Below, piece after piece: positions 1 through 64,000 of a stretch of DNA of 64,000 nucleotides. Both the position numbers and the translations under genes were made by a program. How positions within the stretch are numbered: position 1 is the stretch's first letter; each line of letters opens with the position of its first letter. The notes under the pieces were generated by a model. The model saw nothing but the letters and a program-made list of their open reading frames with translations, searched no databases and had not been told where the DNA came from. Origin of the DNA: Eledone cirrhosa (Eukaryota); assembly GCA_964016885.1 (NCBI GenBank), contig OZ024755.1, forward strand, positions 34,534,001 to 34,598,000. Direction: 5' to 3'.

Positions 1-2834
1 AGGTATAGTTGCGTTTACATACGTAATTGAATTCCAAAAAAGAGGATTGCCACATGCACATTTGCTGATCATTTTATATAGAGATTGCAAATTGTGATGT
101 GCTGAGGATGTCGACAGCGTTGTGTGTGCTGAACTGCCGGAGAATGAGGCACTATGCAACTTGGTGGCAAAGTCAATGGTGCACAACCAATGCGGAGTGG
201 CAAATCGGAAAGCGCCTTGCATGAAAAATGGCCAATGCAGTAAGCACTTTCCGAAATCTTTTGTCACGAACACTTCCTGGAACGATGGGGATGCTCATCC
301 CTCATACAGAAGACGGTCACCTGCAGATGGCGGTTTGGTCGAAAATGTAAACGGTTGACAAGTTACAAATCAATGGGTTGTGCCATACAATCCATATTTG
401 ATTATGAAATATCGTTGTCATATTAATGTGGAAATTTGTAGCTCAGTGAAAGCTTGCAAAAATCTATTCAAATATGTTTATAAAGGTCATGATCGGGCAA
501 TGATCAATGTTAGGAATGCGGAAGCGAACCAAGGAGATGAAGTTGGCAGGTTCCAGGATGTTCGCTCGATTGGATCTAGCGAAGCTTGCTGGAGATTGTT
601 CGATTTTGATCTCAATGAATGCAAACCCAGCGTTCAGAAACTGACGGTTCACTTAGAGAATAGGCAAATGGTCTGTTTTCAGGACACTAGAAGAGGTATC
701 GAAAGAATTGCTAACGCTCCACCTCCTAAGACGGAATTGACTGAGTGGTTCAAGCATAATAGGGAACATGCTTTGAACCCGGATCAAAGGCAACTCTACT
801 GCGATTTCCCTTCGCACTATACGTGGGATAAGAAGGGAAAGAAATGGAATGATAGAAAACAAAAGTTGAGATTCATGACTATTGGACGGGTTTGTAATGT
901 CCATCCAGCATCTGGTGATGTGTTTTATCTCCAAATTCAGTTGCATACTGATTTTTCGAGAGATAAACAGAGCTTCGCTGATTTGAAAACAATCAATGGC
1001 GTGGAATATGAAACATACCAGGCTGTGTGTCAGCATCTGGGACTCCTTCAGGATGACGCTGAATGGAATAACGCCATGGAAGTTGCAGGAACAACACAGA
1101 TGCCAGATCAAATAAGGTAGTTGTTTGTCACGATTCTAGGATTCTGCAATCCTGCCGATCCAAGAGAGTTATTTGAACGCCATTGGGGAATTATGGCTGA
1201 TGATTTTAGGCATCATCTTCAGGTCGATGATGAAAATTTGATGAAAGCTATTGTTTTGCTCAATATTGAGCAACTGCTTGAAGTTCATTTCAAATGTTTA
1301 ACAGATTTCAATTTGCCAATTCCTGATGAAGAAATGCAGCAATGTGTCTTAGCATTGAACATGAGATTGCAGCTTAGACGGTTGCCACTCGATCGGAGGG
1401 AACTATTCCAGTTTGATCCACTGGAACAGCATCGTATTGTGGATGAACATATGCCAATGTTGACCCAATCTCAGAGAGAATTGGTTGATGGTGTTCTCCA
1501 CTCGATTTCCACTAATGAGCAACTTTGTGCTTTCATAGATGCTCCAGGAGGCACCGGATAGACATTCTGTTTCAACACTATGTTATCGGCAGTCAGAGCT
1601 CAGAGGAAGATTGCTCTCCCTGTGGCCACCAGTGGGATCGCTGCCACATTGCTGAGTGGTGGAAGGACCTTCCACTCATGCTTTAAGGCTCCATTGGCTC
1701 CGGATAAGTTGAATGTATTAACATTACAGGACAAAGTGAACTCGCGGGCCTTATACGCAATACGCCTCTGATTATTTGGGACGAGGCGCCAATGGCACAC
1801 AGATATTTGCTGGAGGCATTGGATAGAACTTTGAGAGATATCTGCGGTAGTGACCTGCCATTCGGTGGTAAGACTATCGTTCTTGGTGGCGATTTCAGAC
1901 AGGTGCTACCAATTGGTAGGAATGCTCAAAGAGCGCAAATTGTCGATGCATGTCTGAAAAAGACCCCGTTGTGGCGCCATTTCAGAGTTTTGCGATTACA
2001 CGATAATATGCGACTTCGTATGTTCGGGCAAAACGAAGAGGCTGAGACATACGGCCGATGGTTCATGCAGTTGGGAAACGATGAATTGCCACACGTTGGT
2101 GATAATCAGACTGTAAGAATCCCAGACCATTTGGTCATGCCACTGGACCACCAAGCATTGATGGACTGGGTGTTCCCTAATTTGAATGCTTTTTGGCAAA
2201 ATATCTCCTGGATATCGGAACGCGTTATTCTAACTCATACGAATGCAACGGTCGATGAAATAAATTCACAAGTAGCCGGAATGTTTCCTGGAGAGGAATG
2301 GTTGACCGTCAGTGCGGATGCAATGGAGTCTAATCAGCAGAACAATATGGATGTTCTGACTGAGTATGTGAATTCACTTCAAATACCCGGATTCCTCCCA
2401 CATATTTTGAGGTTCAAAAAGGGTTTGCCGATTATATTGCTTAGAAATATCAATCATAAAATGGGTCTTTGCAATGGTACCAGATTGATTTTGAGAGATT
2501 GATTAACGGAAGAGTTTTAGAAGCTAAACTCCCAGGCAGAGAGGACTCGGTTCTCATTCCGAGGATCATGCTGAGACCAAGTGAAGATCTGCTGCCATTC
2601 ATTTGGAAAAGGAGACAGTTTCCCATCAATTTGGCCTTCTCCATGACTGTCAACAAGGCACAGGGACAGACTTTCAAGCGAGTTGGTGTCTACTTGAATG
2701 ATCCAGCATTCAGCCATGGGCAACTGTATGTTGCTGCATCTCGAGTGTGCCATCCTGATGGTATAAAATTTGCAATTGATACCACTAACAGAGGAACAAC
2801 CTTGAATATTATCTATAATAAAGCTTTGAGCTGA
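1..2834 (+). pseudogene. Helitron RepHel pseudogene (HUH Rep endonuclease + PIF1-family SF1B helicase)
   Basis: Rep motifs: EFQKRGLPHAHLL (HUH) and KNLFKYVYKG. Helicase motifs: DAPGGTG*TF (Walker A, K to stop), ATSGIAATLL, WDEAPM, GGDFRQVLP, RRQFPINLAFSMTVNKAQGQT, FSHGQLYVAASRV. In-frame stops at ~95, 358, 1120 and 1561, and frameshifts at ~1720 and ~2490. Confidence 0.95.
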
Positions 2835-2865
2835 TGTATGCATATCTTTAATGCTATCAATAAGC

Positions 2866-3195
2866 GACGTAAATGATTCGGACATTGGTGTCCTTTGATC
2901 ATTATTGTGAGTTTTGACAGAGTTATCATTTATGTTCAATGTCATTTAATGTCGTTATGGGCAATAAAAGCAAACAAGTATTGGTAAAAATTGCTTTCAC
3001 TGCTATGTTGCGCAATAAATACCAACAAGTATTGGTAGAAATTGCCTTCACTGCTATGAATATTTGACGTAAATGATTCAGACATTGGTGTCCTTTGATC
3101 AGTATTGTGAGCTTTGACAGAGTTATCATTTCTGTTCAATGTCATTTATTGTCGATAATGAACAATAAAAACCAACAAATATTGGTAGAAATTTA
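2866..3195 (+). repeat. ~200-bp tandem duplication in the Helitron 3' UTR
   Basis: gacgtaaatgattcRgacattggtgtcctttgatc... occurs at 2866 and 3066. An internal caagtattggta sub-repeat is also present. Confidence 0.85.
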
Positions 3196-3577
3196 TCGCT
3201 TCTGATAGCGGTGGTAATAAAACCTCATCATATGCTGAGTCTGGCAAAAAGTTTGGTGCCTATGGCCGGCCAGGGCTAGAGTAATATTGAAAAACGATTC
3301 TATTTTCGAAGTAGAAGGGTCCGCCATTTGGAGTTCAAACCAGGCCACCTCCCCGAGTTGAGCTCTGGGCAATAAAAAACTCAGTGGCTAAGAGTTTGGA
3401 AATTACTGAATAAATTTTGGCCATATAATTTGTTGTTTTATTATTATAGCTGACCACTTATAGATAAGCATGTTATCCATATCCATATTAATTTGGCATT
3501 TGTATAAACCATTTCAAGTAAATAGGGACCTTTTTTACATTGCCAGACATCTTTTATATTAATTATCTATATCTATA

Positions 3578-3925
3578 TCTACATATAATATAAAAGATTG
3601 GAACTTCCATTATCCTTTTGAGAAATGTGGAACAACCACGTCTATGCAATGATACACATTTTACAGTCAGGCAGAAGATGAACCATCTCCTAGAGGTCAC
3701 TATTCTAGGTGGGAGCACCTAGAATTGTTCATATACTATGCACAAACGGTACAGCGAAGAATCTGGTATATCTGGAAGATTTTTTTTTACTGTTTTTTGT
3801 ATCACACAGACTCCATAGACTCACCTCATACTGTAACCAGACAAACATCCAATACAGTCATTTTCTCTTTTACCTGTCTTCTCTTATCATCTGTTTACCC
3901 GGGTGAAGCTGGGTACGTCAGCTAG
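3578..3925 (+). mobile_element. Non-autonomous Helitron carrying a helicase C-terminal remnant
   Basis: 5' end A|TCTACATATAATATAAAAG. Internal SRVGAPR..ILCTNGTAKNLVY resembles a Helitron helicase C-terminus. Subterminal hairpin TACCCGG-gtgaag-CTGGGTA (3896-3915), CTAG at 3922-3925, then T (A|T target). Confidence 0.85.
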
Positions 3926-4286
3926 TTTTAGTTAATGTTAATATTGAATGTTTTAAGTTAGTTAAAGCAATGGAATGTAAATTAGTCTTATTGTATTCTT
4001 ATTCATGGACTATAGTTGTTCAACAAGTAGATTTTCCAACGGTTAATTTCCGGAAGCGAGTAAGGGGAGCTAATGCGTAAGCGGAGGTAACTAGCTAATT
4101 AAATTCAGTTATTTAAATTCTTTGCTCTAATACACATTATAATGGGATACAATTGAATCTCTATTACATAATACTATATATTTATACTTGATTTTAAATA
4201 CAGTATATTTCACTATAATACATTAAAGGTCTCTTTAGATTGTTGTCTATTCATTACTGGACAAGATATATGTTATGGAAAATTGC

Positions 4287-5303
4287 ATATACAATATATA
4301 TACATAAACATATATATATACATATATATACACATACAAATATATATATACATATATATACACATACAAATATATATACACATACAAATATATAGATACA
4401 TATATATACACATACAAATATATATATACATATATATACACATACAAATATATATATACATATATATACACATACAAATATATATATACATATATATACA
4501 CATACAAATATATATATATACATATATATATACACATATACATATATATACACATATATACATATATATATATACACACATATATACATATACATATACA
4601 CATACATGTATATATACATATATATATACACATACATGTATATACACACATATATACATATACATGTATATGTACATATATATACATATATACATACATA
4701 TATACATATATACATATACATGTATATATACATATACACATATACATGTATATATACATATACATGTATATATACATATGCATGTATATATACATATACA
4801 TGTATATATATACATACATGTATATATATATACATACATGTATATATACATATGCATGTATATATACATATACATGTATATATATACATACATGTATATA
4901 TATACATACATGTATATATACATATACATGTATATATACATATACATGTATATATACATATACATGTATATATGTATATATACATATACATACACATATA
5001 CATGTATATATACATATATATACACATACATGTATATATACATATACATGTATATATACATATACATGTATATATGTATATATACATATACATACACATA
5101 TACATGTATATATACATATATATACACATACATGTATATATACATACATGTATATATACATACATGTATATATACATATATATACACATACATGTATATA
5201 TACATATATATACACATACATGTATATATACATATATATACACATACATGTATATATACATATATATACACATACATGTATATATACATATATATACACA
5301 TAC

Positions 5304-5337
<34 letters not shown>
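4287..5337. repeat. Compound (TA)n/(TACA)n/(CATG) microsatellite
   Basis: Direct inspection. It explains the Y/I/H/T-rich pseudo-ORFs. Confidence 0.97.
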
Positions 5338-5338
<1 letters not shown>

Positions 5339-5507
5339 ACGAAGGAAATGTGGTAAGGAACCAGGTGGACCATAACGCACCAAAGTACTCAATACTTGAG
5401 GTAGTAGAGTGGGTAATAGGAACCAGTAAGACCCCGACAGCTGAGCTCAAGCCGTTTCGACGTCGAAACGGCTTGAGCTCAGCTGTCGGGGTCTTACTGG
5501 TTCCTAT
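5338..5507 (-). mobile_element. Fold-back Penelope-like terminal fragment, family H1 (3' half of a hammerhead)
   Basis: Perfect 92-bp palindrome at 5416-5507 plus an unpaired ~78-bp tail, inside (TA)n. Each arm carries GAAAC-GGC-loop-GCT-GTC-GGGG. Confidence 0.7.
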
Positions 5508-5984
5508 ATATATATATATACAGATACATGTATATATATACACATATATATATATATACATATACATATATATACACATGTATATATACACATATATATA
5601 CACATATATATATAATTTTTTGTATTAAAGCATATAAAAAGGTGTCAAAATGGCAGAAAAGTTAGGGGGTCAGATTAAGTACCTCAGTACTTATTCCAGC
5701 TCATTGTGTTTTAAAAGGTAATTAAAAAACTTGGTGCCAGGAAGGGCATCAAAGATGGATGAACCATTAAGAAATATAAGCATGTGCTTAGGGCATCAAA
5801 GGAAGAGGGGCACAATTTTATTCTAATTAAATGTATTTGTCATCCGCACCAAAATTTTTACAGACTTTACATATGGGGTGCACTATAATATATAATATTT
5901 TAAGTATTTAGGGCCTCAAAAGGACTTAATCCAGCCCCGAAAGAAACAGCCATTTCTTATTTGCCAAGCTCTATGAAAACTGGA

Positions 5985-6531
5985 TTAATCTTTTAGCATT
6001 TAAATCGGCCAGAATTCTGTTGAAACTGGCTGTAACCGGCCACTCATACTGATGTTAAGGTATTGTCCTCAAAGTAAATAATATCAAAATCTCATAGATT
6101 CGATATTATGTGAGGTAAAACCTTTACAGTGAAAATATAATAATAAATATATATGTATGGTCCCATGACTCCAGATAGAGTCGTAGGGGCGCTGTATTGA
6201 CATACAGTGTTTCTTGGGTATTTTAAGCTTGGCGGAGCCCATCCCTCTCCAGACCTGAGTAGAGCAGATTTCTTCCAGAGAAAGATAGAAAGTGAGAGAG
6301 AGGAAATGAGAAAGAGATATAGAGGAAGAATCAGCCCCAGTACTAGACTGAAACTTTTTTTTTATTAACCTGGAAAGGAGGAAAGGCAAAATAGACCACA
6401 GCGGGATTTGAACTCAAAGAGCAGAGAGGCGGAACAAATACCATAAAGCATTCTATCTGACATTCTAACAAATCTGCCAATTTTCTGCCTACAATAGTAA
6501 ATATAGAATAATGTAAATGCTAAAGGGTTAA
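5985..6531. mobile_element. TTAA/piggyBac-type MITE interrupted by a SINE
   Basis: TTAA-flanked ends (…TAAATGCTAAAGGG|TTAA). A SINE-B variant at ~6160-6490 lies between the two MITE halves. Confidence 0.75.
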
Positions 6532-6637
6532 CCAACCTTATTGATTCTTCTTAATCTGAAAAAGAAAGTAAAGAAAAATTACTATTTATATTGTGCTACA
6601 GAAATAGTCTCAGTACTATATAGGTAAATTACATAAT

Positions 6638-6825
6638 TATTTCTACTTTTGGCACAAGGCCAGCAATTACCCAGTGTATTACTGGTACTTTATTTTATCG
6701 ACCTCGTAAGGATGAAAGGCAAAGTTAACCTCGGCTGGATTCGAACTCGGATCACAAAGGGCCGTAACACTTTGCTGCAAAGCATGACGTCCGACCCTCT
6801 ACCGATACTGCCAATTCACCGCCCT
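6638..6825 (-). mobile_element. tRNA-derived SINE family B, full length with 17-bp TSD
   Basis: B-box GAGTTCGAATCC, central GCCTTTCATCCTTACGAGGTCGATAAAATAAAGTACC, and TSD TAGGTAAATTACATAAT at 6621-6637 and 6826-6842. Confidence 0.9.
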
Positions 6826-6954
6826 TAGGTAAATTACATAATACAGCAATATTAGTACTAATGTTAGTGCAGTTTATCATCAAAGCCATTCTAATTGTGA
6901 TTGGTGCATTTTTTTCAAGATGTGTCTGCTTTATTCAATTGAGTAAAGCTAGAT

Positions 6955-7365
6955 TTAACTCTTTAGCAATTAAACCGGCCAGATTCTCTCACCTCCTTCT
7001 GTTCAAACTGGCTGTAACCAGCCACTGATACTGAAGTTAAGGTATTGTTCTCAAAATAAATAATATCAAAATCTCATAGATTCGATATTATGTGAGATAA
7101 AGTCTTTACCATGAAAATATAATAGTAAATATAGAGTAATGTAAATGTTAAAGGTTTAAACCGGTTGTATCCGGCCAAAATTCTTTCACCTCTTTTTGTT
7201 CAAACCAGCCCTAACTAGCTACTCATATTGCTGTTAAGGTACTGTTCTCAAAATACTCAAAATAAATAATATCAAAATCTCATAGATTCGATACTATGTG
7301 AGATAAAGCCTTTACAATGAAAATACAACAGTAAATATATAGTAATGTAAATGCTAAAGGGTTAA
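6955..7365. mobile_element. Tandem dimer of the TTAA MITE
   Basis: Two ~205-bp copies head to tail with TTAA at the outer ends. Confidence 0.85.
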
Positions 7366-8370
7366 AAATTTCCTTGCTTTATCTAGCAGATAAAACAACC
7401 CAACCATGTAGAAGTTCTTCCCTTGATTTGAGAAGTTATTGTCATTGTTATTGTCATTGTTACAGTAAAAATAATTCTAAATCCTGGAGGTATTGAGAAT
7501 AGTTTTTTTCGTAGTTAATTTTAGTCATATTTTTCTTGTTCTTCTCTCAATGAAGCCATTTTTCTCAAGTAGGCTGGATAGTTTTGGAGCTGTCCAGTGA
7601 ATCAGTCAAGCAATATTTACATATAATAAATCACTCAAAATTATATAAAAAAAAACAATAAAAAGAAAATAAGCAAAAAAAAGAAAACCCCGAAAAAAAA
7701 AAACAAAAAAAAAACAAGCAAGTATTATCAAATGATTAATGAAATTCTAAACAACACAGTATCGTAATTAAATTCTGTACGGCCATCGTTTTAGATAATT
7801 AGCTTGTATAAAACAACACCTACATAAAATCTAATAAAAGAGACATTTCATTTTCCTTGTTGATTTATTTCAATATTTATAATTACTCCTTCAAAAAAAA
7901 AAATACTTAATCTATTTTAAAATTCTCCTTTTTCATGGACTATTCTTAGAGTTATGAATATATTACTTTAATATTCAGTTTGAGGCAATCACTGAAGAGA
8001 GTTTTTAAAAATATTGAATAACAAACATCGAAATATTATCAATATTATTAGTTATGTTTGCTTTAATATGTCCAAGAGGAAAGGGATATCATGTGTAGCA
8101 AATAATACAATTGGAATCTGCTTATAAGTCTGTCAATCAATACGTATTTTAAATATTAGAATCCTAAATGTCTTAGATTAGCTGTTGTTCCTAAGATAAC
8201 ATTTCCTCTCTAGAGATGGGAGTTGGTGCCAATATTTACATCTTCACTAACATTTTAGCTGATTTTATCTCTGCCCATTGTGATTTGTCTTATTCCAAGA
8301 TGTGTAGATAGCACATGAATTATTATTATTATAATATTTTTTTTTACATACAGAATAAGTAATTTATCTA

Positions 8371-8560
8371 TCTATATAATACTAAAAGTCTGTGTTGCTT
8401 GCTTGCTTGTTTGTAATGTAATACAGCCAAAAGAGTGCATAATGGGAAAATACTTTGAAAGGAAATTGACCCTGAAATGGGAATACAAAGGGAATAAAAC
8501 AAGTTTCACATGAATCGGAGCATGGGTTCCCAAGATATGGGGTTTTCCAGGTACCTTCAT
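8371..8560 (+). mobile_element. Possible non-autonomous Helitron/HINE-like 5' fragment
   Basis: Starts A|TCTATATAATACTAAAAG, followed by a (GCTT)n tract and an aagtttca..aatcgg..gagatatg-like core. Confidence 0.45.
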
Positions 8561-8785
8561 AAACAGAGAGAGAGAAAGAGAGACATAGAGAGAGGGAGAG
8601 GAGACAGAGAAGGAGAATGGAAGAGAATGGGCTGGTGGTGGTGTTATATATATATATGAGTGTGTGTATATATATATGTGCGTGTGTGTGTCTATGACCA
8701 GTGTATATAGATCACAGGCACCCACATATATAATATATACACACACATACATATATATATATGTATATTCACACACACAGATGTT

Positions 8786-8934
8786 AAGGCTTTATTTCAC
8801 ATAATATTGAATCTATGAGATTTTGATATTATTTATTTTAAGAGCAATACCTTTACAGCTATTTACGGCCGGTTTGAACAGAAACGTGAGAGAATTCTGG
8901 CCAGATATGGCCAGTTTAAATGCTAAAGGGTTAA
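8786..8934. mobile_element. Partial TTAA MITE
   Basis: Right part of the family consensus, ending TAAATGCTAAAGGG|TTAA. Confidence 0.8.
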
Positions 8935-9299
8935 AGTTTGTGTGCTTTTATGTCTACATGTGCTAGTAAGTAAAGCAGAGGGTTTATATTCTTAGTTATT
9001 GTCATTGTTCAGATATACTATATAGCAAATTTGTCTAATACATGCTAGTTTGGAAAATCAAGAATTTTCTCCAACACTGTTGATTCTGTCAATCCACCAT
9101 ACTTATCTTGACACAAACAAAGAATATTGGGCTGAAAGAAATAACTCAAATAAGCCATTGACATAAAGTGAGATAAATAAAATATGTATGGATGTACTGA
9201 ATGATGATAATGTTTTTACATACATCAAGAGTTTTAAAATCAAGCTTAACAAAGACAAAAGTTTTAACAAGAAAAAAATACAGAATTTTACTGCTATCA

Positions 9300-10500
9300 A
9301 GAAGCAGCCATGTCTAATATGCAGAAAAAATATTGGTAGGAATTTTATACTGTATACTGAATGGAAATTATGGAAATACAGGAAAGGGAACAGAGAGGAG
9401 GCTGGCAGAAATGAGGGACTTTGGATGTAGCAGGAGCACAATAGTAGTTAGTATTGAGAATGCTCCTGATTTTTATCCTCTGCTTCCATGTTTGGAATTT
9501 ATTCTGTAATTCTTCCATATATTCAGCTATGCAAAATAAATCATTAGCATACGAGAGTTCCAACAAACAGTCTTGAATTCTTCTATTATGGTGTGGTGAA
9601 CAAGAATAAACAAGAGGGGCTAAGAACAGAGCCTTGATGGACACCTAATTGAACGCTAGATTCCTCAAGTAAATCATTAACTCTCACCTTGCTGTCAGCT
9701 CACCTACATGAATCTTGCAAGCCATTCATTTACACACCGTTTTCATGGTGATGCAAAACACTATAGATCTTTGAATGCTGCCAAAGGCTTTCACATTAAC
9801 AAATACTAAGTTTAGTGTTTTTCTATTTGTTAGAAACTTCTGTAGTTGTTTCACAAAGAAGAAAGCATCAGAACGAACACATCTAAACCATCTTTTTTCC
9901 AATTAGTTATACTATAACAATTTCAACTATTTTCATAACCTGCTTTGTCAATAACACTTATCATTGGATATGAAGCATCACTGTACTAGATAATTGACTA
10001 TATATTTAAGGTGTGTCATATTTTCAGCATCTCACTATCTTAGTGACTATTTCTCATTGTCCAGCTGCTTTCTCTTATTCTTTATTCTTAATGTCTCTTT
10101 CAAATGTACAGCTGTCAGCTTCATTGAGTGCTTCCTAAGATGGGTCAACTTCAAGTAGTCATCTCTCTCTCTCCCATTCTTTTCATTCAGCTATCTCTCA
10201 TCGTATAATTGCTCTTCTTTGTATCAGAGAGGTTGAGTGCTCTGCTATGATTTTTGCACACTTTTTCCCCAATGACATTTTGATTTCTACAGACACATTG
10301 CTTTGCAATTTGAAACACCTCACACTTCCAATTTTCTCATTGCAGAACATTAGCAAATTCCTTGCCATCTGCTCCACAATATAGACCTCCCAGTAAGATT
10401 CTCATCTATTTATCTTGTATTTTTCCTTGCTCCCATTCCTTTCTCAAGTTCTTTCCAACCTGTCTATTAACTTTTATAGTTTATTAAATCTATCCCCCCA
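9300..10500 (-). mobile_element. Highly decayed RTE LINE fragment (RT)
   Basis: GVHQGSVLSP, ELSYANDL and ELQNKFQTWK on the minus strand. A short inverted zinc-finger piece (QPCLICRKNIGRN) lies at ~9305-9372 on plus. Confidence 0.75.
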
Positions 10501-10599
10501 ACACCACATCACATTCTAACTAGTTGGGGCATAGTTCATTCCACAGATCTTTTCTGCATCTCAAAACAGCTTGTCTCTCAGACAATCTTCCAGTTGCCT

Positions 10600-11216
10600 C
10601 CATGTTAAAGACCCAAACATGGTCAGCTTGCAACAAGATGGATCGAGTTTGGCGCTCAAATCTTTCCAACCACACCAAACTCAGACTCTTCGAAGTAACA
10701 ATTCAACCAATCTTGCTATATGGAAGTGAAACATGGACGCTTTCATCCAAACAACAAAAGCACCTTGATGCCACCTACACTCGCCTGCTTCAACACATTC
10801 AGAACATAACATGGCGACATCTACCTTTGAGAGATATATATGGCAGCCTCCCACACATATCTGTCATACGTAAAAGGAGAGTAGAATTTGCTGGCCATTA
10901 CCATTGTGTCACCTATGAGGCTGTGTCCCCATTAGTACTCTGGAAGCCACAAGCAATCACTAATAACAGGGGGTGCAAGCTCTCCTACCCCAATTTGGTG
11001 GCCACTGCCATCATGCCACCTCTGAGGCTGTGTCCCCATTAGTGCTTTGGAAACCACAAGCAGTCATTAATAACAGGGGACACAAGCTCTCCTATCCCGA
11101 TGTCATTTCCAGAGATTCTGGTATTGAAATCCAGGACTTGGCAATGGCAATGAACGACAGACCCACGTGGAGATCAATTGTTGAGTCGATCTTGGCTGAG
11201 GCCACCAGATGATGAT
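10600..11216 (+). mobile_element. RTE-clade LINE 3' end (second family)
   Basis: KLRLFEVTIQPILLYGSETWTLS..., RRVEFAGH, AMNDRPTWRSIV, and a GATGAT tail. An internal ~120-bp duplication is present. Confidence 0.85.
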
Positions 11217-11811
11217 AAGCTTATATGTTCTTATTGTAGATCTTGTCTAGTGTTTTGATAATACTAAAAGTTGATTTAAAGAAAACTAGTAAAGAAAACT
11301 AGCGTGTGTCTGTGGAAAGAAAATGACTGTGTTGAAAATTGAAAAAAGGAAAACTGATAAAATATAATAACAAAGATGAATAATTACAACAATACAGAAC
11401 AATGAATTAGAAAAAAGAAAGGATTGAAGATACTTTTTATCTTTGAATTTCACATTACATTTTACAAATCAAACAAAATAAAACCGAGACTATTATTAAT
11501 TTTACCCTTTATATTGACAAAGAAATGAGGTGGAAAGCCATTACACGATAAAACAAACAAATGCTGTAAAATAAAAGAGCAAATGATACAAATATATGAA
11601 AATACATATAGATATGATGATGATGATGATGATGATATAATGTTCAAGATCAAAAAAAGACAAAGACAGAGATACAATTACAGAAATACTTATTAGTTTC
11701 ATGCTTGGTAGAAAAGGAAAAGAATGGTTTAATATATATATTAGTCCATCATCAGGAATAATTAGGAGAAGGAAGAGGTTGGAAGGTTGATGGGAAAAAA
11801 AAAGGTTTTAT

Positions 11812-12097
11812 ATCATCCTCCAGCAGCCTCAGCCGAAATCAACTCAACAATTGATCTCCACGTCGATCTGTCGTTCATTGGCGTTGCCAAGTCCTGGATT
11901 TCAATACCAGAATCTCTGGAGATGACATCAGGGTAGGACAGCTTGTGTCCCGGGTTTCCAAAGCACTAATGGAGACACAGCCTCGTAGGTGGCACGATGA
12001 CAGTGGCCAGCAAATCTTACTCTCCTTTTACGTACAATGACAGATATGCATGGGAGGCTGGCATATATCTCTCTCAAAGGCAGATGTCACTAGCTTA
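11812..12097 (-). mobile_element. Inverted copy of the same RTE 3' end
   Basis: Reverse-complement similarity to ~10805-11215. Confidence 0.85.
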
Positions 12098-12224
12098 TGT
12101 TCTTGAAATAAATAATATCAATATCTCGTAGATTCGATATTATGGGAGATAATTATGTGAAATAAAGTGTTTACCATGAAAATACAATAGTATATATAGA
12201 GTGTTGCGAATGCTAAAGGGTTAA
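12098..12224. mobile_element. Partial TTAA MITE
   Basis: Family consensus ending TGCTAAAGGG|TTAA. Confidence 0.75.
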
Positions 12225-14218
12225 ATATCATTATTTAATGCAAACATGTTTTAGCAATAGTGTTTATAACATAGTTTTGCAGATAATATCTGCATAATTT
12301 TATTTTGTATTAGAGTTATATAAACATAGGGAAAAAGAGAGCAGTCATGAAAAGGACTGTAAATGCCATAAATGGGAGGAAAAGGAAGAGCAAGGATTAA
12401 TAGACAAAGGAAGAAAGAAAAGGGGAAGGGGAGAGGGTGACAGACTCTACACCTAGGACAGAACAGTATTTCGGCTGTGCTCCGTGAACAAAATGGTAAA
12501 GGCATTTCCTGCAGACAATGGCCAGTGACACCTGCTCCAACAGCTACCCACTCCATGGGGCTCCTTCCTCAGATGGGCTGCTATTGATCTGATTTTACAG
12601 AGGAGGTCATCTACCTAGGTCTGAGGATGCCTGAGGTCTCAACGCCACTTGGTGCAAAGAGGAAGCAGCCATATAAGTTATGGTATTTGCTTGTTTGCCT
12701 AATATTATCAAAGTGTTGGAAAAATATGAAGTAAATCTAGCATAATGAGCAATATGCTAGACATATTTGATATCACAACACAATCTTTTTATACATCTAT
12801 CTTCTTGTTATTCCAATACCATTGGAATGTCTTCGATACTTCAAGAAGTGTTAAAAAGAAACAGAAAAAAAACATTTCCCTAATTAAAAAGAAAATAGAT
12901 GTAAAACTTAAAAAACTAGAGTAAACAATAAATGGTGTTTTATTCTCAAGATTGTTTGATAGGTTACTCATACATGAAAAGAATCGTTGTAGCATTGAAA
13001 ACTTCAGACAGAATGACAGCAGTTACATTGATAATATGATGCTTTAGCTCTTTTATGTTCTTTAAAGAAGAATATACAATTCTTCTGCTCCTAGAATCAA
13101 AAGCTTCAAGTCTAGTATTCTAGACAGCTAGTCAAAGTTATATTCTTTACTGTTGGTTCAATTTAGTGGTTCAATGTTATGAAAGAAAATTTATCCTTTC
13201 AGTACTAAAGAAATTGTATTGAGACTCAACCTTCTTGAGATAATGTCTATAATATAATTTTCCTGTTGGAACAAATGGATGGAACTTCCATTTGATTGAT
13301 TGACCCACAAGAGATAGCACCTGTATCTACATCAAACAACATTCTATCTTAAAAAGGTAAGGACTTATCATATTGTGTAATCTTAGATACACAATGTCTG
13401 AATTAAAAATGAGATGGTCATGGTGAGATTGCTTTTGAGTAGAGGACACCTTGATCAGATTTGACCAGGTGATAAGCAAAAACAACATCATAAACAACAA
13501 CAGCAACAACAACATCATAAACAACAACAGCAACAACAAATGGATTATCTTTTACTATTTGCTAAAGATCAGATTACAATAATGAATTTGTGCATAGGTA
13601 CAAAACCTAAAACTTTAGTTTTCATGAATTATAGGTGTTTGTAAGTAGATATTCAATAAATCATTATTGATAAAGGCTGGCAGTCTATCAAATATAACAA
13701 TACAATATTTGATGCTCAACCGATTCTGAAGAATGTTAACAAACTGTATTGGCATCTGTGTCACTATTTCCTATTTCTTTTATTACTACACACATACACA
13801 GACACAAATACAAGCTATTTCTCTCTTTCTATTCATAGTATTATCATTATTTCAATTTGTCTTGAGGAACTTATTATATAACAGCAAGTAATGTTTCATA
13901 AATGTGTTACCCTGAAAACAGGTAACAATCTTTCTGCATATAGGACTCTGACCATCCATTTTTGGTGCAAAGATTACTATGCTTAATCATATGACTGCAC
14001 CAACAAATAAAATGGCAAATAGCAATTTTGAGCTACTTTTTCTGGCACGAAAATTAATGTCCCTAATTATGTGAGTCTCATCAACTAACAAAATTACAAT
14101 TGAAACAAATAGCAATCTGAGCCATTTGGGGGGGGAATAAAACAGAAAGAATTTTCAAACTCCAACTAGATGTGAGATAAATCCCAACAGAAACATAAAC
14201 CCTTCATCTCAATTTTAT

Positions 14219-14310
14219 ACTTTTGAAAATCATAAGAACTGTGAAACTGGTAAAGTAAATAAATATTCTTAAAAGACTCCAGTTGCATTTTCAATTTCTT
14301 TTCCTTGTAT
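14219..14310 (+). ncRNA. U3-A8 variant minimal hammerhead + tail (family H2)
   Basis: ACTT-TTGAAAA-stem II (decayed)-GAAAC-TG-GTA-AAGT, followed by AATAAA and the family tail aaaagactccagttgcattttc. Confidence 0.55.
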
Positions 14311-14958
14311 AAGCAAAGTTAGGGTTAACAATGACTATATTGAGGAATTTAGCAGAGAGGCCAGTGTCCACCAGGGTTCTGTTCTTAGCCCTCTCCTGTA
14401 TATTACCATATTGCAACCTATAACAGAGGAGTTTAAGACCGGATGATGTTATACTTATAGCTGAATCTATGGTGGAACTAAAGAAGAAATTCCAAACATG
14501 GAAGCAGAGACTAGGAAGGGGTCTCAAAGTCAACCTGACAAAGATAAGGTCCTTGTAAGTAGACGAGAAAACGGGACCCAGATCCCCTCAGGGAAATGGC
14601 CTTGCTCAGTATGTAGGAAATGTGTAGATATAAATTCCATCCTCTGCACCAAATGCAAACTATGGGTACACAAGAGATGTAGTGGGATCTCAGGAAGCTT
14701 AGCTAAGAATGTAGGCTTTACATGTAGCAGTTGCACCGGGACAGTAAGCAGCAAAGGGCCACAGGAAACAAGTACCACCAAATTCTGGGAGGGCTCTGTA
14801 GAAACAGTAGGCAGCTTCTGCTACCTAGGTGACCGAATTAGTAGTGGAGGTGGGTGTTCTGAAAGTACAGTAACCAGGGTAAGAACGGGATGGAAGAAGT
14901 TCAGGGAGCTACTACCACTGCTAGCTACAAAAGGCTTTTCCCTCAAAATGAAAGGCAG
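14311..14958 (+). mobile_element. RTE LINE fragment with PHD-type zinc finger in the RT
   Basis: VHQGSVLSP, ELKKKFQTWK, C-x2-C-x10-C-x2-C-x4-H-x2-C-x14-C-x2-C (14603-14734), FCYLGD, GWKKFRELLPLL. Confidence 0.9.
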
Positions 14959-15084
14959 TCAAAATGAAAGGAAGATCCCATTGAGGTTGAAAGCAGCGAT
15001 TTTTTGCTTAAACTTTAATCTGTTATTTTAATAAATATTTGCTCTATATATTTTATATATATTTATCCTTATCGAGCCCTCTTT

Positions 15085-15482
15085 GGACTGGATTGGCAGT
15101 ATCGGTAGAGGGTCGGACGCCATGCTTTGACGCATAGAGTTATGGCCCTTGCCATTCTGAGTTCAAATCCCGCCAAGGTTAACTTTGCCTTTCATCCTTA
15201 CGGGGTCGATAAAATAAAGTACCAGTAATGTACTGAGTAATTTCTGGCCTTGTGCCAATAGTAGAAACAATTATTATTACTAAATTATAGGGCAGTGAAT
15301 TGGCACTACCGGTAGAGGGTCAGACATGCTTTCCAGCATAGTGACGTCGCTTTACGGTCTGAGTTCAAATCCCGCCGAGGTTAACTTTGCCTTTCATCCT
15401 TACGAGGTCGATAAAATAGAGTACCAGTAATGCACTGGGTAATTGCTGGCCTTGTGCCAAAAGTGGAAACAATTATTATTAC
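15085..15482 (+). mobile_element. Two tandem SINE-B copies
   Basis: Consensus head, B-box, central box and (TTA)n tail at ~15085-15280 and ~15289-15482. Confidence 0.88.
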
Positions 15483-15485
15483 TAA

Positions 15486-15743
15486 TGAGATCGTGTAGGT
15501 GTCACGACAAAAAAACACACAGTCCACGCTGTAATGTGGCCGTGTAGGCAACACGGTAAAAACCTCCCAGACCCACACTGTAAATGTGGTTGGTGTTAGG
15601 AAGGGCATCCAACTGTAGAAAACCTGCCAGACAGTCCTATGCGAGCAAGACAATCACTCTTGCCTCAAGTGGGACTACCCCCGTCCAAACCCATGCAAGC
15701 GTGGAACACGGACGTTAAACGTTGATGATGATGATGATGATGA

Positions 15744-15747
<4 letters not shown>
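15486..15747 (+). mobile_element. 3' UTR of the main RTE family
   Basis: Matches 58410-58675 and ends in ggacgttaaacg(ATG)n. Confidence 0.85.
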
Positions 15748-15792
<45 letters not shown>

Positions 15793-15869
15793 GGGTATAA
15801 TGGAAAGTTGAAGCTGCACTATAGTTTATGGTCATCAAATTGTTAGAAGCAGTAATGAGAGCAGTCAAC

Positions 15870-15921
<52 letters not shown>

Positions 15922-16602
15922 GGATAAAGTACATAAAAAATGGAGTATTAATATTTTGGCGGGAACTTAATCTGGCAGTATTTCATTCTCTTAAGTGAAC
16001 AATTTGTCTTGGTGGAGCAATTTAAAATGTACAACTAATAATAAAAATTGATTAAATTTATGACTCTATGATAGTTTATAACTTGCATTCTTTGAAACAA
16101 TACTTCTTTGATTCATTAGTTATGTACAATTGCATTGTTTGATATATTCTTTCTTATCAAGTCCTTAGTGGCATTACATATTGTAGACTGAACAAAGAAT
16201 TCACTTCATCATAGTGTAGACTCTTTTGAAACAATGAAGAAACTATTGCTTGAGAAGTCTTTTATACAATGAATTTCACTTGGGGAATGGTATTTGAATT
16301 GATTAAAATGACTGATCATAAAATTGTTCAAATTAATCATAGACTTCATCATAAACATTATGAAAGCATACTTATTAAGACAAATGTTCTTATTAAGATT
16401 TAGATATTTCCATTGCAGACAGAGTTTCTCACAGAAAATGAATAATTTTCAAGGCTTTGAACTGAACAAAAGATGTTTTTGGATGCTATTTTCAAAATGT
16501 TATATTTGGGGTGTCCTAATATTGCCAGAAAAATATAGTAAAATACACTCACTGATTTTTTTTTTCACTTCAGTATATTTTTATATTTCTATAAATAATT
16601 AA

Positions 16603-16810
16603 CCCTTTAGCATTTACATTATCCCATTGTATTTTTGTGGTAAATGCTTTGTCTTACATAATTATCTCGCATAATATCGAATCTACAAGATTTTGATATT
16701 ATTTATTTTGATAATAACACTTTAACATCAGTATGTGTGGCTAGTTACAGCCAGTTTGAACAGAAACATGCGAGAGAATTCTGACTGGATACGGTTTAAA
16801 TGTTAAAGGG
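16603..16810. mobile_element. Full-length TTAA/piggyBac-type MITE (208 bp)
   Basis: TTAA|CCCTTTAGCATTTA ... TAAATGTTAAAGGG|TTAA. CCC/GGG ends with a TTAA TSD are the piggyBac signature. Confidence 0.9.
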
Positions 16811-17069
16811 TTAAGCTGGCAATCAATATTTATCCTTGATTGACCAACAGTTAAACAAAATAAATATAAATATAGTTTCTCAAAGTTCTTTCGTCACACC
16901 TCCCCAAATATAACGATATCTGTTTCAACACACAATTTCATTTCAAAAACCTTGCTTAACAAATAGATCACCATTTCAAAATATTCTTTTAGATAACAGT
17001 CTCTTTTATAAGAAAACTCTGGGTGGAGATGTTCCTATGATCTTATTTATCAAAGAGTTTTAGATTCAA

Positions 17070-17970
17070 TCCTTTACCATTTACATTACTCTATATATAC
17101 TATTGTATTTTCATGGTAAAGTCTTTACCTCACATTACTCTATATATACTATTGTATTTTCATGGTAAAGTCTTTACCTCACATAATATCTCACATAACA
17201 TTTACATTACTCTATATATACTATTATATTTTCACACTAAAGGCTTTACCTCACATAATATCTCATAACATTTACATTACTATATATATACTATTGTATT
17301 TTCAAGGTAAAGTCTTTACCTCACATAATATCTCACATAACATTTACATTACTCTATATATACTATTGTATTTTCACAGTAAAGGCTTTACCTCACATAA
17401 TATCTCACATAACATTTACATGACTATATATACTATTGTATTTTCACAGTAAAGGCTTTACCTCACATAATATCTCACATAACATTTACATTACTCTATA
17501 TGTACTATTGTATTTTCACAGTAAAGGCTTTACCTCACATAATATCTCGCATAACATTTACATTACTCTATATATACTATTGTATTTTCACAGTAAAGGC
17601 TTTACCTCACATAATATCTCACATAACATTTACATTACTCTATATATACTATTGTATTTTCACAGTAAAGGCTTTAACTCACATAATATCTCACATAACA
17701 TTTACATTACTCTATATATACTATTGTATTTTCACAGTAAAGGCTTTACCTCACATAATATCTCACATAACATTTACATTACTCTATATATACTATTGTA
17801 TTTTCACAGTAAAGGCTTTATTTCACATAATATCGAATCTATGAGGTTTTGATGTTATTTATTTTGAGAAAAATACCTTAACATCAGTATGAGTGGTCAG
17901 TTTTGGCCGGTTTGAACAAAAAGAGGTGAGAGAATTCTGACTGGATATGGCTGGTTTAAATGCTAAAGGG
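17070..17970. mobile_element. TTAA MITE with an internal 72-bp minisatellite (~10 units)
   Basis: MITE ends flank repeats of acatttacattactctatatatactattgtattttcacagtaaaggctttacctcacataatatctcacata. Confidence 0.9.
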
Positions 17971-17974
17971 CTCC

Positions 17975-18545
17975 AAGCATGGAAACTAGACATAAAATTG
18001 TTGTGATGATAATGATGATGGTGATGGTGATGGCAGTAGTGATGATGGTGATGTTAGTGGTGGTAATGATGGTGATAATGATTATGATGTAATGATGATT
18101 ATGATGATGATGCTGATGATGCTGTTAGTGGTGGTGGTGATGATGTTAGTGGTGGTGATGATGATGTTAGTGGTGCTGGTGGTGGTGATGATGATGTTGC
18201 TGGTGGTGGTGGTGATGATGTTAGTGGTGCTGGTGGTGGTGGTGATGATGTTAGTGGTGCTGGTGGTGGTGGTGATGATGTTAGTGGTGCTGGTGGTGGT
18301 GGTGATGATGATAATGGTGATGATGATGATGACGTTAGTGGTGGTGGTGATGATGGGGATAATGATTGATGGTAATGATGATGGTTATGATGGTGATGAT
18401 GAACTTAATGGTGGTGGTGGTGGTGATGATGATAATGGTGATGATGTTAGTGGTGGTGATGAAGATGGTGATAATGATTATGAGGGTAATGCTGGAGATG
18501 ATGATGATGATGATAATCATGATGATGATGATGATGATGATGATG
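17975..18545 (+). repeat. (ATG/GTG)n microsatellite attached to a short RTE tail
   Basis: caagcatggaaactagacataaaat is followed by a trinucleotide array. Confidence 0.9.
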
Positions 18546-18839
18546 CAATTTATTTCCCAATACACCCTTTAATAAATCTTTATTTGATAGTAACGCAGTG
18601 GTCAATCCCCTAACACAAAACTAAAACAATATAATCTAATGTATTTGCAAGAAAATACACACAAAATACTCTAAGATGTATATAATATATCAATATTGAA
18701 GTAAATATTAATTTACTTCAAACACACAAATGTTTCAATTGCTAATTATATCTGCTTTAAGGGGAAATACAGCTGTATATATATGTATGTATGTATATAT
18801 ATGTTTGTATGTATTGACATACAGTGTTTCTTGGGTATT

Positions 18840-19239
18840 TTAACCTTTTAGCATTTACATTACTCTATATATACCATTGTATATTCATGGCAAAGCCTTT
18901 ACCTCACATAATATCTCACATAACATTTACATTACTATATATATATATATTATATTTTCATGGTAAAGGCTTTACCTCACATAATATCTCACATAACATT
19001 TACATTACTCTATATATACTATTGTATTTTCACAGTAAAGGCTTTACCTTACATAATTATCTCACATAACATTTATATTACTCTATATATACTAGTGTAT
19101 TTTCATAGTGAAGGCTTTACCTTACATAATTATCTCACATAATATAGAATCTACGAGATTTTGATGCTATATATTTCGAGAACAATACCTTAACATCAGT
19201 GAGTGACTGATATAGTCGGTTTAAATGCTAAAGAGTTAA
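18840..19239. mobile_element. TTAA MITE with ~4 internal units
   Basis: TTAA-flanked ends and the same tandem unit. Confidence 0.85.
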
Positions 19240-19741
19240 GGAGTGAATATGACCCTGAGATGGGGGTTTCATACTATTGAAATTCAAATTGATTCAGCCA
19301 CTGTACTTAGATGGATGGGATTAATGATCCCTGACGAAAGGAGGTGGAGAATGAAAAGGATAGCAGAGATGATAATAAAATGACTCCTAAGAAATTTGGG
19401 AGAACTAGCTGCTGAGTTGAAACTGAAGTTGAGCTTTGCTCTCGGAGAGGAAATAGGCAGAAGTTCTAATTAGGATGAATAAAGCCTGGTTGAACTGCCA
19501 GAGTACTCAGAACAAGAAGTGGCTGAGTGACATGGAGCTAAATGGACTGCAGGCCATGCACCATCTGGGAGTAGAAAGGACCTTGTTCCTAGCCAGTAAA
19601 GTTAACTTAGATGTCATCAGATAGAGTGTCTAGAAATTGCTTGGTAGTTCTGGAGCAAAGTGAAATAGTGTCTTGTTGAAGGTGACAATATACCACCCAG
19701 TTGAGGCATACAAACTTCAGCCTAGCACTCTAGCCACATGC

Positions 19742-20128
19742 CTGTTCCAACTGGCCATAACCAGTCTCTCATATCAATATTAAGATACTGTTCTCAAAAT
19801 AAATAATATCAAAATCTCCTAGATTCGATATTATGTAAGATAACTATGTGATAACTTTAACGTGAAAATACAATAGTAAATATAGAGTAATGTAAATGCT
19901 AAAGGGTTAAGCATTTATATTAATCTATATTTACTATTGTATTTTCACGGTAAAGGCTTTACCTTACATAATTATCTCACATAATATCAAATCTATGAGA
20001 TTTTGATATTATTTATCTTGAGAACAATACCTTAATATCAGTATGAGTGGCCAGCTACAGCTGGTTTAAACAGAAAAAGGTGAGAGAATTGTGGCCGGAT
20101 ACAGCCAGTTTAAATGCTAAAGGGTTAA
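19742..20128. mobile_element. Inverted pair of TTAA MITEs
   Basis: Copies at 19742-19910 and 19911-20128 in opposite orientation. Confidence 0.8.
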
Positions 20129-20139
20129 TCACTATTTTG

Positions 20140-20255
20140 GCTAGTAGTCGTCTACAATTCTGCTCAGCTGCCTGGTTGCTATGTTGTTTCAAATATTCAA
20201 TAACTTGAAGCTTATAACTAATTATGAATGTCTGTCTTTTTGCTTAGTTGTCATG
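20140..20255 (-). pseudogene. Possible pogo-type transposase N-terminal (Brinker-like HTH) remnant
   Basis: RHS..SYKLQVIEYLKQHSNQAAEQ resembles the N-termini of pogo/POGK-like transposases. Confidence 0.4.
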
Positions 20256-20338
20256 TTTATGATGTCATTGAGAGGAATTGTTATCTGAATAAGCAAACTA
20301 ACAGCTAACAGATGATATCTACTTGAGAAGTACTTCTG

Positions 20339-20500
20339 TGAAGGCACATGGATTAGTGGTTAGAGTGTTCAGCTTGCAATCATAATGTCAGATCTTTGAT
20401 TCCCCGCTAGTGCATTGTGCTCTTAAGCAAGACACTTTATTTTATATTGCTTCAGTTCACTCAGTTGGCAAAAATAAGTTATACCTGTAATTCGAAAGGC
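20339..20500 (+). mobile_element. Old SINE-A-related copy (tRNA head + CORE-like box)
   Basis: gaaggcacatggattagtggttagag ... cttaagcaagacactttatt. Confidence 0.7.
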
Positions 20501-20859
20501 CGGCTTTGTCTCACACAATGTCATGCATATATTAGTGACTAAAACTGTTTAGTACACATGTTTTCAGATGCAAGGTACAGTAACATTTTCACACTACTGG
20601 CAGCTTCTTTGAAAACTTTAGAAAGAAATATTTCTATTTATGAATATATTGAATCCTAAGTTCATGATATGTAAATGTCATATGTAAAGGAGGAGTTTTT
20701 GTTTATTTGTTGATTTTACTGTTTAACAATTTGCATTAAGAATATAAGTGTAAAAAAACAAGATTAAATGACTACTGTTTTCCTAGAATTAATTTTATCA
20801 ATTTCAAAATTGAAATAGGAGAAATACATGAAATTATACATAACACTTTGCAACAAAAC

Positions 20860-23880
<3,021 letters not shown>

Positions 23881-24308
23881 AGGAAGATATAACTCTACGT
23901 CTCTGTCTATCTCTACACACATATATATATATATATACAAAAAGTTATGAAAGGAAAGGAGCTGTGTGGTTACTAAAAACAAGGTTTAGAGTGGTGGTTA
24001 GGACGGAACAGGAGGAGAAAGGAAGAAAGGAGGTTCCATCGTCAGCTGTAAATATATCCCAAACCGATGTTTCAACGCTGAATTACAGGACATTGGTGGA
24101 GTTTGGGTGCGCCCGAGTCCTTTTATTAATCAAAAGGCCAGGTGGAAAAGGAGAGAGAAAAAGAGAGAACAAAAGAAAAGAGTGGAAGGAGGAAAAACAG
24201 GGGGGAATAGATGAGGAGAGAGGGAGAGGGGGGGGAATAGGAAAGGAATGGAAGAAAAAAAGTGTACAGATCCCATCGTGGGAAGACACAGGTGAAAGAA
24301 ACATGCAA

Positions 24309-24340
<32 letters not shown>

Positions 24341-24509
24341 CGCTTTTCGTTGCTTCACCATCTTTGTTTACACTCTCGTGCCCCCTTTATTTACGTGTCC
24401 CAACGACTTTTTTTAGCCGTTGCTCGCACCAACCGGAGGTATATGGTCTTTAAAGCGATGAAATACCAATGATGGTTGGAAGATCACTGATGAAGGACTA
24501 ACTTTATTC

Positions 24510-24633
<124 letters not shown>

Positions 24634-24921
24634 TCTCTGCCCACTCTCTCTACCTCTCTTCCTATCATAAGCTGGAGAATAATAACCATCTTTTCACTAT
24701 CTTATCAATGTGTTTGAGACACGTTGGCTTAGAACTTTTGGCGGGAGCGAAAATATTTATTTTCTAATCTCCTGCCCCCATGTAAATTTGTAAATCGGTG
24801 GCTGGTCGGGGGACGGAGTTGTATTAGATTCCAGTTGCTAATCACTTTACTGTGTTGGCCGTCACATACAGTCATGGCCCGTATGGACTGGGGTTGAACT
24901 CTGTCGATCGATTGGTTATTG

Positions 24922-25050
24922 ATTAGGCGATACCCGCTGATGAAGCCGCATGTGCCGATTATGCATTGTTGCATAATATATGCAGAAAGACGGTGCAGTG
25001 CACCCTATTGCTGCATTAAGTGTGGCCGAAACTCAAGTCCGGGAACTAAT
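24922..25050 (+). ncRNA. Type I hammerhead ribozyme with a branched stem II
   Basis: CCCG-CTGATGA(24937-43)-aGCCGCA...TGTGGCc-GAAA(25028-31)-CT-ca-AG-TC(C17=25039)-CGGG. Stem I extends by ATTAG/CTAAT. Two hairpins lie inside stem II. Confidence 0.85.
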
Positions 25051-25243
25051 ATAGGCACCCGTTTACATGTGTTGTATTGAAGCGAATAACTGTGTGTATA
25101 CTCTGGGACTGTATCTTACATTATCTATTGAGTACGCTGAGATACAATCGGTCCTGGCATTGATAAATATGCTGGGTCCGTCAACTTCTTATTATGTATA
25201 CATATATATATATATAGAGAGAGAGAGAGGGAGAGATGTAGAG

Positions 25244-25305
<62 letters not shown>

Positions 25306-25484
25306 TAATAAAAACAATGAAATAAAAACAAAGAAACAGATCCTTATATTAAAAAATTCATCATTTTACGATCGTTTCTGGGATGTATATGTGTGTTGGT
25401 ATGTATATCATGTTTAAGATCTATGTAAAAATATTACAAATTATCAGAGGAAGTATACATACCTATATATATATATATATATAT

Positions 25485-25672
25485 ATAGGAACAAATATGA
25501 CGACGGCAGAGCTCAAGCCGTTTCAACGGCTAATTCTGGACTCAGCCGTCGAAACGGCTTGAGCTCTGCCGTCGGGGTCATACTTGTTCCTATTACCCAC
25601 TCTACTACCCTAAGTATTCAGTACTTTGGTGCGTTATAGCCCATCTGGTTCCTTACCACATTTCCTTCATTA
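25485..25672 (+). mobile_element. Fold-back fragment, family H1
   Basis: Inverted arms with GAAACGGC-ttgagctct-GCCGTC-GGGG plus a ~80-bp unpaired tail, inside (TA)n. Confidence 0.7.
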
Positions 25673-25857
25673 TATATATATATAGGCAAAGGTATATTTA
25701 ATTTGTTGGTAATTCAACAAATATATTTATAACAGATTCGAAGCACTCAACATGTTTTCTGGAGTATAATATCAATGATATTAATAACTATCCAGGTAAA
25801 ACTTGAACCGTTAAGGTCTCATTCCTGGATATTTCAATATTTATAAAACAAACTTTG

Positions 25858-25918
25858 TATTTTATCTGATGAGAGTGTACCAAAGCTTTGGTACCCTTGA
25901 AATATATATAATAGAATA
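25858..25918 (+). ncRNA. Minimal type I hammerhead ribozyme
   Basis: TATTTTAT-CTGATGA(25866-72)-GAGtGTACCAAAGCTTTGGTACcCTT-GAAA-TATATA-TA-ATAGAATA. Stem III is palindromic and AATAAA follows. Confidence 0.85.
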
Positions 25919-26032
25919 AATATGGTTTTATAAATATAGTTTCCATTTATTAATATCATTGATAGAGAAAGAGAGAGAGAGAGAATGAGAGAGAGAGACT
26001 TAGAGTTATATATATATATATATGTAAACAAG

Positions 26033-26063
<31 letters not shown>

Positions 26064-26182
26064 ATATATATATATATGACCATGACAAGTGGAGAGATGC
26101 TGTGCTGAATAGGACCCATCCCACCCTTGCAAGCAGGGAAAAGCAGACGTAAAATAATAATGATATATATATATACACACAC

Positions 26183-26566
26183 ATCATCATCATCATTTTA
26201 CGTTCATTTTCCCTGCCTGCAAGGGTGGAACGGGAACTAACTCTGGCTTGATTTCTACAGCTGGATGCCCTTCCTAACACCAACCTCATTCACAGTGAGT
26301 GCTGGGTGCTTTTTTTCCGTGGCGCCTACACGTCCACTTTACAGTGTGGGCTGGGTGCTTTTTTGCCATGACACCTCCACGACCACTTTGCAGTGAAATG
26401 ATATGGACCCCAGTCCCTATTATCTCATTTCTACAGCTGAGTAAACTAGAGCAATGTGAAATCAAGTGTCTTGCTCAAGGAAACAACACATCACCTGGTC
26501 TGAGAATTGAACTCTCAACCTTTCGATTACAAGGCCAATGCTCTAACCACTAAACCATGTGCCTCC
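26183..26566 (-). mobile_element. SINE family A (tRNA head + CORE-like box + AGGAAGGGCATCC box + RTE tail)
   Basis: Full match to the copies at 34819 and 62774. Confidence 0.9.
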
Positions 26567-26569
26567 ATA

Positions 26570-26650
26570 CACAATATATATATATATATATATACACATA
26601 ATATATATATATATACACATAATATATATATATATATATACATATAATAT

Positions 26651-26682
<32 letters not shown>

Positions 26683-26750
26683 ATATATATATATATAATA
26701 TATATATATACATATAATATATATACATATAATATATATATATATAATAT

Positions 26751-26795
<45 letters not shown>

Positions 26796-26916
26796 TATAT
26801 ATACATATAATATATATATATATATACATATAATATATATACATATAATATATATATATATATAATATATATATATATACATATAATATATATACATATA
26901 ATATATATATATATAT

Positions 26917-26995
<79 letters not shown>

Positions 26996-27001
26996 ATATA
27001 T

Positions 27002-27060
<59 letters not shown>

Positions 27061-27064
27061 ATAT

Positions 27065-27096
<32 letters not shown>

Positions 27097-27487
27097 ATAT
27101 ATATATATATATAATATATATATATATAATATATATATATACATATAATATATATATATACATATTATATATATACATATAATATATATATATATATATA
27201 TAATATATATACATATAATATATATATATATAATATATATACACATAATATATATATATATATATAATATATATACACATATAATATATATATACATATA
27301 ATATATATATATATATACATATAATATATATACATATTATATATATACATATAATATATATATATATAATATATATACACATATAATATATATATATATA
27401 CATATATATACACATATAATATATATATATACATATAATTATATACATATAATATATATATATATACATATAATATATATATATAAT

Positions 27488-27538
<51 letters not shown>
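26570..27538. repeat. ~1-kb (TA)n-derived microsatellite
   Basis: Direct inspection. Confidence 0.97.
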
Positions 27539-27543
<5 letters not shown>

Positions 27544-27575
27544 TAGGAATAACCAAAGAGTGCTTAGAAATACAT

Positions 27576-27639
27576 TGTTTTATTAGATAACAGTGTTTCA
27601 TCCATACACCATGGCAGGAATCATCAGAGCCTATAAACA
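27576..27639 (-). ncRNA. Minimal hammerhead (inverted copy)
   Basis: TCATCAG at 27621-27. Reverse complement of 28572-28635 with one stem I mismatch. Confidence 0.7.
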
Positions 27640-28571
27640 TGAGTATATCAGGTACGACGAGTTAAAGAAATGTATGGCACATATACAGCTGGCACAGATG
27701 TGAGGAAATGGAAAACATTCGGTCACTCAATTCAACGTGCCAGGTGAAATTCACTGTATGTCCAAGTTGGCGTCAACTTGTCGTACCTTCTTTTATTTTT
27801 TATTGTAGTATTTTTTATTGTCGATTTTTTATTGTAGATTTTAGGTGTATATCCCAGACCGCCTATGGTGATAAATCCTCTGGCTATAGGTTTGGGAAAA
27901 ATAGTGTTATCTCACTTGGAGTTCGGAACTGGAACATATCGATGTGGTTCGTAGGGTGTGGGTATGATAAGGAGAATTGGCCTATTACAGAGCGATATAT
28001 TTGGAGTACACCATCCCTCATATGGACTATCATACATGTAAGGCTGCATTACTGCTAACCAACTCCTCTTTTCACAGACTCGCCGCTTGCAAACTCTCTT
28101 GATCTGCCTGTACACCCCCTTTTGCACTGCTTGTGCTTTGATGCATCTATGCTTTGCTTTGTCTTATATACCTTTATATATTTTGGGGGGTGGTTCTGGG
28201 CTTTTGTTCATTAATTGTTTTGTATTTTTATATTTATCTCTTTTCTTATCCCTGTATTTTTGTACTTTTTTTATTATTATTTTTTTTGTTATTTTCTTGT
28301 ATTTTCTTATTGTTTCTGATCATACTGAGTAATACCCTCACTCATCCCTTGCTACCCTCTCCCAACCTCTTTATCATCTATTGCACCATTTAAGTGATAA
28401 AAAGTTTGGTGTAATTTTTAATTTTTTTAATTTTTAAGACATTTTATGACATTATGTGCATCATGTATTCTGTCTTTTTCCATATAGCGCTGGCCTCGGG
28501 ACCCCCTGCTGGTCATTTAACCTTGTTCTGGTGACACAGCTCAATGGAGCATGCAACTACTGATATACTCA

Positions 28572-28635
28572 TGTTTATAGGCTCTGATGATTCCTGCCAT
28601 GGTGTATGGATGAAACACTGTTAGCTAATAAAACA
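28572..28635 (+). ncRNA. Minimal type I hammerhead ribozyme
   Basis: GGCT-CTGATGA(28584-90)-tTCC...GGAt-GAAAC-act-GTT-AGCT-AATAAA, with a GUU triplet. Confidence 0.75.
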
Positions 28636-29067
28636 ATGTATTTCTAAGCACTCTTTGGTTAGTCCTATAACTGTAACGGCTCTGTAGTATACTAGTTATC
28701 CTACATTGAGCTAAAACCACACTGTCATACCAAGGGTAATATATCCACATGTCTGGGCATATTGATATATTTGTCAACAAAATATATATATATACATACA
28801 CACACAATATATATATATATATATAACGCATGCTAGCGTGGAAGATGGACGTTAAACGATGAGAGAGAGAGAGAGAGAGAGAGTCAAGATGGTAAGAGAA
28901 AGAAAGAACAAAAAGAAAAGTATATAAAGAGATAAAATGAAAAAAATAGAGGAAAGTATGCCATAGGTGATGTAGGTACTTTTACAGTTTTGCTATTTCG
29001 GTTTCTTGATATTAAATTAGTAGATTCAAAGTTCTACGATACACAGCTAAATTATTTGTTATCGGCA

Positions 29068-29107
<40 letters not shown>

Positions 29108-29578
29108 TTGTATTTCTATTATTTCATTTTATTTCATTAATAATTTTTTTCCTCAACAAAACTTATTGCACGGATGAAGGATTTTTCGCCTGAAATAATC
29201 ATCTATATATAATAGGAATTACATAAAGGAAAATTAAAATTAAATTTAGAGTTAAAATAGAAGCTAATTAGTTTTCTCATATCTACAGAGTCAGTATGGT
29301 GTCTATTCATCTGGAAAGTAGTACCATCTTACCAGAGGGAGAGTTGGAAAGTACATCTCGTAGTGAAACAAGCAATTATTGAAGACAGAAAAGTCTTACG
29401 CATAACATGGATCAGGGATCTTAAAGCATTTATCACCATACCTCATCCATGGCTAGATATTGGAGATATTACATATAAACAACACTCACTAAAACAATAT
29501 GTAACTGAGAAGGAAATTTTAAGTCCTGAAATATTAGGATGAATAATACCCCTACCAAAACAAAGATTACAATGTAAC

Positions 29579-29734
29579 CAGTGTCAGATCTACCATTGTG
29601 CTTAAGCACAAGGCTCCGTTGACCAGGGGAAGCCCATCTTCCCATCAAACATGTTTTTACCTCCTTCAGGGCCCAAGTGAGGGGCCTCATAATTCAACTA
29701 GCACAGGGTCTCATTTGTCCTAAATCTGGCAATG
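29579..29734. mobile_element. Possible old hAT-like MITE
   Basis: Imperfect terminal inverted repeats cagtgtcagat/atctggcaatg and internal gggccc-rich motifs. A related piece lies at ~5785-5938. Confidence 0.35.
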
Positions 29735-30812
29735 TAGGTAACTAACTTTTTCATTCTCTTCAGAGGCTAAAACAATGCAAAATGGATGATAAATCCATTT
29801 TGCGTTGTTTTAGCCTTCTAATATATCACTTCCACATTATATATTATTATAGGGCTAGTTAGACATGTGAAATTGTAGAACATTGGATAACATGACTAGC
29901 AGTATTTATTCTGGTTCTTTATGTCTTGAGTTCAAATTCTGCCAAGGTTGATTTTGCCTTTTATCCTCTTGAGAGGGTCAATAAAATAAAGTACCATTTC
30001 AGAGCAGTGGTTTGATAGATTTGTTAGGGTATCAGGGAAAAATACCATGCAGCATTTGTTGTAGGTCTTTATGTAGTGAGTTTGTTGGAATGATCATAGA
30101 TATAAATACATTAGTCATTCCAATTATAAACTATAGCTTCAATAAAGCTTAGACCCCCCCCCCCCAAAAAAAAAAACCATTCTCCTTCTTTCCCACTTAT
30201 TCCTGAGAAGGTTGTGGAGGCAGGATCCTCAAACACTCCTTCCAGCAGGTTCTGTCAGAAACAACCATCTCCAACTGATCCCCCACCCCACACACACACC
30301 AAAAGAAACCCCCTGAAACTTACACACTGATTTCTGAAGTCACCATTTCAAACTTGATATAGTTATGATATAAATACCTTGTACTGTAGGAGGGTGAGAT
30401 CTGATATAGAGAACTGATACAAATTAATCTTGCTTGGTCCAGAAATATACTTAGAAGCAAGCAAAGATATACAGATTAGTTTTATTAGGGAGTATGAGAA
30501 AAAAACAACTGTGTTTCTATATATAAGGAAATAAAGTCCAACCTAGAAGCTAATTACACCAAAGAGAGGTGCTTAGATAAGGATAAAAAATATCTAAAAA
30601 AAAAAGCTCCACAAATAAAAGAGAAAGTAAAACTAAAAAACAATAGCAAATGATGGCTCAAAGGAGCTAGTATCAGATATTAAAGTTGTATCTGCCATCT
30701 AGATTTAGCAGAGAAAGAAATATATGCTGTGACTGTTGACAGTAAATATATATTGCAAACTGTAGATAGTTGATTCAATTGCTGAGAAATAGATATCAAA
30801 GGAAAATATATA

Positions 30813-31050
30813 TTTGACAAGCTACATGTCTATATATGGTGTTTAACAAGCTACATGTCTATATATGGTGTTTAAAATGCTACATGTCTATATACAGTGT
30901 TTAACAAGCTTCACGTCTATATAAGGTCTTTAACAAACTACATGTCTATATATGGTGTTTAATAAGCTACATGCCTATATATGGTGTTTAAAAAGCTACA
31001 TGTGGTGTTTGTTGATCTGGATAAAGCCTTTGATTATGTTTCCAGTGGAA
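30813..31050 (+). repeat. 29-bp minisatellite (~6.5 units) running into a LINE RT remnant
   Basis: Unit tttaacaagctacatgtctatatatggtg. The last unit continues as KLHVVFVDLDKAFDYV. Confidence 0.85.
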
Positions 31051-31081
31051 CATTCTAGTTAGAATTTCCAAATCTTAAACA

Positions 31082-31344
31082 CATACAGACAAGCACCATG
31101 TACTGGGACTCACTCTCACAAATCTAAAGAACCTGAGACACAGACAAGCACCATGTACTGGGACTCTCACAAAACTGTAAAGAACCTGAGACACAGACAA
31201 GCACCATGTACTGGGACTCTCACAAAACTATAAAGAACCTGAGATACAGACAAGCACCATGTACTGGGACTCTCACAAAACTATAAAGAACCTGAGACAC
31301 AGACAAGCACCATGTACTGGGACTCACTCTCACAAAACTATAAA
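31082..31344. repeat. 53-bp minisatellite (~5 units)
   Basis: Unit acagacaagcaccatgtactgggactctcacaaaactataaagaacctgagac (e.g. at 31140 and 31193). Confidence 0.92.
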
Positions 31345-32269
31345 ATGTTCAAAAATGTTTGTGTTTTACTAGAATCACCTAGAATGAGGAAAACAGACTC
31401 CAATGTGATGATTTATTTAGACATGTTTCAGTATATGTCCCTCCCACTCACAGAAACATTTTAGGACCTGTCATCTAAACCATTAGGATACTTTTAGCAG
31501 CTGTATGTTTAGAAATTTCCGAAATAACAGTATTGAAAATAAAAGAAAACCAATGCTAATGACACACTGGGAAATTGTAGTAAACACATATTCATTATCT
31601 AGCAATATATGGTTTGGTGCAAGATTTATGTTTTATGTTACATTTTTATCAATATTTTCCTGTCCTCAAATTGCTTACTGCACACTTAGCAGCTAATTAA
31701 ATGATATTCATTATACTGTAGTCTCTTTATGTAATAAATGCATTTAAAAATACCTTGATAGACAACTAAAAGTTGACAATAATGACATTTGAAATCCCTG
31801 GGGTTGCTGATATCAGAGAATTGTATAGTACATCATTAACTTTGGTAAGACTTCATTAGTATATTAACGGTTGTTGCTGCTCAAAGGTTTATTTATTGAA
31901 GTTTAATACAACTTGACTTATCACAGTTAATCACAACTATTGTTCTAGCAGTTTCACACACTGAAATAAATAACCCTTAATGTAGTGTAAATGATTTTAG
32001 AAGCCCAAAGGAAGAAAAAAATATAATAACATTCTAATTTCAAATTTTGTCAATCTTATAATCTTAATATATATAAACAAATTATTTTAATGCACATAAT
32101 GGTTTCAGATTTAGCACAAGGCTAGAAATTTACCCTAGTGCTTACTGGTGCTTTATTTTAACGACCCCCGTAATGATTCAGCTCCCACACAAACCACTAT
32201 TCATAAATACTATCTGTTGTAGGGAAAAAACCCTGAACACCCCCGTGTAACTAAAAGTGTTTTGTCTCT

Positions 32270-32368
32270 CACCATTGTAACAGGTGTGTCACCATTGTAA
32301 CAGGTGTGTCTCACCATTGTAACAGGTGTGTCTCACCATTGTAACAGGGGTGTCTCACCATTGTAACA
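32270..32368. repeat. ~22-bp tandem repeat (4-5 units)
   Basis: Unit tcaccattgtaacaggtgtgtc. Confidence 0.9.
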
Positions 32369-34818
32369 CTATCCTTGCTCCCCACAGCATGCTCTCTACC
32401 ACTACAATTTCTTCTCTGGCCATCAATTTACAGATGTCAAGGCAGTATATCATTGTCATTAGTGTCAGAGAAAATGTGAAGTTCATAGATATAGCCTTTA
32501 CCTTCAAACTAAGCCATAAATAATTTTAGTGTTCTTGGATGAGTAACAAAGGAAAATTTGTACAAAAGGGAAATATGTTTTGTTTTAACTATAGAAAATA
32601 AATTTCTCTGGTTATTTAGCATTAACTCATTTCTACAGAGTTTCTGAAAAAACCCCCAGGTAATTGTTGATGTTTGACAATTTAGTTTAGTAGGTATTTT
32701 GGTACTAGAATAAGGAAGTGTTATATAACTAATTACATAAACTTCGAGATAATTAAGAAAAAGAAACCTTTAAAGTCGTAAACAATTTTAATAGAAAACC
32801 TACACAAGCAGTGTAATATAAACTACTACTATTTTCTATAGCAAGATATATCTTCTAATTTAAGAAAACATTGTTTAGACTATGTACGTCATTTGCTTCA
32901 AAATATGTAATCTATGATATGTTTTAATGAATTATCTAAAACCTTTATAAATCACTTTGTTGATAGTGAAATATACTTTATCAAGGCTTAAATGCCACAA
33001 TGGAAGATTTTGTATAGGAATGTAAAAATTTGGAAAATTTTCTTTAAATATTTCACTGTTAAAATGTTTTTGTTTTATTGTTTACAAATAAGAATCTATT
33101 CAAACATGTATATCAAAACTTCACACCCCTTTCTCAGAATAAATTGTATTTAATAAAATGAAGGAATTTATAAATGGTTACTTAGCCTAGTTAGAATAAT
33201 AGCAAAAACTCTTTCAAATTAACATTAAAAAATTTCTATTTACAAAAGTAAAAAAAGAAGTGTGGAAGATGCCCACACTGAATGACATGCCACAAGAATT
33301 GAGAGTTTTTTTTCTTAAAACTATTGAGATATGCCAACACACTTTCAGCATTGCTGCAAGTGATACCAAAGCTATCCAACCATCTTGTTCATGGTCTACC
33401 TCTGGGTCTCCTGCTAGTTGATTTTGCCTATAAAATCTGTCCAGTGATTCTTTCCTTAGACATTCAAACTATATGTTCTTAGTGTCAGAGATATGATCTT
33501 TTGATTTGGAGAAGTAATGGCTCTACCTGAAGTGACTCCATAATTTTTAAGCAGAGCCTTTCACAACAAGTCCCATGGATATTTGGTCGTCTGTGTTGCA
33601 TCCAGAGTGAAAAACTTCACTTTGTTAGCTTCATGTTTATTATGAAAAATATCTATGTAAATAAAGTTTGTTGTTTGCTATTAAAAAGACACAACTTAAC
33701 AATTTAGAATAAATTACTTGAATTTTCTAGCAAGGAATTTTGTGAACAAGAGAAATTATACTTCATACTAGCTTGGGGGAAACTCTGAAAAAAATAATTT
33801 GTAAATCTCTTTTGAAAGAAAAAGAAACAAAACATTAGATGTTTTATAAGAAAATTTCTATTTCAATAATGCAGAAATTCACATTCATCAACAAAAAATA
33901 TTTCAGGCAATGCTATTGTCTTATGGTTTATGTAAGTACAATTGGCTTCCATTGCCCTTTTGGTAATCATTAACAAAAGCATCAATCTCTCTATTTCCTG
34001 TTTTCAAAGAATTTATTTCTACCTGTACAATGTGTATTTATCGTACCCTAAGGAGTCTCAATCGATTTTTTTCCAAACTACTTGGTTGTGTCTCTCCCTC
34101 AAGGCTTTTGATAGATCAACAATATGAAACCTATTTCTATAAATAATTTGTCCTACACCAATGTGCTATTTTAAATTTACACAGAGCACATCGATATACA
34201 CACATACATATATATGTGTGTGTAAATAGATTTTCAATAATATGTATGTAGGTGTTTATGTATATATGCATTTATATGTGTGTGTGTATATATATATATG
34301 TATGTATATGTATATATATATATATATATATGTAAAGAACATGTGTATTCAGAAAATGTACTGTTGATGCAATAAAAAATTATATATATATCATCATCAT
34401 CATCGTTTAACGTCCATCTTCCATGGGTTAGACAATTTTGTTCCATTTGATGTGGGAATGGTCGATAGACCGTGTCTCGCTTGTGTGTATATATATATAT
34501 ATATCATCATCACCGTTTTACATCCGTTCTTTCATGCTAGCATAGATATATATATGGAAGCACATGGCTTAGTGGTTAGAGCAGCCAATATTCTATTTGT
34601 AGTAAATGCAAACGAGCATCTCCAGCTGTTGCTTCATAAACGAAAATTATATAAGCTATAGTTTATTCTTGTCTTAGTACTGATTGATTAAATATCACTT
34701 ATGGTAGATGAAAATCCAGAAACATGTGTCTGACACTATCATGTGGCTACTGAGACAGTGATGACATGATCAGGACTTAAAATATTCATAGTGAGACTCT
34801 TGCATATTTATTACACAT

Positions 34819-35182
34819 GGAGGCACATGACTTAGTGGTTAGAGCATTGGCCTTGCAATCTAAAGGTTGTGAGATCAATTCTCAGACTGGGTGATGTGTT
34901 GTTTCCTTGAGCAAGACACTTTATTTCACATTGCTCCAGTTTACTCAGCTGTAGAAATGAGATGATAGGGACCGGGGTCCCTATCATTCCACTGCAAAGT
35001 GGTCGTGGAGGTGCCACGGCAAAAAAGCACCCAGCACTCACTGTAAATGAGGTTGGGGTTAGGAAGGGCATCCAGCTGTAGAAATCAAGCCAGAATCAGT
35101 TCCCATCTCCCGTCCCACCTTTGCAAGTAGGGAAAAGCGGACGGAAAATGATGATCATGATGATCATGATGATCATGATGAT
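34819..35182 (+). mobile_element. SINE family A
   Basis: A-box cttagtgg, B-box-like gagatcaattc, CORE-like ccttgagcaagacacttta...cagtttactcagctgtagaaatgag, and an RTE-type tail. Confidence 0.9.
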
Positions 35183-35350
35183 ACTAATAATATTATTTAT
35201 ACTTATATATGAGTTATATATAATTATAAATATGATATAATTATAAATTATAATGTATGCACCGAATATTCCAGACAGTTGTCTGGAAGAAATGATCGTC
35301 AAGCAATTAAATGTATTAAGCAAAAATTTGATTGTTTTATATTTTGTATA

Positions 35351-35387
<37 letters not shown>

Positions 35388-35389
35388 GT

Positions 35390-35683
35390 GAAGGCGTGTG
35401 GCTGAGTGGTTAGAGCATTGTTGGCCTTGCAATCGAAAGGTTGCGAGTTCAATTCTCAGACCGGGTGATGTGTTGTTTCCTTGAGCAAGACACTTTATTT
35501 CACATTGCTCCAGTTTACTCAGCTGTAGAAATGAGATGATAGGGACTGGGGTCCAATATCATTCCACTGCAAAGTGGTCGTGGAGGTGCCACGGCAAAAA
35601 AGCACCCAGCACTCACTGTAAATCAGTTCCCGTCCCACCCTTGCAAGCAGGGAAAAAGCGGACGTAAAATGAAATGATGATGA
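35390..35683 (+). mobile_element. SINE family A (internal deletion)
   Basis: Same consensus but lacking the AGGAAGGGCATCC box. Confidence 0.88.
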
Positions 35684-35950
35684 TAAGAAACAGAAGTTTA
35701 AAATGCAATTGGAATCTTTAAGGAGGGTTATTTATAAGAACTTATAACTTTACCGGTTTTACAAGTGTTTTGATTTTCTAAAGTTAAGAGAGATGTAGAG
35801 ATGTGGGTTACAAGTCAGCCTAGCCACATATCTCTCCATCTCTCTTAACTTTTGAAAATCATGAAACCTGTGAAACAGGCAAAGTTATGAATTATTGTAA
35901 ATAACCCTTCTAAAAGACTCCAACTGCTTTTTTAAACTTCTTTTTCCTAT
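35683..35950. mobile_element. Fold-back element, family H2 (U3-A8 hammerhead variant in both arms)
   Basis: Imperfect ~125-bp arms centred near 35815. Right arm AACTT-TTGAAAA...GAAAC-AG-GCA-AAGTT. Left arm (minus) TAACTT-TAGAAAA...AAAAC-CG-GTA-AAGTTA. Confidence 0.65.
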
Positions 35951-36579
35951 ATTTTTACACATGTGGGATATATTTTTTTTTTAAATGAGCCAAGGAGGGT
36001 GCTTCTATGCAGTTGTTCAACCTGCTATAAATAGCAGCCACATTTTCCTCAAATCACTCTTTATATTTTTGATAAAGGAAAGACACATTGGATAACGTGA
36101 TGATAGATATATGTTGATTTCCTAATAAAATACATGATGGTCATGGTAGGAACATCTTTGATCATAGGTGTCTTGGATCAAGGTTGACCCAGGGCTAAAA
36201 CACAACATAAACATGAAAATGTCGACAGTTATAGATTTAACAGTAACAGCAGTACCAACAACAGTAACAACAGGAACAACAGTAACAGCAATAGTTATAA
36301 TGGAGATGAGAGTGGTGTTGATGATGATGATGATGATGATGATGGAGATGATGATAATGACAATTATGATCATCACCATTACCCCCCCCCCCCCCCCATC
36401 ATGAGCATTCTCCTATTAGAACCACAACCACCACCAAGAGGAGGAGGAGGAGTAGGAGTAGGAAGAAGATGGGAAGGAGGAGGCGAGAGGGGGAGGCGAG
36501 AAAGGTGAATAGGGGGAGGTGGGGAATATTAGGAGGGGAGAAGAGGGGGAGTGAAGAGGGGAGGAGAAGACAGTAATAA

Positions 36580-38194
36580 AAAGAAGAACAACAATAGCAA
36601 TAACGACAACGACGACAACAACAGTAACAACAACGACTACAAGGAAAACGACTGCAACAACAACAACAACAGTAGCAGCAGCAACAGCAACGACGACAAC
36701 GGCAGCAATAACAACAACAACCACAACAACAAAAACAATGACAATGACAACAGTAACAACAACAACAACAACAACAGTTACAATGACAACAACGACAACA
36801 ACAGTAACAATGACAACAACGACAACAACAGTAACAATGACAGCAACAACAACAACAACAACGACGACAGCAATAACAACAACAACCACAACAAAAACAA
36901 TGACAACAATAACAACAACAGTAACAACACCAACACCAACAGTAACACCAACAGTAATAACAACAACAGTAACAACAACAGTAACAACACCAACACCAAC
37001 AGTAACACCAACAGTAACAACAACAACAGTAACAACACCAACAACAGTAACAATGACAACAACAACAACACCAACACCAACAGTAACAACACCAACAGTA
37101 ACAACACCAACACCAACAGTAACAACAACAACAGTAACAACACCAACAACAGTAACAATGACAACAACAACAACACCAACACCAACAGTAACAACACCAA
37201 CAGTAACAACACCAACACCAACAGTAACACCAACAGTAACAACAACAACAGTAACAACACCAACAACAGTAACAATGACAACAACAACAACACCAACACC
37301 AACAGTAACAACACCAACAGTAACAACACCAACACCAACAGTAACACCAACAGTAACAACAACAACAGTAACAACACCAACAACAGTAACAATGACAACA
37401 ACAACAACACCAACACCAACAGTAACAACACCAACAGTAACAACACCAACACCAACACCAACAGTAACAACAACAGTAACACCAACAGTAACAACACCAA
37501 CAGTAACACCAACAACCACAACAAAAACAATGACAACAATAACAACAACAGTAACAACACCAACAACAACAACAGTAACAACACCAACACCAACAGTAAT
37601 AACAACAACAGTAACAACACCAACACCAACAGTAACAACACCAACAACAGTGTCTCTGTTAGAAATCTAGATATATTTTGCCTGTTTGTCATCCATATAA
37701 TCTGTGTGAATGTAATATTTATTAGACTAGTGGAGTGTAACATGAAGTTAGCACATGTAAGAGGCAAGTTGTTATTGATGTTAGATAATTGCTCATAATT
37801 TCTACACCGTTTAGATGTTTGCAGTACTGTAAACAGTCTCAGTCACAGAGCTCTTAATTAAACATAACTAAACTATGACAAAAGAAGGAGATTTTATGTG
37901 GTGCGGTGGGGTGCGGTGCGGTGCGGCGGGGTGGGGTGCGGTGGGGTGGGGCGGGGTGGGGTGCGGTGGGGTGAGGTGGGGTGCGGTGGGGTGGGGTGGA
38001 GTGCGGTGGGGGCTGTATGTGAGTGAGAGGGAGAGAGGGGCAGGAACAGAGAGGGGGAGGGGGCAGAAAGAGAGGAATGGAGAGAGAGAGAGGGGGGGGG
38101 GCATGGAAAGGGGGGAAGGGACAGAAAGAGAGGAATGGAGAGAGAGAGGGGGGGAGAGGAAGAGAGAGAGAGAGAGAGAGAGAAAACAAGAGGG

Positions 38195-38229
<35 letters not shown>

Positions 38230-40080
38230 GAAAGATGGAGAGAGAGAAAGAGAGAGAAGGAGAGAGATAGATAGAGAGAGACAGTCAGAGAGAGAGAGAG
38301 GGGGGACAAGAGAGAGAGAGAGAGAACAAGAGAGAGTGTGTGCGTATATATGTATATACAATTGCTGTCTTCTACTCTAGTCTCCGCTGGACCAATTTCT
38401 TGGGAGCAGAATTTGGTTGATGGAAAGTTCATCCATTACCACACCACCAACACACCACCAACACAAACACACCACCAACACACCACCATCACACCACCAA
38501 CACACCACCAACACACCACCAACACACCACCACCACCAACACACCACCAACACCAACACACCACCAACACCAACACACCACCAACACACCACCAACACCA
38601 ACACACCACCAACACACCACCATCACACCACCAACACACCACCAACACACCACCAACACACCACCAACACACTACCAAAACACTACCAACACACTACCAA
38701 CACACCACCAACACCAACACACCACCAACACCAACACACCACCAACACACCACCAACACCAACACACCACCAACACCAACACACCACCAACACACCACCA
38801 CCACCAACACACCACCAACACCAACACACCACCAACACACCACCAACACCAACACACCACCAACACACCACCAACACCAACACACCACCAACACACCACC
38901 ATCACACCACCAACACACCACCAACACACCACCAACACACCACCAACACACTACCAAAACACTACCAAAACACTACCAACACACTACCAACACACCACCA
39001 ACACCAACACACCACCAACACACAACCAATACACAACCAACACACAACCAACACACCACCAACACACAACCAACACCAACACACCACCAACACACCACCA
39101 CTTACACTACCAACACACCACTTACACCACCTAACACACCACCAACACACCACCTAACACACCACCAACACACCACCTAACACACCACCAACACACCACT
39201 TACACCACCAACACACCACTTACACCACCAACACACCACTTACACTACCAACACACCACTTACACTACCAACACACCACTTACACTACCAACACACCACT
39301 TACACTACCAACACACCACTTACACTACCAACACACCACTTACACTACCAACACACCACTTACACTACCAACACACCACTTACACTACCAACACACCACC
39401 AACACACCACCAACACACCACCAACACACCAGCTAACACACACACACAAGCATAATTAAGCTTGTAAGTATACTTGACCATAGATAAAGCAGTAGAAGTA
39501 ACCTAAGGAAGAGCTGGGTGGAGGTGGTGCGGGGTGGGTGGGTGGAGGCGTGGGGAGCTGGGTGGAGGTGGTGGGAGCTGGGTGGGGGTGGGTGGAGGTG
39601 GTGGGGGCGGGGTGGGGGGGAGCTGCTTGGGGGGGCTGCGTGGAGGTGGGGGGGGGGGGGGGGGGCTTTGAGCTGGTGGAGGTGGGGGGAGCTGTGGAGG
39701 TGGTGGGAGCTGGGTGGAGGTGAGCTGACCTCCAATTACAGGGACCCACAGAGAGCAGGATGAAGGAATGTGATGAGTGGAGGGATGCTGTTGAAAAGGA
39801 CCCGTCCAATCCATGCAAGCATGAAAAAAACATGCAAAATTGATGTAAAATTGATGATGATGATGATAATGAGTATGCTGCTGATGATAATGATGATGAT
39901 GATGATGATGGTGATGATGACGATGTTGATGATGATTATGATGATGATGATTATGATGATTATGATGATGTTGATAATGATAATGCTACTGATGATAATG
40001 ATGACAATAGTAATGATGACGCAACTGATGTTGAAGGTGATGACGACGATGGTTGCTGATGATGATGATGATGATGATGA
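36580..40080. repeat. Cluster of simple repeats: (AAC)-derived 36580-37650, GGTGC/G 37900-38010, (GA)n, ACACACC/20-bp array 38420-39430, (ATG)n 39850-40080
   Basis: Direct inspection. These explain the poly-T/V/N/H pseudo-ORFs. Confidence 0.95.
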
Positions 40081-40535
40081 TATTGCTACTGCTGATAATG
40101 TCCACCATGACAACAAACAAAAATCAATAATGCTTGAAATAAAGTCAATTTTATAATGATCAAAATAAAACAAAATCAAAACCAATGATAAAAAAAAAAC
40201 TCCTATAAAATGGTAAAAGGAAAAAAAAAAATACCTTGCATCTAATTTTAATATTTATTGATGACAAACTGAGAAGATTGACGCGATTATGTCCTACCTT
40301 TGATGCAGCAATACTTTTAAAAATAAGGTTATCTTAACATGAAGTTAAGTTTATGGTAGAAGATGAAAGGCCAAGCTTTCACAATGCCATATAATTTTAC
40401 TGGATACATTTTTCTTCTTGCTTCCAAGTGTGGAATTTTTCATTTAAATTATTATTTAAATAATTAAGAGATTTGACAAATTTGCCTAGAATTGTTAATT
40501 TATTGATATCCATTGAGGTCAACTTTACCTTTTAA

Positions 40536-41325
40536 CCCTTTACCATTTACATTACTCTATATATACTATTGTATTTTCTCAGTAAAGGCTTTACCTCACA
40601 TAATATCTCATAACATTTACGTTACTCTATATATACTATTGTATTTTCACAGTAAAGGCTTTACCTCACATAATATCTCACATAACATTTACATTACTCT
40701 ATATTTACTATTATATTTCACAGTAAAGGCTTTACCTCACATAATATCTCACATAACATTTACATTACTCTACATATACTATTATCTTTTCACAGTAAAG
40801 GCTTTACCTCACATAATATCTCACATAACATTTACATTACTCTATATTTACTATTATATTTCACAGTAAAGATTTACCTCACATAATATCTCATAACATT
40901 TACATTACTCTATATATACTATTGTATTTTCACAGTAAAGGCTTTATCTCACATAATATCTCACATAACATTTACATTACTCTATATATACTATTGTATT
41001 TTCACAGTAAAGGCTTTATCTCACATAATATCTCACATAACATTTACATTACTGTATATATACTATTGTATTTTCACAGTAAAGGCTTTATCTCACATAA
41101 TATCTCACATAACATTTACATTACTCTATATATACTATTATATTTTCATAGTAAAGGCTTTACCTCACATAATTATCTCACATAATATTGAATCTATGCG
41201 ATTTTGATATTATTTATTTTGAGAACAATACCTTAACACCTGTATGAGTGGCCGGTTATGGGCGGTTTGAACAGAAAGAGGTGAGAGAATTCTGGCCAGA
41301 TACGTTTGGCTTAAATGCTAAAGGA
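40536..41325. mobile_element. TTAA MITE with an internal 72-bp minisatellite (~9 units)
   Basis: TTAA at 40532-35 and 41326-29 around the array. Confidence 0.9.
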
Positions 41326-41339
41326 TTAACCTCCTGACA

Positions 41340-41940
41340 TAGATAAATTAAAGTACCAGTAAAATACTGGAGTAGATTTAATTGGCCTCCCACTATCCAT
41401 AACATTGCTGGCCTTGTAACTAAATTACAAACCATTATTATTATTATGGCGGTGGATTGGCAGTATCGGCAGAGGGTCGGACGTCATGCTTTCCAGGATA
41501 GTTACGCCCCTTTACGGTCTGAGTTCAAATCCCGCCGAGGTTAACTTTGCCTTTCATCCTTACGGGGTCGATAAAATAAAGTACCAGTAATGTACTGGGT
41601 AATTGATGGCCTTGTACCAAAAGTAGAAACAATTATTATTATTATTATTATTATTAGGGCAGTATTGGTAGAGTGTCAGCCACCATGCTTTGCAGCATAG
41701 AGTTATGGCCCTTTATGTTCTGAGTTCAAATCCCACCAAGGTTAGCTTTGCTTTTAATCTTTACAGGGTCGATAAAATAAACACCAGTTGATTTAATTTG
41801 GTCCTTTATTTTATCGACTCCGTAAGGATGAAAGTCAAAGCTAACCTTCGTGGGATTTGAACTCAGAACGTAAAGGGCCATAATTCTATGCTGCAAAGCA
41901 TGGTGTCCGATGCTCTGATGATACTGCCAATCCACCACCC
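41340..41940. mobile_element. Cluster of four SINE-B copies (three plus, one minus)
   Basis: Copies at ~41340-41447, 41448-41655, 41657-41790 (+) and 41795-41940 (-). Confidence 0.85.
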
Positions 41941-42189
41941 TACACCAGCTTAATAATGAGAAGGTTAGTTATATTACTAAATCTCTTCAAATTCTTCCTT
42001 ATTTTCAACATTAATTGAAAATCATAGGTAATGCTTGGCTGGTGTATTCTAAAAACTGTTCATGTGAACAAAATCAGTCTTTCTGGGTCTACCTCATCCA
42101 CAGGCTCCGTCCAATAAGATTGCCATACACTTCTTTAATCAGCAGTCATCTTCCATTTTCCCCAATTGTGCTTTACCAATACCGTCTTT

Positions 42190-43130
42190 ACTTTTAGACA
42201 CTACATCTTATTCCGTTCAGACTGAGCTTTTCTCTCAGTTAATTTATGTTACATTGTTGTTCATGTACACTAATATTACACATCTATCACACTTGCTTAA
42301 TTTCTTTCAAGCTTTTGTAGATCTACTGTCAACACCCATGTTGCATTGCCATGCAGCATCACAAACTGCATGCAAGCATCATGCAGTTTATCATTTAACC
42401 CTTTAGCATTTACATTACTCAATATATACTATTGTATTTTTGTGGTAAAGGCTTTATCTTACATAATTATCTCACATAATATTGAATCTACGAGATTTTG
42501 ATGTTATTTATTTTGGGAACAATACCTTAATGTAGGTATGAGCAGCCAGTTACAGCTGGTTTGAACAGAAAGAGGTGAGAGAGTTCTGGCCAGATATGGC
42601 TGGCTTAAATGCTAAAAGGTTAATCTGAGGGAGAAGCTCTTTTTGCCAGCAGAGGTACTAGCTCTCTGAACTTCTTCCAGCATGTTCTTTTCACTTCAGA
42701 TTAGGTGACCACAATAAGAAAAACTCTCAAGAAATTCCAGGGATCCACCAAGTAGCTAGAGCATCTATTTCATATGAGGTCTTAGTACTCATTTTTCCTG
42801 TGCATCTACCACACACAAAGTCTATTTCCTTTGATAAACAGACTAATTTTACAACATATCATGTGCATCTATAGTTTACACTGTGTGTACTTTATGCAAT
42901 TTTTGCCCACTGCTTTCCAGCATATCAAGTAAGGCTATTTCCCTGATGGTATTAGAGTTTTATGTTTTTTCCTACTTATTAAGGCTTTATTCTTTGCTAA
43001 GTTTACTTTCAGGCCTTTTGATTCTAAGTTTTGCTTCTATGCCTCTAATTATTCTACATATTAAGATATAAAGACTAGATCATCAGCATACAGGAGATCC
43101 CACTGACAGCTAGTTTTAAATTCTACTGTT
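42190..43130 (-). mobile_element. Decayed RTE fragment with a nested TTAA MITE (42399-42619)
   Basis: WDLLYADDL, a zinc-finger remnant and WKKFRELVPLL on minus. TTAA TSD at 42395-98 and 42620-23. Confidence 0.8.
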
Positions 43131-44714
43131 GTGAACTGGAATGACAATGACAAAGAAAAAGAGACAAAGAACCTAGATCTGTTGGATCTCCCCACATGCA
43201 CTCCGAATTGTCAACTCTTATCTTGCTGGTGGCATTATTTATTTCTAGTTGAAGACTTTCTTATTGACAATGACAGGCATTATTTTCTTAAAAGATGTTA
43301 CCAAGGTAAGAACCACCAAGTTGAGTCATAAAATATTATATAATTATTGAAAAGAAAGGAAAGTCTCAAGCATATCTGTGTAAAATAATCGAAGAAAAAT
43401 AGCAAAAGAACCTGAGAGAAAAAGAGTTTAGAATTTTGTCTAACCTTTTGTAAAAATCAATAGAAAATATCATCGTTGTTATGGTTTTCTGTTATTTTTA
43501 TTGCAGGTTGTTGCCGTTGTTAACAATAAGAATAAGTAAATTGATAGACAATTATTTCAAAAAAAAAAAAAAAACAGAATCCAACCAAGCAAACAAATAC
43601 AAAAAGAAAAAAAAACTGGCAATCAATTTTTTTTAAAGCTAGAGAAAAAAAATGAAGGACCTAAAATTATTTTGTTCAAATTTCAATAAATTTTGTTGCT
43701 TTCATATGATATTTCCATGTATACATCATATAACCATCATGGGACCTCTTACATCTATTATGTCATCATAACCATCACAGTTATTATCACTATGATTGCT
43801 ATTATCATCACTTGCCATCACAACTAACAAATAATATGCCATATAAATGGGAAAATTCAATTTTCTTTATATTTTTTCTTTAGTTACTTATTTATACAAA
43901 TATTTCTACATGATTCTCCCTATAAAATCTTTATGTATTTTCCCCTCTTTAGCTCACAATGCACACCTAACTCCTTTATCAAAATTTCAGATTTTCCTCT
44001 CACAATGAAAAACTCAACAAAACAATAACAGTTAAGAGAAACAATAACGAAAAAAAAAAAAAAAATTTTTATTATAAAAATGACAAATATTCTGCACATT
44101 TAGTAATTTGCATATCTATATGACCAATTTAATTGGATTCTGGAAAGTTCTATCGCCAGGCAACAGACCAACTGGAGGGAAGAATTTTGTATTCATTGCA
44201 TTTAGGTCTAAGAAATTTATATATTTCCAAAACTGATTAAAAATGAAAAAAAAATTTTTTTTCTGTTTTAAAATTCAGATGAAAAATACAAAATTCAATA
44301 AAAATAAATATTTTCTTTAGAAATAATTATACCCTTGTCCAGTACATGAGATTTGTATATGAGGGCTCAGAAAAATATTTGTGCACCTATGAATGTAGGC
44401 ATGCATATGCACACAAACATGTACATACACACACATGCACAATCACATGCAAACTCATGTATACACATGTATAGAAAACTGAAATACAAACCACATAGGA
44501 GTACTTCTCACATATATGTGACAGTATTGCAGATACCCCACCACACATCTTAAATGGCAGCAAAAAAGCCATCTGACTGATTAACAAAGATGCAATTACC
44601 GAAACACTTTAACGATAAGCTCACAAATATTCTTTACTTCTTCTCCTCCTATAACATACAGTGGCTTGTATTCTTCTGAGCTTGTTCACTACAGACTTGC
44701 ATTAACCACAATAT

Positions 44715-45300
44715 AATAATGGAATTATTGTGTACAGTGCTCAGGTGCACTACAACTCATCAAAGGTGGCTGTATAGTACATAGAATAATTATTTCTACT
44801 TTTGGCACAAGGCCAGCAATTATCCCAGTGCATTACTGGTACTTTATTTTATTGACCCCATAAGGATGAAAGGCAAAGTTAACTTTGGCAGAATTTGAAC
44901 TCAGATCGTAAAGGGCTGTAACTCTATGCTGCAAAGCATGGCATCCAACCCTCTACCGATACTGGAAAGTGAACAGTGTATGAGTTATGTTATACATGTG
45001 TAGTATGGAGGTGAGGGGGGGGGGGGGGGGTATGGATACCAAGTGTAGTGTTGGTGAATTTCAGGAAGCATGGAAGTTTTAAAGGATGCAGTGTCTCGGC
45101 AGCTAACAACTGACGCAGGGAGTTTGTTCCATGCTTCAGCAATTCTGAGCATGAACAAATATTTCCGCCAATCATGGGAGCTGTACTGTTTTCTGACTTT
45201 GTAGGCAACCTCACGTGTGTTAGACACATGGAATTAAAAAAAGGTGCTCAGGGTTGTTGTTGGTAAGATGGTTAATAATTTTGTGGGTGTTTCTGATACA
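44715..45300 (-). mobile_element. CR1-like LINE 3' end interrupted by SINE-B (44785-44965)
   Basis: RKYLFMLRIAEAWNKLPASVVSCRDTASFK is a typical CR1 ORF2 C-terminus. Confidence 0.75.
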
Positions 45301-45344
45301 CCTATATAGAGTGCCAGATTTAGAACAAATGTCCACCTTCCAAA

Positions 45345-45415
45345 TATTTTATCTGATGAAAACACAAATGTTATTGCATGATGATATTTGTTTTTGAAAT
45401 GCGCATAATAAAATA
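45345..45415 (+). ncRNA. Minimal type I hammerhead ribozyme (best-preserved copy)
   Basis: TATTTTAT-CTGATGA(45353-59)-15-bp stem II-GAAA(45396-99)-TGCGCA-TA-ATAAAATA. Perfect 8-bp stem I and palindromic stem III ATGCGCAT. Confidence 0.92.
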
Positions 45416-45562
45416 CATGGAACTCTTTTAACCATCTTTTGATCTTATATATTATGTATACTCCAGTCCTACAAACTGTAGAGTGCTTCTTATCCGATAT
45501 CTGCATTGCTTTATTGTACTACAATAAAACTCACCTCCTACATATATATATATATATATTAT

Positions 45563-46123
45563 ATATAATATAAAACGAAAAATCAGTGATGCATCTGGAC
45601 TCAGTTTATTGTGTGTTACAATTGTTTCACCGGCAGATTGCTCGAGACAGGATCCTTGTATGGATCTGCTGATTCTAGATCTGCAGATTCTTCGGAGACA
45701 TGCAATACTTTTGGAACAAACTTTCTCCCTGGGGTGTTAGCTTCAAAAACCATCTTCCTCTCCTGTCTTGCTATTGGCTGTTGTTTTTCTACGTCATCAT
45801 AAATTCTGGTCAATATTTGCTGCCAAACTGGCCATCAGAGAAAAACAACAGCCAATAGCAAGACAGGAGGGGAAGATGTTTTTTGAAGCTAACACCCCAG
45901 TGAGAAAGTTTGTTCCGAAAGTATTGCATGTGTCCAAAGAATCTGCAGATCCATAAAATGATCCTGTCTCAAGCTGTCCACCGGCGAAACAATTGTAACA
46001 CACAATAAACTGAGTCCAGATGCATCACTGATTTTTCGTTTTATATTATATCACACTCTGCTCTATAAAAACATAGAGTGCTCAATTGGCATACCGCCTA
46101 TGGAAGCATCATAGCTACCATTA
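45563..46123 (+). mobile_element. Asymmetric fold-back element, family H3 (U4C-core hammerhead in each arm)
   Basis: Arms 45563-45790 and 45839-46051, 48-nt spacer, ~70-bp unpaired tail. TGTGT-CC(G/A)AAGA...GAAAC-AATT-GTA-ACACA-c-AATAAA. Confidence 0.75.
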
Positions 46124-46124
46124 A

Positions 46125-46159
<35 letters not shown>

Positions 46160-46629
46160 GATAGATATACATACATATATATATAACAGAATACATATCA
46201 GAAGTATTTACAAACCAGATGCATGGATTAGAATATTAAGCTAGAAGTGAATTATATTTTTCATCAGCAAAAGCTATGCTTGTCCCAGCTAAAATAGATA
46301 AAGATGATCATAGTAGACACTAGATTTAGCTAACTGAAGTAGGATAAACATATTTGGTGCAACTTTAAGATATAGATACCAAAAATATACTTTTCGAGAA
46401 TAGAAATTCTATTCAAATTTTTTTTCAATTTTTACTTACTTTAATATATTTTTATATATCTATTTAGATTAGAAGATAAGCAAGGTTTAAATTTGGTTTA
46501 TGATTTGACGTGACTTCTTGTCAAAAACAATCCTGGTGGATTGAAGAAAAAAATATAATATTATTCCTGTCTCAAACTTGAAATGAGTGTCATATTAATA
46601 CACAAACACACATGCACATACAACACCTT

Positions 46630-46661
<32 letters not shown>

Positions 46662-47357
46662 CATCATCATCATCATCGTTTAATGTCCACCTTCCACGCT
46701 TGCATGGGTTTGGACAGGAATTTTCCCACTTGAGGCAAGATTGGTTGTCCTGCTCATATAGGACTCTCTGGCGGGTTTTCTACGGATGGATGCCCTTCCT
46801 AACACCAAACACGTTTACAGTGTGGAACTGGGAGGTTTTTACCGTGTTACATACACGGCCACATTACAGCGTGGACTGTGTGTTTTTTTGTTGTGACACC
46901 TACACGACCTCATTTGTTTCGGCCTGGATGTTGTGGTACCACCATAACTTTACATCGAAAGGGTTGGTGTGGATGGGGTGGGGGTAGTGGGACGGGGGTG
47001 TATTTTTGTTAAGAGGTGCCTACCGACTGTAGGTTTCGCTTTGTACTTAGGCAGTCTTCTGTATTACTGTGTAGCGCCAAAGATCTCGATCCAGTGACAT
47101 TGTCTTGGAGAGGTGTAAGTGTGTGAGGTCGGAATTTATCAAGTCGTCCCAGGTTTTTCTGGGTCTGCCTACTCCGTGGCTACCGTCTATTTTTATCGCC
47201 CTGCACTTTTTTATGCAACTGTCGTCTTTCATGCGCATCACGTGACCATACCAACGTAGTCTTCTCTCGAGTAAACAACATCTGATCCCTCTTATTCCTA
47301 ATTTCTCCCTTACTTCATTTATGCTTTGCCGTTCACATATATTACTATTACACATCC
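46662..47357 (-). mobile_element. RTE LINE 3' end with long 3' UTR
   Basis: ERRLRWYGHVMRM, GRPRKTW, DRDLWR, and an (ATG)n tail. Confidence 0.92.
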
Positions 47358-47407
47358 AATATATATATGAATATATATATATATATGTGTATATATATAT
47401 ATATATA

Positions 47408-47513
47408 TAAGGAAAAAAGATGAAATCGAAAATGCAACTGGAGTCTTTTTTTTTTTAAATATATATTTTGGTTCCTTTACCGGTTTCGCAGTTCTTCTGC
47501 GTTTCAAAAGTAG
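47408..47513 (-). ncRNA. U3-A8 variant minimal hammerhead + tail (family H2)
   Basis: On minus: CTT-TTGAAAC-GCAG-aagaa-CTGC-GAAAC-CG-GTA-AAG, then the family tail into (TA)n. Confidence 0.6.
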
Positions 47514-47999
47514 AATTGAGAACACAAACGCAACCCAGGAATCGAGCCCACAACATTATGATCATAAGTCCAACACCTTTACCACTAGGCCACGTGCCTC
47601 CACATATATATATACACATACATATATTTATATATATGCATACATACATGTATATATATATATATATCCAGGGAGTGTAACTTGGAGTTACTGTAGGTTC
47701 ACCCGGGTGAGCACTCGTTTAGGTTCACTTCAATGTCGAGGTGTAGAGCTAGACAGAGTGTATTATAGTGAAATAAGATAACAAGGACGATTGGTTACTC
47801 CTTCATTACGTTTATTGGTGAAACATGCGTGACCTTGCCAGGATTTGAGCTCAGACCATAAAGGAATGTAACTCTATGCTGCAAAGCATGACATCTGACC
47901 CTCTACTGATACTGCCAATCCAACGAATTAACACCATCTGATATGAACACAAAAATTTGTATCTTTAGCTGTTTAAAGAATAAAAAAGATAAAGATCCC

Positions 48000-48665
48000 A
48001 TAACCCCTTGTGGAGTCGTAGAGGTACCGTCATATGGTGTGTCTACGGCACTTTTAAACCTGGTGGAGCCCAACCCTCTCCAGGTCTGAACACAGCCAAT
48101 TTTTTCTATAGAGGAAGAATCAACTCCAGTACTGGACTGGTACTTTTTTTTTTATTGACCTCGAAAGGATGAAAGGCAAAGTTGACCATGGCGGGATTTG
48201 AACTCAGAGCACACAATGAGGTTGGATCATCATCATCCTCATCTTCATTTTACGTTCGCTTTTCCCTGCTTGCAAGGGTGGGATGGGAACTGATTCTGGC
48301 TTGATTTCTACAGCTGGATGCCCTTCCTAACACCAACCTCATTTACAGTGAGTGTTGGGTGCTTTTTTTCCATGGCACCTACACATCCACTTTACAGTGT
48401 GGGCTGGGTGCTTTTTTGCCGTGGCACCTCCATGACCACTTTGCAATGGAATGATAGGGACCTCAGTCCCTATCATCTCATTTCTACAGCTGAGTAAACT
48501 GGAGCAATGTGTAATAAAGTATCTTGCTCAAGGAAACACCACATCACCCGGTCTGAGAATTGAACTCACAACCTTTCGATTGCAAGGCCAATGCTCTAAC
48601 CACTAAGCCATGTGTCTCCATGCATACCATAAAGCATTCTATTTGACTTTGCCAATTCACCGCCA
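48000..48665 (-). mobile_element. SINE-B variant interrupted by SINE-A (48228-48619)
   Basis: Head at 48624-48665, body and alternative tail at 48000-48210 (similar to 6160-6490). Confidence 0.8.
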
Positions 48666-49527
48666 TATTCACCTATCCACATTTGTCAACATCAAACCTG
48701 CTAGGGAATTGTTCAATATTATGACGTGTAAAGGAAGACAATAACAGAGTATATAAGCTACTTTCAAACTGAATGAAAATAAGGGCCGTATTATATATTC
48801 CCTGTTAAAATCATTGCTATCATAGAATATATAAGGATTGTTAAAACTAAACATTCAGAAGCACAACACAAACCAAACATTGCATAGAATAATGTTAAAG
48901 AGAGAAGAAAATTATAGCAAGTATTTGGACATAAGCCTTGAAAGTGAGGGAAGGATAAAGAGGGGTCAGATGGACATTGGACAGGGATAAGAGGGAAAGA
49001 AAGGGAGAAGGAAAACTGGAAATAATGGAATATAAGACAGAATTGTCTTATTGGGGGCAATGGAAGAGAAAAAAGAGAGAGAAAGGGTGAGGAGAGAGGA
49101 GAGAGAAAGGGTGGGAGAGAGAGGAGAGAGAAAGGGTGGCAACAAGAGAGGAGAGGAAAGAGAAAGGGTGGGAAAAAGAGAGGAAAGAGAAAGGGTGAGG
49201 AGAGAGGAGAGAGAAAGGGTGGGAAAAAGAGAGGAGAGAGAAAGGTTTGGAAAAAGAGAGGAGGAAGGGTGGGAAAAAGAGAGAGAGAAAGAGAGAGAGA
49301 AAGGGTGAGGAGAAGAGGGGAGAAAGGAAGAGGGGAGAAAGAAAGAGGGGAGAGAGGAAGAGGGCAGAGAGAAAGAGGGGAGAGAGGAAGAGGGGAGAGA
49401 GGAAGAGGGGAGAGAGAGGAAAGAGAGAGAGCTCTAATAAAAACAGTTACATTGTAAAAATGAGTGCGTAGCATTAATGCACACACACACATACACACAT
49501 ACATACATGTATACACACACTTACACA

Positions 49528-49835
49528 TGGGTATAAGAGGGATAAGCTGTAGTGTGCAGGAGAGAAGACTGCGATGGTATGGACATGTGATGCACATGGA
49601 GGTTGACCACTGGGTTAAGAAGTGCCAAGAAATGCCAGTAGAAGGAAGACACAGTAGAGGAAGACCACGAAAAACATGTGCGGAGGTGGCGAGAGCTGAT
49701 CTCAGATTGCGGAAGCTCACGGTGGAGATGACGAAGGACCCGTGATGAATGGAGAGATGTTGTGCTGAATAGGACCCGTCCCACCCTTGCGAGTGGGGAA
49801 AAGCGGACGTAAAATGATGATGATGATGATGATGA
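49528..49835 (+). mobile_element. RTE LINE 3' end (tail donor of SINE-A)
   Basis: QERRLRWYGHVMHM..GRPRKT. The tail cccacccttgcgagtggggaaaagcggacgtaaaatgatga is shared with SINE-A. Confidence 0.9.
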
Positions 49836-51029
49836 ATGCATAATAACATTACCTAATTTCTGCCAATGGTGGTTCCACTTGGACCATTGTCAGTAGAACA
49901 GAATCATAGAAAATGGTGCATTGGTCCAGGTATCTCAATTTTACTAACCACACGAAGTAGTCTTCCTCTCTGATCAACGTATAAGTGTACACTCTAATTG
50001 ATTGGGTTCGAATTTAATAATACGGTCTTAATTAGATTATTGAATTAGTGAGGAAATTACCAAAGCTGTGTCCATTTTATTTGGTAAGCTTCGTCTTTTA
50101 ATTATGTATGTATATATATGTGTGTATATATATATATATGTGTATGTATATATATGTGTGTGTATATATATGTGTGTATATATATATATGTATGTATATA
50201 TATGTGTGTGTATATATATGTGTGTATATATATGTGTGTGTGTATATATATATATATTTTTATTTTTTTCAGTGTGGTCTACCCTGGGTGGTAAGGACGT
50301 ACCTTAGATAGAACTCAATGTAATCGAATGACAAGTAATCCAGTGAAATCTATAGAGAAGTTCTGTGTTCTGCTGAGTTAATTCCTTAGATACAGAGTCA
50401 GATATTAGGTATTAAATTAATAATGAAAATAAAAACAACAAAGTCAAGTTATTTTACCCATTCATATCAGTTTTACGATCGTTTCAGAGGGTTGATCATA
50501 TTTACATATTGTCTGATCTATAGCAGTTATAGAACTGTATACTATCAGACCTGATCTATAGGTTCGATCAGGCCGTCTTCTTTGCAATATATATATATAT
50601 ATAGTTCAACGGGACAACAAACAGAGATATAAAAAGTTTCATGCTTTCTAGGAAAAAGATAGAAAGTCCGAAGTGTCAAGCTTAAGCCCTTCTACAGCAG
50701 TACAAAATAGAGACAGGATCACAAAGGAGGTCCAAGTAAAGAAAAAAATCAAACATAAAGAGTGTAAACAAGACAAACCGTTAGATAGTGTTGGTAACAA
50801 GTTGGAACACAAAATGAATTGTGTGTTTATAAGTGTCGATATTATGTGTGAGTGTAAGTGTATGTACCTTTATTTGTTGTACCCTTGAACTATATTTTCC
50901 AAGCTTACATGCCAATCTTTGTATTTCGAAACTGGATATTTACCTATACCATGTGACTACTCTATTTTACCATCCTGACCAGCCAGCGGATTACCCACAG
51001 ACCTTCAATATTTGGATATAAATCAACTC

Positions 51030-51365
51030 TCAAGTGGCCAGGAGGGAAGCTAGGAGACAAGTGTACTTCGCAAGAAGGGAAGCAGAGGAAAGAAAATACA
51101 AGCATGTTCTACAACGCGAGGACCAAAAACGTGAGGTGTTCAGGATTGCTAGGCAATATGTCAAGGAAAACCGTGATAGAAGTGTGTACTTAATGATGAC
51201 GGCATACTTGCCATCACCGACGCTGATAAGAAGGTAGCTTGGAAGTGTCACTATGAAAGGCTACTAAATGAGGAGAATAAATGGGAGAAAGACAGTCTCC
51301 CCCACATCGACCCAATAGAGGGACCAGCAGTGTTAGTCGAGGGTAGTATAATAAGTAAGGCAATC
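51030..51365 (+). mobile_element. RTE LINE fragment (EN-RT linker)
   Basis: ARREARRQVY..EVFRIARQ..AWKCHYERLLNEENKW. Confidence 0.8.
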
Positions 51366-51413
51366 ATATATTTCTATGCTTATTTCCATTGGTATACATC
51401 TATTACGCAATTT

Positions 51414-51471
51414 ACACCTGACGAAGTCACCGGGTTCTTAAGCAAACTGAGCACTAAAATGTGCATAGTGT
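51414..51471 (+). ncRNA. Decayed minimal hammerhead (G12A)
   Basis: ACAC-CTGACGA-AGT...ACT-AAAA-TGTGCA-TA-GTGT, then AATAAA and a tail ending in (TA)n at ~51680. Confidence 0.6.
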
Positions 51472-51856
51472 TTACAGGAATAAAAAATTAAGGAAATTCA
51501 ACATTTTTGGCCTTCTGTCATTTCACTTTATAATACATTTTCTCTGTTCCCGCAACACCAACATGATTCAACATTGAAGATGGATGAGTTGCATAACGTT
51601 GAGTGCTTTTCTCATATTACGTCACGGTTAACATTGCAGAATGACCAATTCTACCCAGTGGTAGACCACCAAATTTAAATGTATATATATGTATAACCCA
51701 TGCTAGCGTGGAAGATGGATGTTAAACGATGATGATGATATATAACTAGATCTACAAAACCAAATAGTAAAATTATAATATTATAAAATTAAATCAAATT
51801 GTTTATAACTACAAGTGAAGTCATTATTTTCCTGTTTTCAAATATATATATATATA

Positions 51857-52150
51857 TATCATCATCATCATCATCATTTAACGTCCATGTTCCACGCTTG
51901 CATGGGTTTGGATGGGAGTTTTTCCACTTGAGGCAAGAGTGGTTGTCTTGCTCGCATAGGACTGTCTGGCGGGTTTTCTACAGCTGGATGCCCTTCCTAA
52001 CACCAACCACATTTACAGTGTGGGGCTGGGAGGTTTTACCATGTTACCTACACGGCCACATTACAGCATGGACTGCGTGTTTTTTTGTCGTGACCCCTAC
52101 ACGATCTCATTTGTTTCGGCCTGGATGTTGTGGCACCAACATAACTTTAC
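51857..52150 (-). mobile_element. 3' UTR of the main RTE family
   Basis: Matches 46662-46955. Confidence 0.85.
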
Positions 52151-52987
52151 ATTGATACCTACCCATCCTCTCCCCTGTCCACCGCACCTCCGCACACACA
52201 CAGTCCACACCACATACAGACCCTTTCTTCACCTGTCATCCTCCTCTACTGCTATCTCTTCATCCTGCCTTGACCATCTGACCCCACTTCCTGTTGCGCG
52301 CACACCCCCACATCTCTCCACTTCCACACCACCACCACAAATGGATATCACACCACCGGTCATCGTTCCAGCTATCCACTCTATAACAGGAGAAATATCC
52401 GACATCTTATCGCACACTCCATGGAACTACTTTAGGAACTTACCCACAAACAAACACTCACATTTTTTTTTTGAGCCACGCCGCCTACATCCACACCACA
52501 TATAAACACAAACACACATGTGCGTATCCCCACATACACACACTCAGCCTCCGGAAACCACACAGCCTCCCCCCCCCCCCCGCTCTGACCCCTCTCCATC
52601 CACACGCACGCACACACTGACTTACACCCCACCCCATGTACACACTGGTTCCCCTTTACCTGGACATGGAACCTCGTTCTTCCATCAACTCTCACATTCA
52701 CACACACACACACACACAGAAACGTACACCTACACTACCTTCAGCCCTCCCCACCTTCCTCTCCCAACTCCACCCACCACCACCCCTACACGCCTCACAC
52801 CACTTGTTTATTTTTCCCTCCCTTTTCTCCCCCCCCCCCCCCCACCTTTTTTAATGTCTTTCCACCATTCCCACACACACCCTCGGAACTCTCTTCCCCC
52901 ACCCCACACCCCACTCTCAAAAACGTGAACTTAATAAACTACCATTTGTACTGCCTCTCTGTTTTTTGTTCCTGTCAAATATTTAAC

Positions 52988-53070
<83 letters not shown>

Positions 53071-53751
53071 GGGGGGGGATAAATAGAGAGGGGGAGAGAG
53101 AGGGAGGGAGAGAGAGAGGGAGAGTCTGCAGTAGTGAGCAGATGAATGTGGAAATATTTGGAATGCATCAGACCTATGATGCAAATTTTTCTTTAAAACC
53201 TGATTAGTAAAATGATAGGTAAATGTATCGACATACTTCCAGAGACATATATCTTTAGGAAAAAAAAATGTTTTACTGCATTAATTCAATCTTACAATTG
53301 CATGAGATCTTTAACTAATGAAATATCTTCTCAATATATCAAAATCTTTCTACAATAAATTTTTTTTTAAATGATAAGCACTGCCATTTACCTTCTAAAA
53401 ACATCCTTTCTAACAACTCTTTCAGAATAACATTACAAATATGCCATTGATAAATATAAAGTGGAAAGTAATTCCATTTTGTCCGCTTCTGGAAGCTAAA
53501 TATAGAAACAATTATGTGAACACGTTCAATACTTGAAAGTCTTCACGGTTGCAAGTGAGACATATGAATATGCTTAGCAATTAGCTTTCAATTAATATAT
53601 ATTATATAATCTATCATGTTTAGCAGCATGGAGTCCTTTCCATGTTCCCTAAATAGATATAAACAAACCTATATATATGTGAATATTTATGTGCATATAT
53701 GTGTGTATGCATATATATGTATGTATGTATGTATATATATATGTATCATCA

Positions 53752-53802
<51 letters not shown>

Positions 53803-54198
53803 GTATATATGTGTGTGTGTGTGTGGTGGTGGGTATGCATATATGTGCATATTTGCATGAGGTGGGGACATATGCTTCAGAGTGCATGCATGTATGTGTA
53901 TATATATATATACACACATATATATATATATATATACATATCATATATATATACATATACATATATATATACATATACATATATATACATATACATATAT
54001 ATACATATACATATATATACATATACATATATATACACACATATATATATATACACATATATATATATATATACACATATATATATGTATACACACATAT
54101 ATATATACACACATATATATATATACACATATATATATATATATACACATATATATATGTATACACACATATATATATATACACACATATATATATAT

Positions 54199-54242
<44 letters not shown>

Positions 54243-54769
54243 TGTTGAAGACATGACTTCTTCCCAGTTTCAATTTCTATATTGTTCACGATTCTGTAAG
54301 AAACAGACATGTTGTCTAGAATCCTGGATGAAAATAGGCGATTAATTATGGACACAACATTTATAACGCAATTTGGTGCCAAAATCAATACACAGTATGT
54401 TACTAGCCACATAAACAAGGTCATGATCACATCACTCGTGATGTGTATGTCTAATGGTCCAGTAGGAAAATGATAAAATGATCGTGAAGCAAGAATTGCA
54501 TATAAATACATAAAACACATATACCTATAATAAAAGATGCAGTAAACATAAACCAACAATACTCCTGAAGAAGAGATTATGAATATCTGGAAACGTTTAT
54601 AAAATCATGGACTTAGAAACTTTGTTGTTTCAAATGAAATGTCGAGGCAGTTTTGGAAAATAGAAGATTCAAATAAAGACATTGTTCATCTTCATCAACA
54701 CATATAAAACAAGAACTGTTCCGCATACATACATGCATCTGGAATTCTATAAGAATCCGGCTTCTATAA

Positions 54770-54860
54770 TTTTCGGTGAAAGCATGGGGGTACATGGCTC
54801 TGATGAATGCCAACCAGCATGAAACAGACTGTCAGCTTCTCTCCCCTCTTTCGCCGAAAA
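54770..54860 (+). ncRNA. Type I hammerhead ribozyme with extended stem I
   Basis: GGCT-CTGATGA(54800-06)-ATGC-caacca-GCAT-GAAAC-AGaCT-GTC(C17=54833)-AGCT. Distal pairing GGGG/CCCC and TTTTCGGTGAA/TTCGCCGAAAA. Confidence 0.9.
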
Positions 54861-55090
54861 GAAGTAAGTGACATAGTGACTACTTTAAAACTGATAGCGT
54901 ATGGTCTTCTAAATGTTTTTAATTAAACATACGGTATATTGCCAAATATACTATACATACATTCATGTATACATCGCTATTTCAGAGCACCAATCCTTAC
55001 ATATATATATATATATATAAATATATATATAATAAAATGAACACAGGACATATGTCAACGGTTTGGATGGGACCACCCATGTAAACTCGC

Positions 55091-55174
55091 ATATGTGAAG
55101 AGGTGTCGATTAGGAGTCAAGATTTGATCGCCCGATCAAACCCGAGCTGATCGATATCAAAATAGTTGTAATAT
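55091..55174 (+). ncRNA. Decayed hammerhead (C3G, G12A)
   Basis: ATAT-GTGAAGA-12-bp stem GGTGTCGATTAG/CTGATCGATATC-AAAA-TAGTT-GTA-ATAT, then AATAAA. Confidence 0.55.
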
Positions 55175-55472
55175 CCAATAAAGTTTCATAACAACCTGAA
55201 AATCTGATTTCCTAGTCTCTCACTCTATATATATATAGAAAATGGTGTTGTTAATCCAGTTCTTTGGATTAACAATACAACTTCCCGGATCTGGGCATAT
55301 CAACAAAATAAAAAAACCCAATGCATTACTGGTACTTTATTTTATCGACCCTGTAAGGATGAAAGGCAAAGTTAACCTCGGCGGGATTTGAACTCAGAAT
55401 AGCAAACTCTATGTGTCAAAGCATAATAATGGAGGTAAACTTTATTCCACCATTATGTTTCCCTGCTTTTTC

Positions 55473-55555
55473 TATTCAAGTTCTAGCTGCCTGATGAGGT
55501 CATAACTGTTGAATAATGGTTATCACCGAAATATATATTGCAGCGAATATGAATA
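55473..55555 (+). ncRNA. Minimal type I hammerhead ribozyme
   Basis: GCTGC-CTGATGA(55491-97)-GGTcATAAC...GTTATcACC-GAAA-TATATA-TT-GCAGC. Distal TATTCA/TGAATA pairing and AATAAA. Confidence 0.85.
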
Positions 55556-56778
55556 AACAAAGTTAATTTTAACCTGTTGACTTACACTTCTTGTTTTATA
55601 TATATGTGTATAGATAATATGAAGAAGAAGAAAAGTCACAGAATTCAAAATGTCTTGTATTCTCTCTTGCCAGCTAGTGTGATGGCATAGAAAGTTACAA
55701 GCTGAAATACTTGGACACTTGCTCATGGACTTCCCAAGCCTATCTCAATTTTTGATGATTCATGACATGAGGCAGGATATAACACAACACCTAAACAGTT
55801 ACTACAAGCAATCCACTACCTCAACTGGTATTTTATTTATTTGCCACGAAAGAATGAAAATAAATGCAAAGTTAACTAAAATGGGATTTAAAATGAGAGT
55901 GCAGAGAATTGAAACAAATTTGCATCCAGCTAGACTATTTTTTTTATCTGATAATTCTGCCAATTCAACTCCATATATGTACAGCGCATCTCCCTTACCA
56001 TCCTCTGTGGAAACGCCTACTCCATTCTGTCTGCCAGGGCTGTGGGGCGCCCAGCACATCGGACCCCATTTTCTCATAATACAGAGAGATGAGGATGGCG
56101 AGAGAGATGGAGGTGATGACAGTGGATGTTCAGCTCTTCTGTGTTCAGACCTGGTGTATGTTTGGAGAGGGCAAGAGAGATGGAGGCGATGACAGTGGGA
56201 GTTTGCCTCTCCTGAGTTCGGACTTGGTGTGCAGCGTCAGTTGTCCATAAGGAGGTAGTGATTCACATGAATGCTTGTAGAATCTTTTATAATTCTAAAG
56301 TAAATTAAACAGCTACTGTGTAGATAAGAATAAAACATTAAAATGTTTACTAATCAGAACGAACTGAATACCTGTCAACCGATATTGCACTAGACTTTAC
56401 TACTGGCAAGTAAAATCCATTAAACGCCAATAAAATGCTAACCATCTACGCAAACCCTCAAAACATCTGATTAGTAATATTAGCTGGAGAATATCGATCT
56501 TAGTTTTATACAAAATGTATTTAATGATGATTTACACTCTTTCAATGAGGCACAGTGAAATTCAGTTTCAAATTAAATTAATATATATATATACAAACAC
56601 ATACACACATATATATTTATATACATACACACACACACATATATATATACACACACACACACATATATATACATACACAGACATATATATTCATACAAAC
56701 ACATATATATATATACATACACATATATATATACATACACACACACATATATATACATACACACACATATATATACAT

Positions 56779-56825
<47 letters not shown>

Positions 56826-56851
56826 CACACATATATATATATATATAACAT

Positions 56852-56890
<39 letters not shown>

Positions 56891-56960
56891 CACTACCCTA
56901 ATATTGAGTACTCTGGTGCGTTATGGTCCATCTGGTTCCTTACCACACTTCCTTCGTTAT
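56891..56960 (+). mobile_element. Family H1 tail only
   Basis: ttgagtactctggtgcgttatggtccatctggttccttaccacacttccttcgt inside (TA)n. Confidence 0.7.
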
Positions 56961-56992
56961 ATATATAAACACACACACACACGTACATATAT

Positions 56993-58675
56993 ATGTGTCA
57001 GGTAAAAGTACCACGGACGCTCTTTTCCTTGTACGACAACTACAGCAGAAGTACCTAGCTAAAAGTAAACCCCTATACTTAGCTTTTGTTAACTTGGAGA
57101 AAACCTTTGACAGAGTCCCCCATTCCATTATCTGGTGGGCCCTTAGAAAACTAGGAGTAGATGAATGGCTTGTGAGAGCCATACAAGCCATGTATAAAGA
57201 AACAGTCAGTAAGGTTAGAATTAACAACAAATATAGTGAAGAATTTAGTGTAAAAGTTGGTGTTCATCAGGGCTCTGTCCTTAACCCCACCTCCTATTTA
57301 TTATTGCCCTTCAGGCTATAACAAAGGAGTTCAAGACCGGCTACCCATGGGAACCTCTATACGCAGATGATCTAACTCTCATAGCTGAATTGATGACTGA
57401 ACTAGAGAAGAAATTCCAAACATGGAAGCATAGCCTAGAATCAAAAGGCCTTAATGTTAACTTGTCTAAGACTAAAGTTCTAGTATGTAGGAAGGAAAAT
57501 AGGGTACAGGTACCCTCTGGCAAATGGCCATGCTCAGTGTGTAGGAAAGGAGTAGGAAGAAATTCCATATTATGTCCCAAATGCAAACTATGGGTACTAA
57601 AAGATGTACTGGGATCACAGGTAAGCTATCTAAGAATGTAGATTTTATATGTGGCCAGTGCTCAGGTGCAATAAGTAGCAAATACCCACAGGATACTAGC
57701 TCCTTCTATTGCCCAGATGGTTCTATAGAAATAGTGGACACCTTCCGTTACCTGTGTGACCAAATCAGCAGTGGTGGAGAGTGCTCTGAAAGTACAGTAG
57801 CCAGATTCAGAACGGGATAGAAAAAGTTCAGAGAGCTTATACCGCTATTGACCACTAAAGGTTTCTCTCTAAAAATGAAACACAGATTGTATGATGCCTG
57901 TATACGAACAGCAATGTTACATGACAGTGAGACATGGACTTTGTGTGCAGAGGATCTGTGCAGACAGGAGAGGAACGAAGCTTGCATGCTCCATTGGATG
58001 TGTAATAGTAATATACGGGAACGGCAAAGCATAAATGAACTAAGTGAGAAACTAGGAATAAGAGGGATCAGATGCTGTTTACTCGAAAGAAGACTACGTT
58101 GGTATGGTCATGTGATGTGCATGAAAGACGACAGCTGTATAAAAAAGTGCAGGTCGATCACAATTGATGGAAGTTACGGAGTAGGTAGACCCAGAACTAA
58201 GACAATGTCACTGGACTGAGAGCTTTGGCGCTACGCAGTAATACAGAAGACCCGCCTTGACAATGTACAAAGTGAAACCTACAGTCAGTAGGCACCTCTT
58301 AACCAAATATATACCCCATCCCACTATCCCTACTCCACTCCCCCACCCCCACCAACACCACCCTTTCTCTATAAAGTTATGTTGGTACCACAACATCCAG
58401 TTCAAAATAAATGAGGTCGTGTAGGTGTCACGACAAAAATACACACAGCCCACGCTGTGTATGTGGCCGTGTAGGTAACACGGTAAAAACCTCCCAGTTC
58501 CACACTATAAACGTGGTTGGTGTTAGGAAGGGCATCCAGCCATAGAAAACCTGCCAGACAGCCCTATACGAGCGAGACATGGTCACCCAACCAATCTTGC
58601 CTCAAGTAGGGAAAATCCCGTCTAAACCCATGGTAGCGTGGAATATAGACGTTACACGATGATGATGATGATGAT
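56993..58675 (+). mobile_element. 5'-truncated RTE LINE (RT with PHD-like insertion, C-terminus, ~450-bp 3' UTR)
   Basis: GKSTTDALF, FVNLEKTFDRVP, GVHQGSVL, LYADDL, a zinc finger at ~57530-57662, FRYL, RRLRWYGHV and an (ATG)n tail. Several frameshifts and stops. Confidence 0.95.
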
Positions 58676-59489
58676 ATATATATGTATAACAAAACCCTCA
58701 AATAGGGTCTTCTGGTTTAACCTAACTTTTAGCACGAGTGTAGTGTCTAATGTAGTTAAATATTTCCTCTTTGTGATAAAAAAAACAACACTTTACTTTT
58801 AGCTATAGATGCCTCAGTCATTAAAAAAAAATAAAGTAGAAGACAACCATCATTACATGGATAAGCATACAACTTTAATAGCTTAATGCAGCAGAACTAG
58901 GAACATTAGAAATACACCAAGTCAACTATCAGAACATATTTGCTGCAACATTATGCCCTGTCACCTTAATGGCAAAAGACTCGCAACAACTTTAGGGCAT
59001 ATAGCTGAAATAACATCTACAGGTAATGTTGAAATACATTTAAAAGAAGGTATATACCTCATAAATACAAGCTTCAAATCCAGAGATGACATAAAGTTTA
59101 CATCTTTATCCCACTTTTCTTGGAATTTGAAAGGCTGGAAATGACAACAACACCATAATTTGGTTGATAGTAGAAATCCCAACACACTCTAATGGATCAG
59201 AAAAACACAACCTTGGCTTGGATTAAAAAATTTAATATAGCGATAGGATGTAATAATGTGCCATAAAAAAACAAACAGGTAGCATAAAACATAGATACAA
59301 GAGAAAAATAAAACTGCAATTTCACATGAATATGGATTCGAGTAAAAGGATTCTGGTTAGAAAAATTCCTAACAAAATTCTTGAACGAATTGAGAAAATA
59401 TTAATTACTGAAGGACTTAATATTCATCCTAGAAAATAATTATTCTAACTTCAATGGTAATAACTATAGACAAATACCTGGGACTGTAA

Positions 59490-60260
59490 TGCGAGTTTCC
59501 TCAACTAACTCTATCCTTGTTGTGTCATATTCGGGAGCCCTTCTTCTTCGGCCACTTATTCCTGAAAGTGTTGTGGGGGCAGAGTCCTCAAACATTCCTT
59601 CCAGCGAATCCTGTCAGAAGCAACCATCTGCAACTGATCCAGTTGGATCCCCAAGTGACAGCAGCCAAGCTCATGGATGTTATCCAACCATCTTGCTTGG
59701 GGTCTACCCCTGGGTCTCCTACTTTTGGTTTTGCCCGTAAAATCTCTTCAGCAATTCTTTCCCTGAGACATTCTAACCACATGTCCATAGTATCAGAGCT
59801 GTGATCTCTCAATTGGGAGAAGTAGCAGCTCTACCTGGAGTGACTCTCCAGTGATTCTTTCCTGAGACATTCTAACCACATGTCCATAGTAGCAGAGCTG
59901 TGATCTCTCAATTGGGAGAAGTAGCAGCTCTACCTGGAGTGACACTCCAGTGATTCTTTCCTGAGACATTCTAACCACATGTCCATAGTATCAGAGCTGT
60001 GATCTCTCAATTGGGAGAAGTAGCAGCTCTACCTGGAGTGACACTCCAGTGATTCTTTCCTGAGACATTCTAACCACATGTCCATAGTATCAGAGCTGTG
60101 ATCTCTCAATTGGGAGAAGTAGCGGCTCTTCCTGGAGTGACTCTCTGATCACCAAGCTACACACTTTATTGACTAACGTTACTCCAAAGACCCTTTGAAG
60201 GAATCCCATATCGGCTGCTTGTATTCGTGATCATATTCTTTCGGTCAATTCCCAAGATTC
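59490..60260 (-). mobile_element. RTE-like LINE fragment with a 99-bp tandem expansion (4 units, 59752-60146)
   Basis: LLLPIERSQL..YGHVVRMSQERI. The unit recurs at 59763, 59862, 59961 and 60060. Confidence 0.8.
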
Positions 60261-60699
60261 ATCCTATAAAATAATTATTCTAACTTCAATGGTAATATCT
60301 AAAGACAATACCTGGGACTGTGTAGCAAATCAACGTTTCCTCAACCAACTCTATACTTGGTGTGGCATATCTAGGGGGCCGAATATACAAACATTTCAGA
60401 TTAAGGTTTGGCAACAGTTTCCATAAATATTTATTAGACTGGAAATAGTTTCACTGAAGGAGGTAGAGAAGTTCAAGTATCTCTGAGCTGAATTATGTGT
60501 AAGAATTGCAAGAACTGGTGCAGTAATGCGCCAGCTTCAGCATTCAGTAATTAGAAAAAAGGGGGTAGGTGTAAAAGCTAAACTCACTATCTTTAATTTG
60601 GTATTAGTGTCAACTATTACTTATGGTCATGAATCTCAGGTAATGACAACTGGAAATGCTTTCTGGATTATTGTTTTATGATGTGAACATACAACCTCA

Positions 60700-60960
60700 A
60701 TAAATTCCATGGCAGTGTTAAATATACAATGGAATATAGTAACAAGCAACTGTCTCTAAAATTGTCAAGAAGGCCGAGGGTGTCTTAGCATCACTCAGTA
60801 AAACCTTTGTCAGCCACTCTCCAGCTATCTATTTAAGGCTGTATATAGCTATGGTGCGGCCACACTTAGAATTTCCATCTCCAGTCTGAAACCCCTATCT
60901 TGCTCAGAAAATTGACAGGCTGGAAACTGTTCAGAGACGTGCAACCAGGCATCAACCATA
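60700..60960 (+). mobile_element. CR1-like LINE fragment
   Basis: LYIAMVRPHLEF..P.*NPYLAQKIDRLETVQRRATR. Confidence 0.8.
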
Positions 60961-61079
60961 CTCTGTACGTCAATACTCATCTTTTTCTATTTCTCTGAGG
61001 GTTCTAAACCCCACTATCAGGCTAAAAAAAAATGTCTTTAGTCAAAAAAATACGGTGAAAGCTTATATTACTAATTTAT

Positions 61080-61111
<32 letters not shown>

Positions 61112-61177
61112 GTACATACATATAGACATATATATAGACATATATATATAGGCACATATATATATAGGCACATATAT

Positions 61178-61352
61178 ATAGAAAAAAGTTAACCCTGACG
61201 GCAGAGCTCAAGCTGTTTCGAGTCCGTTCTGAGTCCAGAAATAGCCGTCGAAACGGCTTGAGCTCTGCCGTCGGGGTTAAACTTTTTCCTATTACCCACT
61301 AAGTATTGAGTACTCTGGTGCATTATGGTCCCTTCCCACACCTCCTTCGTTA
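61178..61352 (+). mobile_element. Fold-back fragment, family H1
   Basis: Inverted arms with GAAACGGC..GCCGTC-GGGG and an unpaired tail, inside (TA)n. Confidence 0.7.
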
Positions 61353-61371
61353 TATATATATATATATATAT

Positions 61372-61754
61372 ATCATCATCATTTTACGTCTGCTTTTCCC
61401 TGCTTGCAATGGTGGGACAGGAACTGATTCCGGCTTGATTTCTACAGCTGGATGCCCTTCCTAACACCAACCTCATTTACAGTGAGTGCTGGGTGCTTTC
61501 TTTTATGTGACACCTCCACGTCCACTTTACAGTGAGTGCACGGTGCTTTTTTTTTCGTGGCGCCTACACGTCCACTTTACAGTGGAATGATATGGACCCA
61601 GTCCCTATCATCTCATTTCTACAGCTGAGTAAACTGGAGCAATGTGAAATAAAGTGTCTTGCTCAAGGAAACAACACATCACCCAGTCTGAGAATTGAAC
61701 TCACAACCTTTCGATTGCAAGCCCAATTCTCTAACCACTAAGCCATGTACCTCC
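61372..61754 (-). mobile_element. SINE family A
   Basis: Full consensus match. Confidence 0.9.
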
Positions 61755-62773
61755 ATATAAACATATATATATATATAAACACATATATATATAAACACAT
61801 ATATATATATAAACACATATATATATAAACACACATATATATATATACACACATATATATATATAAACACATATATATATATATAAACACATATATATAT
61901 ATAAACACATATATATATATATATAAACACACATACATATATCATCAAAGCCAATGGCAGGTTTATCGAGTGAGGTCAAAAGAACAAGTCATGAAGACAA
62001 ACTGACCCAAGTTTGATAAATATATCTTAAAAAATAAAACTACTGTGTTAATTTTTCCTAGACAGTAATCTTGCGAACAAATATCGTCCGCACCCTGTAT
62101 ATATATATACTAAATATATATACTATATATATATTTAGTATATATATTTAGTATATATATTGTATATTTACTCCACTAATCTGTTGAGTGCTTTATATCA
62201 GTTATAAAAATGTTTAAGCTTGTTGAATCCCAATAAATTAAATATAATCTCTGCATATATATATATATATAGACACATGTATATTTATATGTATATCTAT
62301 ATACATGTCTATATATATATATATATATATATATGTTTATATATATATGTATATGTTTATATATATGTAGATATATGTATATATTTATATAAACAGTCAC
62401 AGCATGTATATTACAACACTGATAAGGATGTAAAGTCATGTTTTATGCTTCAAATACAAAATTTATTCCATATTAATATTTAATACGAGAATTTCACAAC
62501 TTTGAATTCGACATTTTCTTCTCTTTTGGTTTCAATAATCTTTCCAGAATGTTTGTTGTTAGAATTCTTTTTGATCTACTTCATGTGTGTTTGTGTAAAT
62601 GTATATACACACACACACACACACGTATGTATGTATGTATATATGTATGTATACATGTATGTATACATGAATGTGTATATATATGCTTATGATTATTTAT
62701 GCTAGTATGGAAAATGGATGTTAAACGATGGTGATGATATATATATATATATATATATTTATATACATACAGT

Positions 62774-63170
62774 GGAGGCACATGGCTTAGTGGTTAGAGC
62801 ATTGGCCTTGCAATTGAAAGGTTGTGAGTTCAATTCTCAGACCGGGTGATGTGTTGTTTCCTTGAGCAAGACACTTTATTTCACATTGATCCAGTTTACT
62901 CAGCTGTAGAAATGAGATGATAGGGACTGGGGTCCATATCATTCCACTGTAGAGTGGTCGTGGAGGTGCCACGGCAAAAAAGCACCCAGCACTCACTGTA
63001 AAGTGGACGTGTAGGCACCACGGAAAAAAAAGCACCCAGCACTCACTGTAAATGAGGTTGGTGTTAGGAAGGGCATCCAGCTGTAGAAATCAAGCCAGAA
63101 TCAGTTCCCGTCCCACGCTTGCAAGCAGGGAAAAGTGGACGTAAAATGAAATGATGATGATGATGATGAC
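62774..63170 (+). mobile_element. SINE family A
   Basis: Full consensus match with an (ATG)n tail. Confidence 0.9.
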
Positions 63171-63272
63171 ATATATAAACATCAGTTGATTTAAGATCTA
63201 TTGGGAAAATTTGGAATATGTGCAACTCAATGCAAATGACCATAATGATAGTAGTCAATCACTGTAAATAAT

Positions 63273-63463
63273 TGTTTCTACTTTTGGCACAAGGCCATCA
63301 ATTACCCAGTACATTACTGGTACTTTATTTTATCGACCCCGTAAGGATGAAAGGCAAAGTTAACCTCGGCGGGATTTGAACTCAGACTGTAAAGGGAGGA
63401 CGTAACTATGCTGGAAAGCATGGTGTCCGACTCTCTACCGATACTGCCAATCCACACCCGTTG
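63273..63463 (-). mobile_element. SINE-B with 15-bp TSD
   Basis: ATCACTGTAAATAAT at 63258-63272 and 63464-63478. A further plus-strand copy lies at ~63561-63715. Confidence 0.88.
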
Positions 63464-64000
63464 ATCACTGTAAATAATATTAGAGAAAATCAAGTAAGTA
63501 ACCCTAGTAAGAGGAAAAATTGGACAGGGGTACTTTATTCAATTTTTATAAAATATTTATAGCTTTGCAGCATAAAGTTACGGCCCTTTTCGGTCCAAGT
63601 TCAAATTCCACCGAGGTTAACTTTGACTTTCATGCTTACAGGGTTGATAAAATAAAGTACCAGTAATGCACTGGGATACTTGTTGTCCTTGTGCCAAAAG
63701 TAGAAACAATTATTATGGTCACCCAGTGATTATTATCCATGCATATAATATGTCTATACCAGCACAGTCTTCTCTCTTGCAGACACCAGATTCCTCTTAT
63801 ACTCATTCAGTTCGTCCAAGCTTCGTCATTCATGCACAATAACATTGCATATCCATTAGAGCATGCTTGTTTTAATGGCTCTAGTCAAAATTTGATGATC
63901 TGCCATCAAGTCTGGTTGATGCTATAGCAGAAATGAGAGATAGCTAGCTTAACGTTGTTAGTTTTATAGGGTTCTGACCAAAAGTTACAGAAAGGGTTCT

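Follow-up and report, generated by a model that had tools for sequence, protein, structure and literature searches.

Minimal type I hammerhead ribozymes have been described in the pseudo-LTRs (pLTRs) of Penelope-like elements (PLEs) (Cervera & de la Pena 2014, PMC4209133), while two papers on cephalopod repeats cite Penelope without ribozymes in the portions of text available (PMC13282606, PMC8967140). PLE insertions can be inverted and tailed. In the accounts available, the tail on one inverted arm is described as optional, and the printed model for such insertions is self-priming on an antisense template (PMC3846280, PMC8557442). In vitro work from 2024 describes a GIY-YIG/RT protein that cuts AT-rich DNA on both strands and extends both, with reverse transcription starting at two internal RNA sites whose spacing constitutes the "tail"; as far as its main account goes, this work ends before the step that would yield the inverted insertion (PMC11167929).

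Here, a 64,000-nt stretch of the Eledone cirrhosa genome (the window) was analyzed together with related loci elsewhere in the genome. Our overall reading, to which we assign a probability of about 0.7, is that its hammerheads mark PLE 3' ends and two non-coding derivatives, inserted into (TA)n and arranged in twin-primed head-to-head pairs. The elements themselves are of a known kind; what is added is the occurrence of two fixed 3' sites and of one end of each kind per pair.

Hammerhead motifs in the window and in the genome

A strict descriptor (C3UGANGA9, G12AAA and UH core, stems I-III in type I order) recovered six motifs with intact core and stems in the window, at 24937+, 25866+, 28584+, 45353+, 54800+ and 55491+. 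Five window matches scored at least 10, against a mean of 0.04 and a maximum of 1 in dinucleotide shuffles (150 made block-wise, 150 over the whole window). The original prediction had anticipated this excess, and the four cut sites it named (25039, 25910, 45407 and 54833) coincide exactly with H17 of the descriptor. Its count of seven intact motifs holds for six; the other, named 27621- after its low coordinate, has its core at 27627-27621 on the minus strand and a mismatched stem I, the 3' stem I strand reading ATCT against AGCT in the 28584+ family. Both belong to that family and are the two arms of one insertion, the seven motifs thus representing six insertions. The six intact motifs are minimal type I hammerheads of the PLE/retrozyme type and, judged from their sequence, predicted ribozymes. 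Stem III of the seven named motifs has a cis loop of 0-2 nt and a computed self-duplex energy of -1.6 to -10.5 kcal/mol, the palindrome of 45353 being the strongest, and the active fold is predicted to form only as a dimer through this palindromic stem.

The motifs were detected by the custom descriptor only. The Rfam search that had been proposed as a check gave 0 hammerhead matches in the window at the gathering threshold, no hammerhead occurred among the 150 matches listed of 355 in an E-value search, and a window scan with a relaxed two-mismatch core gave nothing above chance. In forty blind 10-kb genome samples 47 intact motifs were found, against 0.4 in shuffles, from which a genome total of about 350,000 is extrapolated. 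Intact motifs occur about once per 11 kb in the window and once per 8.5 kb in the genome sample, so that the proposed density of one per 3-4 kb is reached only if decayed and half copies are included. By this estimate Rfam misses a hammerhead-bearing repeat end roughly every 8.5 kb, and the genome of E. cirrhosa, through a large Hydra-clade expansion, would be the most hammerhead-rich among the published genomes compared.

Of the 47 sampled motifs, 37 have a perfectly palindromic stem III, 20 have AATAAA no more than 35 nt from the cut (against 3% of random positions) and 35 are followed downstream by (TA)4 (against 24% of random positions), in agreement with the palindromic stems, frequent AATAAA and (TA)n tails first noticed in the window. 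The broader claim of minimal PLE/retrozyme hammerheads, in many multi-copy families inserted into (TA)n, was upheld. Also, one family has a conserved C4 core, with CCGANGA in 14 of 18 loci.

Eleven variant copies had been named as well, eight of which have relatives among 272 loci. These are 14223+, with an intact U3-A8 core; the decayed 35262+, 35870+, 45690-/45934+ and 47500-; and two half copies starting at GAAAC, 25365- and 50475-, the latter with a sole relative among the 272 loci that is without an intact motif. The candidates at 29171 and 51418 failed the descriptor and have zero relatives among these loci, and 55095 has a single weak match. The features of the window are as follows.

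14176..14306, plus strand: sister Neptune-type pLTR end; intact UUGAAAA core at 14223, H17 14252
24680..25195, plus strand: family A, 5'-truncated copy of an ORF-less, retrozyme-like tandem unit of ~858 nt; core 24937-24943, H17 25039; stem II of 85 nt, branched
25305..25378, minus strand: half copy from GAAAC, long-stem-II family, stem III ACGAUCGU; 95% to L129 (intact motif)
25685..25795 (approximate), minus strand: family B short inverted arm, ~96-nt tail and ~18 nt of 3' end, site-2 end; 77% to the L227 tail
25796..25962, plus strand: family B untailed arm, site-1 end; core 25866, stem III AUAUAUAU, H17 25910
27540..27777, minus strand: family D untailed inverted arm with internal deletion; core 27627-27621, mismatched stem I
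27778..28778, plus strand: family D long tailed arm, paired in one insertion with 27540..27777, Hydra-type PLE 3' UTR; core 28584, H17 28622; site 1 at 28672, then a 107-nt tail to about 28778
35255..35335, plus strand: decayed copy of a CCGAUGA-core family; 84% to L194
35683..35980: decayed Neptune-type head-to-head pair; no tail on the minus arm (35683-35787), a tail-like extension on the plus arm (35845-35980)
45342..45545, plus strand: family E tailed arm; core 45353, stem III AUGCGCAU, H17 45407
45563..45838, minus strand: family H inverted arm without tail; mismatched stem I, CCGAAGA core of the family near 45696-45690
45839..46135, plus strand: family H tailed arm; G5-to-A mutation in the core at 45934
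47406..47521, minus strand: Neptune-type pLTR end, untailed; U3-A8 core with A9 changed to C; 87% to both L061 pLTRs
54739..54997, plus strand: family F, 5'-truncated copy of an ORF-less, retrozyme-like tandem unit of ~316 nt; core 54800, H17 54833
55256..55598, plus strand: family G untailed arm; core 55491, H17 55539; interrupted by an unrelated ~110-bp repeat at about 55317-55424

Linkage to Penelope-like reading frames

Most of these families are almost certainly the 3' pLTR ends of 5'-truncated PLEs. In longer genome copies an RT/GIY-YIG frame of Hydra or Neptune type precedes the motif by 1-2.2 kb. A natural copy (L061) consists of a 938-aa frame (RVT_1 and GIY-YIG) between two pLTRs, each of which carries the 47500- motif. 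Family D lies behind a Hydra-type EN in L224 and L250-L252, the frame end being contiguous in L221 and L222; family E follows a Hydra-type EN at ~1.1-1.3 kb in L194 and L246; and for family H a longer copy, L267, contains a Hydra-type EN. Family G is a weaker case, with a Hydra-type EN ~1 kb upstream in one locus (L229). For family B, no copy of the exact 25866 subfamily was found behind an ORF, and the linkage comes from sister subfamilies (79-84%) behind Hydra-type RT/EN in L227 and L191 only; a B-like motif before the L063-type ORF in L227 was rejected as a nested insertion across a (TA) run. Intact siblings (L235, L238-L241) contain an 826-873-aa frame flanked at both ends by hammerheads. 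No PLE frame was found inside the window by tblastn, the complete RT and GIY-YIG element being present in genome copies only. These copies also display traits of EN+ PLEs, namely 5' truncation, partial tandems, an inverted 5' copy and a tail at one end; target-site duplications are unreadable because both insertion ends join (TA)n.

Only the units of 24937+ (858 nt) and 54800+ (316 nt) look like non-autonomous retrozymes. In 20 loci each, families A (for example L084) and F form head-to-tail partial tandems with one type I hammerhead per unit, have no upstream PLE protein match and no ORF-linked copy; their autonomous partner was not found. A GIY-YIG near family F in L032 was treated as unrelated. 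The original prediction had regarded the families in general as non-coding and invisible to ORF-based annotation, and had suggested that longer copies be searched for a PLE RT and GIY-YIG ORF. Such copies exist for families D, E and H, the Neptune-type family, the B-like sisters and, in one locus, G, and the non-coding description consequently fails for the 25866-like, 28584/27627, 45353, 45690/45934, 47500/14223 and, less firmly, 55491 motifs, standing for 24937 and 54800 only. The reading behind it, that all families are independent non-coding retrozymes spreading as self-cleaved circular RNAs, would account for the tandems of A and F and for the 311-nt and 592-nt arrays of other families, with a hammerhead in every unit (L206, L197). 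It is nevertheless very unlikely as a general explanation, being at odds with the six window families that join PLE ORFs and refuted for D, E, H and the Neptune-type family; in a weak test restricted to ends up to 100 nt upstream of site 1, 0 of 12 D arm ends lay within 3 nt of the cleavage site H17.

Two fixed 3' ends and the origin of head-to-head pairs

Each family has two fixed positions at which its copies terminate on the 3' side. They are separated by 68-107 nt, or by about 26 nt in family F, and the distribution of 3' ends is bimodal in all ORF-linked families tested. Exact D ends across the whole genome numbered 242 at site 1 and 184 at site 2, with 0 in controls. Among 82 head-to-head pairs, a partly selected set given that the B query included a composite and the E query included the tail, 77 are tailed/untailed, none untailed/untailed, 4 tailed/tailed (two of them 5' pLTRs running into the ORF) and 1 unclear. 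All seven family H pairs and all ten clean Neptune-type pairs are tailed/untailed. A by-eye count on contigs C1-C2 found 18 of 18 site-1/site-2 neighbours within 6 kb to be head-to-head, and one site-1/site-1 head-to-head case. One untailed/untailed exception was confirmed (L292), and L154 and L215 were scored as tailed/tailed. Many copies are single-armed, and for 26 of 40 D ends lacking an exact-pattern partner the surrounding 6 kb contained no inverted partner.

Arms range from tens of bases to more than 4 kb, a spread that, together with B junctions that differ among copies and E arms that agree within a copy and not across copies, argues against an origin of the inverted pairs as MITE-like DNA elements, or as composites that multiplied as a unit, with hammerheads as relics. 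The top B matches do resemble one ~280-bp unit between (TA)n tracts, and the E palindromes have a common centre; still, the fixed 280-bp unit was dropped for its variable junctions, and we consider this origin extremely improbable.

The inverted arm could instead arise by self-priming, in which a single template folds back (the model for rotifer PLEs) and endonuclease resolution keeps or trims the tail. This account has the advantage of being already in print and is consistent with the private variants common to both arms of one E copy and with near-perfect palindromes in 10 of 20 E pairs. A fold-back, however, cannot hold sequence absent from the first strand, yet in 33 of 58 pairs the arm without a tail exceeds its partner in length (equal in 17, shorter in 8). 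The model, which we judge rather unlikely, is further strained by five D tailed arms that stop short of site 1 and consist of distal tail only. Such arms are impossible under its published form, which favours twin priming by both target strands.

Twin priming at two fixed RNA sites is, on the evidence of the genomic copies, the probable mechanism. On RNA of the same sense, site 1 would be the start for one target strand and site 2 for the other; both cDNAs would stop at variable points and be joined via microhomology, leaving two head-to-head arms that may overlap. Copies with one arm could result from failed second priming, or from an arm later lost or separated. Twin priming is a known process in L1, to which PLE insertion is here likened; the PLEs would differ from L1 in that the second start has a fixed position, downstream of the first, and that overlap between the arms can occur. 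Among published listings on twin priming and Penelope, none concerned the PLE mechanism by title or abstract. A stricter form, in which two-site twin priming by a dimeric RT-endonuclease is obligatory and would explain both tail and head-to-head inversion, has in our estimate slightly better than an even chance. A bolder reading, put forward because the arms overlap, is that two pLTR templates are used and that the stem III palindrome serves as an RNA dimerization signal pairing them. We think this quite unlikely; if true, a dimerization role of stem III would explain the retention of a barely active ribozyme.

Uncleaved RNA is the likely template for reverse transcription, and most dispersed single hammerhead copies are probably passengers. 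A search of sequencing runs with family D gave no RNA dataset among the matches listed. Thanks to the long tails and thousands of young copies, a clear-cut rule emerges from the genome, namely that a pair carries one end of each kind, and from it follows a prediction open to the existing in vitro system. Also, the head-to-head arms supply many potential dsRNA hairpins.

Comparison with known elements

The Hydra-clade motifs (DKT, CxCX5C linker, EN CxxC and CxH, no CCHH) are all present in L238 and L235, and the C-terminal ones in L194, L191 and L224. As described for the Hydra clade (PMC8557442), the elements share a C-terminal GIY-YIG, DKT, the CxCX5C linker, absence of CCHH, CxxC and CxH around the catalytic E and N, a canonical hammerhead, a (TA)n target, a tail and an inverted 5' copy. 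They differ in the N-terminal RWK, which reads RWR in L238 and RWL in L235 (RWK in 81 of 120 homologs, RW[KR] in 114 of 120), in tails of 85-107 nt as opposed to 30-40 nt, and in a pLTR-to-pLTR distance of 4.85-5.1 kb against generally under 3 kb, a trait that is descriptive and not diagnostic. The clade is also very abundant here (61,610 first-look candidates), whereas few families outside cnidarians were reported by Craig et al. 2021 (PMC8557442). In a quick tree that included no named reference families, the Hydra-type ORFs and their homologs stand apart from the Neptune-type ORFs. Neptune/Nematis-type PLEs have in common with L061 GxKF, DKG, a CX2-5CxxC linker and two cysteines between GIY and YIG, as well as the pLTR hammerhead and (TA)n target; the tail of this family is 68 nt here, and its label, taken from motifs, covers Neptune or Nematis.

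The hammerheads reported by Cervera & de la Pena (PMC4209133) agree with those found here in the CUGANGA/GAAA/UH core, the U3-A8 variant, the palindromic helix III, the many consensus families per genome, mostly as single motifs from truncated PLEs, and the opposite-strand pairs 100-700 bp apart; the conserved-C4 core family (CCGANGA) is a difference from the set presented there. In scale, the estimate of about 350,000 exceeds both the 2,000-9,000 per genome given in that report and the up to 120,000 retrozymes given for axolotl (PMC7229834), a rough comparison, since the descriptors differ. Families A and F resemble non-LTR retrozymes, as described (PMC7229834; bioRxiv 10.64898/2026.07.22.740005), in being ORF-less, head-to-tail, with one type I hammerhead, and in occurring alongside PLEs; here, in contrast, they are mostly partial tandems of 1-1.7 units with PLE-style inverted arms, and the 858-nt unit of family A exceeds the usual 150-450 nt. 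The main text on the PAc element (Frangieh et al. 2024, PMC11167929) draws no link between the two start sites and inverted arms; PAc in vitro nonetheless has in common with the insertion process proposed here two internal RT start sites, cutting and extension of both target strands, a predicted protein dimer and an uncleaved RNA template.

Hammerhead motifs in the window and across the genome

The hammerhead feature is real, and the element bearing it is of a known kind that has undergone a very large expansion here; the point worth pursuing is the rule by which its tailed and untailed arms are paired. Six of the seven motifs named in the original prediction are intact by a strict type I descriptor, with cut sites that agree with those predicted, while the seventh (core 27627-27621, minus strand) carries a stem I mismatch. 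The proposed excess over dinucleotide-shuffled sequence was borne out, five window motifs scoring at least 10 vs 0.04 in shuffles. Relatives outside the window were recovered for eight of the 11 listed variants but for neither 29171 nor 51418, and the match for 55095 is weak. Rfam detected none of the window motifs at its gathering threshold, nor does a hammerhead occur among the 150 listed of 355 E-value hits. In all seven, stem III has a computed cis loop of 0-2 nt and could self-pair in trans, as expected of published dimer-dependent minimal hammerheads (PMC4209133). The hammerhead fold is 7 kcal/mol less stable than the minimum-energy fold in family F (54800+) and in the mismatched 27627- copy; for the other five the difference is 2 kcal/mol or less. 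In a weak test for cleavage, none of 12 arm ends of family D (28584+) lying within 100 nt upstream of the untailed 3' end coincides with the H17 cut site. A lone UUGACAA match at 9951-9905 (minus strand, score 10.5) is probably due to chance.

The window (G000:C15:34534001-34598000; genome of 3.0 Gb in 1,796 contigs) is rich in microsatellites. It opens with decayed Helitron-like Rep/PIF1 helicase frames (359-2834, PIF1 domains) and holds a dispersed 72-bp tandem repeat family (17083-17834, 18852-19142 and 40544-41189).

The tight pattern CTGATGA, N8-30, GAAAYATATAT has 18,301 genome matches vs 31 for the reversed control. Forty 10-kb stretches picked blind at round coordinates, 20 from contigs C1-C5 and 20 from smaller contigs, contained 47 motifs scoring at least 10 (26 and 21, respectively) vs 0.4 in 20 shuffles, falling into 18 sequence clusters. 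Extrapolation gives about 350,000 motifs per genome, with Poisson-only bounds of roughly 260,000-470,000 that widen with clustering. With other descriptors, PMC4209133 reports 2,000-9,000 minimal motifs in each genome, and PMC7229834 as many as 120,000 in axolotl.

Coding and non-coding families

L061 was reached through a genome-wide Pfam GIY-YIG search. It is a natural pLTR-ORF-pLTR (pseudo-LTR) copy of Neptune type that matches RVT_1 as well as GIY-YIG and has a CX4CxxC linker. The hammerhead in both its pLTRs is the U3-A8 one seen at window 47500- (87%), sisters of which lie at 14223+ and 35870+. In another Neptune-type family (3' ends of L063 and L075), the descriptor used detected no hammerhead in the pLTR.

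Upstream of family D (28584) there is a 2-kb UTR, preceded by an endonuclease that has CxCX5C and CxxC...CxH but lacks CCHH, all of them marks that PMC8557442 gives as diagnostic of the Hydra clade. Searching with this domain returned 61,610 first-look candidates, of which 150 were scored, many lying in 800-960-aa open frames. In the intact siblings (L235, L238-L241) both ends bear a hammerhead, the two being about 5 kb apart. Hydra-type frames also occur upstream of B-like motifs (L227 and L191, 79-84% to window 25866), E motifs (L194, L246), an H motif (L267) and, in L229 only, a G motif, with UTR pieces common to L230. Among homologs of the main Penelope-like element (PLE) protein just one is named, an Argonauta hians protein with 43% identity across 56% of the query. 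In family H, core position 4 is C rather than U (CCGANGA) in 14 of 18 loci (L254-L272).

The check for longer copies that join a PLE ORF was positive for the Neptune-type, D, B-like, E, H and G families and negative for A and F, with no ORF-linked copy among 20 loci each. Both form partial head-to-tail tandems (units of 858 nt in A and 316 nt in F), the 3' part of F is 79% identical to a 311-nt tandem family, and the two fit non-autonomous retrozymes. A 76% relative of F (L233:989-1181 vs window 54739-54930) has the U3-A8 core UUGAUAA, not CUGAUGA, a case of core covariation between related families. Units of 592 nt and ~311 nt are arrayed in tandem at L197, L206, L240 and L266; in the first three each unit has a hammerhead, making these arrays candidate active retrozymes.

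Tailed and untailed arms

In every ORF-linked family tested, 3' ends meet (TA)n at two fixed sites, site 1 (untailed arm) and the downstream site 2 (tailed arm), the tail being the stretch between.

Insertions in the window
27540-28778: single insertion, short inverted untailed arm and long tailed arm
25685-25962: head-to-head pair, one tailed and one untailed arm
45563-46135: head-to-head pair, one tailed and one untailed arm
35683-35980: decayed head-to-head pair, one tailed and one untailed arm

Distance between the two 3' end sites, by family
D: 107 nt
B: ~96 nt
P: 95 nt
G: ~90 nt
E: ~85 nt
H: ~82 nt
Neptune-type: 68 nt

In family F, five of seven longer partner matches stop ~26 nt before the main end. 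The tails of B, E, G and H have short motifs in common by eye (ACUC...AG and GAGUGCU), possibly a shared protein-binding structure, and at L283 a minisatellite of more than 50 copies has grown from 26 bp of the D tail.

Head-to-head pairs have one tailed and one untailed end in 77 of 82 cases in a first set, in a further 7/7 in family H and in all ten clean Neptune-type pairs; two more Neptune-type pairs, which run off the locus or include an ORF, are consistent. Query choice partly selected the B and E sets but not the Neptune-type set. Across the genome, exact D ends were counted 242 times at site 1 and 184 times at site 2. On C1-C2 (85 and 48 ends, neighbours within 6 kb), all 18 mixed neighbours are head-to-head; site-1/site-1 pairs comprise one head-to-head and one convergent, and site-2/site-2 pairs none. 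Forty further D ends were inspected, namely 39 without an exact partner and the head-to-head site-1/site-1 exception. Apart from that exception, 12 are partnered by an end of the opposite type, one has a doubtful distant partner, and for 26 there is no partner within 6 kb. The rule therefore holds for two-armed insertions, but many copies are single-armed.

Origin of the inverted arms

Junctions differ from copy to copy, and private variants are common to both arms of one copy; therefore each inversion arises anew from a single template lineage. In print, the inversions are explained by self-priming (PMC3846280) and the tail by endonuclease resolution (PMC8557442). Fold-back is unable to supply sequence missing from the first strand, yet among 58 pairs the untailed arm exceeds its partner in 33, matches it in 17 and falls short of it in 8 (negative lengths denote an arm shorter than the tail or a poorly covered reference). 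Moreover, five D arms consist of the distal tail alone.

We favor twin priming, in which one target strand would prime at site 1 and the other at site 2, the two cDNAs then being joined via microhomology; no such account of inverted, tailed PLE insertions was found in the literature searched. PMC11167929 describes a PLE protein that in vitro cuts AT-rich DNA on both strands and extends each of them, with two internal start sites on the RNA that bound the tail; it is a predicted dimer, and its template is mostly uncleaved RNA.

In most top matches (L142-L152, window 45342) the tailed E arm extends no further than the stem I 5' strand, and 10 of 20 E pairs are near-perfect palindromes centred there. 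Either the RT halting at the ribozyme or query bias may account for this.

It is tempting to speculate that the palindromic stem III also pairs two templates, yet Naiads, as reported in PMC8557442, lack hammerheads and still make inverted, tailed insertions.

What the first reader, a model, noticed from the sequence alone, without database searches (positions are those of the whole stretch)
45563..46123. Apparent 490-bp MITE is a ribozyme-bearing asymmetric fold-back
Seen: ~220-bp arms with a 48-nt loop look like a MITE. However, each arm contains a hammerhead-like motif: TGTGT-CCAAAGA...GAAAC-AATT-GTA-ACACA-c-AATAAA in the right arm, and core CCGAAGA in the left. Only the right arm continues into a 70-nt tail with GAGTGCT. 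Both arms have C at core position 4. Inference: the element arose by retrotransposition-linked 5' inversion, not cut-and-paste, and may carry a U4C core variant. It lies ~150 bp from the canonical hammerhead at 45353.
Basis: partly seen in the sequence, partly recalled or inferred. Interest (0 to 1): 0.7.

Follow-up and report, generated by a model that had tools for sequence, protein, structure and literature searches.

The report
Penelope stub with U4C hammerhead
What looks like a small cut-and-paste DNA transposon is a short two-armed leftover of a Penelope-type jumping gene, a known layout; its one unusual trait is a self-cutting RNA motif with a changed core letter that the family kept through many rounds of spreading, and whether it still cuts is untested.

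Summary
Not a MITE. 45563-46123 is a 5'-truncated insertion of a Hydra-clade Penelope-like retroelement: a tail-less inverted arm (276 nt) joined to a sense arm (213 nt) plus a 72-nt tail, in (TA)n. Of 31 two-armed insertions examined, 28 have exactly one tail, and spans run from 218 to 6557 bp. Longer copies lead into an RT and GIY-YIG ORF with Hydra motifs. This layout is published for PLEs. The '48-nt loop' is ordinary left-arm sequence. The hammerhead is a real homologue: 7 of 30 pairs covary across 8 subfamily consensuses, N7 is free and the other core letters are fixed. C4 is the family state (487 versus 40 matches; 7 of 8 subfamilies). Stem II is about 60 nt and mostly lacks G10.1-C11.1. 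Both window copies are damaged, the right one in its core (G5A, 16-nt deletion). Copies do not break preferentially at the predicted cut (17 versus 19 and 14). The neighbour hammerhead belongs to an unrelated, younger family sharing the (TA)n.

The parts
45563..45838 (-). Tail-less inverted arm: 5'-truncated copy of the element's 3' end (pLTR), 276 nt, starting at the fixed internal site; includes the '48-nt loop' 45791-45838
45612..45700 (-). Hammerhead homologue of the left arm: stem I 45700-45696 / 45616-45612 (one mismatch), core CCGAAGA 45695-45689 (C4 at 45694), long stem II, GAAAC-AATT-GTA 45628-45617, predicted cut between 45617 and 45616
45838..45839 (.). Inner junction of the two arms; blunt, no shared or added base against the family sequence
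   Evidence: read by eye
45839..46051 (+). Sense arm: 5'-truncated pLTR, 213 nt (228 template positions)
45929..46002 (+). Broken hammerhead homologue of the right arm: G5A in the core, 16-nt deletion in stem II between two CAGAT repeats, stem III palindrome intact, predicted cut between 45997 and 45998
46052..46123 (+). 72-nt one-sided tail; in full-length copies it is the first part of the element body, ending about 55 nt before the ATG
45541..45562 (.). (TA)n target remnant, left
46124..46185 (.). (CA)n then (TA)n, right; a target-site duplication cannot be read
45342..45540 (+). Separate, younger mini-family: canonical-core hammerhead 45347-45413, arm end 45455, about 85-nt tail; no sequence similarity to the focal element

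Best explanation
The element is a short insertion of a Hydra-clade Penelope-like retroelement with one inverted tail-less arm and one tailed arm, most likely made when both ends of a cut in a (TA)n tract primed reverse transcription at the element's two fixed start sites, 72 nt apart, and the two short cDNAs were joined. Shown: family membership, fixed outer ends, one-sided tail, variable junction, link to RT and endonuclease, conserved hammerhead fold, C4 as family state. Inferred: double priming; that the TA- and CA-rich patches at both start sites help priming; that the U4C hammerhead is a slow, dimer- or protein-dependent ribozyme whose cutting is not needed to make insertions. The window's two ribozyme copies are likely inactive.
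For: Layout: of 138 arm ends, 65 continue into the tail, 66 end at the same place in (TA)n, 3 other, 4 without anchor; 28 of 31 two-armed insertions have one tail, 2 have two, 1 none; spans 218-6557 bp. Arm, tail, RT, endonuclease and arm in order in L053, L059, L071, L075; ORF starts after the tail. Hydra motifs RMRW, DKT, CxCx5C, no CCHH, CxxC and CxH match PMC8557442 section 11. Either arm can be the longer, 16 versus 11 of 27 by a rough split, against a simple fold-back of one strand. Two RT start sites that define the tail, extension of both strands, and insertion without ribozyme activity were shown in vitro for another PLE (PMC11167929). Hammerhead: 7 of 30 pairs change on both sides across 8 consensuses, slid controls 0-1, random re-pairing mean 0.77, maximum 5 in 10,000; on 48 natural copies 7 pairs, 8 of 500 shuffles as high. 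Position 7 takes A, C or G while C3, G5, A6, G8, G12-A15.1, U16.1, A17 are fixed. Stem III is the 8-nt palindrome expected for dimers. Breakpoints are not enriched at the cut: 17 versus 19 and 14.
Against: No cleavage or priming assay. The structure was drawn from these sequences, and subfamilies are related, so the covariation controls are lenient. The 37 nt behind the ribozyme are as conserved as the core (5 variable), so core conservation is not unique in the region. Loci were recruited by similarity or exact patterns, not at random. The arm split is wrong for at least L030 and L034, and 4 of the 31 pairs were left out. Pfam matches are below curated cut-offs (GIY-YIG E 0.0035); clade assignment rests on motifs, not on a tree with reference PLEs. 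The strict fixation of the other core letters fits real selection on cutting better than full dispensability.
Confidence: 0.9

Rival explanations
1. A MITE or fold-back DNA transposon with 220-bp terminal inverted repeats and a TA target duplication; the tail is flanking DNA and the ribozyme motif is chance.
For: Perfect outer 65 nt in both arms, AT-rich ends in TA repeats.
Against: Tail is family sequence in 65 of 138 arm ends and one-sided in 28 of 31 insertions; length varies 30-fold; arms run on into an RT and endonuclease ORF; covariation in the ribozyme.
Confidence: 0.01
2. Same element, but the inverted arm arises by self-priming: one cDNA folds back and copies itself (proposed in PMC3846280), or by L1-type twin priming.
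For: Both arms of the window copy share four variants against the subfamily majority; some short copies join through palindromes or short homologies.
Against: Either arm can carry the unpaired middle; the arms duplicate template instead of abutting; the window junction is blunt; the inverted arm starts at a fixed site. Shared variants also fit two RNAs from one source locus.
Confidence: 0.15
3. On the ribozyme: U4C is a fully working core variant, rescued by the long stem II or by tertiary contacts, and cutting is needed in the element's cycle.
For: All other core letters fixed and N7 free over 8 subfamilies; a viroid U4C variant keeps enough activity in vivo (PMC3088659, passage); mismatched 10.1-11.1 pairs occur in published Hydra hammerheads.
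Against: The same passage says U4C lowers activity considerably in vitro; G10.1-C11.1 is missing in 7 of 8 subfamilies; subfamily C1 spread with an extra G in the core; no breakpoint excess at the cut.
Confidence: 0.3
4. On the ribozyme: catalytically dead since the U4C change; the fold is kept as a binding or folding signal for the element's protein.
For: C4 sits in a CpG that decays to the canonical U at about the CpG rate (29 of 516 outside subfamily C2; CpG sites 8.4% versus 2.9% others), yet 7 of 8 subfamilies kept C; stems covary; no cut-site footprint.
Against: A dead core should drift at G5, A6, G8, A13, A14; it did not. One subfamily (C2) carries U4.
Confidence: 0.25

Closest known systems
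Hydra clade of C-terminal EN+ Penelope-like elements (Craig et al. 2021, PMC8557442; passages, section 11 and part 2 of 59 of the supplement read)
   Same: RW, DKT and CxCx5C motifs, no CCHH, (TA)n target, type I hammerhead near the 3' end with short palindromic stem III.
   Different: All Hydra hammerheads in their File S2 have CTGANGA and stems II of 3-7 bp; here C4 and about 60 nt. Element is longer (low-complexity insert in the ORF, 0.8-2.4 kb 3' UTR). Five motif strings of this family were not found in their supplement.
Inverted pLTR with one-sided tail in EN+ PLEs (PMC8557442, PMC3846280; passages read)
   Same: Inverted 5'-truncated copy, tail at one end, tail equals the start of the element body.
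   Different: Tail is 72 nt, not 30-40; it lies in the 5' UTR, not in the ORF.
Poseidon of Anolis, two internal RT start sites (PMC11167929; passages and section 3 part 2 read)
   Same: Tail lies between two fixed ends; AC-rich patch at the outer end; ribozyme cutting not visible in insertions.
   Different: There the start site was called not homologous to the target; here both sites are TA/CA-rich like the (TA)n target (priming by homology is my inference).
Minimal hammerheads of PLEs (Cervera and de la Pena 2014, PMC4209133; parts 1-2 of 4 read)
   Same: Stem I of 4-5 bp, enlarged stem II, palindromic stem III.
   Different: They list U3-A8 as core variant and G10.1-C11.1 as highly conserved; U4C is not mentioned in the parts read.
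U4C viroid hammerhead variant (as cited in Perreault et al. 2011, PMC3088659, passage; the original paper was not held)
   Same: Same core change.
   Different: A sequence variant of a viroid there; here the master state of a retroelement family with at least 487 genomic matches.

Membership tests
MITE | Near-constant length | tested here: not met
   218-6557 bp in 31 insertions
MITE | Symmetric ends | tested here: not met
   28 of 31 have a tail on one side
MITE | Target-site duplication | tested here: inconclusive
   Ends lie in (TA)n or (CA)n
EN+ Penelope-like element | RT followed by GIY-YIG endonuclease, linked to these ends | tested here: met
   Pfam GIY-YIG E 0.0035, below the curated cut-off
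EN+ Penelope-like element | pLTR in partial tandem ahead of the ORF | tested here: met
   L053, L059, L071, L075
EN+ Penelope-like element | Inverted truncated copy and one-sided tail | tested here: met
Hydra clade | RWK and DKT motifs in RT | tested here: met
   RMRWR (K to R) and DKT in L057, L059, L060 translations
Hydra clade | CxCx5C linker, no CCHH, CxxC and CxH around E and N | tested here: met
Hydra clade | (TA)n insertion | tested here: met
   66 of 69 anchored tail-less ends
Hydra clade | Placement in an RT tree with reference PLEs | not tested
Type I hammerhead ribozyme | Stems I, II, III around the core | tested here: met
Type I hammerhead ribozyme | Canonical core CUGANGA | tested here: not met
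   C4 in 7 of 8 subfamilies; right window arm also G5A
Type I hammerhead ribozyme | G10.1-C11.1 pair | tested here: not met
   Present only in subfamily D (38 matches)
Type I hammerhead ribozyme | Self-cleavage after H17 | not testable with these tools
   No assay; no breakpoint excess at the site
Non-LTR retrozyme | Head-to-tail tandem monomers of a non-coding unit, each with a hammerhead | tested here: not met
   No monomer arrays in the loci mapped; parent is coding

The most novel reading that the evidence does not exclude
A retroelement lineage has run through at least seven waves of spreading on a U4C hammerhead with a 60-nt stem II, although a hypermutable one-step route back to U4 was open. 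It is either a working core variant that standard searches miss, or a hammerhead fold kept for a job other than cutting. Its subfamilies form a natural mutational series (U4 or C4, G-C or mismatch at 10.1-11.1, extra core G) for testing what PLE ribozymes are for.
Probability: 0.4. Interest if true: 0.55.

Novelty: new variant of a known kind. Interest (0 to 1): 0.3.

Why it matters
Practically, short PLE stubs in TA repeats mimic MITEs and can be misfiled; the one-sided tail tells them apart. Biologically, the role of hammerheads in Penelope-like elements is open (PMC8557442, PMC11167929). A family whose masters carry U4C, with sister subfamilies that differ at single core positions, offers a ready set of natural variants to test whether cutting matters, and shows that CUGANGA searches undercount these ribozymes.

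Tried and rejected
Rfam on the whole window (best 150 of 307 rows seen) and on 45300-46150: no hammerhead. Single-sequence folding: not above shuffles for 6 of 6 sequences, one of which (L027) was cut at the wrong coordinates. The RT in L043 first looked like the parent ORF; it is a nested insertion, absent from L031, and was dropped. My first clade guess, Neptune or Nematis, was dropped. Two copies with CTGATGA in subfamily D were considered as a canonical ancestor; 2 of 38 fits CpG decay better, not proven. Relatives with a short stem II: 5 matches, all internal deletions. Rooting the subfamily tree failed: chain E/D-B-A-A2-C0-C1-C2, unrooted, divergences 3.5-6% (C0 10%, n=4), so the direction of U4/C4 change is not settled. 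Cut-site footprint: negative; about 11 of the 17 test matches are true breakpoints, the rest small indels, and two pairs are duplicates (by eye). Twin hairpins behind the two ends: a shared GCATCA in subfamily A, not kept in C, D, E tails (by eye). Papers not held: Lunse et al. on PLE hammerhead variants and the viroid U4C paper; either may bear on novelty. Searches for U4C in print: (25 of 211 listed) gave only PMC3088659; one search gave no description of this family. Repbase and Dfam could not be checked.

Full report
Observation. The window lies in an unnamed 3.0-Gb animal genome; an earlier scan note calls it octopus-like, which I did not test.

The family. A search of the own genome gave 95 matches from 40 scored of 3709 candidates. 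Copies match positions 1-276 in one piece, so the 'loop' is left-arm sequence. Every arm starts at the same base; outside it lies either (TA)n or the 72-nt tail. Over 138 arm ends: 65 tail, 66 (TA)n, 3 other, 4 without anchor. Of 31 inward-facing pairs, 28 have one tail, 2 two, 1 none, and spans are 218-6557 bp. Loci were recruited by similarity and exact patterns, so these are not genome-wide proportions. A MITE is excluded. A target duplication cannot be read in (TA)n.

The parent. In L036, L041 and L044 the inverted arm runs on into an endonuclease ORF (Pfam GIY-YIG E 0.0035, below cut-off). A search with it had 915 candidates, 40 scored. L053, L059, L071 and L075 show arm, tail, RT and endonuclease in order; L071 also holds the 3' arm within the fetched stretch. 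The tail is the start of the body, followed by a short CA/TA patch and, about 55 nt on, the ATG. The protein has RMRW, DKT, CxCx5C, no CCHH, CxxC and CxH, the features given for the Hydra clade (PMC8557442 section 11). An earlier scan note pointed me to that clade; no tree with reference proteins was made.

How the stub was made. Inverted truncated copies, one-sided tails and (TA)n targets are described for PLEs. In vitro, a Poseidon protein extends both DNA strands from two internal RNA sites that bound the tail. The window fits this: one cDNA from the tail end (285 nt in the genome), one from the tail start (276 nt), joined bluntly, with 228 template positions duplicated. Either arm can be the longer: 16 versus 11 of 27 by a rough split that is wrong for at least two loci, with clear cases both ways. 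This argues against a plain fold-back and against L1 twin priming, without excluding the first. Double priming is inferred, not shown. The window arms differ 4-5% from the subfamily majority.

The hammerhead. Rfam misses it and single copies do not fold above shuffles. Comparison carries the case. I sorted 127 arms into 8 subfamilies by diagnostic letters and a tree, after moving or dropping 8 mis-sorted arms. Across their majority sequences 7 of 30 pairs change on both sides; slid partners give 0-1, random re-pairing 0.77 on average and at most 5 in 10,000. On 48 natural copies, 89.7% of cells pair and 7 pairs change on both sides, with 8 of 500 shuffles as high. The structure was drawn from these sequences and they are related, so the controls are lenient. 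Position 7 takes A, C or G; C3, G5, A6, G8, G12, A13, A14, A15.1, U16.1 and A17 are fixed, against 17 of 38 variable columns upstream and 27 of 62 in stem II, but only 5 of 37 downstream. Stem III is an 8-nt palindrome, as expected for dimer-forming PLE hammerheads.

U4C. Exact patterns gave 487 matches with C4 and 40 with U4; subfamily D 35 of 38 C4; subfamily E 29 of 35. Of the 40, 11 belong to subfamily C2, against 1 in the 100 listed C4 matches, so C2 is mostly U4; my C2 sample was recruited by the U4 pattern. The remaining U4 copies fit CpG decay (8.4% at 14 CpG sites, 2.9% elsewhere). G10.1-C11.1 exists only in D; C1 has an extra G in the core. The tree is unrooted, so direction is open. 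Published Hydra hammerheads all have CTGANGA and short stems II. U4C is known from a viroid, with much lower activity in vitro but enough in vivo (passage); searches showed no retroelement case, but the paper on PLE hammerhead variants was not held.

Does it cut? If cut RNA were copied, 5' ends should pile up after A17. Matched patterns gave 17 at the site, 19 six bases upstream and 14 twelve bases downstream; about 11 of the 17 are true breakpoints. There is no footprint, as for the Anolis element. My reading is a slow or conditional ribozyme not needed for insertion (0.45), before a fully working variant (0.3) or a dead fold (0.25). In the window the right copy has G5A and a 16-nt deletion; the left keeps the core but has a stem I mismatch.

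The neighbour. 45342-45540 is another family without similarity to this one: 21 candidates, the best copy 100% identical over 199 nt, mostly as about 310-bp fold-backs with its own one-sided tail. It is younger and shares only the (TA)n.

Verdict. What is new is a family-wide U4C core with a long covarying stem II and a natural series of core variants. Interest 0.3.

Noticed in passing
window 45342-45540; L124-L142: A very young mini-family with a canonical-core hammerhead forms about 310-bp fold-backs whose arms nearly always meet at an AT palindrome just before stem I: a near-fixed inversion point, so a much better MITE mimic than the focal element. The window copy lacks the left arm.
   Followed up: partly
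window 45040-45341, minus strand: Reads by eye like the 3' end of a LINE reverse transcriptase gene (recalled likeness, not tested); it abuts the mini-element head to head.
   Followed up: no
window 45328-45342 and 46682-46696: Identical 15-nt direct repeat on either side of both insertions; the right one is part of a common repeat, so chance or a templated patch rather than a target duplication.
   Followed up: no
L060 about 3920-4420, L059, L057: The ORF carries an in-frame low-complexity insert of about 150 aa behind the RT thumb, absent from a 40%-identical relative; it recalls the inserts reported in rotifer Penelope elements.
   Followed up: no
L031 2334-3557, L043 4000-5180: The 3' UTR holds a 23-nt tandem repeat that is expanded to about 50 copies in some insertions and short in others; 3' UTR length varies 0.8-2.4 kb between subfamilies.
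   Followed up: partly
L042, L043, L045, L046, L055, L145, L155 and others: Many other PLE families with about 30-45% identical endonucleases lie nested in or beside these copies, in TA repeats.
   Followed up: no
window 44882-44964 and 47832-47914: Two 83-nt copies, 86% identical, of a common interspersed repeat.
   Followed up: no
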